Shown: piece after piece, positions 1-64,000 of the stretch
Numbering within the stretch: the stretch's first letter is position 1
Layout: every line of letters begins with the position of its first letter
Source: Asterias rubens
Lineage: Eukaryota
DNA: 64,000 bases
Direction: 5' to 3'
Assembly (NCBI RefSeq): GCF_902459465.1
Contig: NC_047075.1
Span: forward strand, 3,038,001 to 3,102,000
Made by a program: the position numbers and the translations under genes
The notes under the pieces: model-generated
Told to the model about the DNA's origin: nothing
The model's input: only the letters and a program-made list of their open reading frames with translations
Databases searched by the model: none

Positions 1-121
1 AGTTTGAATTCGGTGCTCTCAACCGTTCGGCTACGACACTTCCAGTTTAAATTTCAGTTTAAATTTAGTTCACTTATTTTCAAATTAAAGCAGTATAATG
101 GAGAAGTCATAATACACATAC

Positions 122-2897
122 CGGTGGTCCCTTCATTTCACAATTGGGACCCCAGTCATGGCATCGTGGCGTACGGTGAGCATGGCTCAAGTGGAATCCC
201 AGTAAAGCACCAACGGCCAGAATAGTCAAGAAAACAAGGAGCGAACAAATAGTGCCCTTTGTCCAGAACGGTCGACGAACCACGACTTCTTTCTCCAGCT
301 GTAGGAAAATAATTTCAGGTTCAGAAAAATTTAAGCTTCAAGAGAATAATGAAAGAAATAATGCCTTTAACAATGGTCTGCTGGCCAAATGCCAATTCAA
401 GGGGTTGGGTACTGTTTTGTATGACACAAAACACAAACGTTCACAGATTTACATGAAACTGAACACGGTTTGAAGATAAGAATGGTGGAAAGCTTCCCTT
501 AAGCTTTCCTGACACAAAAATAGTTTTGTTTTCAACGAGAACATTGCTCTTTGATTTTCAGTTCTTTTAAAAAACTTCAGAACTAATGAAGCTGAAACTT
601 CTTTAAAAAGGTAAATTATTATTAAAAACATCTTCATTTACAGTGTGTAAAACAACAACATACGTATCAAATCCCTTTAAAGGCACTGCAGCCGATTTCA
701 CAAAACGCTAGGATTAATCCTAGTTAGGGCGAGTAACTCAGCCGAACTTAGGATGGGTTCAATGCGTCCTAACGTCTATGAATACGGAACACAACTCACT
801 CTAAGTCCTAAGATTATCCCTCAGTTAAGGAAGAGTTTGGTGAAATCGTTGGCTGGAAGAGTTTGGTGAAATCGTTGTCTGGACATGTATGGTAATTGTC
901 ACAGACCAGGGCCCAATGGCTCTGCTTACCGTAAGCACCGAATCGGCGCTTACAGTAGCAGAGAATTCTGTGCTTACGGCAAGCGTATTTCACGGGTAAG
1001 CGGCGAATTTGGGCTTCTGCGCGTGCGTACTCCACGTTACTAGGCATTCTACGCTTACAAGGCTAGCGCAGAAATACGGCGCTTGCACGTAAGCTGGGAA
1101 TCGCGATCGTAAGCGCAGAATTCAGCGGTAAGCAGAGCCATGAAACTGGGCCCTGTATGTTTACTGGGTGTATCTCAACATTTCATAAAATAAAACCTGT
1201 GAAAATTTGGGCTCAATTGGTCATCGAATTTGCAATAGAACAATGAAGAAAAAACAACCTTGTTGCATTACATGTATACTTTGTGTGTTTTCAGATGCAC
1301 AACAAAAGGCTTTGACAGCTGAAGTCTTTTAATACTCGAGTGAGAAATTATGTCTTTCTCGAAAACTATGTTACTTCAGAGGGAGCTGAGAACCAGTCAG
1401 AATTCACCCAGCTTTAAAGTTCAACCTCCCCCCTCCTCTGATCTTATTGCATTACTCCCACGCTTTTCCGGGCAAACATGGGTAGGCCTAATTGTTCTAA
1501 TTAGAGTCAATTAAACAGATGCTGGTATTAGGCGGCTGCAAATGTCAAAAAACCATTAGCTTAATTGTGTTGTCCATCCTCGTTCTTTATATACAGTCTT
1601 ATCATCTCAAACAAAGAAGGCACATAAATCATCAGAACCATGGAGGAAAAAAATTACTAGAACCAATAAGGCCAAATAAAAAAAAATACCAGTTGATTGT
1701 CCAGACTTTTCAAAAAAGAGGAGGATGAGGGCCTTAATTACTATTTACTATTTTTTTTCAAGATGGCCGCTAAGTTTCAAATCAAAAACATAACTTTTTT
1801 TTTTTTTTAATACAAAAATCGAAAAATAGTAAATAGTCAAAAAAAGATGCGGGCGGGGACGATCAACTGATATTTTTTTTTAATTGGCCTAACTTATATT
1901 GTACATGTATTGACCCAATTCACCCGACGTCATCATCAGAATAATCTTGGTTTTTGGATGGGCCATTTTGGGGGTCAAATGTCACTGTGCGCTCTTCAGT
2001 GAAGTGCGCATTTTAGGCGACGCAGAATTAACACATAAACCTATTGACCCATTTCACCTGACGTCATCATCAGAATAATCTTGGATGCGCCATTTTGGTG
2101 GTCAATGTCAACGTGTGTTATTCAGTGAAGTGCGCATTTTTAGTTAGGTGACGCGGCGTTTACACGTAAACCTATTATTGACCACCAACGTGGTGAGCGT
2201 GGCATCAGTCGCAGCGTGTGACGCGCGTGCAAGGGGTCAATTGACCAACTGTCTTAGTTTGGTATATAAATAGACCAGACCAGAAACTTGGGGCTCTACT
2301 GTGTACTCATTTAGGAAAAGATTCTGTATTGCGCCACCACTCAGTCATACAGAAAGTTAGTTATCCCTCACTTTTTTAAGTTGTTGACAACGTAATGCAA
2401 ATGTCAAAATTTAGGTTAGAGCCTAAGTTCAAGTTGTTACTCACCCTGGGTATTCTAGTTTTTGGAAAAGTCTCCGTATGGCGCCACCACTTTTTCATTT
2501 GATATTAAATAATATAGTATCTAATTAACCTCATTGAGATATCCCTTTTTGTAAAAATGAGTGAAAAGGTGGTGGCGCCATACGGAAAGTTATCCCTAGT
2601 TTTTTAGTAGCTACTTAATCAGGTTAAATATAGAGTAGGTAGTCAGAAATAATAATTAATTTCCAATTTAAATACTTATTATTATAAATTAATAAAAGAT
2701 CATGGATTAAGAATAGATGCATGCTGTATAAGTAAGGCCTACAGTGTAACTTTTTGTTTCTAAATTCTACCTCCATGGTTTTAATAAACGTGAGTACTTA
2801 CGGGAATTTCGACAACGCTACATGGTATTGGTGGTAGTTTCTTCCCGGTGTCCTTAGCGTAGAGCTCCGGAGGAGGTGCTACCGTCAATTTCACCAT
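122..2897 (-). CDS. Paralog Y of the uncharacterised type II membrane protein family (3' part runs off the window). Coding exons 2897-2802 and 298-122.
   Basis: Exon 1 MVKLTVAPPPELYAKDTGKKLPPIPCSVVEIP|gtaagt (96 nt). Exon 2 after ttttcctacag: LEKEVVVRRPFWTKGTICSLLVFLTILAVGALLGFHLSHAHRTPRCHDWGPNCEMKGPP|gtatgt (177 nt, phase 0-0), with a hydrophobic TM stretch. Same architecture as the four other paralogs. Confidence 0.8.
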
Positions 2898-3416
2898 TTT
2901 CACACCCGTCAAGTTGTTCCAAATTGCCCCCTCGATCCCGGAACTACGAAAGCAACGTCTTCAAGATTTTTTTTTTCGGAACTCTCAATCAAAATAGATG
3001 AAACCGGATCTATCATTTACACTTCACATGTGAACTCTGCAGTTGATAATTTGCTTTTTAAAGGGCAGAAAATGACAGCTCAGCTCAGCGTGTTTATGTG
3101 CGTGTGTGTGTACACTCCATGGTACACAACAGCACGGATGTGGTGATGATGCGTGTACTTTTTTTCGGGTTACATTCCAGTCCGGAAACCGCCTCTACAC
3201 TTTGAGTCCGTTTATCACGTAATGGGATCATTTCTGATTGGGCTTGGCAGCCAGACTGCATTTAGCAGAAGGCTCAATAATTATGCAAATGACCACCATT
3301 TTTTGATTGATCGCCAAGAATAATGATGTCATAAAATAAACTTGCGACCTCGATTTTTGTCATGACAGTCGCACTAGCTAGTGTCAATATTATAGGTAGT
3401 TGGGCTGGCAATAGGT

Positions 3417-3808
3417 TTAAAGGCAGTGGACACTATATTTGTAATTGTCAAAGACTAGCCTTCACAGTTGGTGTATCTCAACATATGCATAAAATAACAA
3501 ACCTGTGAAAATTTGAGCTCAATCCGTCATCAAAGTTGCGAGATAATAATGAAAGAAAAAAACACCCTTGTCAAACGAAGCTGTGTGCGTTTAGATGGTT
3601 GATTTCGAGACCTCAAGTTCTAAATTATGAGGTCTCGAAATCAAATTCGTGGAAAATTACTTCCTTCTCGAAAACTATGGCACTTCAGAGGGAGCCGGCG
3701 TTTCTCACAATGTTTTATAACATCAACCTCTCCCCATTACTCGTCACCAAGAAAGGTTTTATGCTATAATTATCTTGAGTAATTACCAATAGTGTCCACT
3801 GCCTTTAA
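3417..3808 (+). mobile_element. TTAA-flanked non-autonomous DNA transposon (Kolobok-like MITE, family 1)
   Basis: TIR ttaaAGGCAGTGGACACTAT...ATAGTGTCCACTGCCTttaa. TTAA TSD with RR..YY termini matches Kolobok. Confidence 0.85.
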
Positions 3809-3967
3809 TGCGGATTTCGCAGTCAATAAAAAACCCTGCCAATTGTTTATTTTGAATATGACTCGAAAAAAGAATTGGAGTTTAGTTGTTTGCAACTGCT
3901 TTTACAACCAAAAAAGTCCCTCAAACAAATTGGCCTAAGTTAACTGAGTTTCGACCCTAGCACTCGA

Positions 3968-4689
3968 NNNNNNNNNNNNNNNNNNNNNNNNNNNNNNNNN
4001 NNNNNNNNNNNNNNNNNNNNNNNNNNNNNNNNNNNNNNNNNNNNNNNNNNNNNNNNNNNNNNNNNNNNNNNNNNNNNNNNNNNNNNNNNNNNNNNNNNNN
4101 NNNNNNNNNNNNNNNNNNNNNNNNNNNNNNNNNNNNNNNNNNNNNNNNNNNNNNNNNNNNNNNNNNNNNNNNNNNNNNNNNNNNNNNNNNNNNNNNNNNN
4201 NNNNNNNNNNNNNNNNNNNNNNNNNNNNNNNNNNNNNNNNNNNNNNNNNNNNNNNNNNNNNNNNNNNNNNNNNNNNNNNNNNNNNNNNNNNNNNNNNNNN
4301 NNNNNNNNNNNNNNNNNNNNNNNNNNNNNNNNNNNNNNNNNNNNNNNNNNNNNNNNNNNNNNNNNNNNNNNNNNNNNNNNNNNNNNNNNNNNNNNNNNNN
4401 NNNNNNNNNNNNNNNNNNNNNNNNNNNNNNNNNNNNNNNNNNNNNNNNNNNNNNNNNNNNNNNNNNNNNNNNNNNNNNNNNNNNNNNNNNNNNNNNNNNN
4501 NNNNNNNNNNNNNNNNNNNNNNNNNNNNNNNNNNNNNNNNNNNNNNNNNNNNNNNNNNNNNNNNNNNNNNNNNNNNNNNNNNNNNNNNNNNNNNNNNNNN
4601 NNNNNNNNNNNNNNNNNNNNNNNNNNNNNNNNNNNNNNNNNNNNNNNNNNNNNNNNNNNNNNNNNNNNNNNNNNNNNNNNNNNNNNNNN
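3968..4689. other. Assembly gap (run of N)
   Basis: 722 consecutive N between paralogs Y and Z. Confidence 1.
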
Positions 4690-5601
4690 GTGTAATAACA
4701 GATGGTGCCTATGAAGGTTTATATTGTCGTGACCTTTAGAAGTGATTCTTTTCGATTTTGATATCCGCATGAATTGTTCCCTTAGCCTATTGTTAATTCT
4801 GTAAGTAATAGTGCCTGCCTAGAAATAAACAAATAGCAAAAAAATAAGACGTGTTCTATTGCAAATGGTATGAAATCATTTTATACTATTTCAGATCATA
4901 CTTTTTTGAGTCATTTTAATCAAATAGTGTAAATTCAGAAAATATCATTCAAAACTGCTTACCACCGTCATGGCTACTAAATGTACCGTACAAATTTGCT
5001 GAGTGACCTGACCGATCGAAAAACGAATGGTACAATTGGTAAAGGGTGCATTTATTCTAACCCTCTAGTTGCCAAGAAACACAACATTAATCATAAAATG
5101 CTCGTTTTCGGAAATTAATTTCAATAAAGTCATCAGGAAAAAATATACTCATTGTTAAACTTTTAAAGTTTGACATTTTGTTACGAAGAATTTTTGTATT
5201 CATAATACACAGTTTCTGTTGATTATATGCAAAATTTGAATATCTTACGAATACATTTGAATACATTTACTTCGCGAACTTTTTTTTACGAATACAAAAT
5301 TAATCAGATTTAAAAACATGCGTGTCAAAATACTTAGATAACAGAAAAGAAAATAATATGTAGTTTAAAACCAATTCTCCATACACATAAACAGTACACA
5401 CAAAAAATCCAGCATTGCCAAGAAGACAAGTAATATATGACTGTATCCTATTTCACGTTTAGAGTTACTCTTTGGAGGTAAAGGTTTAATATTTAAAAAA
5501 TAACGAGACAAGACAAAAAACTGTCCACAATAAACTACTGGACAGCGGTTACACCTTTTTTTTTTTTATTTAAGGACGGCCACGTGAGAATCTTGCCCAG
5601 T

Positions 5602-8600
5602 TTACGGACGCCCATCTGGGTAATGATGCCCCTCGTTCCCTGTACATTTGTTGACAAGTAAAAAAAGTTTAAAATAAAAGATCAGTATGTATAGCCACAA
5701 TGTTAAGGGTCAGGGTATTATGACAAAGTGAAATTGTTCATAAAATTGTAATAGGCCTTTTGAACTGTATGAAATCATAATTCACTAGGCCTGAGCCAAA
5801 ATAATTTATTACAAACTTTCCCAATAAACACTATAATTGTTTCCCAAGTTCCCACCCTAATTCCAATCCCATAATATTCAAGAATGGTGCAATTGGCTTT
5901 TCGAAGATTACATTTGTTTCATTCCAATCGCTGTAGTTTTCAAGAAACACACCATTAAGGGCAGTGGACACTATTGGTAATTGTCAAAGACTAGCCTTCA
6001 CAGTTGATGTACCTCAACATATGCATAAAATAACAAACCTGTGAAAATTTGAGCTCAATCGGTCATCAAAGTTGCGAGATAATAATGAAAGAAGAAAACA
6101 CCCTTGTCACACGATGTTGTGTGCGTTTATAGATGGTTGATTTCGAGACCTCAAGTTCTAAACTTGAGGTCTCGAAATCAAATTCGTGGACGATTACTTC
6201 TTTCTCCAAAACTATGGCACTTCAGAGGGAGCGGTTTCTCACAATGTTTTATACCACCAACCTCTCCCCATTACTTTTCACCAAGAAAGGTTTTATGCGA
6301 ATAATTATTTTGAGTAATTACCAATAGTGTCCACCGCCTTTAAGGGATGACACACAGTTATTTTCGGTTAGAGCCCATTCATTCCAATCCTCCATGTTTT
6401 GAGAAACATCATCAGTTTGTTGTGAAAGAAAAGACACATCATCATAAGGAACGGCCTAACATCACTCGTTTTCGGAATATTGTAAGAGACCAGGCTGCGC
6501 TGGGCCCAATTTCATAGCGCTGCTTAACGGTAAGCAAATTTGCGTGCTTACTGTAGCAGAACAACTTGCTTAAGCCTTAGCGTATTTCACAGGTTAGCAG
6601 AAAAATTTGGCGGCCGTATTGCGTGTTTACCGTGGATTTGCATTGTGACGTCATTTATTTTCGTCCGGTAAGCACCGGAAGGTTAGCATGCCTTTTCGTG
6701 TGCTTACGGTTAGCAGCGCTATGAAATAGAAATTGCAAAGTATAAGCACAAAATCGGCCGCTAAGCAACGCTATGAAACTGGGCCCAGGGGTGGATTTCA
6801 CAAAGAGTTAGGACTAGTCCTAACTTAGAACTAGTCCGCTAGGAGATATACAAATAGGAGACTTTCCAACGCTAGGTGGCAGCAGACATACCGGGTAAAT
6901 TTCCATTGTTTACGTAGTTCTGAACATGCGCATAATTCTGAGAACAATAGATTTACCCGGTAAGTCTGCTGCCCTCTATCGTCCCAGAAAGTCTCCCATT
7001 GCATGGATAGTCCTAAGTTAGGACGAGTAACTGGTCCTATACAACTCTAGATAAGACTATGAAATTGGACCCTGGCGTTAACTTTACTCGTACTACTTTT
7101 GCACCAGACAGGCCTAACTACCAAATATTTTTTATTGTACTGTATATTTTCAAATACATCGTTATTTTTCAATGGATACCGTAAAACTTACCATGATGCT
7201 GGCCACTCGCATCGGTCCAGTCACCCGGTGTAGTTGATTCATTCTGCCGAAAAAAAGGACAATATTTTGCGAATTATTACATTTATTTTTATGGATCCAT
7301 GTATAATTATGTAATGTAGTGATTCATGAGTATGGTTCCCCTGTGCACAGCATACGTGTTCAAAAAAATTGTGTTTTAAGACGGGGCCAGTCTGTGTTTA
7401 ACCCAGTCTCTATATTGCGAAAGCGTGTTACATACAATTGCCAAACTGTCACGAAAAATACGTCGAGCAAAAAATATCAAAATTTACACTATGTGTTAAA
7501 ATAAAACACCATTAAAAGATAAGATGTACAAACATTCTGCAAATATTGTGTGCCTTCCGATACTTGATTTTGAGACCCCATATTCTAATTCTGAGGTAAC
7601 ACAATCTAGGTCGGGGAAAATTAATTCTTCCTCGAAAACTACGTTACTCCTTTCAGGAAGCCGTTTCTCACAATGTTTTAATCAACAGCTCCCCATTACT
7701 CGTTATCAAGTAAGGTTTATGCTAACAACTATAAAGGGTAATTACCAACAGTGTCCACTGTATTTAAAGGCAGTGGACACTATTGGGAATTACTCAAAAT
7801 AATTGTTAGCATAAAACCTAACTTGGTGACGAGTAATGGGGAGAGATTGATAGTATAAAACATTGTGAGAAACGACTCCCTCTGAAGTAACGTAGTTTTC
7901 GAGAAAGAAGTAATTTTCCACGAATTTCATTTCAAGACCTCAGATTTAGAATTTGAGGTCTCGAAATCAAGCATCTGAAAGCACACAACATCGTGTGACA
8001 AAGGTGTTTTTCTTCCATTATTGTCTCGCAACTTCGACGACCAATCGAGCTCAATTTTTCACATGTTTGTTATTTTGTTTGTATGTTGATATACACCAAG
8101 AGAGAAGACTGGTCTTTGACAATTACCGATAGTGTCCAGTGTCTTTAAGTAGCGACTTACCAGGCAATCTGAACCGAAGAACTGATGGAATTTTGATATC
8201 ATAACAATGAGTAACAAAGCTCCCATAGCGAGTATGAAGATCAGTGTAATGGAAGGTATCACGCTTCGGTAGCGGGGAAGACTGTGAAGTCTCACGGTCA
8301 GCTTCGGTTTGCTCTTCTTCTGTTCTTCCACTTCCTTTGAAACAAAAAGAAAGAGCGAAGCTCATTGTAATAAAACATAATAACAATCCAAGCATTCCTA
8401 AATACCTCAGACACAGTTTCGCTATTCCTGTTGGTGGAGTACGCGTCACGTGGGTGTGTATAAACCTTTGTTTATGACCAGTACAAATTGTTGAAACATG
8501 GGCGTGACACGCGAGCTTGCACCCGTTCTTATATATAGCTGCTTCGGATAGTAACAAATGCAATTTTAGAAACACTTCACTCGAAGTTGTTTTGAATAAA

Positions 8601-9000
8601 TAATAAATCACCTTTTATCCCCAAAATAAACAAATTTATATAAAAAAATCCAAAAGGGATATTAATTATTTCTGCGTGGAAACAGGCTGGTATAAAGGGA
8701 CATAAACTCGGAGCTGGTAACAGCCAAATCTTTCTCATAATAACATTGGTTTAACATGCTATATGGTTATGAATCGCACATAATTATCATTAAAAGGTTA
8801 TTCCTCAGTGGCTATTAGCCTATATGCGAGTACCAGTTTCTAAACACGGATGGCTGCAAACATACGCATTTCTAAAAGTAGTCGTAAAAAACACACACAT
8901 TTTTTTACAAATATTTAGTACTTACCGGAATGAGCATTTCTGACATTTCAAACTGTTTATTCGTTGTGTCCTTCGGGTTCTCAACAGTTACAAGCACCAT
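5602..9000 (-). CDS. Paralog Z, about 112 aa type II membrane protein. Exons 9000-8926, 8334-8161, 7243-7192, 5639-5602.
   Basis: MVLVTVENPKDTTNKQFEMSEMLIP | EVEEQKKSKPKLTVRLHSLPRYRSVIPSITLIFILAMGALLLIVMISKFHQFFGSDCL | NESTTPGDWTDASGQHH G| NEGHHYPDGRP*. All junctions are GT-AG with phases 0,0,1. The last exon is the least certain (weaker polypyrimidine tract). Confidence 0.75.
5955..6343 (+). mobile_element. Kolobok-like MITE family 1 copy
   Basis: Same TIRs and internal sequence as 3417-3808. Confidence 0.85.
6501..6787. mobile_element. MITE with gggcccaatttcat..atgaaa(t/c)tgggccc TIRs (also about 908-1155, 16304-16556, 60880-61168)
   Basis: Terminal inverted repeats with recurring cttaccgtaagc-type internal palindromes. 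Confidence 0.75.
7764..8148 (-). mobile_element. Kolobok-like MITE family 1 copy (an adjacent copy at about 7512-7767 shares the TTAA)
   Basis: TIRs at both ends, inverted internal orientation. Confidence 0.85.
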
Positions 9001-9270
9001 TTTGGAAGCCTCACCGTCTAAAAAAATGATTGAAATACTCCCGACTGGATGTATGTTTCGGCCAAAGTCCGAAGACTAAATTAATAATTGCGTAGTTTAA
9101 TAGATGTTCCAATGCAAAGAAGTGGATGAGAATTTGGGCTACTGCGCATTTACTTTGTTGTCGAGAATTTTCGTTTGGTGTTCGGCATTGTTAATAATTA
9201 ACGTGGGACAAGTGCCTCTTGTCAATGTTGGCATGCAATCTTTTGTCACCGGGGCCCATTTATTAATCCT

Positions 9271-9657
9271 TTAAAGACACTGGACACTATTGGTAATTGT
9301 CAAATATCAGTCTTCTCACTTGCTGTATCTCAACATATGCACAAAATAACAAACCTGTGAAAATTTGAGCCCAACCGATCATCAAAGTTGGGAGATAACG
9401 ATGAAAGAAAAAACACCCTTATCACACGGAGTTGTGTGTTTCAGATGCTTGATTTCGAGACCGTAAATTCTAAATCTGAGGTCTCGAAATCAAACTCGAT
9501 GAAAATTACTTCCTCGTAAACTACGTCACTTCAGAAGGAGCTGTTTCTCACAATGCTTTATACTTATCTATCAACCTCTCCTCATTACTCGTTACCAAGT
9601 AAGGTTTTGTGCTGATAATTATTTTGAGTAATTACCAATAGTGTCCACTGCCTTTAA
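9271..9657 (+). mobile_element. Kolobok-like MITE family 1 copy
   Basis: ttaaagacactggacactattgg ... ccaatagtgtccactgcctttaa. Confidence 0.85.
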
Positions 9658-11639
9658 TTACTACTCCTTTGTTTTGTCTTTATTTTGTTTTCACATTTAA
9701 AACAACAACATTTTGCTACGTCATTTTTTAAGTCCAGTCTTTGTCAATTTTGTCTGGAGAAATTCCTCAGCAGGAGGGCCTTTTTGTTAAACATAGGCCC
9801 TTTTCGAAACCATGGATTCGGCTTTGGATTCTGCTTGAGGCTCCGTTCTCTCGTCTGAAGCCCGGAGTGTGTATACCCAAAGCACGCGCAATCGTCAAAA
9901 CAACCGGCAGGGCCAAGCTAGCCTGAGCCGAATCTAAAGCCGAAGCGGTGGTTTCGAAAAGGGCCATAATCTCGGCGCTACCCGACGACCGATTGCTTTA
10001 GTACAAAACGGATTTGGGAAGTGTATGTACATCCTGTGTTAGGATGCTGATAATCATTGACCCGAGATGTCATCGAATGTGACGTAGTTTGCACAATGTT
10101 ATCGAGAGGTTGTAGACTTGGAATTTTTCCAAACTCAAATGAGGACCCCATAACTATTGGAAAATAAGTACATTTGTTAATTTGAATTTGGCATTTCCCT
10201 TCCTCTATCAGGTCAAGGGTCTAGCTATTATTGCTTCTCTCCACCCAGGGGTAAATGGGGACCTGTGAGGGCAGAGATGGTTCTTGTGATTGATTTAGCC
10301 GAGTAGCGCATTTGTTGCACGAGGCTGTATACTCCCCAGGGAGCTGAGATGGTTTAAGGAGTGAATTAAGGCCCAGTGACTAGGGGTAATAATTTAAAGC
10401 GCTTTGAGACACCCGTTCGGGAGTGAAACAGCGCTATAAAAACTCAAAATATTATTATTATTATTATTACTATTATTAAGGGTCAATACAGTGTGGAGAG
10501 AAGCCACAAACTTACATAAAAATTAAGAATTGTAATAATTGGAAAAGAGTCTCTTCAACATGTCTAAGATTTTTTTAAATTTATGTTCTTCATACCACTC
10601 TGAAAACGCCCTAGTTATGATAATTTACAAGATATCAATATTTGCGGGTCTTTGTTCAAGTGGGGTCTATCTGTGTGGCAATATTTATCATTCTATAAAC
10701 GTGCTCTCAAACCGATTGTTTGTTTAGGGTCTGCTAATAGGTACTTTTGGTAATTGTCAAAGACAAAGTCTTCTCACTTGGTGTATCTCAACATGCACAA
10801 AATAACAAACCTGTGAAAATTTGGGTTCATTTGGTCTTTGAAGTTGCAAGAGTATAATGAAAGGGAACACACCCTTGTTGCACAACATGTAGATGTTTTG
10901 AGTACCATAATAAAAGGCTTCAGACCTGTGGTATTTTATTATTTAAGTGAGAAATGTCCTCTTTCTCAAAAACTACGTTACTTCGTAGGGAGCTGTTTCC
11001 GGCTCTCCATTTGCTCGTTACCAAGTAAGTTTTTATGCTTACAATTATTATTTTAAGTATTACCAATAGTATGTCCAGTGCCTTTAATATAACTCGGTTA
11101 CAAAAATATGAGTCGGAATTCACTTTGGGTGACAGCTCCATTTGAAACAGGCAAGGTTTTGTGTTCTACAAAAAAATATGTGTATCTAACAAAGTACGTC
11201 ACTTCGGAGCTGACCAATCATAACGCAGAATTGGACGCTTACGTCACTGCAAAGTTTATCAAATGGCATCTATTGTGCCCGAAAACCAGTGCATGTGCAT
11301 ATTCTTTACATTACATTTAAGACAGGGGACCAGGTCTCCATTTACCTCATCATTCAAGGCGCTGTTTTGGGGTCTTGTGACGTCACGTCAAAACGTGTTT
11401 ACAGGCTTGTTTTTGCATGGGTTCCCACAGTTATTGCCATTAATAAATACCGTCAACGAGAAAACGCATGGTATGCGCGCGTTAGGTACAATTTGCAATT
11501 ATTTCTTTGCAATTACCAGAGATGGGAAATTCGTCACACAAAAACTTTGGCCTTGTTTAATTAGAGTCCAATGCAGTTCTTGTCGGCGCGGAAAAGACAC
11601 TTTTGTGTTTGCTTTGAAGAAAACAAGTCACAATCAACA

Positions 11640-12260
11640 ATCGCGCCGGACTAGTACATGTGCTAGTTCATTACCGCCTATTCTGGTCACAGTGTTTTGT
11701 TCAATGAGAGAAGTGACAATGTCTACAAATGATGCATGACGTTCATCATGAATTCATTATGAGGTAGTGTAGAGGATCAACCAATGAGCAGAGTGTTCGT
11801 GGGAAGGCTGAACCAATCACAAGAAAGGACACCTTTTTTTTATTGATTTGGAAAACAAATCACAACAAAGAATCTCACCGGACTTGTTTCATGTACTTGC
11901 CCAGTTCATTACTGCCTATTCTGATGGTTTGTTTTGGTCAATGAGAAGTGACAATGTCTCTTAATGAACGACGTGCATCATGAATTATTCATGACGTAGT
12001 AGAGACTATCAACCAACGAGGAGAGTTTACGTGTAAGGCTGAACCAATCACAAGGGAGACAACTTTCACGCCGGACTTGTTGCAGTACACGTCCCAGTTT
12101 ATTGCAACCTATTCTGATAGGGTTTTTGTTCAATGAGAGAAGTGACAGTGTCTCTTAATAAACGACGTGCATCATGAATTATTCATGATGACGTAGAAGA
12201 GATGATCAACCAATGTAATGTACTGTACATGGTAACTTGGTAAGGCTGAACCCATCATCA
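11640..12260. repeat. Diverged triple tandem repeat (about 190-240 bp units), rich in CCAAT
   Basis: caatgag(ag)aagtgaca recurs near 11702, 11939 and 12132, each followed by catcatgaatt..tcaaccaa..aggctgaaccaatca. Confidence 0.8.
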
Positions 12261-12653
12261 GCGAGTTATCCATCGCCGTTTTTAGTCTGGATGCCGTGCT
12301 GGTTTGATGCAGATTTCGGAGGCTACCATAATCTCTCCCGTTTCACCTGACACACATTATTGCTCAGTTATCATACCACTCAATCACTCACGATCACCCA
12401 CTCACTCGACCACAGGCGGGCTTGGGAATGGCTTCTCCAAGGAATTATGTCTTGCATGAGGGTGGCCAGTTCTCAGGTTGATTCTACAGCGGTGTCATTT
12501 TGAAGCACCCCGGTGTATTAAGACATTGTTGATCTTCTTCGTCCCCGGTGTCCGTGAGTTTTTGTTTTTAGAGAATGACTTTGTATGCCTCCACATTCTA
12601 GGCATATCGGCTTGGCTTATTATACCGATTTTCTGCTCATTAATCAGTTCAAA

Positions 12654-13700
12654 ATGAAGAGTGTATCAACTGAAACGCTGGTCCCTCTTCTGGCTTTGAT
12701 GTTTATGCAAATGAATGTTGTAACCACCACTCACTGCGGTTCAACCGCCCAGACCATGTACTCTGCCGAAAACCGGGCACTGATGACAAAGCACACCTAC
12801 GAGACGAAGTTCTCCCCGAATCGTGTACGTTGCGCACGTGATTGCAGCGTAGACACACGCTGTAAATCGTTTAACTACGCCAAAGCCTCTGCTGTCTGCG
12901 AGTTGAACAATTCCACGCGTTCCGAGCATCCTGGTTACTTCACCGAGCATCAGAACAGCATGTACTTTGATCATGACGTGGCGACATCTCTATTCTCGTT
13001 GCCGATGGCTCGTTACAGTAGTTGCAGCATGATGTTGGACGCCGGTTACTACAAGACGAGCGGGGTGTATACGATCTACCCGGACGGCTTCTCCGGTGGT
13101 CCGCTCCGAGTTTACTGTGACTTGGAGAGCGACGGCGGAGGCTGGATCGTCGTTCAGAGGCGGCAGGACGGCAGCGTGGATTTCTACCAGGACTGGGCGC
13201 AGTACAAGTTCGGCTTCGGCGACATGTCGGGGGAGTTGTGGTTGGGCAATGACAACCTTTTGAAGCTGACCTCGTCATCAGGAGGAGACGACCTCACGTG
13301 GGAGCTACGCATGGAGCTTCAGGACAGGGACGGTAACTCGGCATTCGCAAAGTACACGGACTTCAAGATATCAGGCGAGAATTACACTCTTGATATCGGG
13401 GAATACGACGTCCGCAGCACGGCCGGAGATTCATTCGGATACCACCGGGGCAGACCCTTCTCGACTAAAGACAACGACAACGACGATTCGGAATTGGTCA
13501 ACTGTGCCCAAGACCGCAAGGGGGCCTGGTGGTTCGGATCGTGTCTGCACTCTCATTTCAACGGAGAGCACATCGGAGTTGGGCAAGAATCCACAGTTGG
13601 GCTCTATCAGGTGAAGAAGGGCATCGTGTGGTATAACTGGCTGGAGCAATGTGCACCCGTTCAGAAATGCACCATGAAAATACGGCAAAAGTTTTTCTAA
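12654..13700 (+). CDS. Secreted fibrinogen-related protein (signal peptide + PAN/apple-like domain + fibrinogen C-terminal domain), coding region in a single exon
   Basis: ORF has a hydrophobic leader MKSVSTETLVPLLALMFMQM, a PAN-like motif CARDCSVDTRCKSFNY...CELN, and FReD motifs SGVYTIYP, VYCDLESDGGGWIVVQRRQDGSVDF, FGDMSGELWLGND, FSTKDNDND and CA..KGAWW..C. The upstream ATG at 12585 probably lies in a 5'UTR intron (gtgagt 12554 ... taatcag 12647). Confidence 0.92.
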   Translation: MKSVSTETLVPLLALMFMQMNVVTTTHCGSTAQTMYSAENRALMTKHTYETKFSPNRVRCARDCSVDTRCKSFNYAKASAVCELNNSTRSEHPGYFTEHQNSMYFDHDVATSLFSLPMARYSSCSMMLDAGYYKTSGVYTIYPDGFSGGPLRVYCDLESDGGGWIVVQRRQDGSVDFYQDWAQYKFGFGDMSGELWLGNDNLLKLTSSSGGDDLTWELRMELQDRDGNSAFAKYTDFKISGENYTLDIGEYDVRSTAGDSFGYHRGRPFSTKDNDNDDSELVNCAQDRKGAWWFGSCLHSHFNGEHIGVGQESTVGLYQVKKGIVWYNWLEQCAPVQKCTMKIRQKFF

Positions 13701-15093
13701 GAGGAGCGTACATTGCATAATATGACGTCAGGAGACCCAAACAGCGCCCTCACGTGGGTGAATGAGGACCAATCATTGACTCAGCCTGACTAATTATCAC
13801 ACCTCGAGGTTGTTTAATAAACGCCTAGATGCCAGCCTTACCGGATGCTCGGATATTAACAAATGTATCTTTGACCTCGCATCTCCACCAGTAGGAGTAG
13901 CGAAACTGTCTCAGGTATTTATGAATAATATATAATAGTAGAATATTATAATATAATAGTATAACAGTAGAATAAAATGTTGTTTAATAAACAGCAAAAT
14001 ATTTTATTTAAAATAAACGACGAAGATAAATGTTTAACATTAAAACAACGACAGCAAAAAGGGATTTTAGAGCAAACATTTTTATTATCTAAGTTTTTAA
14101 GAATAATAAGCAGTGTTGGAGCGTGCACAATTTGTAATGAACCTATATTGCTACGTTCTAACTTCTGGATGAGTTGACCAATCAGGGCCTTGATTATTTG
14201 CACGTGAACACGTGTGAGTGTAGTGGGCGGGGCTTGCACTTACTTCTGGATGAAACTGACCAATCACAGCCATGGTTACGTGCACGTTAGCACACGTGGT
14301 TGTAGAGGGCGGGGCTTGCATGAATAGTAATTGATTATCAAGAGCTTTATATTTCGTTCATTCTACCTGCCCAAATTAGTCCGTGTACACAGAAGCACAC
14401 GATGCATGCATTACGTTTGATGGAACAATAATCTCAAAGCAAATTCTTTTCTTCAAAAGGTTATTCCAACATGCGGACAGGACAAGTTAACAATTTTACA
14501 AAAAGCAAAGATTTTAATACAAGCAATGTGTTGCATCCGAATAGAAACTATGAAGTCAGTTTCCAGGCACGTTGTTTGTTCGCTGACTGCTTTTAAAATT
14601 TGTTTATTTGGTAATAAAATATGATTACTTGTTGTCTAAAATTTAATTGAATACCTTTGTGGTCAATGTAATTGATTTGATCTCGTATCAATTATATCTA
14701 CTATTCCTTGCAACAATAAGACTATTTACAACAGTAAAAACATATCCCCGAACAACTGGAGAGCGCATGTCATGAGTTTCCAATACCAGCCTCGGTCAAT
14801 TCCAATGCATTTTGTTGTTCTAAAGCCCCTTTCACACGAGAGCAATTTTGCAAAGGTCCCTTGGTAAATGGTAGGATGATTGTGAAAAAAAATCCAAAAT
14901 GTACACCGTGTGAAAAGACAACAAATTACTGTTTCCACTGTCCAGGTTTTCTTGCAAAAGCGAAACACTGCTAAAACCATGCTAAAATTCAGCAAGGAAC
15001 CCCAGTTAAATTGCCGACATGATTGTGAAGAGCACGTTATCCGACAGGTTGCCACTTCAGTGAACCATCAGTGGCTGAACTCTAGAAGGCGCT

Positions 15094-15612
15094 CTAATAT
15101 GATGGTGGAGCGGGGGGAGGTGGACCTCCTAAATTACAAAAAGACACAAAAGGAAAAGCCAATAATTATTAGGAGATAAATACAACTGTTATTATCTTCA
15201 GTATGGACAACTACCAGTGCTCATAGCGCTGCTTAATGGTAAGCAAAAACTGTGTGCTTACTGTAGCAGACAAATTTGCTAAGGTGCAAGCGTATTTGAC
15301 AGGTAAGCAGAACAACTTAAAGACCATTGCACATTCACCGTGTTTTTGTTTGTTACGTTATTTAATTTAGTGCAGTAAGCACCGGAAGGTCATGTTCAGC
15401 AGCGAAATGGAAATCGCACAGTAGTAAGTACAAATCGGCCGCTAAGCAGCTCTATGAAATAAGCCACCGACTTTACTTTTAAGCAAAGATACTAGCGAAT
15501 TGACTTGAACAAAAAAATGACACAAAAAAATGATTTCTGAAAGTTTGTATATTATACTCAGCGCCTTGAGTACCTTGTTTGGTAGATACGTGCGCTATAT
15601 ATAAGACTTTGA

Positions 15613-15657
<45 letters not shown>

Positions 15658-18600
15658 CATCTGGTTACAACACTGGCAACTACTCACCGTCGTGATGACT
15701 ACCGTCGTGGTCACCGCCTCGTCGACCACCATCATGGTCGCCATCAGGGCCGCCACTTTGGCCGCCACTATGGCCGCCACTATGGCCGCCACTATGGCCA
15801 CCACCATGACCGCCGCGGCGGCTGCCATCTTGGTCGTGGCCATCCCGATCCATATCGCCGTCTGGGTGGTGGCGACCGTCACGCTGGTCGTCGGGGCTCA
15901 TGCCGAAATCGTGGTCTCCGTCCAAGCCGTCAGCCCAGTCGCCACCGTACAACTTGTCGATTAACCCACCATCGTCAATACGCTGCTGTGAAGCAAAATA
16001 ATGGTAAATTCTGTTAGTTGAGACTAAGCTCGGTTCTGAAAAGGTTGCGGGTTCCAATCATAGAGCTATATGCTCTATGGTTCGAATCAATTTGACTCCC
16101 ATAAATGGCCGACCGTGTTTGTCGACAAGGTAAAAAGAAAACCACGCAATTTCGAGTGATACTTGTGTGGATCATTATATTCTACTTTTAACAGATCTTT
16201 CTAATCATATGTATTTTATAACAAACGGTTACAAACGCTTTTCAAAGACTAACTCGACCGATCCAAGGCAACGTGTTCCTTCACGACTCAACAATTCAAT
16301 CAGTAGGCCCAATTTTATAGAACTGCTTAAGCACAACATTTTGCTTAAGCGAAAAAATCCTTGCTTTTTAATAGTAAAATCACTGATTCCCGGCCAAGAC
16401 TCCACTCAATTCTTATGCTTAGTAAACAAAAGCTAAATACCAGTCACAAGCAATGTATATGGCATGACATTTCTGCCAGTAATATGTGTAAAATAAGCAA
16501 GATATTTTCGTGCTTAAGCAATTTTTTTCTTAAGCAGCTCTATGAAATTGGCCCCTGGTCGTCTTCAGGAGAATTCTGGACTCTTTTGCTGGATGCTGCT
16601 TATAAGTACTTGACTCAATGTTCTTCTAGTTTTTTAAATTTGAGCTCGACTGGTCGTCGGAGTTGCGAGATATGATGAAAAGAAAAAAAAACACCATTAT
16701 CACACGAAGTTGTGTGCTTTCAGATGCTTGATTCAAATTCTAAATCTGAGGTCTCGAAATCAAATTCGTGGAAAATTACTTCTTTCTCGAAATCTACTTC
16801 ACTTCAGAGGGAGATGTTTCTCACAATGTTTTATACTATAAACCTCTCCCCATTACTCGTTACCAAGTGAGGTTTTATGCTGATAATTATTTTGAGTAAT
16901 TACCAATGCCTCAATTCTTGATTTGTGCAATTCATAATCATAGACGTTAAAGGCACTGGACACCTTTGATTGTCAAAGACCATGCCGTCTTCTCATTTGG
17001 TGTATCTCAACATTATTGTATGCATAAAATAACAAACCTGTGAAAATGAAGAGCTTAATTTGTCGTCGAAGTTGCGAGAGAATAATGGAAGAAAAACAAC
17101 CTCGTCACACAAGTTGTGTGATTTCAGCTGAGGTCTCGAATTCAATTCAAGTATTTTTGTGAAAAATGCCTTTTTTCCTTTCTCAAAAACTACGTTACTT
17201 CAGAGGGAGCCGTTTCTCACAATGTTTTACACTACCAACAGCTCTCCGTTGCTCTTCAGTAACTACCAGTAGTGTCCCAAAAAATATACATCTGAAATGT
17301 GATCAATGCTTCAATTACTTACCCTGGTGTCACAACCGTAACGGCGATACAAGCGGAACCCCACAAGGCAACCAAGGATTGCCAGAGTACCAACGAAACA
17401 CACGACAACCACCGAGATCTTGACTCGCCTAGTGCAGCATGATGACTTGGCCCGGGGCGGTGCCGTCTGCTGTGAAAAAAAGGACGGTGCAGTATTTTAC
17501 TAAAATTGTTCAATAACAACTGTTTTCATGCAAAAAAGTAGTTAATGGCTTGACGTTTCGACCCTAGCAGAGTCTTTTTAGAAGTGTTTTAAATACCAAA
17601 TTATAAAACCACAAAGTAACACTTTTGTTCACCAGAATTTTTTTTTTAAATATCATTTTCCTCGTTCATGGTATTGAATACATCATACAAAGACGAGTTC
17701 TGAGAACTTTTTTTTAAACAGCTACCTGAGCGGAATGCTTTCAACAGAAATGGTATTTTTACTTGTTTATAATGCACTTGTTCACCATTTTAATGTAATT
17801 TTGACATGTGTACACTTCTGAACTTTTCGTAATTATCGATGAAAAAATCAGGCCCCTACCTAAAGGTTTTTTGAAAAACTAAAAACACTTCTGCCGTTGA
17901 GAGCGGGCGTCAAAGGACAGTGCCGCTGACGTCATTTGGGGGAGTTTGCTTTGTTATACATCCACGCTGCAACAAAGCGGCTTTATCTACTTATGACGTT
18001 TTGAGAGTGATTACGTAACGGGGCTTTTCGCAAATCTCGCAGAAAAGCTCTGGACAAGGGCATACAAAATGATTGTTTTTTTTTACACTATTGAAACCTA
18101 TTTATAATCATATGACTCGATTTCCTAATTCATCGAAAACATTTAAAGTGGAATTCAGCAAAGTTCACGACTTGACATTTTCGTTCAAGCAGGTCTTTAA
18201 CATTAACAATAGGCCTAAAGATATATAAAAAATAATACAAACAAATTATACAAAACTTGAAGGTCTATAGATACCTTATTTCATTGATACACAGAAAACC
18301 CAAACATTTGGCCCTGGTCACGACTCAAATTAATTTCTATATTCATTTAGTAAGCCTAGTTGAAGATTTTTAGGAATGATATTTCGGCCATTGGAAAGAA
18401 GCAAGAAAAACATCATTATTGGGAACAGGGGATAACCTACATGAGGTTTTTCCTGAGCAGAAAACAATCAGACTACATTAGGAAAAATATCATGGGAAAA
18501 TTAAATTTAAAACAAGAAATTGTATATAGTTTACTCAAAATGTGATAATGGTAAAAATCTGAGAAATTACTGAGGGCAGAAACAACATCAGAAATTAGAC

Positions 18601-20008
18601 TAAAGATAGAACAAATATCTTGCCTGTATTTTAACAGGTTTTTTTTTTAAAGGCAGTGGACAATATTGGTAATTGTCAGAGACTAGCCTTCACAGTTGGT
18701 GTATCTCAACATACGCATAAAATAACAAACCTGTGAAAATTTGAGCTCAATCGGTCATCAAAGTTGCGAGATAATAATGAAAGAAGAAAACACCCTTGTC
18801 ACACAAGGTTGTGTGCGTTTAGATGGTTGATTTCGAGACCTCAAGTTCTAAACTTGATGTCTCGAAATCAAATTCGTCGAAAATTACTTCTTTCTCGAAA
18901 ACTATTGAGTGATAGCGATAGCATGATTGATACATGTAGGCTTTACATTGTAAAGGCATTAGGAAAAGGGAAGGTACACGTTTGGTAATTACTCGAAACA
19001 AATATTAACTTAAAAATTGATTTGGTAACGAGCAATGGAGAGCTGTTGGTAGTATACAACTTTGTGAGAAACGGCTGCCTCTGAAGTAATGTAGTTTTTT
19101 GAGAAAGAGGTAATTTCTCACTAAAATAATAAAAGACTTTTAGAAGTATTGTATTCCTATCTGAAAGCACACAAATTCGTCCATTAAGGGTGTTTTTTTC
19201 TTACATCATTTTCTCGCAACTTCGATGACCGACTGAGCCCAAATTTTCACAGGCTTGTTATTTTATGCTTATGATGGGATACACCAAGTGAGAACACTGG
19301 TCGTTGACGATTACCAAACGTGTACAGTGCCTTTAAACGCGGATCAAGCTATTTAATAACAATTTTCCAGATCATTTCTGAGGACAGAACAAAGAAATCA
19401 GAAACTAAAGTAGGATGAATGTTACAGCATTTTAAAAATTGTTTTTACATGACTTTGCAATTAAAGGGTCTATGTAATTTTTGTAGGACAAAATATCCAC
19501 ATATTTACACTAAACTTACACATTATAAAGATAATCATAGCAGAAAGCTTCCCTGAAAATATTACGTGCTGAGGTGCTGTAGTTTGGGGGAAATGAGTAA
19601 CACGACGTCATGAAGGAAAAAAATTCGTCTCATGAGACGAAAATTATTTTAATCATTTACAAACGTAGTTTCATGACATTGTTTTACTCATTTCTCAAAA
19701 ACTATAGCACCTCAGTTAGTAATATTTGAAGGGATTCTTTCCACTATCATAATCTTCAAACCCTGTAAGTTTAATGTAAATCTAGGGACATTTTGAAAAG
19801 GTAACCAAATCCTTTAAAATGGACTCGGTAAGACTAAATAACACCTATAGTTATATTCATAATCAAAAATAGCAATAATGCAGATTATAAATCCACACTT
19901 TCACAGCTTTACACTTACCGGTAGCACAACAACAGTACTCGGTGCTTCTGCGATCGGTTTCTGGTCTAGATGGTCCTTTGGATTATCTGATACTTTTAAC
20001 TGCACCAT
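15094..20008 (-). CDS. Paralog A, about 189 aa type II membrane protein with an Asp/Gly/His-rich ectodomain. Exons 20008-19919, 17469-17323, 15985-15688, 15128-15094.
   Basis: MVQLKVSDNPKDHLDQKPIAEAPSTVVVLP | QTAPPRAKSSCCTRRVKISVVVVCFVGTLAILGCLVGFRLYRRYGCDTR | QRIDDGGLIDKLYGGDWADG...GGHSGGHSGGHSGG...HHD G| GPPPPAPPSY*. Donors gtaag/gtaag/gtgag, strong acceptors, phases 0,0,1. Confidence 0.85.
15613..15657. repeat. (ATT)n microsatellite (others: about 10451, 43836 ATT; 61520 GATA; 47491, 57080 CAAT)
   Basis: Direct inspection. Confidence 0.95.
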
Positions 20009-20135
20009 CTTGCCTAGCTCTGATAGTCAGAGTTTAAACACAAGCAAGCAAGCAAGCAAAACAGAGAAGAACTGAACGATTTGAGCAGCGGTGAAGTAAA
20101 GAGACTGTACAGCGATAATATAACTGCGTGATCAG

Positions 20136-20228
20136 TTTATATAATTATGGCATCGGCAGATCAGGGTGAATTCAACTATGGTAAATAATTATAATAATAA
20201 TAGCGTGACGTCATGTACTCATTTGCAT
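20136..20228 (-). promoter_or_regulatory. Candidate promoter of paralog A: TATATAAA (20143-20136), CRE TGACGTCA (20206-20213), octamer ATGCAAAT (20228-20221)
   Basis: Canonical motifs 130-220 bp upstream of the ATG at 20008. No transcript evidence. Confidence 0.4.
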
Positions 20229-20400
20229 ATTTCCTTTTTTAATGACAATACGTGCCGAGTGCGGCCAGGTACGTTTTCACATGATGAGAGATGTTGTACG
20301 GATCGCTGGTTTCGTACAATAGTGTCTCACTCTATTATAATGTAAAAAATACATAGACTCGCTCAGTCAGTTCAGTTTAGTTAAAATAACAATAACAATA

Positions 20401-20441
20401 CTGACGATGACTGTAGAGCAAGCTAGTCGAAACGTTGAGAC
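20401..20441 (+). ncRNA. Second hammerhead core copy (5' strand of stem I lost)
   Basis: CTGACGA-T-GACTGTAGAGCAAGCTAGTC-GAAAC-GTT-GAGAC, 624 bp upstream of the intact copy and sharing about 25 nt of downstream sequence with it. Confidence 0.5.
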
Positions 20442-21019
20442 CAATTCAAGAACTGACTCCGCGGTAGTGCAGTTAATTACGATCCTAAGCTAAAGTAGTA
20501 GTCCCAGCCAATTTTCTATGCCTTCCGCCCGGGTAGAAGTTAAAAAGCACAGTTCTTTTCAGAACTGATAAGTCTCCCTAAGATCCGATAAATCTATTCT
20601 GCGGTAGTAGAATAAATAAAGAAATACATTTCTCTAACAACAAACTCTACCTGGCAAGTATAAATACACACATTATGTATAAGGACACGTTTTTTTGTTC
20701 AACACACACTATGCAAGTTATATAAGTGCTTTTCTATTTTTCCCCACACACTATATGCAAGTTGTAAACACAAACTTCCAGTCACCTTACATAAAGGTTG
20801 GATACCAATACAGGTATAGAGGATTACATGCATGTCGATGGAGGCCCTCAAAAAGTATTGCCTGTTTGGCAAGGACCCCGGGACAAAAACTTAAGCGAAC
20901 AATGGAGTGTTTGTTAACAGGTGGGACAGAAACCAACAGATGACACCATGAGAAAATGTCATTCAAATTCAGTTAACTCGGCAGTCTCCTGACGATGACT
21001 CGAGTCAGTTAACTCGGCA

Positions 21020-21063
21020 GTCTCCTGACGATGACTCGAGCAAGCTAGTCGAAACGTTGAGAC
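21020..21063 (+). ncRNA. Minimal type I hammerhead ribozyme motif (Penelope-like element type)
   Basis: GTCTC-CTGACGA-T-[GACT..AG caag CT AGTC stem II]-GAAAC-GTT-GAGAC. Stem I GTCTC/GAGAC pairs perfectly, the CUGANGA and GAAA core is intact, and the AACGTT palindrome replaces stem III. Confidence 0.7.
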
Positions 21064-21159
21064 CAATTTCAGAACTGACTCCGTGAATAATAATATTCAC
21101 ATGGTGTTACTTTAAAAAAAAACTCTTGTTTGAGTGTTGATTCTGGAAAGAACCAGTGG

Positions 21160-21538
21160 TTAAAGGCAGTAGACACTATTGGTAATTGTCAAACTTCACA
21201 GTTGGTGTATCTCAACATATGCATAAAATAACAAACCTGTGAAAATTTGAGCTCAATCGGTCATCCAAGTTGCGAGATAATAATGAAAGAATAATAACCC
21301 TTCTCACACGAAGTTGTGTGCGTTTAGATGGTTGATTTCGAGACCTCAAGTTCTAAACTTGAGGTCTCGAAATCAAATTCGTGGAAAATTACTTCTTTCT
21401 CGAAAACTATGGCACTTCAGAGGGAGCCGTTTCTCATAATGTTTTATACTATCAACCTCTCCCCATTACTTGTAATCAAGACAGGTTTTATGATAATAAT
21501 TATTTTCAGAAATTACCAATAGTGTCCACTGCCTTTAA
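21160..21538 (+). mobile_element. Kolobok-like MITE family 1 copy
   Basis: Both TIRs and TTAA present. Confidence 0.85.
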
Positions 21539-22547
21539 CGACAAAACGTTTTGATCAGTACGCTCTGATCGTCTTCAGGAGCATGTTGACACAAAACTAA
21601 TATGACCCTACCTTCCAACTAAAACTTTCAATACATGAAAATAACCTATTGTTCGCCGTGCCGGCCGGTAGCAGCTACCAATATAAGCGCCAACAATAAC
21701 ATTGTCAAAAACTAAATTGAGAATAGACAACCACAGGATAACAACATCAACAATGAAAGATTTAACAAACCTTGATTGGTTGCGTGCCCCAAGGTTTAGT
21801 GATTGGTCCACTCACTTTTAATAACGATGTAGACGGTGTTTACACAAAATCCCAGACTCTCACTGCAAGGCAAACAGTCATTGACAATTTTCTGGTCAAA
21901 TGACTTCAATTATTTCCGCTTATGAAACCTGTGTTTACAAGGGAATAAGGTAAACATATCCTTATGTAATTTTTTAAAGTCTTACTGATTTTGAAGGTAA
22001 TCTCTCTTAATATAAAAAAAAAAGGTGAACAAAAAAACACTCGTTTTGCTCGCCATATCACTCTTGCGAAGAGCCATTGGTATAAATAAAACTCGTTTTA
22101 AAGTGACTTTAAAAGACGGGCACTTTCAACTCGATTTAGAGTTAAGTTCGTTCCAACTTCACTCAAACAAATGGACAAAGATTTACTTTCTATCTTAAAC
22201 TGACACCACTCAGACAAGAGAGTGAAATATTCAATTGTTTACAGAATAAATTATGCTACGAAATATTCCCTTCTGAAATGTAGTCATATTCGAGACAAAT
22301 TGTGTGGAATTATTAATGAACGCCAAAAATTATGTCACAAGATTTTATATAATAAAACACAGCAAAACATCACATTGTCTTCTCAAAATCATTTATTTAT
22401 AAATCATATAATTATTTTATACACTAATTTTATAAATTGACCTGGTTTAAACTCTTTGTAAAAATTTTTATGGCACCATTTTTGACGTGACTTTTTTATC
22501 AGTGGCATTGCCTTTAAGGCCGAGATAGTGACACTCATCAAGGCGCT

Positions 22548-22943
22548 TTAAAGACACTGCACACTATTGGTAACTGTCAAAGACCAGTCTTCTCACTTAG
22601 TGTTTCTTGACATATATGTGCATAAAATAACAAACCTGTGAAAATTTGAGCTCAATTGGTCGTCCAGGTTGCGAGATAACTATGAAAGCAAAGAACACCC
22701 TGGTCACACGAAGTTGTGTGCTTTCAGATGCTTGATTTCGAGACCTCAAATTCTAAATCTGAGTTCTCGAAACCAAATTCGTGGAAAATTACTTCTTTCT
22801 CTCGAAACTACTTCACTTCAGAGGGAGCCGTTTCTCACAATGTTTTATAATATCATCCTCTCCCCATTACTCGTTACAAAGTAATTAAGGTTTTATGCTA
22901 TTAAATATTTTGAGTAATTACCAATAGTGTCCACTGCCTTTAA
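22548..22943 (+). mobile_element. Kolobok-like MITE family 1 copy
   Basis: Both TIRs and TTAA present. Confidence 0.85.
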
Positions 22944-23815
22944 CATTCAGTATTTTCCGCAAGGTATGTGGGACTACGTTTGCATTATGAGACCTGATCC
23001 TTTTACATAGCACCATGTCATGGTTTACAAGTAGCCCTTATATAGGACTCTTCCTCTGTACACATTACGAAAGTGTAAGGCCGCCATGGCTAGGTTTACA
23101 AGGTGCTTTGGCGCAATTTGCAGCCAATCAAACCAGGAACACCAAGGCTAACCCCATTTCTTTTCGACAAGTGTTACGGGTTATTTTACGTACGTTAGAC
23201 AACACACGGGACCAACGGCTTGACGTCCCCTTCGAAGGGCGAATCATTATGGTTAAGTGTCTTGCTTATAGGGATAAATGCATTGTTTTTTTACGTGCGT
23301 TACAATTCAGAAGAATTGACCAGGATTCAATACAAATTATTATTCTTGACTGTATACTTTGCACTCGTTGTGCAAACCATTTCTGGTCTATTTGCTATTT
23401 ATACACTTCGAAAGACATAATTAATATTACTAAATTAATTGTCCGAATGGAAAAAAAAATACAATCTCGAGTGGACAATCTTTCCAAAGTTTAGCTCGGT
23501 TTGTCTTGTATTTTGTTTTCCCATTTGTATTAATAACACAGCTTGTGTCTATTTTTCTTTGTTCAACCCAAATTAGATTAAGTCAGATTCCCCTGTGGTT
23601 TATTACTTGGTATCTTACATTTAAAACTGTTAAAATGTATTTATTTATTATAGAGCATTTTTTTATACATAAAATTATACGCCATTAGGCTTAGCATCGT
23701 TTAAAAAAATCTAAAAAAAGGCAAAACAAACTTTAAAAAAAAAAATATTCGCTGTGCACAGACGTTGATGTGCACGACTGTTGTTTTTGGCCATTAAACA
23801 AACATTTTATTTCAG

Positions 23816-24474
23816 TTAAAGTCACCTGGAAACATTTTTGTTTTTCTTCTTCAAACATTAGATAATATGTTCCTGAACTAAAAAAGTTAAGCAATTGTTT
23901 TTAACGATTTATATGTTTAAAGAAATTACATAAGGTTGTGTGGGGGTGACTCCGTCTACCCCTTTTGTGACGTCAATCGAAGAAGACTTTGCCTCGATCG
24001 AACATCGAACACACGTACGTGCAAGTACATTCAAGTCCTAGTCGTGAGTTTGTACGTTTTGAAAAAAGGAATACACTACACATTTTGACATGAAGAGAAC
24101 AGTTCTTTTCTAAAACATGACGCCATCCCAATAATTTTCCCAGGTAGTGGGGAAGTCGAATAAGGTACCTGAAAGACGTATAGAGCACTTGCCTAACGTG
24201 AACAAAAATCAGGTATTGTTTCACTTTGAGGGCATGTGTTGAGCTTGCGCCAAGCGTCACCGTCTGGTATTGGCGCTGCATGCGATTCATCGCGCCTCGG
24301 TTGACGTCACGAACAGCGCCCTCTCGGTCGGGCTTTTTTTCAAATTTGTAAATAACATGGAAACTATTTTTTTTTAACTTTACTTAATTGTTTATTCATA
24401 TTCCACTCATCAAAACACATATTTTAGTGTCAAAAGCTTTGTTTGGACAAAATACCACTTCCAGGTGACTTTAA
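23816..24474. mobile_element. TTAA-flanked MITE, second family
   Basis: TIR ttaaagtcacctggaa ... ttccaggtgactttaa. Confidence 0.75.
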
Positions 24475-24641
24475 GATAATCCTACACGAAGAAACATACA
24501 ACATGAAACAGCCGTTTGTGATTAAGTAACAAATCTTTCTTTTTTAACAGTTATCAAATCTCATATAAAAATAACATGCTACATGAAATAGCCGTTTGTG
24601 ATGACGTTAATAACAAAGTACATGAAACAGTCGTTGGTATT

Positions 24642-27600
24642 TTATTCTACATAGTCGACTATCTGGGTCATCTCTGGCGGAACAACGATGATTCCTGGAA
24701 AAAGAAAAAAACACACAAACCAATCAATAAATTAATTTGCTTTTTGTTAAATGATGTATTCATAAATTCATACGTCATAGCTAATGACCCTTGACCTGTT
24801 AAGTTTATGAAAATACATGTCCCAACATGGTGACGTCCAATTAAAGCCATTATTCGGAACAGACATTTTTTTTTTTTAATTCACACAGATTTACAAATAA
24901 CTTACAGGGTTTACAGAAGGTAATGGTGAAAGACTTCTCTTGAAATATTATTCCATGAAATGCTTTACTTTTTGAGAAAACATTAAAACAATATCAATTC
25001 TAGATATCGAGAATTACGGATTTTTTTTTTTAAACACATGTGTCATGACACGGCGAAACGTGCGAAACAAAATGTGGGTTTTCCCGTTATTTTCTCCCGC
25101 CTCCGATGACTGGTTGAGCCTAATTTTTCACAGGTTTGTTACTTATATTATACGTTGTGAAAGACGAAGTGTGGGCTTTGGTCAATACTGTTTACCGAAA
25201 GTGTCCAATGGCTTTAGGTGTTTTTTTTTCTTCAATTCAATTAGGTGTATTATTTAGGTGTATTATCTCAAACAATAGGCCTAAACGACAGAAGTTAACA
25301 AGACTTAAATTGACGTGTTTACACTGTTAACAAGTTCAACGTGTGTATTTGTCTTTGTCCAGACATGTTTCATCAAACGGAGTAAAAGTCAAACCAATTA
25401 TTACTAAAGTTTTCTCGTTTATTCTGATCAAAACTATTTTGGTATGGACAAAATATCTTTGTTAAAAACAACAACTTAGATAAGTTCAATTACCAAATGG
25501 GATTCGTTTGTTTTGCTATGTACTATCCAACTAGATGCCACGCTTTTCATAAAATTTCCTGTTTTTGTCATTTGCCAATTAATTCTCTTTTCGTATCGTT
25601 CTAAATGTAGTTGGTTTTACCAGTAGTTTGCTTTGTACATTAAAAGTAACTTGAGAAAAAATTTCTCCTCCAATGGAAAAAAAAAATTGGGAAAAATAAA
25701 TAAATAAAATGTTATGTTACTACAGTTTTCGGGGCACACTGCGCAAAATGACAATCCTACTGCACTATTTATACTGTAGAGCTGCAAGCAGAAAATCATT
25801 CCGGCAGTGGACACGTTTGGTAATTATTGTCAAAGACCAAGGGGCCAAATCACAAAGCAATACAACTCATCATAAGACCAAATTGTCAGTATCGCCATAG
25901 CAATTTGTATTGTGACATCACACTTTACTTAGCAACTAAGATTGATTTGCAGTTACAATCGATCTTAGATCGGCCCCTGGACACATTAGGTGCATGTGTA
26001 ATAGTCAAAGACCAATCTTCTCACTTGGTGTATCTCAACGTATGCATAAAATAACAAATCTGTGCAAATTTGGGCTCAATTTGGTTGTCGAAGTTGCAAG
26101 AGACTAATGAATGGAAAAAACACCCTTCTTGTACAAATTGTTGTGTGCTTTCAGATGCCTAAAAAGGGCTCCAGTTTTTTTTAGTGAGAAATGACCTCTT
26201 TCCCAAAGACTGCGTTTTGAGTTCGATTTTTGTTTGTTTGGTTTCGTATTTCCAAATATCACAAATTAATAATCATAATAACAAACAAGCATTAGGTTAC
26301 TTCAGATGGAGCTGTTCCTCACAATGTTTTGTACTAGCAATGGGTGCGTTCGTTTAGCTTCCCTGGGTCAACCCCGCGGTGCTCACTCGGGTGAGCCCCT
26401 GACAAGAGCTAATCGAACGATCACTCGCCCTCTCGTGGTGACGTCATGCACCTGTAGCCAGCCCCCAAGTGACCCACTCCACAAGCAGGGCACTGTGGGC
26501 TGACCCGGGTGAGCCCATGGAAGGCTGTCAAAGCTATTTGAACGCATCGGGGCAGACCGGGAATGACCCAGGGAAGCTAAACGAACGCACCCAATGTGCG
26601 CTCTCAATTGCTCGTTACTAAGTAATTGTGTATGCTAACAATAATTTCACATGGCGTTCTTGTTTAGGAGATTCCCAGTTAAATTCGACGTATATTTGTA
26701 TATGTATAAAGCCAACTTGCGGATAAGGACAGTGGACCAGTTTAACATTAAGTAGGATTTGAAACTTTGCATGGTGGAAATACGAAATGGAAAGGTTTGC
26801 GGAAAAGCTTTCTCCAGAAGAGGAACAGAGCATAGGCCTATATACTGATCGAAACGTCGAGTTGAAACCAACGGTTCTCAGTGAACGATTTCCCTTGTAT
26901 AGCAGTTGCTATTAAAAAAAAGATGCACTTTGGCACTTGCTACTCTATGACCATTCAGTACCTACAAATTTGTTCACAGTCAAAATATTTTGCTATGCAA
27001 AATTAAAATGCTGGATGAAATCGTTCCCTGGTTCTTTTCAGAACCACCCAAACTCCTTTGAAATAGAGGTAGTCATTTCATGGTGTTACCGCAAACCTTT
27101 CTATACAGTCTATCATTTACACACCTAAAGGTTGTCCGGGTACGTGCTCGCCGCTGGGGTCAACTTGTTGACTTCCCGCTTCACCAAGGGGGCCGCCATC
27201 TTGCCATTCCCCTTCATACTCATGTCCGCCATCTTGCCACTCCCCGTTCATGATGTTTTCAATAATAGTCACGCTTGATCCAGACGAACTATAATCAGAT
27301 GATTGAATGACGACGTCATCATGATTCCACACTGAGAAATCACTCTGTCAGATCAAACGAAAAAAATATAAATTAATAATCACAGAATCACACTTTTTAT
27401 ACACTGAAGAATAAGTAGCCGACATCTTGGATTGAATTTCATAAGCTTCAAAGGACCTCTCAAAAATGGGAGACTTTGGAACGCTAGGTGGCAGCAGACT
27501 TACCAGGTAAATTTCCATTGTTTACGTAGTTCTGAGCATGCGCACTTTACCGAGAACGATGGATTTTACCTGGTAAGTCTGCTGCCACCAAGCGTCCCAA

Positions 27601-30600
27601 AAGTCTCTCATTGGAAGGCTATTTCCTGCGCAACCTAAATGTCATACCCTTCACAAGGTGAGCTCACCCAAGCATGAATTATTTACAGACTTCTTGGTGT
27701 CATATGAAAGTCGAGTCCATAAGGTATCCATACATCTAAAACTTCCCCCCAGAATCCTATACTTTTTATTCGGAGCAGCCATTTCAAAAGTGTATTTTTT
27801 GACACACCCTGTAGTGTCCAGTGCGCGTGCTTGTGTATATTACTCTAGTCTTGGTGCAAGACCTTTCTCGTTTCCCTTTCACGCACACCGGTGAGTCGGT
27901 GCGGGCGCTGTCGGTGAATTGGCGCGGCTGCGGTGTGCGTGAAAGGGAAACGAGAAACCTCTTGCACCAAGACTAGTATTACTCACGTCATAAACGATGT
28001 CGTCAGAAAAATCGAGGTAGTAAGGTTCGCACGGTCCCCAGTACGTGAGACATGAATCACGGCGGACGTAGAGGGCCAGCAGGACACAAGCGATCGTCAT
28101 GGCCAACAGGAAACACGTCACAGATATGCAAATGATGACACGCCTCGTGCAACATGACTTTTTTGCCGTTGGTGGCGCTGTCGACTGCGGAGATATAAAG
28201 ATAAAGGGTATGATACCTTTAAAATCAATTTTATTTTAGCCATGATATGAATTCCTACTCACGAAGATGCATGAAAAATAAGCTTGTAGAAGTTTCATCT
28301 TCATTAGTCGTCAAGATTTTAAGGAAAAGAAAGGTGAAAATCACAGCGAAATTGTTTACAGGAGTCGCATAAATCCGTTGTACATGCTGAAATATAAATT
28401 TTCGTTTCACACGTAAAACTTTTGTGAAATTGTACATTTCTCAAAAACTGCAACACCTCAGCAAGTAATATTTTAAGGTAAGCTGTTTACTATCATGATC
28501 TTCAAATGGTGTAAGTTTAATGTAAATCTGGGGACATTGTGTGTTGTGTTACGAAAAGTAGGCCAACCCAAATCATTTAAAGGTAAAAATATACGGTTTA
28601 CTTGTTAAACTAATGCTGATAACGTAGAGAATAATCGGATACAAACATTAGGCAGACCAACTGTCGATAAAAACTCTTCAAAACCCGAAATTTCTTCATT
28701 GTCTTCTTTAACAAAAGTTGTCTTTGACATTTACCTAAAGTATACCATGCCGTTGAATATCTATTTGTCTGAATAACCCCCATTTCACACGACAGTGAAT
28801 TTAGAAACCACTGAGTCAACCGACTACCTTTTAGCTTTCAAGGGAGGAAAGAAAGTCAGGTTGACTCAGCGGTTTCTGTCCCTGCCTTTCACCTCCGGGA
28901 CCTTAAACTTGACCAAGTCCCAATCCCGTAAGAGTCCTTTTATTTCCAGTCACATTGCCTAACGTCGGGAAACTTGGCCGGTGTGGCAGGAGATTCGGTG
29001 TCCCCCCCCCTGTCCACTCCCATGGCGAACTATGTACAAACTTCTTCTGATAGCGCCCTCTTTTAACCCACGTTAATTTCCCATTATGGGGGACCGAATC
29101 TCCGGTGTCGCATGCAATTATGTCCTCTAGGAATGCTATCCGGAGGACATTATTGCATATGCAATAATGCAATAATGTCTGCCGGACGGTTTTGCATACG
29201 CAATCGTGTCCGCCCGGACGCTGGTGCATAATGCAATTGTGTCCGCCCCCGTGCAAAACCGTCCTTGCACTAAATTATTAAACGCCCTTGGTCGACGGAA
29301 CACACTCGCCTTTTTTTTTTACAAGCGCATGTCATGAATGACATGGGAAATGTTCGGCCGTCGTGTATTCGCTGCAATCATAAAATACGTGAATATTCAT
29401 GCTGCATACACGTAGGTTCAGTTCATGCACTCTCTCTTACGCGCGCACATGGGGGGGGGGGGTGATACAGCCATGCACATGTCCGCCGGACGGTTTTTGC
29501 TTAGTCCCGGACACGATTGCATGTGCAAAAGTGTCCGGAGCGGACAGTATTGCATGGCGGACACAAATGCATCTGACACCGGCATGCCGCAGGTTCTCAG
29601 GACCACTTTAGGCTAGCTACATTTGTGTTGTTGCTATTTGGCGCCGATACCCCCACACGAGAATGGGACTTGAATCAAGTCTGTGTGGACGACCGAAGCC
29701 CTTGCCGGATTTGGTTTGTTTTCAGGTACCGACTGCGTGGGTTCGTTCCCCTATTATTGGGTATTTCCTGTGTGACACAAATTGTGCTTATATGCTCTAT
29801 GAATACGCAACACTTTGTCTTGCAAATGGAGTGAAAATCTACCTTTTCTTCTTGAGACTGTCGACTCTTTATTTAAAGAAGGTTTAATGAAATGAAATTA
29901 AATTTCCTTTACGGCATGGGGACAGAGAAATTACAATTCCCGTAAAGCATGGTGAAAGAAAAGTGAGCTCCTGAAAATTCGGCCAAATCTTGCACTGAAA
30001 TTTCAGGGTTTCACAGCAAAGATAAAAAACTAATACCTAAATTAAGTCTAGAATATTTGTGAACACCATGCAGGAACATTTTCCAGGGCTAAATACTAAA
30101 TTAGAAACATCCATGGGCTTAGTCATATGTTTTGTATAGTTGCACCCCTCTGTGACGTCACTCACATACAGTCTAATACTGTCTTAGTTAAATACCGTAC
30201 CTATACTATCTCACTGTTCTTGTTAAAGGGAAGGTACACCTTTGGTAATTACTCAAAATCAATATTAACTTAAAAACTTACAAGGGTGTTTTCTCGCAAC
30301 TTCGATGTCCAATTTAGCTCAAATTTCCACAGGCTTGTTATTTTATGCTTATGTTGGGATACACCAAGTGGGAAGACTGGTCATTGACAATTACCAAATG
30401 TGTACCTTTCCTTTAATGTTTATTAAATAGTCCAGTTTGTGTTGTTTTTCTAGGCATACCTGACACAAGCTGTGGCTTAAAAGTTGTAGCTTTTCTGGTT
30501 ATATCCCCATTTCAAAGTCTCTATTAGTCTTTACCGATTTTTTTTAAACATATTTTAGTATCCAAACAGTGTAGGCGCATATAATTATAAAACAATGTTA

Positions 30601-30764
30601 TTTTTGTTTTGATTCCTCTTGGAATAGAAATAAATGTCTAAGAAATGAAATGAAATACTGAGAAAAGATGAACTCACCTGCAAGACGACAACTGTGCTAT
30701 CAGCGGGTGGAGGCAGTTTCAACGCCTTCTCTTTCGGATTATCTGTCACCCCTAATTGAACCAT
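24642..30764 (-). CDS. Paralog C, about 185 aa type II membrane protein. Exons 30764-30678, 28184-27987, 27344-27125, 24694-24642.
   Basis: MVQLGVTDNPKEKALKLPPPADSTVVVLQ | STAPPTAKKSCCTRRVIICISVTCFLLAMTIACVLLALYVRRDSCLTYWGPCEPYYLDFSDDIVYD | SDFSVWNHDD...GEWQDGGHEYEGEWQDGG...GQPL G| IIVVPPEMTQIVDYVE*. Clear similarity to paralog A in exons 1-2. The exon 3 donor (gtgtgt) is weak, so the frame may instead end at TAA 27117. Confidence 0.8.
26342..26592. mobile_element. MITE gggtgcgttcgtttagcttccctggg...cccagggaagctaaacgaacgcaccc (also about 36250-36490, 59395-59645)
   Basis: 26-bp TIRs, three copies in the window. Confidence 0.8.
27845..27976. mobile_element. 132-bp MITE with 7-bp TSD (tattact)
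   Basis: TIR ctagtcttggtgcaaga..tcttgcaccaagactag extended by ttctcgtttccctttcacgcacaccg / cggtgtgcgtgaaagggaaacgagaa. tattact occurs at 27838-27844 and 27977-27983. Confidence 0.8.
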
Positions 30765-32103
30765 TTTCTCCCCCTAAATTTCTGTCTCTCTGCCGACGAT
30801 ATTACCGGACAAAATTACAAATTGAACTCAAAATCTAACTCGATCAGCCTGGTTGCAATCGTAGTCAAGAAACGCAGCATGCAAAGGCTTTGATAAGTAG
30901 CCCAGATGTAGATGTAAACAGACAACACTGATGTTTTATACTGGTTGCAATCGACAGGCCTGTGTCAAGGCTATGGTGATGTGCGCATTAATGAGGAGTG
31001 TGTGTTATCATTGAGATTCGACAGGAAGAAAAAATGTACGGACAGTACGACGTTAGCCTTTTGTCAAGGCTGTGTTTGCTAGGACAGCTTCACAGCGCTG
31101 CTATGATATATCCTATGAAGCGGCTCTACGGAGTTGTAGAACCCACGAAACCCTTGACACAAGGCTACGACGTCGACCGTGCCAGGTACGATCATATCAT
31201 ACACGGATGAGGGGTCGCGGGGTTGAGGAATATTAGACTCGCAAAGGAGTCGCTTCACATCACAGTTCCCCTCCGCTTCTAATTCTATTATATCAAGCGT
31301 TTTATATGCCTATAGATATTTCTTGCAAAGTCGAAAGCCCGAGTTTTTGCCAGCTGATGTTAAAAAACTATAGAAAGCCATCCCATATATGGAATTATAT
31401 GCAAAAAAAAGCAATGTATATTGTGAAGTAGGATTTGAACCTTTGCATGGTGGAAATACGACATGGAAAGGTTTGCGGTAACACTAATGACTATCTGTAA
31501 CTGGGGTTGTTCTAGAAAAGAACCGTTGGTTTCAACTCGACGTTTCGGTCAGTATGCTCTGATCGTCTTCTGGAGAAAGCTGATCTACTGTTTCTCACAA
31601 TGTCCAACATAAAGTTGAATTTGTTGGAAATAAAGCAAACAATCATGTGAGGTATTATAATTAATTGAAAGTTTGTAGATAATGTTTAATTTTGTTAAAA
31701 ACATCTGTGAACACCATTGAGTATTTTACTAAAATAAGAACCTATAGTATTTATCATAACCAGCGCGGTTTGTTTATCAACAATAGAAAGATCTAAGGCC
31801 AGGTATTCAAATTAATACCAAATAAATAAACAAAGTAGATTCGCACGAACTTCTGCAGAAGTTGCGTGCAGATTCGGAACAAACAAAAGTGAATTGTTCA
31901 AAGTGGACAAGGTCGATCTTTTCGACGAAAATAAAACAACAATATGGGCGTCATAACACACCTGTTATTCGTATCGAATACATGTTGGTAAACCATGGAG
32001 GTGTATAGAACTATTAAACTTATCAAAACACAGGCATCGATTATGCAAACAACACAGACCTAATTAATCCCTTTATTGCGAAAAACATACTTTTTAATTG
32101 TAG

Positions 32104-32721
32104 CAACCCTCTAGTTTTCAAGAATTATCATAAAGGGATGGCTCATCATTGGTGTCTGGAAGAGTAGATTCATTCCAATCCTCTAGTTTTCAAGAAACAT
32201 ACCATGAAGGGATGGTATATCATTGGTTTTTGGAAGAATACATTCATTCCAATCCTCTAGTTTTCAAGAAACATATCATAAAGGGATGGTACATCATTGG
32301 TTTTTGGAAGAGTACATTCATTCCAATCCTCTAGTTTTCAAGAAACATATCATAAAGGGATGGTTCATCATTGGTTATTGGAAGAGTACATTCGTTCCAA
32401 TCCTCTAGTTTTCAAGAAACATATCATAAAGGGATGGTACATTATTGGTTATTGGAAGAGTAGATTCATTCCAATCCTCTAGTTTTCAAGAAACATATCA
32501 TAAAGGGATGGTACATCATTGGTTAGTGGAAGAGTACATGCATTCCAATCCTTTAGTTTACAAGAAACATATCATAAAGGGATGGTACATCATTGGTTAG
32601 TGGAAGAGTACAGTCATTCCAATCCTTTAGTTTACAAGAAAAATATCATAAAGGGATGGTATATCATTGGTGTTTGGAAGAGTGCATTCATTCCAATCAT
32701 CTAGTTTTTAAGAAACATACC
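32104..32721. repeat. 74-bp tandem minisatellite, about 8 units
   Basis: Unit ccaatcctctagttttcaagaaacatatcataaagggatggtacatcattgg..ggaagagtacattcatt. Near-identical ORFs start at 32149, 32223 and 32297. Confidence 0.95.
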
Positions 32722-33697
32722 AAACAAAGATGACATCTTTCAAACCCAAAATGCATGGGTTTCGCTGTACATCTTTAAAGGCAGTGGGCACTATTGGTAA
32801 TTACTCAAAATAATTATCATCATAAAACCTTTCTTGATTACGAGTAATGGGGAGAGGTTGATAGTATAAAACATTGTGAGAAACAGCTCCCTCTGAAGTG
32901 ACGTAGTTTTCGAGAGAGAAGTAATTCTCTGCGAATTTGATTTCGAGATCTCAAGTTCAGAACTTGAGGTCTCGAAATCAAGCATCAGAAAGCACACAAC
33001 TTCGTGTGACAAGGGTGAAATGGCCACAAAAGAGTCATTTTTCATGGAACCCTAGAAATCACGACATCATAATATAGAGCCATAAATAGTTGCACGAGAC
33101 CATGACATCATCACCCCAAAATAGATGACGCATCCTGGATTACTTTGGACACGCTTGGCTGGACGCCGTACTGGGTCGCATCACCCACAATGACGTCACC
33201 GCAAAATCGACGTGTATTTCGTGTATGTAAAGTAATGTTGTTCTGGTTTTTGCAGCGTCATTGCACTATTGTTCGGTGAACAACTACAACAAAAGTTGTT
33301 TTGATCGGGTTTTGTTTAGGGGATATAAAGTTCCAGATAGAAACGTGATAGTAACTAGATAGTAAACACTACCGCTCGACCGGGAATAAAGTATGTGTGT
33401 TTTGCTAAAAAGGATTGTTTACGTTTTGTAAATGGAACCCACTGTTTGTATAAATCTGATATAATTGTACTTACCATAAAACCATGGATGGATCGGGTAT
33501 AAAAACTAACCTATACAAATTTCATTTCAAAAGGTTGGTAGCGTTTTTGAGAAGAATAATCTGCATTTGGAATACAATTTGAGAAACATTGCGAGCCTAC
33601 TGTCAGTAACGCTTCTCGTATTCAAATTTTGGGGCATATTCTTTGATACATTTTTACGTGACCGCGTTACCGTTTTGAAGTGATTCTCAAAATGTGT

Positions 33698-34042
33698 TTA
33701 AAGACAGTGGATACTATTGGTAAATGTCAAAGACCAGTCTCCTCACTTGGTGTATCTCAACATATGCATAAAATAACAAACCTGTGAAAATTTGAGCTCA
33801 ATCGGTCGAAGACGTTGCGAGATAATAATGAAAGAAAATACCCTTGTCACACGAAGTTGGGTGCTTTCTGATGCTTGATTTCGAGTTGAAAATTACTTCT
33901 TTCTCGAAAACTAAGTCACTTAAGAGGGAGCCGTTTCTGACAATGTGTTCTACTATCAACCTCTCCCTATTACTCGTAATCAAGAAAGGTTTTATGATGA
34001 TAATTATTTTGAGTAATTACCAATAGTGTCCACTGCCTTTAA
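33698..34042 (+). mobile_element. Kolobok-like MITE family 1 copy
   Basis: Both TIRs and TTAA present. Confidence 0.85.
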
Positions 34043-35366
34043 CTATAAAAAGCTGATGTAGGCTTCTATCCAAAACTTTGCATTGTCTAAAAAATGTGAT
34101 TATTAAACGTATAACAATTCCCTTTAAGCACATTTTTAAATAATCTGTATTTTCTTCTCGGAAAGATTCAGTGGGCGTGTAGCTAAATATAAACCTTTAA
34201 TAGGAGACTTTCCAACGCTAGGCGGCAGCAGACATACGTAGTTCTGAACATGCGCATAATTCTGAGAACAATGGATTTACCCGGTAAGTCTGCTGCCCTC
34301 TATCGTCCCAGAAAGTCTCCCATTCCCTTTGCACCCTTGCAAGTGCAACGTCACAGCCCGAGTTGTTGCTAACCCAGGTTGGAAAACTATGGGAAGCCAT
34401 ACAGGCAAAATCAGAAACAGGTCGCTACTGTTTGTAACAATGTCACACACAAATATTCAAACATTGTGTTGATAACAGGCAGATGAGAAAAAAATGCGAA
34501 AATGAAATTTATGATTAAGTGATCTGTGAAGCTTTGGATGATGATACTTCAATTCAATGGGAGACTTTCTGGGACGATAGAGGGCAGCAGACTTACCGGG
34601 TAAATCCATTGTTCTCAGAATTATGCGCATGTTCAGAACTACGTAAACAATGGAAATTTACCCGGTATGTCTGCTGCCGCCTAGCGTTGGAAAGTCTCCT
34701 ATTACATTAAAATACTTGTTGTCAAAACGGACAACACTGTTCAAAAAAGGGAAACGTCAAAAGTCACACCACGGTTGGTAAATTTGTTCATTTATTTCAA
34801 AACGGGTGTTGGTTCAGAAAAATTAAAAGAGAAATAAAAGACCATTACATTATCTATAACACTGCTTATAAACGAATGGAAACGGTTTAAAGGAAAGGTA
34901 CAAATAACAAATCGTTCTATCAGAATGTTCACAGGCAGACGTAGGTTATAAATATAGCTTTAAATTATTTTGCTTGCAAAAAATAGTTAATGGTCTGACG
35001 TTTCGACCCTAGCAGAGTCTTTCTAAAAAACTTAGCAACAGCTAATTCTACTTTCTCAATTAATTTGATCGTAACTTTGGCACTCGCAACTTCTCACTAT
35101 TTGCATAATTAAAAAAATGTTAAACAAAACATTAGTGAATCAGAAAGAAATTATGAAATTTTGTAAGAAATGCTGATTTTCCGTAAAGAATATTGGTGTT
35201 TATGACATATTGGAATAACGTATAATTGCAGTATTATAACGCAATCTACACATAAATGAAAATAACAACATCAGTCATGCCTCCATGATTTGAAAGTTTC
35301 AACAGAGGGCTCTCTTGATGTAAATAACACAGCCAGCGTCGTCGTTTTGGGTTGAATCTCTTTTTT

Positions 35367-38300
35367 TTATTGTGGGTTTTCGTGGTGTGGGAAGGGCCTG
35401 TGTGGTCCACCTGTGAAAAAGCAAGACAATTACTTTTAGGTAAAAGAGTTTTGACACTATGTTTGTGTAAGTAAATGGCATAGAGATATTTGAACAACAG
35501 TTATAGGTTTTCCTGGCTCTCAACATCATGCACACAGTAACAATTAAACCTGTGAAATTGATTGTGGTCGTCGAAGTTGCGAGACAATAAAGGATGAATT
35601 TTTTTTAAACACCCTTGTCACACGAAATGTTGTGCTTTCAGATGCTTGATTTCGAGACCACAAAATCAAATATTTTAGTGAGAAATAACTTCGTTCTCGA
35701 AAACAAAGTTACTTCAGGGAGAGCCGCTTCTCACAATGTTGTATACTATCGACATCACTTCATTGATCGCTAACAAGTATGTAAGTTTTTATGTTTACAA
35801 TCATTTTGAGCATACCAATAATATCCTGCAGTGTGCTAAGTGATTCGACTCACCAAATTAGCAATCAATGGTCATTTAATCAGATTGTTCAATTTTATTA
35901 GGCTGTAAGACTAATTCAGTTTCGTAAAGGCTAGCAGTAAGAGCTTATCAATCATTCAATTTCATTAAGTGTAATAGCTGGCAGAAATTCAACTTAAAAA
36001 GAACGACCGAAGAAAGAAACGGCAATGACTGAGAAACGATACTGAATAAAAAACGAAATAGTGTGAAACGAAAGTGAATGAATTGATAGCTTAATAAAAG
36101 AAACCCTTTTGAGTGCACATTCAAACCGGGGACCTATGACGAAAGAGAACAATTTTAGAGCCCACGGTTCGGGAAAAGTCCACAGTTGGAAAACGTGTAC
36201 AAAACCAATGGGAGCTGTTGCAAAACAAAGTTTCGAGTAGTGGTAAAGGATGTGTTCGATTAACTTCCCTGTGTTGAACCCGCGGTGCTCACTCGGGTGA
36301 GCCCCTAATCAAACGATCACACCCGCCCTCTCGTGCTGACGTCATGCACCTCGGGCCAGCCCCAAGTGACCCAATCCACCAGCAGGTCACTTGGGGCTAA
36401 CCCGGGTGAGCCCATGGTATGACGTCAGAGCTACTCGAACGTACCGGGGGCAGATGGGGGTCGACCAAGGGAAGCTAATCGAACGCATCCTTAAAAGATG
36501 GACAATCACTGATGCAGGCGTATACACAAGCTTGTGTGAGTTGCTTAAGGGTTGAATACATGAATTTGATGGCGTATTTTACAAATTTACTTTTGGGGGT
36601 GAAATTGGCGGGAAAACCTACCGATTGGCCAACCGTCATGGTGATCATCCCCGCCCTCTGGCCCGCTGTGGTGGCCGCCGTGATGGCCGCCATCATGGTG
36701 ACCTCCATGGGGGCCGCCATGTTGGCCTCCATGATGTCCGCCACTATGTCCGCCACTATGGCCGCCAGGGTGGTGCCCTTGCTGGTCGTCATTGTCGTAG
36801 TCGGGGAACTCTGGCGCAGACGATTCATCTGGGTACACAACATCGCCCTCTTGTGGTTTCTGGTTATAACAAAAATGGTTTTGTGTGAATTTTAGTCAGC
36901 CTTGTACAGAACGTCATAAGCTTAAATAGCGCACTCTCTGTGGTTGAAGGAAGCGCTACTATTTGCTGAAAGTTGTGAATGGGCAGATGTTTCCAATGTT
37001 TGACCTTAGCGCTCGCGGCCGACACAAGGGGTCTATTAACAATATTTTTGTCTCAAGTTTTGTAAAGCATGACGCATAAAAATAAGATGTAACTATAAAT
37101 AGATAACATCTTGCGGGTACAACATGCAAAGCTTATCTTTGACCATGTTTGCATCGCAAAAAGCAAAGTGTTGTAAAAGCAAAAATGAATAGTAAATTTA
37201 TAATTGTCAAAGTTAGTCTTTAATCACGTTAGGCCAAATTGTTGCTTTACTATTGTTTATTTTAATCACTTCACATTATGTGTACATGTACGAGTGCATT
37301 GACTGCGAATCTCCGTACAAAATCAATGCGAGATCAAAGGTTCCTCTGGGACCATCCGGTCAGGCAGGTATACGAGCCTCAAGAGTGTGACGTCAGGTTG
37401 TCAGGCTTGGATGTGCAGTCTAACAGTGAACTGCCACAACATATCAATTTCATCTTAGAAAAAGTAATCAATGGGATACTTTGGAACGCTAGGTGGCAGC
37501 AGACTTACCAGAATGTCCATTGTTTACACAGTTCCCATCATGCGCACATTACCGAGAACAATGGATTTACCTGGTAAGTCTGCTGCCACCTAGCGTCCCA
37601 AACGTATCACATATAACTTACTGGTCCATAGAGGCAAGCGGGTTGAGCCAAGAGCACCCACAGGGCCACCCCACTGACGGCCAGCGCGAGCAACACCCCC
37701 AATACGGTCAGGATGACGGCACACTTGCGACTGCAGCACCCGGTACGTTTCACCTCGACCACGGTGATTGTTGTTTCGTCTTCCAGCTGTAAAAAAGAAA
37801 ATGAATACCATCATCAAACTCGAAACTATTCTGTTGTGAAGTAGAGTGTGGTAGTTCACATCAAGGCCTTTAATGTGAGACTTTGGAACGCTAGGTGGCA
37901 GCAGACTTACCAGATTAATTTCCATTGTTTACGTAGTTCTGAGCATGCGCTCATTACCGAGAACGATGGGTTTTACCTGGTAAGTCTGCTGCCACCAAGC
38001 GTCCCAAAAGTCTCCTGTTCAGTTTGTTTAGATGATCTTCCCGACAAGGGAACTCGGCAAACTCCCACAAGGGGATATAAACACCAAGCTGGCAACAGCC
38101 AATCTCTCTATATACAAACATTGTAAAATCAAGAAATTGTGATTCAGTATAAACTAGACAATACCGATACTCTAGTCATTCAGGTTTAAAGACACTGGAC
38201 ACTATTGGTAATATTGTCAAAATCCAGTCTTCTCACTTGGTGTATATCAACATTATGCATAAAATAACAAACCTGTGAAAATTTGAGCTCGATTGGTCGT

Positions 38301-39882
38301 CGGAGTTGCGTGATAATAATGAAAGAAAAACACCCTTGTCACACGAAGTTGTGTGCTTTCAGATGCTTGATTTCAAGACCTCAAGTTCTAAACTCAAGGT
38401 ATCGAAATAAAATTCGTGGAAAATTACTTCTTTCTCGAAAACTACGTCAGAGGGAGCCGTTTCTCACAATGTTTTATACTATCAACCTCTCCCCATTACT
38501 CGTTTAAAGCGAGGTTTTATGCTGATAATTGTTTTGAGTAATTACCAATAGTGTCCACTGCCTTTAATTAGCGGTTAGTATTGAATGGCTTCGAACCCGC
38601 AACCTTGTGATTACAAGTGTGCATTTTAACCATTTGACCACGGTGTAACCAACACTTAGTCTAGGCCTATTCTTTAACCCATATCATACAAAAATCGAGA
38701 TTCTATTTAGAATTACATGCATCAAGAATGCATTGTTTCCCCAATCAGGGAGATTTAAAATGTGTTCGTCAGAACATGGACAGATTGGTTTATCTTCAGG
38801 GAACTTTCTGCAGAATCAATCAGGGAGAGGATAACTTTCCGTATGGCGCCACCACTTTTATTCACTCATTTTTACAAAATGGGATATCTTAATTGAGGTT
38901 AATTAGATACTATATTTATTTCATATCGAATGAAAGTGGTGGCGCCATACGGAAACTTTTATTTCTACCTTTAAGTCAAGAGTGGCTTTTACTTTAGCTT
39001 TGTTTTGGCAGTTCTGCAATAGACATAGGCCTATCGTCGACTACCGAAGCCATCGACCGCCTCTCCACGCATATAGTTGGTATTGTTTGCATTTATTGAT
39101 TTATGATCAATAGTCAATGAAACACCTTTGTACACAACAATGCCATGACTGTTTCTGATACTACATCCTAATGGACTTTGAGCATGCATTGCTTTCCATA
39201 CATTGTGGGTGATTTTTAGGTAGGGACTGAAGTGCCATGGGTGCACCCACAATGTTTTCAACAGGACAGATAAAGAAGAACATGGATCATGGGCAACACC
39301 TGGGGAAGCCCACAATGTCGCACTACTTAACAGTGTTGCTGCGTGTATGTATCTAGACTACTGTTAAACGTTCATGTGAGGTACTGGACACATTTGGCAA
39401 TTGTCAAAGACCGGTATTCTCACTTGGTGTGTCTGTCAACATAATAACAAACCTGTGAATATTTTGACTGAATTGGTCATCGAACTTGCAAGAGATTATA
39501 AATGAAAGAAAAAAAAAACAATCTTGTTGCACAAAACGTGTGTGCTTATGCATGATAAAAGGCTTCATGCCTGAATTGTCTTTTAACATTTGAGTGAGAA
39601 ATTACATCTTTCTCTTAAACTACGTTACTTTAGAGGAAGCCGTTTCTCACAAATGTTTTCAACCTCCCCATTGCTCGTTACTATACCAAGTAAGTTCTTA
39701 TGCTAACAAATAGTGTCCAGTGACTTCAATGCTACAGATGGGCCTGTTAGAAACAAGTACAAAATGGAACTTACTGGTAACTCCACCATTGTGCTCTCGT
39801 CCAGCGGCCATGTCTTCTTCTGGTCTTTTAGGCCGTGCTTTTGACCGTCTGGGTCGGCGGCATATACTGCTAGCTGGACCAT
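35367..39882 (-). CDS. Paralog B, about 184 aa type II membrane protein with a His/Gly-rich ectodomain. Exons 39882-39775, 37786-37622, 36859-36622, 35410-35367.
   Basis: MVQLAVYAADPDGQKHGLKDQKKTWPLDESTMVELP | LEDETTITVVEVKRTGCCSRKCAVILTVLGVLLALAVSGVALWVLLAQPACLYGP | KPQEGDVVYPDESSAPEFPDYDNDDQQGHHPGGHSGGHSGGHHGG...HHDGWPI G| GPHRPFPHHENPQ*. Donors gtaagt/gtaagt/gtaggt, phases 0,0,1. Confidence 0.85.
37875..38014. mobile_element. MITE gagactttggaacgctaggtggcagcag...ctgctgccac..gcgtcccaaaagtctc (also about 6855-6998, 27467-27608, 34200-34320, 34558-34700, 37475-37608)
   Basis: About 140-bp TIR element, at least six copies. Confidence 0.8.
38186..38567 (+). mobile_element. Kolobok-like MITE family 1 copy
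   Basis: Both TIRs and TTAA present. Confidence 0.85.
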
Positions 39883-42189
39883 CGTGTCTCGGTCTAGTCT
39901 TCGTAGTACTTTCTGCTTAAAATTCCAAACGATTTTTGATTCTAGTACAACTCAAGTCCGGAATGTACGTGGAATTGTTTACCTGTACTATTGTTCGACC
40001 GGCTTACAAAATAAACACGTCGTATACGCGCAGTCACTGCCGATCCAGCCTACGTTATGTAACTCGGAGTAGAGTTAAAGAGGATGTTTTTTGTTGTCCG
40101 CGTTAAAATCAATTTATTGGAAAGTCGGTTGTCGGGCTCTGTGCAGGGAGTTAAAAATGCACTCCTTTTTATTTTGTGTGGCGTGTTGGCATTTAGCTTT
40201 CGAGATAGACTCTGCTTGGGTCGAAACGTCAGGCCACCCTTAACTGTTGTTATGCTTTTTCATACCATATCCTCTTAGTTGGTATTAAGCACTTTGCAAA
40301 AGCTTATTCTATTCCCCAATTAAGCGAGAATTGGTAATTAAACGTATTATCTGAAAAACTTAACCGAGTTATTGTCTGGTACAACTTCATACTCTCTGGA
40401 AAAGGACGAACTGTTTATGTTAAAAGTGAAGTTTACTTTGAGAAGTAAACCATGGGTTTTTAAAGTAAAGCCACAAGGCAAACTGAATCCATTCATAGTT
40501 AAATTGAATTTCCTGTCAACTTAAAACTACAGAACATCACGGAGATTGGACAAAGCCCTCAAAATAAAACACAAACTCTGCACACATATTTGTTCCAGAG
40601 TTGATCAAGAAATGGTTTCATTAAAATTAGAAAGCAGAATCAAATAAGACACAAAGTAAATAACAAATAAAGTATTATATTATTTAGTGTCAACCTAACA
40701 CACCGATGTGTGTTAGCACTGTAAACTCGGCACTTTCCCGAGTTCTGCGAAATAAAATCACAGGCATATTTCTTGTCTACAATAAAGTTAGTATTAAAAC
40801 ACTGCAGCCCTGCGCTTTAACTGTCCGTCCTCAAACAAAAAGACAGCAACGCATTACAACTGTTATTTACTTTCCACATGTCACTTTGGACCAAAGGTTT
40901 GTAAACCTTGGTTTGACCGAGTCGATGACGTAAGCATCTTATTTGCATAATATATAATCATATTGATCAATATAAGTCCGTGCAACGCCGTGTCCATCGC
41001 CGGCCCTCTTGCGACGAAAACGGGCGGGGCCTTAAACGAACTCCATAGCTGTGAACCCCGCCAAAAATAAACTCCCACAGCATTTAGTGCATCTAAATAT
41101 TAAAAAAAAATACACGAACAATACACTTAGAACTTTATAGAAGTCGCACAGCTTTCGGGAGTCCCAGGTCCCGAACTGTTCTCTCACCAAACTAGTGTAA
41201 TTTTCCAAAACGTGCGAGTATTAAATTTCGAAAAAATGTCCCTGTATACCTCCCGGCAAATAACGTTTTTTTTTCCAGGGCCTATATCATCAAAAATATC
41301 CCAAGTCGGAGCCCCAGGTCCAATTTGGAATGTTTGTCTTTACACCATTGCTACATTTTGTCGGAGGTCCGGACCTACGACAAAATCTTACACTAGCGGA
41401 AGTTTTGACCAAGGACGTGGGCTACATCATCGTGTGAAAGGAACCCTTGTTTATTATTGAACGACGTCCTGGGTGAAAATGCCCATACAGCGCATGCTAT
41501 TGTGGGTGCTATCTTGTCCAATCAAGGTGATCAGGATTACCAATTCGGCATATCACTCTCAGGTCGCACAAGGGTTGTTAGTTTTTTAACTTCAGTGGGA
41601 AAGCTCACAAAATCAGTCCCACCCAGTGATAACAAATAAACAATCCACGCTCGAAAATGTTGTAGCAAGGGACCATGGCTACATTTTGGCCGTGTGAAAA
41701 GGGCTCAAGTGTCCCCTTTCAAACGGAAATTTGGCCAACGGAAACTTTCCTCCATGGCCTACCTAACATGCAACCACCCCAGGGACTAAACGTTTCATTT
41801 TCGGGCTCGAATGAAGATTACTGTGCGCAATTTCACAAACCATCCCTAAGAACAGACACATCTTGCTTGGCTAAAACAAATTTACCAGCCAAAGTTAACA
41901 GTGTACCACTGGTTCCCTACTCATTTTTGTTTTGTTTCGTGAAGAACATTTGCGTAGAAGTAATTTTCTGCTCATATTAGCGACTTTGACTGGGCCGTGA
42001 TGTGTCAACAAACTTTGCTAAAAACGGCAATAAAATGATGTCATTGTATTTAACGGTAACCTCTCCGACCCACGTCAATATTTGCGTTTGTGATCATGAT
42101 AAGATTATTGTAATCGGTCGTTGGATAATCAGTTTCTCAGTTGAGTGTTTATTCTGAACACCATTTGAATTTCACAAAAGGTAATCTTG

Positions 42190-42546
42190 TTAAAGCCATT
42201 GGACACTTTCGGAACAGAAAAAAAAATTAAAGTTCACAGATTTAAAAATAACTTACAGTGTTTACAGATTGAAGGTAATGGTGAAAGACTTCTCTTGAAA
42301 TATTATTCCATGAAATGCTTTACTTTTTGAGAAAACATTAAACCAACATCAATTCTCGATATCGAGAATTACGGATTTATTTTAAACACATTTAAACAAG
42401 GGTGGGTTTTCCCGTTATTTTCTCCCGACTCCGATGACCAATTGAGCCTAACTTTTCACAGGTTTTTTATTTTATATATAAGTTGTTATACACGAAGTGT
42501 GGGCCTTGGACAATACTGTTTACCGAAAGTGTCCGATGGCTTTAAA
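42190..42546 (+). mobile_element. TTAA-flanked MITE, third family (also about 24841-25215 and 53383-53740)
   Basis: TIR ttaaagccattggacactttcgg ... ccgaaagtgtccgatggctttaa. Confidence 0.8.
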
Positions 42547-43317
42547 TGTATCACTAAATCATTTAGAACCCGCGGGACAGTGGTAGCACAGGAACTTTAA
42601 AAGGTTGGTAAGGACAAACATTTCCCAAGACCACAGATTTACATAAAACTTAAACGGTCTAATGATCATGATCGTAGAAAACATCCCTTGATATAAGTTT
42701 TATCTGAAATGTCATATTTGATGAGAAATAAATAAAACTATTCCCCGGGAGTTAATCGCTCAGTGAGCGTTTTATTATTATTGGGTTTTTTCCCCTCTTA
42801 AATCCATGTCATGCAACAAGTGTAATCGTTTTTTCACTACTTTCGTGTGACCCAAAAGACCGATCGATCTCAAACTTCTACAGGTTTGTCAGTTTATGTA
42901 TATATGGTGGCTTACATAAATGCTTACACTGAAATTTCATTTTTGAAATTGTACAACTTATGACTTCCATGTTTGCGTAGATATTTGGTCCTTGGGGAAA
43001 AATCTAATTACATTTTGTGTGACTTCCATATTTCACTCCAGAAATGTTAGTAATGTTTTACAGTGTACGGTACTTAACCATTTAAAAGTGCAAAATATAA
43101 ACCTATTATAATTATTTATTATTGTATTATAATTGTTGTCGTTTCAAAATAAGCCTGTACTTAACTTTTTAAAGAAGGAAAAGTTAAAAGTCAAGTTTAA
43201 AGCTATGGTAGTTTGGTGCTTTGAGAAAAGCATATCAAAGCATATTTGTATTATTATTTATAAGGATAGGCCTGTACGTAACTTTTGAAGAAAGAACGAA
43301 ATCTTTAGAAGGTAAAC

Positions 43318-43638
43318 TTAAAGGCACTGGACACTATTGGTAATTGTCAAAAACCAGTGTCCTCACTTGGTGTATCTCAACATATGCATAAAATAACAAA
43401 CCTGTGAAAATTTGAGCTCAATTGGTCATCGGAGTTGGGAGAAAATGATGAAAGAAAAAACACCCTTTTATTATTTTAGTGAGAAATAACCTCTATTACA
43501 AAATCTATGCTACTTCAGAGGGAGACGTTTCCCACAATGTTTTTATACTATCAACATCTCTCCACTACTCGTTACCAAGTCAGGTTGTTAAGTTAATATT
43601 TGTTTTGAGTAATTACCAAACGTGTACCTTCCCTTTAA
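43318..43638 (+). mobile_element. Kolobok-like MITE family 1 variant
   Basis: ttaaaggcactggacac ... cgtgtaccttccctttaa, with family 1 internal sequence. Confidence 0.75.
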
Positions 43639-43832
43639 GCTACCATCCTGGCTACTAACAAAATACTATAAAGAGGTAGAAATAAACAGATACAAATAAA
43701 AATTCAGCAAAGATCTCGATCACACATAACATTGCCCCCAAAACTACCAGCAAACATTAACAAAAATAGCAACACAGAAGAAGTAAAAAGCGCTGTGGTA
43801 CCTCGTGTAGGAGCGTTATATAAATGTCTCTA

Positions 43833-43868
<36 letters not shown>

Positions 43869-44303
43869 TATTATAAAAACAAAGCACCTTTAGAAGTAAA
43901 GTTTAGCTATCTCCAGAGCAGTAAAAATTACATTCTAGAATAAGTTCAAATAAAGTTTCCTTTTTTCAAATTGTATTACTCATGGTTTCCATGTTCATGG
44001 CCTGATATTCGGTGCTCAGGGGAAAAAGTAGCAACATTTCATCTAGGAAAAAGCCTGACCAACATGGTGTAGCCTTTAATGTAGGCTTTAAGGCTTAAAT
44101 TTTGCATTTACGCACATTTTTCTGGAGCACTGCGCATTATAAATCCGTGTTATTATTATTGAACATTAGCAACTTATAAACAAAAACAAAACCAAAAACT
44201 TGGCCAAAACCAAGAAGCAAACATAGAAAAAAAAAAAAAAAAAAACAACAACTTCAAAGTGTTTTTTTTTTTTAGGGTAGTGCTTGATGAGTAGTTTTTT
44301 ACC

Positions 44304-44976
44304 TCAGGCTGTCTCTTCTTTAAGATTGCTGAATCCCACCCCCTCGGGGGTGTACTGGATCTCACTGGGTGTGTCATTCTGTCCATCACCCTGTAAGACC
44401 AAATAACAAAGACAGTCAACTATGGTCTAACAGCGACATTAAGCCATAGGAACAAATCTCACTGGATGTGTCACCATTACCCTGTATGACCAAATAACAA
44501 AGACAGTCAACTAGGGTCAAACAGCGACATTAAGCCATAGGAACAAATCTCACTTGGTGTGTCACCATCACCCTGTATGACCAAGTAACAAAGACAGTCA
44601 ACTAGGGTCAAACAGCGACATTAAGCCATAGGAACAAATCTCACTTGGTGTGTCACCATTACCCTGTATGACCAAATAACAAAGACAGTCAACTAGGGTC
44701 AAACAGCGACATTAAGCCATAGGAACAAATCTCACTTGGTGTGTCACCATCACCCTGTATGACCAAGTAACAAAGACAGTCAACTAGGGTCAAACAGCGA
44801 CATTAAGCCATAGGAACAAATCTCACTGGGTGTGTCACCATCACCCTGTATGACCAAGTAACAAAGACAGTCAACTAGGGTCAAACAGCGACATTAAGCC
44901 ATAGGAACAAATCTCACTTGGTGTGTCACCATCACCCTGTATGACCAAATAACAGAGACAGTCAACTAGGGTCAAA
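44304..44976. repeat. 91-bp tandem repeat (about 7 units) overlapping the last acceptor of the MAM-LDLa gene
   Basis: aacaaatctc recurs at 44451, 44542, 44633, 44724, 44815 and 44906 (period 91). Confidence 0.95.
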
Positions 44977-47900
44977 TGCAGCATGAGCAAATACTTTTTA
45001 CTTCATTATTTTTTTTCCCACAGGAAATTTTATTCAAACTTAAAACACAACTCCTCACTTTTCTGTTAACTTGAACAAAAATAATCAAAAAGTACAATTA
45101 ATTCAGTAAATATTTCAAATTGGAACTGCACTTACCGGTAGGCCAGTGGATGGTCGCCCGCCGTAGTTTGGGTTGTCAAGTCCTGTTGAGACCACTGGAG
45201 AATCCAAGCTATTACAAAAATAAAAATCCAGTGGAACAAATTATAAAATGCCTGGCTAGAACGCAGCAAGGGGAAACTTAATGGGCCTAGTACATCCATC
45301 TCGGTGTATTTGCTAACATTTCTGAAGAGTTGATTGACATACCTCGATCCGTTACCGTGTTCTAAAAGGAAATGTATCAATTGCACAAAGGTTCTAAAGG
45401 AAAGATCAACAGATTCAGAACAAAAACTGAAGATTACTTTTTGTTAAATAGTTATTCAATAGTTATCCCGACGGTCCGCAGACTGATCACTGATATTCAG
45501 TGCCTCATGTTTATTCATTAGCCTATTGACACTCCAACAATAGTGACAACCCGGCCCAACTCATTAACTTTGCTGCTATTGGCCGCACATAGCCGTTCTG
45601 TCGGCAGACTGTCTGCACTCCTTGGCAACACAGACTTGCCGGAACTTGCCGGAATGGCTGCAGACTTTCTGGGGGGTGTCGTGGTCGAGTGGATAAGAGC
45701 ACCGAACTCAAGCTCTGGTGCTTCTCTTCAGCAGAGTGTGGGTTCGAATCCCGGTCGTGACACTTGTGTCCCTGAGCAAGACACTTAACTATAATTGCTT
45801 CTCTCCACCCAGGGGTAAATGGCTACCTGTGAGTGTGAGGGCAGAGATGGTTCTTGTGATTGGTTTAGCCATGTAGCGCATATAATTGTCGCACAGGCTG
45901 TATACTCCCCAGGGAGCTGAGATGGTTTAAGGAATGATTTAAGGCCCAGTGACCAGGGGTAATAATGTCGGAAGCGCTTTGAGACACCCCGTGAAAAAGC
46001 GCTATATAAAAAACGTGTATTTTTTTTCTTTTTTTTTTCTTTTTCTGCAGAGGAACGGCTGGGGAATTTCGACAAGGCCCCTAATAGAAAATGCCAAGTC
46101 AGTGTTAGTTGTTACTTTAACATTCTTACAAACTTCAAGATAAATGAAGGCAAATAAAGCTGCAGCAATCAACAAAGTCAGGAACACTTACTCTTTCTTC
46201 GGTTGTCTGAATTTGACGAAGTACACTGCCACCGTGATGAGACCAATGGCGATGACGAGAATCAGGACGGTGAGACCAACAATCAAACCGATGCTGTTTC
46301 CTACATCTAGAAAGCGCAAATAAGGAAGAAGAAATAAAGAAATTTACATAATAATAATTTTTTAGAATAAGGGCATTGGCACACGAGGCAACTTTTGCAG
46401 GCAACTTGGAGGCAACCAACTGCAGTGCAAGCTACAAGACCACTTTGGTAGCACAGGGGTGGATTTCACAAAGGTAGTCCTAACTTAGGACTAGTCCTAG
46501 GCAATGCTAGGAGATAGGACCAGTCCTAAGTTAGGATGAGTTACTGGTCCTAACTTAGGACTATTCCTATCTCTTAGCATTGCCTAGGACTAGTCCTAAG
46601 TTAGGACTACCTTTGTGAAATCCACCCCTGGAGTCATTTTACAAACAATGTCTTACGATCCTCAAGAATAATTTGTGAACATTTAAATGTGAATGGATTG
46701 TCTTCTTGGAGATTGCCTGTAAATTGCCTCATGTGACATGGGCCTCAGGGTAGACTTGTGGAACAGTCGTTAAATGTCTGTCGCATTTCGGCTCTATTCC
46801 GAGTCTCCCCGCGATTCCCACGGTATTCTCACAAGACTGCTGGCCCAGCAGTTCGCGCGAGAGCAGTGATCTTGCGAGCACCGCCACAACTCGACTATCT
46901 CACCGTGGCAGACCATTAACGACTTGTCCACAAGTCTAGCCTCACGGAGGCATGGGTGGCTAGACCATAAAGCGCTTGCCTTTTACCCATGTTATAATAC
47001 ACTGGTTCTCTCCAATGCCACAAGGGTATGTATTTTATCCATCAAAATGATTGAAAAATCAAAATATGGTTTTTTTAAGGTTTTTTTTTAAGACTCTATT
47101 TCAGAAGTAATCAGGTGAAGATGCACAAAAGATAAAGATGACTTACTTGGCTCAAAGTTTTCCTCATCAGGATTTGTGGAATTTATAGCTGTAAAAACAA
47201 ATTGTAAAAAGATGTTTAAATTATGTTTACAAAAGAAGCAAAGCTTGGTTTTACAGTCATTGTTGCTACCACTATTATTATATTAGAAAGATAAAATTTC
47301 CTCAATAATCTGGGCTACTACAACTTCCTTGAAATAAAGTAAAATGCACATCTTACTAGCCCGATGGGATACTTTATAGCAAGCTTAATCACTAGGCCTG
47401 CATATTTGTAAAATATTTTATAGTTAGCAGCCACAAAAGTGCTGAATCTCCCTGAAATAGCGTTGCTTATAATTGAATAAAAATTACTCACAATCAATCA
47501 ATCAATCAACGTAATTTATAAAGCCCCAAATTAAACAATTGTTTTGGGGCGCTGAGGCAGAAAATGATCTGTTGGGCAATATCACGCTACCATCAGGCAA
47601 TGCATTCTGGGAAAGAAACAAAATATCGCAGCAAGATCGAACACTGCTGGGAATGAGGTTGAGCAATTACCTATGATGTTTCCCTTTTTAAAGACACTAT
47701 TGGTAATTGTCTAAGACCAGTCTTCTCGCTTGGTGATATCAACATATGCATAAAATAACAAACCTGTGAAAATCTTTACTCATTTGGTCGTCGAAGTTGC
47801 GAGATAAAAATGGAAAAAAAAACACCTTTGCCACACAAAGTTGTGTTTTTTCAGATGCTTGATTTGAGACCTCAAAATCTAATTCTGAGGTTTTGAAATC

Positions 47901-50900
47901 ATATTCGTTGAAAATGTTGTCTTTGTCGAAAACTAGATTACTTCAGAGGGAGCCGTTTCTCACAATGTTTTATACTATCAACCTCTCCCCATTACTCGTT
48001 ACCAAGTGAGGTTTTACGCTAATAATTATTTTGAGTAATTACCAATAGTAATTACCAATGATTCACAGTAGGTTTTAAATCCCTCCACAAATAAAAGAAC
48101 TCTCATGAAAACTTACAACACACGAATCCATCTTGTCGTTCATCATAGACGTCTGTTGGGCAATCCACGACACCATCACAAAGCCATGTCTTGGGAATGC
48201 AGATTTTATCGGCCGGGCAGAGAACTTCATCGTATCCACAGGAACCACCGACGTCAATTGGCGGTCCAGCTTCTGCAAAAATACCAATGTTATAAAGACT
48301 TGTAAGTTGTATCATGTTGTATGGCTTCTGACTTTTGTGGACATGTGATGTGTGCTCTATAAAACTTCTTTATTATTATTATTATTCTGAAAAGAACTGT
48401 CCCGTCCTGATCACTTACTTAAGGACTTCTCGTTACTATTTTCACTGCCACATACTGACTCTCTAATGGGAGATACCCACTGCGCAAGCGCTAACAGTTG
48501 AATGAGGTGCATGCTGGTCCAGCTAGCTTAGCGACCAAACTTGATCGCTAGCTAGACCAGCATGCACCTCATTTCACACACATGAGAGCAAGTTCAAGTG
48601 AGGCACTAAATTTGAGTGCATTTTGGCGACCCCAACCACAGCCCAACCGTGTCCACAAGTCGGTAACAGGTTGGTCTGAACAGCATTGTCATTGCGCCTC
48701 AACCGGGGTCGCCAAAACGCACTCTTGGTTGATTTTGCCTGGGACCCAGGATGTACTTAATGCATGTGGTAACCATGAAACATTGACCAATGGTCGACTA
48801 TAGTAACTCACTCGCACTTGCCCTAATGTTAAAGGAATGTTACAGAATTGGTAAGAAACAAAAATCGTGAAGATCACAGATTTACCTAAAACTTACAAGG
48901 TCTAATGATGATGATAGTAGAAAACATCCCATGAAATATTATTGTCTGAAATGTCATATTTGTTGAGAAATAAATAATCCTATCTCATGTTTGGAGTTTA
49001 TCGCTCAGTGAGCGTTTCATTCATTTTCTTTTTGCATCGATGCCATGCAAAAATGTGTTTTTGGTTTTTCACTACTTTCTCGTGAGCCAGACGGCCGATC
49101 GATCCCAAACTTCTACAGGTTTGTCAGTTTATGTAGATGGTGGATTACATAAAGTGCTTACAGTACCAGCAACTGTTTGGTCTGCAAAAACCAATTCTGT
49201 ATTGTTCCTTTAATGTTGTTCTGATCATGCTCACATTTCCAAAAACAATGGAATTACCTGGTAAGTCTGCTGCCACCCATTGGTCTCAAAATGTCCACTA
49301 CCTCAAATCCCATAACAAGTTTGTTCAACCTAATCTTTAGATAAACCAAATTTCAATTGATTACCTGGGTTTCCACAACCTTCCATAAATGAAACGTCAT
49401 CGATGGCGATATCGGCGTTTGTGGAGGTGTCGACGATCGCCTGGAACACCACAGAGAAGTTGTTGTTATTGGAGACAAAGAGACTGCCGTAATTCCAGCT
49501 GCTTCCCTGGTTCCCCGTCGCTGTCCACATCAGGGTCATGTGACCATCGGAGGAGGAAGATTTGGTGTAGACCTGTGGGAGGGCAAGAAACAGACGGTGG
49601 ATTATGTTGAAATCAACTGCGATTGAAAACTAGGGCTCAATTTCATGGCTCAAAGAACTGTGATAACTTATAATATAGGACTATATCAGTCTAATGGTAT
49701 GACAAAGCTCTAGTACCTGTAATGTGCCGACATTTGAGCCCTCCATATGGTACCAGAATCGCATCAAGCATACGTTGCTACTGGCCGGGAAGATGGGCGT
49801 GGCAACTCGGGCGAGGTCGCCTTGCCTCCGCCCCGATGCTTCGATGTATAGGAAACTCCCTGACAGGAAAACACGATTCAATTGTTGTAATAATAGCATC
49901 AGGGAAAATAGTTAGATTTTGTTACACCATCTTATCAGGGTACAGAGCCGAGTAGTTTAGAGCATCAGATTCAAGTTCTGGGGTTGAGGTTATCAGAGGG
50001 TGGTATTGAATCCCGGTCGTTATAGTTACCTCTTGCACTGTGGTCGGTACTCGGCCCAGTGCTGGTAGTTGGTGTGCTCTCTCCCTGGGACCAGTCAAAA
50101 TTGTCGCTGTCGAGCTGTCTCCAGCCGCAGGAAGTTGCGAACGGGTAATCGTCGAAACGGCAGTCGGCAGGCTGGCGCTCTGCATGCAAGGGGAACCAGG
50201 GAGATAAATAGAGCTGGGTTAAATAAGTACTAAGGCTGAAATAATAATGCACTTAAAAAAGTTGAATCAATCGTATATACAATTCATAATTTACATCTTA
50301 TCACGAGATGGCATCACTCCAGAAATATTTTTGACTTGTGGATGTACCAAGGCAACACAGATCAGCGAGATACATTTTGTTTGGTGAGGAAGATTGATTT
50401 TTTCCTGTGTAGAATTTAAAATGAACTCAAATAACTGGGAATCAATAGGTTCGAAATGGAAAACCTGAGGCCTACTTTACCAAAATAATTTTTCGAAGGG
50501 GAAAAAAGAAAAGCTGTTGTTACCACAATTTTCTTTATATCCGCCGTTCGTGCAGTCGAAACCAAAATTACAAAAGCTTGGCCATTTTATATTCAAACAC
50601 AAACAAAAAGCAAGCAGTGAAAGAGTTAAAGGTATACATATTATAGATTTGGTAAAAAAAAAAAAGTTGTCTAAAGATCACAGATTTACATAAAACCTAA
50701 CCGGTCTAATGATCATGGTAGTAGAAAACATCCCTTGAAATATTTCTGTCTGAAATGTCATATTTGATTTTTAGTTGATGCAATGCAACTGATTAATCGT
50801 TCTCACTGTTTTCTTGTGACCCAGATGGCCGATCAATCTCAAACTTCTACAGGTTTGTCAGTTTATGTATATTGCGATTACATAAAATGCTTACACTGCC

Positions 50901-53900
50901 AGCAACTGTTTTGTTGGCAAAACCAATTTGGTAATATTCCTTTAAGTAGAAAAAAAACAGGCCAATGGGGAAAACAAAAATCTGTCGTTACCACAATTTT
51001 CTTCATCTCCACCATCCGTGCAATCGAAACCGAAATCGCAGACCCGAGTGAGGGCGATACACTGACCGTTGCTGCATGTGAACTCAGCGTCTGAGCAAGA
51101 CCTGGTGAAATCATCTGCAACGAAGACAAAGAAGGTACACAGTGGAGATTAATATCCGGTTTGAGGCAAGGACCAACACTAAGTTATCACACAAGCGCGA
51201 GTGGAATACAGAAAAATATAGCGTTCTGCAACCCTTATCCAACGAAATAAGAGTATCAACAAAAGAATACACTGACAATGCGCCTGTCTGACCAGTGGAA
51301 AAAGATAGGAGACCTCCTGCTAGCGGCCGATTAGTGAGCCCGATTAGATCTCTTTGTACTAGGGTGTGGTACCGCCACTCTGCACCGTTGCCTTCATGTA
51401 AAGTTGAATCATTGGAGACAAGAATTGTGAATACACACGTTTTCATTTACCGTTTGTGGTGTTTACATGGAAATATCATAGCATATTTTTATCAGGTCTC
51501 AAAAAAGTTTTTTTTTTCTTTATTATATCCAAACGACAAACGACACCATAGTTGAGTGAAGAACCAAGTGCGCACACGCAAACTCACATCTAGGTCGCCC
51601 GTTGTTTGTATAAGGTATGTGGGTGATTACGAGGTGTCGTTAAACGACCGCGGTACCACAGGTTCGGCTTTTGAAGTCTCTTCGTTCGAGCTCCTTCTCT
51701 TCCTTCCTCCATGGTTACATGTCACTTCCCAAAAGCCAAAATCAATTTTCCCTCACCATCTCGACAGTTTTCTAAAGTGACGTCGTCAATGGCGATATTC
51801 CCGCTGACAACGCTACCTCTGACGGCCTCGATGACGATAGCAAAATTATCTTGTCGACCGATGAGAAGGTCGCCGGTAAACTGCCACGCTGACCCCTGGT
51901 TGTCTGCTACAGCAAAGAGTTGTGTGACCTAGGGTTTGAGAGACGTACAAATAAATTGGAAGAATTTGCCGTGCTTTTGACCGCTCTCAAACATTGTATC
52001 ACTTCACTTTTTGCACACAAAAAATAAGTACCAAAAATTGCCAACCTTTCGATCTGTCCTGATGAACACCCCTAAAGAGCCAATGGTATTGCCCTCCATG
52101 TGGTACCATAGCGACAGCGTGCAGGCGCCCCCGGAGTGCTGGTAGGCCAACGACTGGAGGTGGGCTTTCTCCTGAGCGTCTCCAATGATATCAGATGAGC
52201 GACTGGTATCCACGTACAGGTAGTAACCTAGACAATGAAAACAAAATCAGTGGTAACCCACAGAAAATCAAACCTGGATCCCATTCTGGTTGCCTGCAGG
52301 ATTATATTCATAGCAGGGATCCCGTTTGGAAGACCATTGCTTGACTGGTATCCACGTACCGTTCAGATAATAAATAATACTGAAGTCTTATATAGCGCAC
52401 GTACATGTATCTACCAAACAAGGTACTCAAGGCGCTGAGTATATACAAACTATCAGAAAGATATATTATTGCAGTGTTGAACTCTGAGACCCAATTAGTT
52501 AGCACCTTATAAGGGTTTACAAGGTGCTACGGCGATTTAAGCAGCCACAGCCAGGAGCACCAAGGCGAACCCCTTCTCTTTTTCGATAAGTGCACTGGGT
52601 TCTTTTACGTGCGTTACACAACACAACGGCTTTACGTCCCTATCCAAAACGAATCAATGGTTAAGTGACTCATTAAGGTCACAAGTGTCACGGCTGTGGA
52701 TTCGAACCCTCCCTCTGCTGATCAGAAACACCAGAGTTTGAATTCAGTGCTCTTAACCGCTGGGCCACGACACTTCCAAGGTAAGAACCTGAGCAGTGAC
52801 AAATAGTCACAAATGTTACCTGCTTTGACAAACTAGTTTGTCATCTTCCAAAACCTCGGGGAGTCGACTGTTCACCCGAAAGAAACCATGATGTATTTGT
52901 GTTACTTCATACATATTCATGACTTTTTACCGGCACAATATGATTAGGAGCAAGGGGATCAGAAAATGACGACTGTGAAATAAAAATGCATCGCCCAGGA
53001 TAAGTTTTTGCATAAACTCATTTTGTTATTTCTACACTTTAACACAAAAAAAATTACTGAATCTAGTTGTGTTTTTCCATGAACGCAGAAGCGTAGAACT
53101 TTCACGGAACAGTTCCACAGTGGTAAAGCACAACAATACCTAGATCTGTCTGTAGGGTGTGGTCGGTCGTGGGTCCGGTGTTCAGGTTCTCTGTCTGATC
53201 TCCACTGCCTCTCATCCAGTCAAGGCTTTCCTTGTACGAGTCTTTCCAGCCGCAGGTATCCATTTCAAAATCACAGCTGTTTCCTGAAGGAAGGAAATCA
53301 CAAGTAAAAAACTGAATTTTTATTTTGGTTTTACCCATAATTTTTTAACTGTTATTAAAAGCATTCAAACATTAAAGAGATTAAAGCCATTGGACACTTT
53401 CGGTAAACAGTATTGTCCAAAGGCCACACTTCGTGTATCACAACAAAATAACAAACCTGTTCAAATTTAGGCTCAATCGGTCATCAGAGTCGGGAGAAAT
53501 TAACGGGAAAACCCACCCTTGTTTACGCACGTTTCGCCATGTCATGACATGTGTTTAAAATAAATTTGTACTTCTCGCTATCAAGAATTGATAATTGTTT
53601 TAACGCTTTCTCAAAAAGTAAAGCCTTTCATGGAATAATATTTCAAGAGAAGTCTTTCACCATTATCTTCTGTAAACCCTGTAAGTTATTTGTAAATATG
53701 TGAACTTTTTTTCTCTTCCGAAAGTGTATAATGGCTTTAATGTAGATTATTACGTTTTTTTTTTAATTTACAATTCAAGATCGCCATATCAAGGCCTAAT
53801 TTCATGGCTCCCTTTACTGTAAAAAAAAAAAGGAGCTTACAGTAGCAGGGAATTACGCACTTAAGTCAAGAGTATCTCATGGGTGAGCAGGGATTATTTG

Positions 53901-56900
53901 TACACGTGTGTACTCGTTGTTACTACGCATTCTTCGCTTACACTGAAATATAATAAGTCAAAAATTTACCACAGATTTCGTCCGACCTGTCCGCACAGTC
54001 GACGACAAAGTCGCATCGGCTCAGCTCGTCGTAGCACTGGTTCGTAATGGCGCACTTCAGTCGGCCGTCTGTGCAGTACTGTCGCGTGGAGTTGTTGAAG
54101 GGGGAGTCTACCATGACTCCGCCCCCAATGCAGGAGCCAGAGAAGGAGAAGTCATCCAATGCGATCTCGCTCTGGGCGCCATCTCCAATGACACCCTTCA
54201 CGACAATCTGAGGTGCGGAAGATCACAAAAATTATACCAAACTTTTTAATGTAAATATATCTACAAGTCAACATTTTGAAACTGGTTTCACAGCCAGGGG
54301 TGTACAAAATTCAAGTTTACATAAAACCTGTAGGACGAGATGAGCTATTGCTTCTCTCCACCCAGGGGTAAATGGGGACCTGTGAGGGCAGAGATGGTTC
54401 TTGTGATTGATTTAGCCGAGTAACGCATTTGTTGCACGAGGCTGTATACTCCCCACGGAGCTGAGATGGTTTAAGAAGTGATTAAGGCCCAGTGACCAGG
54501 GGTAATAATTTGAAGCGCTTTGAGACACCCATTCGGGAGTGAAAAAGCGCTATAAACTCAAAGTATTATTATTAGTGTTATGAATTTCATGGACCATAAA
54601 AAGGACAAATGAGAGTGTGATTACTGAAGAAGAAGTATAACACTTGTTTCATTCAGGCGCTCCAGAGTCGTGCAAAACCAAATTTTGAATTTAGTACTTA
54701 AAAAGTCAGACGTCTGAAACAGTTACATGTAGGAGTTACTGGATGCGCTAGAAGTAGAGTAAAATGTTGACTCTTGCAGTCGTTCTTGAAGTAAAGTAAA
54801 ATGTTGACTCTTGCAATCGTTCAGAACGACTCTGGAGCGCCTTTGTTTCAGACGTCGATCGTGTCATGAGCCGAACTTAATGTGAATGTTATGTTAAGTT
54901 GGTATGTCTGAAACCAAAATTTATTTGGGTGTACCTAGAGTCGCTCCTAATCTATTTGGTTCAGCGCAACTCTGGAGCGCCTGTCTGAAATTTGTGTAAG
55001 ACGATAAAATGAATTACTTTCTCTCCGATGAGAAACTTACATCAAAGTCTTTTCCACGGTTCGGTATGGGTACTTCCCTGAGCTGCCAGTAGTCCCCTTG
55101 CTCACCGGTGATTAAATCGATCAAGTTGACCTCTTCCGGTATTCGGTATGAGGTCACCTGAATGACCTCGAGGCTCCCGATCTCTTTGCCTTTCATGTTG
55201 TACCAGAAACGAAACTAATGTAAGAAACAATAAACAAAGAATTTAAATCAGGGATAAAGAATATTATTTTGTTTCACCCCTACACCGATGTGTGCAAGCA
55301 CTGTAAACTCAGTACATTTCGATGCAAATTTGTCATTAAAGGCAGTGGACACTATTGGTAATTACTCAAAATAGATACTATCATAAAACATTTCTTGATT
55401 ACGAGTAATGGGGAGAGGTTGATAGTATAAAACATTGTGCGAAACAGCTCCCTCTGAAGAGACGTAGTTTTCGAGAAAGAAGTAATTTTCCACAAATTTG
55501 ATTTCGAGACCTCAAGTTTAGAATTTGAGGTCTCGAAATCAAGCATCTGAAAGCACACAACTTTGTGTGACCATGGTGCGACAAGGGTGTTTTTTCTTTC
55601 ATTAATATCTCGCAACTTCGATGACCGATTGAGGTCACATTTTCACAGGTTTGTTATTCTATGCATATATTGAGATACACCAACTGTGAAGACTAGTTTT
55701 TGACAATTACCAATAGTGTCCAGTGTCTTTAAACGAGTGCATATTAGTGGTTTTCCTTTCACACACAGCGCGGCCAACTCACTGACAACGCCTGCATCGC
55801 CCGTAACAAGAAACGTCTTGCATCAAGACTAGCGCAGACAACCGGTTATAAACACTGGTCATTATCAACGGTTTAAACACCCCCACGTGACGCGCTCTCC
55901 ACCAATAGGAATAGTGAAACTGTCTGAGGTATTTATGAATGTAGGACTAGTACTGCCTCTAGCTACCAGGCAATCTCAGTGGTCTAATTGATAAGACTTC
56001 TGCTCTAGGTGATGTTCGAATCCAACTTGCTTTTTAAGGACCCAAGGTTCACTACCGGGACTCAAACCCACACTCTGCTGATCAGAAACACCAGAGCTTG
56101 AGTCCAATGCGCTTAACTTCTCAGTCACAACATGCCACATGTCTTTGTGGTCAACCCCTTGTCATAGGAGACCCTGGTCAGGGGTTACTAGGGGTCAGAG
56201 AAAATTAGGGGGGAAAAGGTTTGTCTTCCAGAACCTGTTGTAACTCTTTGAACATCAGCCTCCCAGCTGTCAGGTTGGCTCAGTGGTTTCTTTCCCTGGT
56301 CGACTCCCACCTTAAAGACAGTGGACACTATTGGTAATTGTCAAACACCGGTCTTCTCAACATATGCATAAAATAACAAACCTGTGAAAATTTTAAGCTC
56401 GATTGGTCGTCGGAGTTGCGAGATAATACTGAAAGAAAACTACCCTTGTCACACGTAGATACTGAGATACTGAGATAGCATCTTTAAGCCAAAGCCTCAC
56501 CTTGCAATCTTCAGTGCTCTTCCTGCTCATGGTAGGACTGTGGATTCGAGCTCTGTCTCCAGGCTGTCTCGGACTCAATGCCTCCGTGTAGATATAGTAA
56601 CCTATGTATACAGCGGGAATAGAAAAATTATAATACATGTATTGTTCAAATGCACAGAGAGGCCGCCCTATATTCAACCGATCCAGAAACAATGGGACGT
56701 GTTGTGAGTGTGTTATCCATGTGCATGTCCCCTAAGTCAAAATCTCTTAATACTGCTGAGCAAACAATTAACAGGATACCAGGTTATACTTGGATGACCT
56801 TGTTGAAATTTATTGATGTGGTTTTAAATTCACAAAGTTTTCGCGTCGAAAAACAAAACTCACCGTTTGCGTAATTCAATGATGTGTGATCATGCAGGGG

Positions 56901-59900
56901 TCCTGTGCCTGGATTGATCGAGTTGCCCCCTCTCAGCGTCCAATCAAAATCATCCTCGTCATCTTGGAACCAACCACAAGTGTCCAAAGAGAAGTCACAA
57001 CGAGCCGGGTAACCCTCTGGTTTCGGAAGATGAAACAACAGTTAGTATTAGTTCAGTTCTATTACGCTTTACACTGACAAATCAATCAATCAATCAATCA
57101 ATCGTTAAATTTATAAGGCGCTAATCCAACAGACGTTGTTCATAGCGCCGTACAGTAGGCTTTTGAAAAAAGATGAAATTTTAAGCAAAGTTTTGATATA
57201 AATATATTCAAATCGATAAACTAAGATACAAAGAAGCAAAGTAGATTAAAATACCAAGCCAGTGAGTGGCAAGGACGAATAGGTGACAAGTATCACAACA
57301 AAGTGTCCGGCCACAAAGAATATCCCCTACACAAACCCCTCAGTATAAAAACCACACACCTCTCTGTTTAAAAAAACCCCATCCCTCAGAGTGAGTACAA
57401 AAGCGGAAAAGGGGGGGGGGTGCTTGAAGGCGGGCCTGACAAAATATTGTTTACTACGATTATTTGTATTAAAAAAAAAACTTAAAAAATGGTTTAAAAT
57501 TTTTTCTTTTTTTTTGGGGGGGGGGGGGGGTCAGGAGAAATCACATCCCTCTGGTAAAGCATGCTTGACAAGCAAAAGATGTAAGTCGTAGTGGGAAAAA
57601 ACCCTGCAACTTACCGCAGTGAAGCTCATCAGAGTAGTCCAAGCAATCGTTGCCATAGTCACATACTCTGGCCGCATCGATGCAGTACGAGTTACTACAT
57701 CTAAACTGGTTCTCAGTGCACGGGGTACCGTCAAACACTGTAGAGTAAGGAATACAAATATCATGATTGCTGGTGACGACCATGTTAAAGTGTTGGAGTC
57801 ATGTTTGCACCGGTGTCCAATTAATAAAGGCCGAGACACACTGCAGCGATAACAACAATGATAACGATCACGACGCAAAAAGAACGCATTCTATTAAGGA
57901 AGAAAGCAGCTGAAAAGAGAAAGTCTCACATGCCTGAATAGTGTACACACTCAGGCCTGATACTTCACGGAGGCAACGAAGGCGATTGCCTCCGTTGCCC
58001 CTTGCCATTGCCTTGATGCCCATGAAATGCTCCAGTAGAAATTTAGAATTTCCTCATAGGGTGCCCTTGCCAAAGAGAAAATTGCCTTGGTGCCCTTGCC
58101 CTTTCAAAAACGAAGCATACAGCCCTGCACACTGCAAAGCTCGATTGCTAATGAATATGCATGAGGCATGATGACCAAGATTTGAATACTGCATTTACAC
58201 ACAGCATAAATACTTATGAATATGCATGAGGTGTGATTTGATTACTCACATGGCGGTTCACAGTCGATGAAAGTGACATCATCAATTGTCATATCACCGA
58301 CAAAACTGGCACCTCGTCGAGCTTGGATTATAACCTTAAAAAAACAAAAGTGATTTCTAATCAAAGAGAGTTTGACGTCATATGTTCAGGCTAGGTATTA
58401 TGAATGTTATGGGGAAAAATGGCACAGCGAGATCGTACACAACGAGGTTGGCGTATCCAGACTGGATTGCTGAATGTGGTAGTGCCGGACGGCTCACCTT
58501 AAAATTACTGACGCCACCGATGTAAACCTGTTCCTTCTTCCATTTATTCTCGTTGGTGCCCCCGACCCGGTACCACAGCGTCCTCCGATAGCCGTTGGCC
58601 TCCGTGTAGACGGTGAGGACATCCAGGTCCGTTCCGAACATGTGGTAGTAGAACTTCATCTGGCAGTTGCCACCGGATTGCTTGATGGTCGGTGTGTTGA
58701 GCTCGGTGGTGTCAAAGATGGTGCCGGGCGAGCTGTCAACGAACATGTACCACTCTAGAGAAGATTTCAGACACACACAAGGTGAAATCTGGACTGTTTC
58801 ATTTCACAAATGAAGCAAAAATTAAATTTCCCAAGGGAATATATAAGCCCACAAGACCACAGGGCATTGTTACTGGCCCAGAATTCTTTTTAAAGGCAGT
58901 GGACACTATCCATTCTATTGGTAATTACTCAAAATAATTTTAGCATAAAACCTTACTTGGTAACGAGTAATGAGGAGAGGTTGATAGTATAAAACATTGT
59001 GAGAAACGGCTCCCTCTGGTGACATAGTTTTCGAGAAAGAAGTAATTTTCCACGAATTTGATTTCGAGACCTCAGGTTTAGAATTTGAGGTCTCGAAATC
59101 AACCATCTAAAAGCACACAACTTGTGTGACAAGGGTGTTTTTTTCTTTCATTATTATCTCGCAACTTGGACGACCAATTGAGTTCAAATTTTCACAGGTT
59201 TGTCATTTTGTGCATATGTTGAGATACACCAAGAGAGAAGACTGGTCTTTGACAATTACCAATAGTGCCCAGTGTCTTTAAATTTATTACACAGTGAAGT
59301 ATTATATTCAACTGTAAAACACAAAACTGCCAATCTTGAGTTTACTGGCCTGACACTGAAGCCCTGCCACTAAATTTGATGACATCTTACAAAGGGTGCG
59401 TTCGTTTAGCTTCCCTGGGTCGACCCCGCGGTGCTCACTCGGGTGAGCCCCTGACAAGAGCTAATCGAACAATCACACTTGCCCTCTCGTTGTAACGTCA
59501 TGCACCTTGGGCCAGCCCCCAAGTGACCCACTCCACAAGCAGGGCACTTGGGGCTGACCCGCGTGAGCCCCTGGAATGACGTCAAAGCTATTCAAACGCA
59601 CCGAGGGCAGACCGGGGGCAGACCCAGGGAAGCTAATCGAACGCATCTATAGATTAGTTGTCTGTAAAAACTAGGAGATCAAAATGTTGCAACTCTTACA
59701 AAAGCTGATGATGTTTAATTTTCACAACAGTTCAATTATTTGAATCCAAAACTTTACTCACCATTTGCTGTTCCAGTGCTGTGGTCCGTGTCCGGCCTCG
59801 ACTCACCCCCTTCCTGGGAGTTGGGTTGACCCCTGACCCACTCAAAAGTTGGGAGACCTCGATTTACATCTGAACCTTGACCTTCTCGGGATCTTGGCTC

Positions 59901-61518
59901 TACAAGTTGCCATCCACAGAGACCAGTTTCAAAATCACAGTCGGTGACTGGATGAAAACAAAGAGAAAAGAGTTTTATTTTTTTTATAGACCTAGGCCCT
60001 ACTCATCCATCATGAGCCCTTTCTTGTAACAGAAATGTGTTGAAAAAAACTGAACTGTAAACGTAAAGTGTGAAAGCTTGAGAGCTTGAAAGATTGCAAG
60101 CCCAAAGAAAGGTTTATCTTGGTTTTTAAAGCACTTCTCTGCAATCTGGGGCATTCTACATAGTTTTATCTTCATATTTTCATGAATTTGATCCAATTAA
60201 AAAAAAAATCAGTGGGGGGGGGGCAGGGTTGTTGCTTTCAAACTTCACTATAAGTTTCAAATTTGCTGGTAAAATCTAGGTTTGGAATGTGCAAGTGTAA
60301 ACTTGAGTCTAGCTTTGAAATTTGCCTTTGAAAACTTGAAACTTGGTTTGAAAAAAAAAAACATTTGCAAAAGAGTCACTTACCACAACCGGCTTCGTCG
60401 GACTCATCTGAACAATCCTTCCTGAAGTCACACACGTGCCGTCTTGAAATACACGTGTTCTCCGGAGCGCAGTAGACCTGCTGTATTGAGCAGCGTCCGG
60501 TCGTGTCAGAGGTCGTAGGTTGTGCGACTGTCGTTGTCACATCATCGGCAGGACTGTTAGGAAGCTGACCTGTAAAATAAAGTTTCCATGATTGTTTTCA
60601 TATGTTTTGTGTTCCTTAATTGTACTCCTGGGGGTTGCAGTTTTTTCACTTCAATTAAAAAGCTATAACAAATCTGTCAAAAGAGTTTTGCATGATGTGA
60701 ACAGTAAGAATAAACTATAAATAAAAAGTGAACTTGCGGGTAGTAATTAAAATCTACTTGAGGGAGTGTTGGTTCTGAAAAGAGTCGGTGTGGTCTCGAT
60801 GTTTTGATCATGCTTGCTTTCTCCTAACGACGAGCAGAGTACATGTATATACTGTTCGAAACGTCAAGACCATCACACCTGAGCCCAATTTCATAGCGCT
60901 GCTTTATAACGGTAAGCAAATTTGCGTGCTTACTGTAGCAGAAAAATTTGCTTAAGCCTTAGCGTATTTCACAGGTTAGCAGAAAAATTGGGCGGCCATA
61001 TTACGTGTTTACCGTGGATTTGCATTGTGACTTAATTTATTTTCGTGCGGTAAGCACCGGAAGGTTAGCATGCCTTTTCATGTGCTTACGGTTAGCAGCG
61101 CTATGAAATAGAAATTGCACAGTAAGCACAAAATCGGCTGCTAAGCAGCGCTATGAAATTGGGCCCTGCTATTTTCAGAGCCAACATTCCCTCAAAAGAG
61201 ATTTAATGGTTGTACCCATAAGTTCACTATTTATTTAAAGTTTATTCTAATTCAAATTGTATTTGTTTTGTACCTGTGTATAACAATTAATTTGTATAAA
61301 ATAATTGAAATAAACTTGTCTGTACCTGTGTAGACAATGCAACCAGGAGTAAAAGAGACATCATCAATAGCAATGTCACCGTTCAAACCATCCCCAATGG
61401 TAGCTTCTATCACAACCTGAAACAAATACCAAGAAAAAAAATAGACAACAGTAAGAAGGATTTAAAGGTAAAGTAAACCTTTGAAATTTGTAACCATTCC
61501 TTTATTTCAAACCTATAT

Positions 61519-61551
<33 letters not shown>

Positions 61552-63070
61552 AATGGTTTATTAAAAAACTGTCCTCGCGGCACAAAGGCTGAATTACAAC
61601 AATTTTACATAAATTTAAAATTTGAAATTAAATAGAAGGCAAATTGGAAATAAAAAAAAATAAAAAAATATGTGAAATAGTTAAGCCACTCCCCTAAATT
61701 TACACATTAAAAATTGCACATATATAGTTGTATGCAACCAAATTAACCTGTGAAAATGTCACTTCAAAAGGTGGTCGACTTCAAATGAACCATGTTTTTA
61801 CACTGTCCTAAACTGCAGCATACAGTTAGGCATATCACAAGAGCAAAGAAGGATGAGAGAGGACCAGTTTCTCAATGACTGGATGGCTGTTATGAACCTG
61901 CAGTCGATTTCACAAAGAGTTAGGACTTGTCTTATCTCGAGTTAGGACCAGTTACTCGCCCTAACTTAGGATTAATCTTAGGGTCTGCATACTACAGTGC
62001 AGGGTTGTGACTCGTCCTAAGTCCTAAGATTAGTCTTAAGTTAGAAAGAGTTTTGTGAAATTGACGGCAGCTCTTTTATAGCGCAATTCCAAGAAAAGTA
62101 TCAATGCACTTCACACCCAAAAAACAATAACAAATATAATACATTAGAATAAATAAGTTTTGAGGTTGCGTTTGAAAGCTAAAACTGTTGGAGAGGATCT
62201 TATGGTATGTGGTAATTTGTTCCAGAGAGTTGGCCCGAAAACACTGAACGATCCATCGCCTATCCGCCCGCTACTCTTTGGAATGGAAAGACGAGTAACG
62301 TCCCCGCTTGATCGTAGGCCTTCCCTAGATGGTACATGGGTGGCAATGCAGTCTTTCAGGTAAACAGGCGACAGATCATTCAGAGCTTTGTAGATGTAGA
62401 GTAGTGTTTTAAACTTGATCCTTTTGTCAATTGGCAACCAGTGTAGTGTAGCCAGTGTCTGTCACCAACAAAGGATAAACCAAAGGCTTAAATAAAAATA
62501 TCCATATTATTTGGATATTTCAAAGTCACACATCCAGGGGCTGTGATACGAGCAAAGCATTCTGAGAGAAAGAATCACGCAGCGAGATCGTATACCACTA
62601 GGCACGAGGTTGGCAGTTTGCCTTAGCCTAAACATCTGACGACACACTTCGAGGCGTGGAATTCAATAGAGATTGGCCTCGAGCCTACATCAAGATCCTG
62701 ACGATCACGTGGTACGGATGTTCCATTGATCTAATATTCATTTTGCAGTCAAATTCCATGTACATGTACATGCTAACATATAAAACACTGTAATATAGGA
62801 CGGCATATCCAATGATATAGCTGGTTCTGTAAAACTAATACCTGCAGATAAGGACAGGGGACCAGTCGAAGTTTGCCTATGCAAGAATGTTTACCTCACC
62901 TGGAAGTTGAACGAGGTCGCCAGCGTGATCTCGGCCCTCTGCCAATAGTTTCCCTGCTCGGTGAATCGGAACCAGACTGGGTTGCTGAACGTGGTGGTCC
63001 CAGCGTAGCGATTGGCGTAGACGTTGAGGTAGTCCACATCCTCTCCGTACATGTGATAGAAGAATCGGAT
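44304..63070 (-). CDS. MAM and LDL-receptor class A domain-containing membrane protein (MALRD1/MAMDC4-like), 5' part outside the window. 23 exons: 63070-62900, 61416-61326, 60569-60384, 59947-59762, 58754-58498, 58334-58250, 57737-57615, 57016-56864, 56601-56501, 55214-55041, 54207-53970, 53283-53140, 52227-52046, 51928-51757, 51114-50992, 50179-50030, 49859-49717, 49572-49365, 48272-48117, 47188-47147, 46306-46192, 45208-45136, 44390-44304
   Basis: All exons join in frame through GT-AG sites (3360 nt including stop). There are five MAM units (first partial; CDFE..CGW, DHT, YLY.D/E, F.YHM.G, IAIDDV.F) alternating with five LDLa modules (e.g. [28 protein letters not shown]). These are followed by [28 protein letters not shown] and a tail with LDNPNY ending KEETA*. 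Orthology to a specific vertebrate gene is not established. Confidence 0.92.
45671..46051 (+). mobile_element. tRNA-derived SINE (other copies or fragments about 1-40, 10215-10445, 52370-52773, 54340-54560, 56050-56120)
   Basis: A box TGGTCGAGTGG, B box GGTTCGAATCC, shared body cttctctccacccaggggtaaatgg, T-rich tail, and a possible ctgcaga TSD. Confidence 0.8.
46457..46629. mobile_element. Palindromic MITE ggggtggatttcacaaag...ctttgtgaaatccacccc (relatives about 684-860, 6788-7076, 61900-62070)
   Basis: Nearly perfect hairpin built from ttaggactagtcctaa units. Confidence 0.8.
55336..55732 (-). mobile_element. Kolobok-like MITE family 1 copy
   Basis: Both TIRs and TTAA present. Confidence 0.85.
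58890..59281 (-). mobile_element. Kolobok-like MITE family 1 copy
   Basis: Both TIRs and TTAA present. Confidence 0.85.
62075..62460 (-). mobile_element. 3' fragment of an L2/CR1-clade LINE (ORF2 C-terminus + 3'UTR)
   Basis: Translates [30 protein letters not shown]...LRSS...[34 protein letters not shown], the typical L2/CR1 ORF2 end, followed by a gcgctataaa-type tail. Confidence 0.85.
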
Positions 63071-64000
63071 CTACGCAACGATATCATCACAATAAGCAGA
63101 ACTTAGAAATCTACTCCGAGTACAGAAGTTTATCGAATTAAAAAAAAACGGTAGTACAATATAGCGAGACACGTTTTCAAAACACAATCTACCCAGCAAG
63201 AAGATAGACACATGGTGTTATCGCAAACCACTATACATGTACCTCACCATGCAAAAATGCCTCAAATCTCATTTAAGGTCTTTAACGGCCATTTAAAACC
63301 GGTAGGGCCATGGTCATGCGATGGACTGTGTCATAAATAAAGACCGTGACAAACAGGTTGACTATTTTGACTCGAACCCAGGCTGGTTGACCATCGACCA
63401 TTTGGAACCAGCCTTGGTTTCTTCCAAGGTCCTGATAGCCTTTTCAATGCTAAACATGTGTTCAGCACAGAAGGGAACTTTTTAGAAATTGCTCAGCAGT
63501 ATTTTCTGCTCAACAACTTTATAAAATTGGGCCCAAAACCTTGCAGATGACTGCTACATGTAGCTATAAAGTCTGATTCATAAATATCCCAGACAGTTTC
63601 TCTACTCCTATTGGTGGAGAGCGCGTCACGTGGGGGTGTTTATAATGACCAGCTGGAGCTGTTTATAACAAGCTGGCTTCCGCATGTCGGGGGCACAAGA
63701 TTATCTGACGGAACGCAATTCATAGCTATAGTTACAGCGCGTAATCTACATGTAAGTGTGCGCGCATACACACAACCCACATGCATCGAACAGATTCTTC
63801 ACAAAGTTTTTGGAAAAAATATTTAAAACCTCGAATTTTCAATTGTTAAAGTGTCTATAAGTGTACTGTAAGGGCATTTATGAATGGGAAAAAAAAGAGT
63901 AGTGACTCCTCCTTAAACGTCCGTTTAAAACCTTGCAGGGTCTTTGCCATGCGATAAAGGCCCTCGCCTTCGGCTCTTGCCTTTATCACACGGCCGCCGA

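What the first reader, a model, noticed from the sequence alone, without database searches (positions are those of the whole stretch)
122..39882. Hidden tandem family of five small type II membrane proteins with hypervariable His/Gly/Asp ectodomains
Five co-oriented genes about 10 kb apart share an exon plan: an MV(Q/K/L)(L/V)xV start exon, often with (D/E)NPK, ending in P or Q at phase 0; a phase 0-0 TM exon; and, in the four complete copies, a phase 0-1 low-complexity exon and a short Pro-containing last exon. N-termini are conserved (MVQLKVSDNPKD, MVQLGVTDNPKE, MVLVTVENPKD, MVQLAV, MVKLTV), while the presumed ectodomains differ radically in length and composition. Basic residues before the TM and the absence of a signal peptide suggest N-in/C-out topology. 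I recognise no known domain. A conserved anchor with a diversifying, metal-ligand-rich surface tail suggests a lineage-specific cell-surface system, such as metal handling, biomineralisation or defence (inference).
Basis: partly seen in the sequence, partly recalled or inferred. Interest (0 to 1): 0.88.

Follow-up and report, generated by a model that had tools for sequence, protein, structure and literature searches.

The report
Starfish histidine-rich membrane protein gene cluster
Five neighbouring starfish (Asterias rubens) genes encode small single-pass membrane proteins with a conserved anchor and a fast-changing, disordered acidic tail, histidine/glycine-rich in most copies; the family is real, expressed and shared with other starfish, but its function is unknown.

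Summary
Five minus-strand genes (ATGs at 39882, 30764, 20008, 9000, 2897) share one four-exon plan. Exon 1 begins MVxLxV and ends in phase 0. Exon 2 carries basic residues, usually Cys-Cys, a transmembrane helix and a Cys (phase 0-0). Exon 3 is low-complexity (phase 0-1). The last exon is short and contains Pro.

RNA contigs confirm every junction of genes 3 and 4. Public gene calls on the Asterias rubens assembly match my models for genes 1-3 (184, 185, 189 aa). The genes are therefore annotated as uncharacterised, not hidden.

The N gap (3968-4689) lies between gene 4's stop (5602) and gene 5's ATG (2897). No coding exon crosses it.

Homologues turned up only in starfish (Patiria miniata, Acanthaster planci). 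Acanthaster has four co-oriented copies directly after the same MAM/LDLa gene, so the array predates the split of these starfish orders.

Pfam, PDB and the ESM Atlas give nothing. AlphaFold2 predicts one confident helix and disorder elsewhere. The N-terminal flank of the helix is more positive in 9 of 9 proteins, which favours N-in/C-out topology.

The proposed function, a membrane-tethered cation-binding surface tail, is inference only. This is an uncharacterised starfish family of moderate interest.

The parts
39775..39882 (-). Gene 1 exon 1 (36 aa, begins MVQLAV; phase 0 end, GTAAGT donor)
   Evidence: The gene call on record spans 39882-35367 with a 184-aa product.
37622..37786 (-). Gene 1 exon 2 (55 aa: basic residues, Cys-Cys, transmembrane helix, Cys)
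36622..36859 (-). Gene 1 exon 3 (238 nt, phase 0-1; acidic start, then a His/Gly array built from a 12-nt tandem repeat)
   Evidence: tandem repeat at 36672-36767
35367..35410 (-). Gene 1 last exon (14 codons with Pro/His, then stop)
   Evidence: product length 184 aa matches the gene call
30678..30764 (-). Gene 2 exon 1 (29 aa, begins MVQLGVTDNPKE)
   Evidence: identical to P0001
27987..28184 (-). Gene 2 exon 2 (66 aa: Cys-Cys, transmembrane helix, C..WGPC motif)
   Evidence: AlphaFold2 gives a helix at residues 39-77; 10-residue blocks spanning residues 41-70 have mean pLDDT 86-97.
27125..27344 (-). Gene 2 exon 3 (220 nt, phase 0-1; acidic, Ser- and aromatic-rich tail, few His)
24642..24694 (-). 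Gene 2 last exon (17 codons, then stop)
19919..20008 (-). Gene 3 exon 1 (30 aa, begins MVQLKVSDNPKD)
   Evidence: An RNA contig joins 19919 to 17469 with no mismatch in run X2.
17323..17469 (-). Gene 3 exon 2 (49 aa: Cys-Cys, transmembrane helix, Cys)
   Evidence: RNA joints 19919/17469 and 17323/15985
15688..15985 (-). Gene 3 exon 3 (298 nt, phase 0-1; Asp-rich, then a (GGHS)n block from a 12-nt repeat of 5.6 copies)
   Evidence: RNA joints; tandem repeat at 15748-15814
15094..15128 (-). Gene 3 last exon (ends ...PPPPAPPSY, then stop)
   Evidence: RNA joint 15688/15128 in runs of two organisms; 189-aa gene call
8926..9000 (-). Gene 4 exon 1 (25 aa, begins MVLVTVENPKD)
   Evidence: The 1096-nt RNA contig in X1 lies on 9044-8925.
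8161..8334 (-). Gene 4 exon 2 (58 aa: basic residues, transmembrane helix, Cys)
   Evidence: The same contig lies on 8333-8161.
7192..7243 (-). Gene 4 exon 3 (52 nt, phase 0-1; 17 codons, begins with an N-E-S sequon)
   Evidence: Predicted from splice signals. It matches the 53 unplaced letters of the contig and the local depth in X1.
5602..5639 (-). Gene 4 last exon (...NEGHHYPDGRP, then stop). 10 of 12 residues match the last exon of Acanthaster copy 4.
2802..2897 (-). Gene 5 exon 1 (32 aa, begins MVKLTV)
122..298 (-). Gene 5 exon 2 (59 aa: transmembrane helix, C.DWGP.C motif). Later exons lie beyond the start of the window.
3968..4689 (.). Assembly gap. It is intergenic, lying between gene 4's stop and gene 5's ATG. 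It was not filled.
44307..49860 (-). 3' part of the neighbouring MAM/LDLa gene. This is a synteny anchor, not a family member.
   Evidence: tblastn matches collinear with Acanthaster L002:1-4452

Best explanation
This is a tandem array of a gene family so far found only in starfish (Asteroidea). The proteins are small (112-290 aa) and cross the membrane once.

Shown:
- The five genes share a four-exon plan with conserved intron phases.
- Genes 3 and 4 are transcribed and spliced as modelled.
- The array lies directly after the same MAM/LDLa gene in Asterias and Acanthaster.
- The only confidently structured element is one hydrophobic helix. The rest is predicted disordered.
- The exon-3 His/Gly arrays of genes 1 and 3 are built from 12-nt tandem DNA repeats; across the family exon 3 differs greatly in length and composition between paralogues and orthologues.

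Inferred:
- The helix acts as a signal-anchor with the N-terminus inside the cell (type II topology).
- The roughly 45-residue N-terminal tail (MVQLGV..., a Lys/Pro stretch, a VVV-x-P stretch) is cytoplasmic.
- The Cys-Cys before the helix is a palmitoylation site.
- The Cys after the helix forms a disulphide outside the cell.
- The acidic, His/Gly/Asp-rich tail is displayed on the cell surface. There it acts as a flexible polyanion that binds divalent cations: Zn, Cu or Ni through His, and Ca through Asp.
- Repeat slippage retunes the tail's length and composition in each copy.
For: Gene structure and expression.

Homologues and synteny:
- Patiria P0004 and Acanthaster P0006.
- Four Acanthaster copies of 177, 205, 290 and 148 aa with the same four-exon plan and phases, directly after a MAM/LDLa gene.
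- The window matches that MAM/LDLa gene collinearly at 49860-44307.
- Patiria has a gene-1-like copy upstream of P0004.

Topology:
- Within 15 residues of the helix, net charge is higher on the N side in 9 of 9 proteins.
- Cys-Cys or Cys lies 3-6 residues before the helix, and one Cys after the helix aligns in 8 of 10 family members.
- Tyr residues flanked by acidic residues occur in the tails, resembling sulfation sites. There is one sequon in gene 4 and three in Acanthaster copy 3.
- Atlas feature neighbours include type II proteins (SLC3A2 N-terminus, pneumovirus G), at scores of 0.67-0.74, which is a lead only.

Disorder: AlphaFold2 gives a helix at 39-77; 10-residue blocks spanning residues 41-70 have mean pLDDT 86-97, and the model's listed low-confidence segments (residues 1-11, 25-31, 77-132, 134-185) are below 50. 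The Atlas model of P0004 has pLDDT 0.46.

Composition of the complete tails (genes 1-4 and Acanthaster copies 1-4; gene 5's tail runs off the window): net charge -4 to -21, His up to 19 %, Gly up to 35 %, Asp up to 23 %.

Repeats: 12-nt repeat arrays lie inside exon 3 of genes 1 and 3.

Divergence: exon-3 identity in ortholog pairs is 11-47 %, against 29-81 % for exons 1-2. Exon 3 ranges from 17 to 192 residues.
Against: - Topology was not tested experimentally. The positive-inside margin is small in genes 3 and 5.
- Gene 3 ends in PPSY and Patiria P0004 ends in ...HPPYRR. These resemble PPxY motifs that bind cytosolic WW domains, which would suit a tail inside the cell.
- Genes 2 and 4 have few His residues, so 'His-rich metal binder' does not describe every copy.
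- Metal binding is inferred from composition alone.
- I have no tissue or cell-type information, because run metadata are coded.
- The Patiria ossicle proteome reports no proteins with acidic repetitive regions (PMC5460417).
- Restriction to starfish rests on one phmmer search. That search could not even detect the more distant starfish paralogues.
Confidence: 0.55

Rival explanations
1. Opposite orientation (N-out/C-in). The short N-terminus faces outward without a signal peptide, as in PMEPA1-type proteins. The His/Gly/Asp tail would then be cytosolic, and its C-terminal Pro-Tyr motifs would recruit Nedd4-type WW-domain ligases or buffer cytosolic zinc.
For: Gene 3 ends ...PPPPAPPSY and Patiria P0004 ends ...HPPYRR. 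Basic residues also follow the helix in gene 3.
Against: The N flank is more positive than the C flank in 9 of 9 proteins. The Pro-Tyr motif is absent from genes 1, 2 and 4 and from Acanthaster copies 1-4. The Cys-Cys next to the membrane on the N side looks like a cytosolic palmitoylation site. Acid-flanked Tyr residues and N-x-S/T sequons in the tail suit a luminal location.
Confidence: 0.12
2. The proteins are surface or matrix-facing proteins of skeleton-forming cells. They would control calcite ossicle growth, serving as a starfish counterpart of the acidic repeat proteins of sea-urchin skeletons.
For: The tails are acidic, repetitive, disordered and fast-evolving, as is usual for biomineralisation proteins. 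PMC5460417 reports that starfish lack spicule-matrix-type C-lectin repeat proteins and MSP130 in their skeleton, which leaves a functional niche open.
Against: The same paper found no proteins with acidic repetitive regions in Patiria ossicles. However, a membrane protein need not become occluded in mineral, and His/Asp repeats give poor tryptic peptides. There are no expression data from skeleton-forming cells. Sea-urchin P16 has a different architecture, with an N-terminal signal peptide and a C-terminal transmembrane helix.
Confidence: 0.15
3. The proteins are membrane-anchored precursors. Their ectodomain is shed or cut at dibasic sites to release Gly/His-rich peptides with antimicrobial or antifungal activity, analogous to shepherins or histatins.
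For: The family is tandem and rapidly diversifying, as is typical of immune effectors.
Against: Dibasic sites that bracket the repeat occur only in gene 3. The tails have net negative charge, whereas most antimicrobial peptides are cationic. There is no evidence of induction or cleavage.
Confidence: 0.1
4. The pattern is a chance arrangement of open frames or non-coding repeat DNA, and these are not genes.
For: Low-complexity repeat DNA often leaves long open frames. Exon 3 of gene 1 is open in two frames.
Against: Spliced RNA contigs exist for genes 3 and 4. Gene calls on record are identical in span and length. Exon phases and N-terminal peptides are conserved in two other starfish genera, with conserved synteny.
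Confidence: 0.02

Closest known systems
Sea-urchin P16 / P16-related skeletogenic membrane proteins
   Same: Small, echinoderm-restricted, single-pass membrane proteins. From my own knowledge, untested here: an acidic low-complexity region.
   Different: P16 has an N-terminal signal peptide and its transmembrane helix near the C-terminus (bioRxiv 10.1101/2023.03.22.533866). The starfish proteins have no signal peptide and a helix at residues ~45-70, followed by the long tail. I held no P16 sequence, so similarity was not tested.
Vertebrate histidine-rich glycoprotein (the automatic name given to Patiria XP_038053493.1)
   Same: Tandem five-residue His-rich repeats. Patiria has (DRHDG)n. From my own knowledge, HRG's His-rich region binds Zn and other ligands.
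   Different: HRG is a secreted plasma protein with cystatin-like domains and no membrane anchor (own knowledge). No Pfam domain was detected in the exon 2 and exon 3 peptides scanned. The resemblance is compositional only.
Sea-urchin Sp185/333 (SpTransformer) immune effectors
   Same: An echinoderm-restricted gene family encoding diverse proteins (PMC3342357, listed). From my own knowledge: tightly clustered small genes with Gly-rich and His-rich regions.
   Different: Sp185/333 genes have two exons (PMC3342357 abstract). From my own knowledge, they encode secreted proteins with a signal peptide. Here there are four exons, a signal-anchor helix and no leader. No sequence relationship was found.
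Type II signal-anchor proteins with Cys residues next to the membrane (SLC3A2/4F2hc N-terminus, pneumovirus G, influenza neuraminidase stalk)
   Same: A short cytoplasmic N-terminus, one helix, and an extended or disordered stalk. These are the nearest named feature neighbours in the Atlas and in the PDB profile search.
   Different: Scores are at chance level (Atlas 0.67-0.74; PDB E = 0.67). There is no homology. Those proteins carry folded or heavily glycosylated ectodomains.
Prion protein octarepeats and other surface His/Gly copper- or zinc-binding repeats
   Same: A membrane-tethered, disordered His/Gly repeat displayed on the cell surface. This is a functional analogy from my own knowledge.
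   Different: PrP is GPI-anchored and has a folded C-terminal domain (own knowledge). There is no sequence relationship.

Membership tests
Any Pfam-A family | A match at or above the family's gathering score | tested here: not met
   Five exon-2 and three exon-3 peptides were scanned. The best hit was MHYT at 18.6 bits against a cut-off of 21, lying on the transmembrane helix only. The precomputed Pfam field is '-' for P0001, P0004 and P0006 and for all called family genes.
Histidine-rich glycoprotein | Cystatin-like domains and secretion through a signal peptide | tested here: not met
   No Pfam domain is on record for P0004. The N-terminus MVQLGV... is followed by charged and polar residues, and the only hydrophobic stretch lies at residues ~45-70.
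PP1 regulatory subunit 10 (the automatic name given to Acanthaster XP_022094124.1) | TFIIS N-terminal domain and PP1-binding region | tested here: not met
   No Pfam domain is on record for P0006. The similarity can only come from the His/Gly/Arg/Asp repeats.
Sea-urchin P16 family | N-terminal signal peptide and a transmembrane helix near the C-terminus (type I) | tested here: not met
   P16's architecture comes from bioRxiv 10.1101/2023.03.22.533866. Here the helix lies at residues ~45-70 of 112-290 and there is no leader. Sequence similarity was not testable because I held no P16 sequence.
Type II (N-in) signal-anchor membrane proteins (a topology class, not a homology family) | No cleavable signal peptide, one hydrophobic helix, and more positive charge on the N-terminal flank | tested here: met
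   One window of 21 residues with Kyte-Doolittle mean 2.3-2.8 per protein. Net N-flank charge exceeds net C-flank charge in 9 of 9 proteins. AlphaFold2 gives a single helix.
Type II (N-in) signal-anchor membrane proteins | Experimentally shown luminal or extracellular C-terminus | not testable with these tools
   This needs tagging, glycosylation mapping or protease protection.
The starfish MVQL-anchor family defined here | Four exons with phases 0 / 0-0 / 0-1 / 1; an MV-x-[LVI] start; basic residues with Cys before the helix; a short last exon with a Pro motif | tested here: met
   Asterias genes 1-4 are complete and gene 5 shows exons 1-2. Acanthaster copies 1-4 meet it. Patiria P0004 and the neighbouring exon 3 also fit.

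The most novel reading that the evidence does not exclude
Starfish evolved their own family of membrane-tethered, repeat-expanding His/Asp/Gly ectodomains. These would act as the cell-surface cation- or mineral-handling layer of skeleton-forming or epidermal cells. They would fill the role taken in sea urchins by the spicule-matrix and MSP130 proteins that starfish skeletons lack. The conserved cytoplasmic MVQLGV / VVV-x-P tail would couple the layer to an unknown intracellular partner.
Probability: 0.15. Interest if true: 0.7.

Novelty: new variant of a known kind. Interest (0 to 1): 0.4.

Why it matters
Starfish build a calcite skeleton without the repeat-rich matrix proteins known from sea urchins, and little is known about genes restricted to starfish. 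This conserved, expressed tandem cluster encodes membrane-anchored acidic tails, most of them histidine-rich. It gives a concrete, testable candidate for cell-surface metal or mineral handling, or for defence. It is also a clean example of a conserved anchor joined to a tail that evolves by repeat slippage. In addition, the automatic names on the public orthologues ('histidine-rich glycoprotein-like', 'PP1 regulatory subunit 10-like') come from amino-acid composition and are misleading. If the tails prove to have no specific function, this is simply another lineage-restricted low-complexity gene family.

Tried and rejected
- **Exon 3 of gene 3 against the 5.8-billion-protein index.** 2260 word-sharing candidates, none at E <= 0.001.
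- **Pfam on eight exon peptides.** Nothing at threshold.
- **ESM Atlas with gene 2 exon 2 and with P0004 residues 1-105.** Best scores were 0.81, with no informative family.
- **PDB profile search with A1.** Only chance hits.
- **Profile search with A1 in the word-indexed library.** The only addition was P0007, a protein with a signal-peptide-like start and (DHHDG)n repeats. I judged it a compositional match, not a relative. P0003, is an unrelated 684-aa repeat protein from a metagenome.
- **My interim conclusion that gene 3 is unannotated.** It was missing, although it should score E = 2e-5. One search overturned this: a 189-aa product is on record at exactly that place. Why the protein libraries do not return it remains unexplained.
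- **Shared promoter words.** No 7-mer is shared by at least 4 of the 5 regions 400 bp upstream. Random segments share 0.8 on average.
- **Rfam over the whole window.** No match at gathering score.
- **Literature.** Searches for the accessions, and for His-rich starfish proteins, returned nothing relevant.
- I did not hand the full spliced proteins of genes 1, 3, 4 and 5 to the database tools. They have no reference form, and typing them was discouraged.

Full report

Their ATGs are at 39882, 30764, 20008, 9000 and 2897. Each first exon runs in frame into a consensus donor, GTAAGT or GTGAGT.

I scanned all six frames of the 64 kb window for MV-x-[LV]-x-V followed by an in-frame consensus donor 20-45 codons later. 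This found exactly these five sites. Three other matches to the hexapeptide have no donor. The pattern is far beyond chance.

The window's single run of N is at 3968-4689.

**Gene models**

From splice signals and open frames I built four-exon models.
- Exon 1 is 108, 87, 90, 75 and 96 nt in genes 1-5. All end in phase 0, on Pro or Gln.
- Exon 2 is 165, 198, 147, 174 and 177 nt, phase 0-0.
- Exon 3 is 238, 220, 298 and 52 nt in genes 1-4, phase 0-1.
- The last exon has 11-17 codons.
- The products of genes 1-4 are 184, 185, 189 and 112 aa.
- Gene 5 leaves the window after exon 2, which ends at 122, the start coordinate of the finding.

**Independent support for the models**

Gene 3: RNA-derived contigs show CT..AC joints, which are GT..AG on the minus strand. 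The joints are 19919/17469, 17323/15985 and 15688/15128. One 210-nt contig in run X2 crosses the first junction without a mismatch. The last junction is also present in runs of a second, related organism.

Gene 4: a single 1096-nt contig in run X1 lies on 9044-8925, 8333-8161 and 5638-5450. Between these pieces are 53 letters that were not listed as a placed piece. They fit the predicted 52-nt exon 3 at 7243-7192. The depth in that bin (8.5) is what a 52-nt exon at depth 19.6 would give. The contig carries 561 more letters 3' of 5450.

Gene 2: the spliced product is identical to P0001, 'uncharacterized protein LOC117299362 [Asterias rubens]'.

Genes 1-3: the gene calls on record for assembly GCA_902459465.3 give products of 184, 185 and 189 residues, with the same spans as my models.

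The genome is therefore Asterias rubens. The genes are already called, as uncharacterised proteins, so 'hidden' is not accurate.

**The assembly gap**

Gene 4's stop codon ends at 5602 and gene 5's ATG is at 2897. The gap at 3968-4689 lies in the spacer between them, and no coding exon of any model crosses it. If the gene 4 contig is collinear with the genome, its 3' UTR would end near 4890, still short of the gap. A further short exon or copy inside it cannot be excluded.

**Relatives**

A full HMMER scan of 1.84 billion representative proteins with P0001 gave only two full-length relatives.
- P0004 is Patiria miniata XP_038053493.1, 243 aa, named 'histidine-rich glycoprotein-like'.
- P0006 is Acanthaster planci XP_022094124.1, 205 aa, named 'serine/threonine-protein phosphatase 1 regulatory subunit 10-like'.

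The scan also returned two read-through fragments of exon 1 and one unrelated repeat protein. A profile search with the three proteins added only a compositional match, P0007. The automatic names reflect His/Gly/Arg/Asp repeats, not homology.

The Acanthaster locus (L002) holds a MAM/LDLa gene followed by four co-oriented genes without Pfam hits, of 177, 205, 290 and 148 residues. I reconstructed all four. Each has the same four-exon plan and phases, an MVQ[LI] start, basic residues with Cys before a helix, an exon 3 rich in His/Gly/Asp, and a short last exon.

The 3' part of that MAM/LDLa gene matches the window collinearly from 49860 down to 44307 on the minus strand. Gene order and orientation are therefore conserved between Asterias and Acanthaster.

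In Patiria (L001), a 220-residue gene whose exon 3 resembles that of gene 1 precedes P0004. A frameshifted relic of an exon 3 follows it.

From my own knowledge of starfish classification, Asterias belongs to a different order from Patiria and Acanthaster. The array would then be old within the class.

Apparent orthogroups are:
- gene 1 with Acanthaster copy 1 and the Patiria 220-aa gene;
- genes 2 and 3 with Acanthaster copy 2 and Patiria P0004;
- genes 4 and 5 with Acanthaster copies 3 and 4. The last exon of gene 4 and that of Acanthaster copy 4 agree at 10 of 12 residues.

**How far the 'starfish only' claim goes**

With P0001 as query, the more distant family members (Acanthaster copies 1, 3 and 4, and Asterias gene 1) would score E > 0.1 in that library. 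The search could therefore not have seen equally distant relatives in other echinoderm classes.

The same calculation says gene 3 should have appeared at E = 2e-5. It did not, although a 189-aa product is on record at its place. I cannot explain that.

**Anatomy of the proteins**

Each protein has one strongly hydrophobic 21-residue window, with a Kyte-Doolittle mean of 2.3-2.8, beginning at residue 45-58.

AlphaFold2 on the three-sequence alignment gives a single helix at residues 39-77. The 10-residue blocks spanning residues 41-70 have mean pLDDT 86-97, and the model's low-confidence segments (residues 1-11, 25-31, 77-132 and 134-185) are below 50. The Atlas model of P0004 has a mean pLDDT of 0.46.

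Pfam, PDB and Atlas searches find no family.

The alignment of exons 1-2 from ten members shows these conserved features:
- Met-Val-Gln-Leu-x-Val at the start;
- conserved Lys, Lys-Lys and Pro positions;
- a Val-rich stretch before the exon 1 boundary;
- Gly-Cys-Cys-Thr-x-Arg-Val before the helix;
- Leu/Ala/Gly positions inside the helix;
- one Cys 8-12 residues after the helix.

**Topology**

Within 15 residues of the helix, the N-terminal flank carries more net positive charge than the C-terminal flank in all nine proteins analysed. They are related, so this is not nine independent trials.

Other features fit the same orientation but do not prove it:
- the Cys-Cys on the N side sits where cytosolic palmitoylation sites usually lie;
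- the tails hold Tyr residues flanked by acidic residues, which resemble tyrosine-sulfation sites;
- there are a few N-x-S/T sequons.

Against this orientation, gene 3 ends in PPSY and Patiria P0004 ends in HPPYRR. These resemble cytosolic WW-binding motifs, but most members lack them.

**The variable tail**

Beyond the helix the complete tails (genes 1-4 and Acanthaster copies 1-4; gene 5's tail runs off the window) have net charge -4 to -21. His reaches 19 %, Gly 35 % and Asp 23 %. Genes 2 and 4 are poor in His.

The His/Gly arrays correspond to 12-nt tandem DNA repeats: 15748-15814 with 5.6 copies in gene 3, and 36672-36767 with 7.8 copies in gene 1. Patiria instead carries about 20 copies of a DRHDG unit.

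Exon 3 ranges from 17 to 192 residues. Its identity in ortholog pairs is 11-47 %, against 29-81 % for exons 1-2. A short acidic-hydrophobic Tyr-Pro motif at the start of exon 3 is shared by gene 1, its orthologues and Patiria P0004.

The description of a conserved anchor with a rapidly changing tail is correct. Repeat slippage is the likely cause.

**Function**

Nothing here measures function. My best inference is a membrane-tethered, disordered, cation-binding surface tail. The rivals are:
- a cytosolic tail, if the orientation is reversed;
- a specific role in ossicle formation;
- release of Gly/His peptides by cleavage, since Arg-Arg sites bracket the (GGHS)n block in gene 3 only.

The Patiria ossicle proteome paper reports no proteins with acidic repetitive regions (PMC5460417). 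This counts weakly against an occluded matrix role.

Sea-urchin P16, the nearest echinoderm analogue I know, has an N-terminal signal peptide and a C-terminal transmembrane helix (bioRxiv 10.1101/2023.03.22.533866). That is a different architecture.

In the contig sets, gene 3 pieces have word depths of about 570-4900 and the gene 4 contig 19.6. These depths are poor measures of expression, and the tissues are not known to me.

**Verdict**

The family is real, expressed, conserved in synteny across starfish, and without any known domain. It is already annotated as uncharacterised, and its function remains open. I rate it a new variant of a known kind, namely a lineage-restricted, tandemly duplicated, low-complexity surface protein family, of moderate interest.

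Noticed in passing
window 44307-58782 (-): A large MAM/LDL-receptor-class-A gene lies directly upstream of the array. Its 3' exons match the Acanthaster neighbour at 44-84 % identity, in collinear order.
   Followed up: partly
window 32104-32719: A 74-bp tandem repeat of 8.4 copies at 91 % match lies between genes 1 and 2.
   Followed up: no
window 15613-15657: A perfect (TAT)15 microsatellite lies in the last intron of gene 3, just after exon 3. RNA and DNA contigs show 3-base length variants nearby, at 15549/15550.
   Followed up: no
window 19965-19988: One X1 RNA contig of gene 3 exon 1 differs at four positions in 100 nt, two synonymous and two replacing (Leu14Val, Asp15Val). It may be an allele or come from pooled individuals.
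   Followed up: partly
Rfam at gathering score finds no RNA family anywhere in the window. I did not run the more permissive E-value search.
   Followed up: partly
L001 18225-18492 (+): Patiria miniata carries a frameshifted relic of a His/Asp-repeat exon 3 about 5 kb downstream of P0004. It is probably a decayed duplicate.
   Followed up: partly
window 15094-20008 (gene 3): A 189-aa product is on record at this place. Yet neither large protein library returned it, although it should score E = 2e-5 against P0001. This is unexplained.
   Followed up: partly
window 5938-6425, 7768-8133, 16610-17333, 18601-19324: The introns hold highly repeated elements, with contig word depths in the 100,000s to millions in every run, RNA and DNA alike. 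These are interspersed repeats rather than exons.
   Followed up: no
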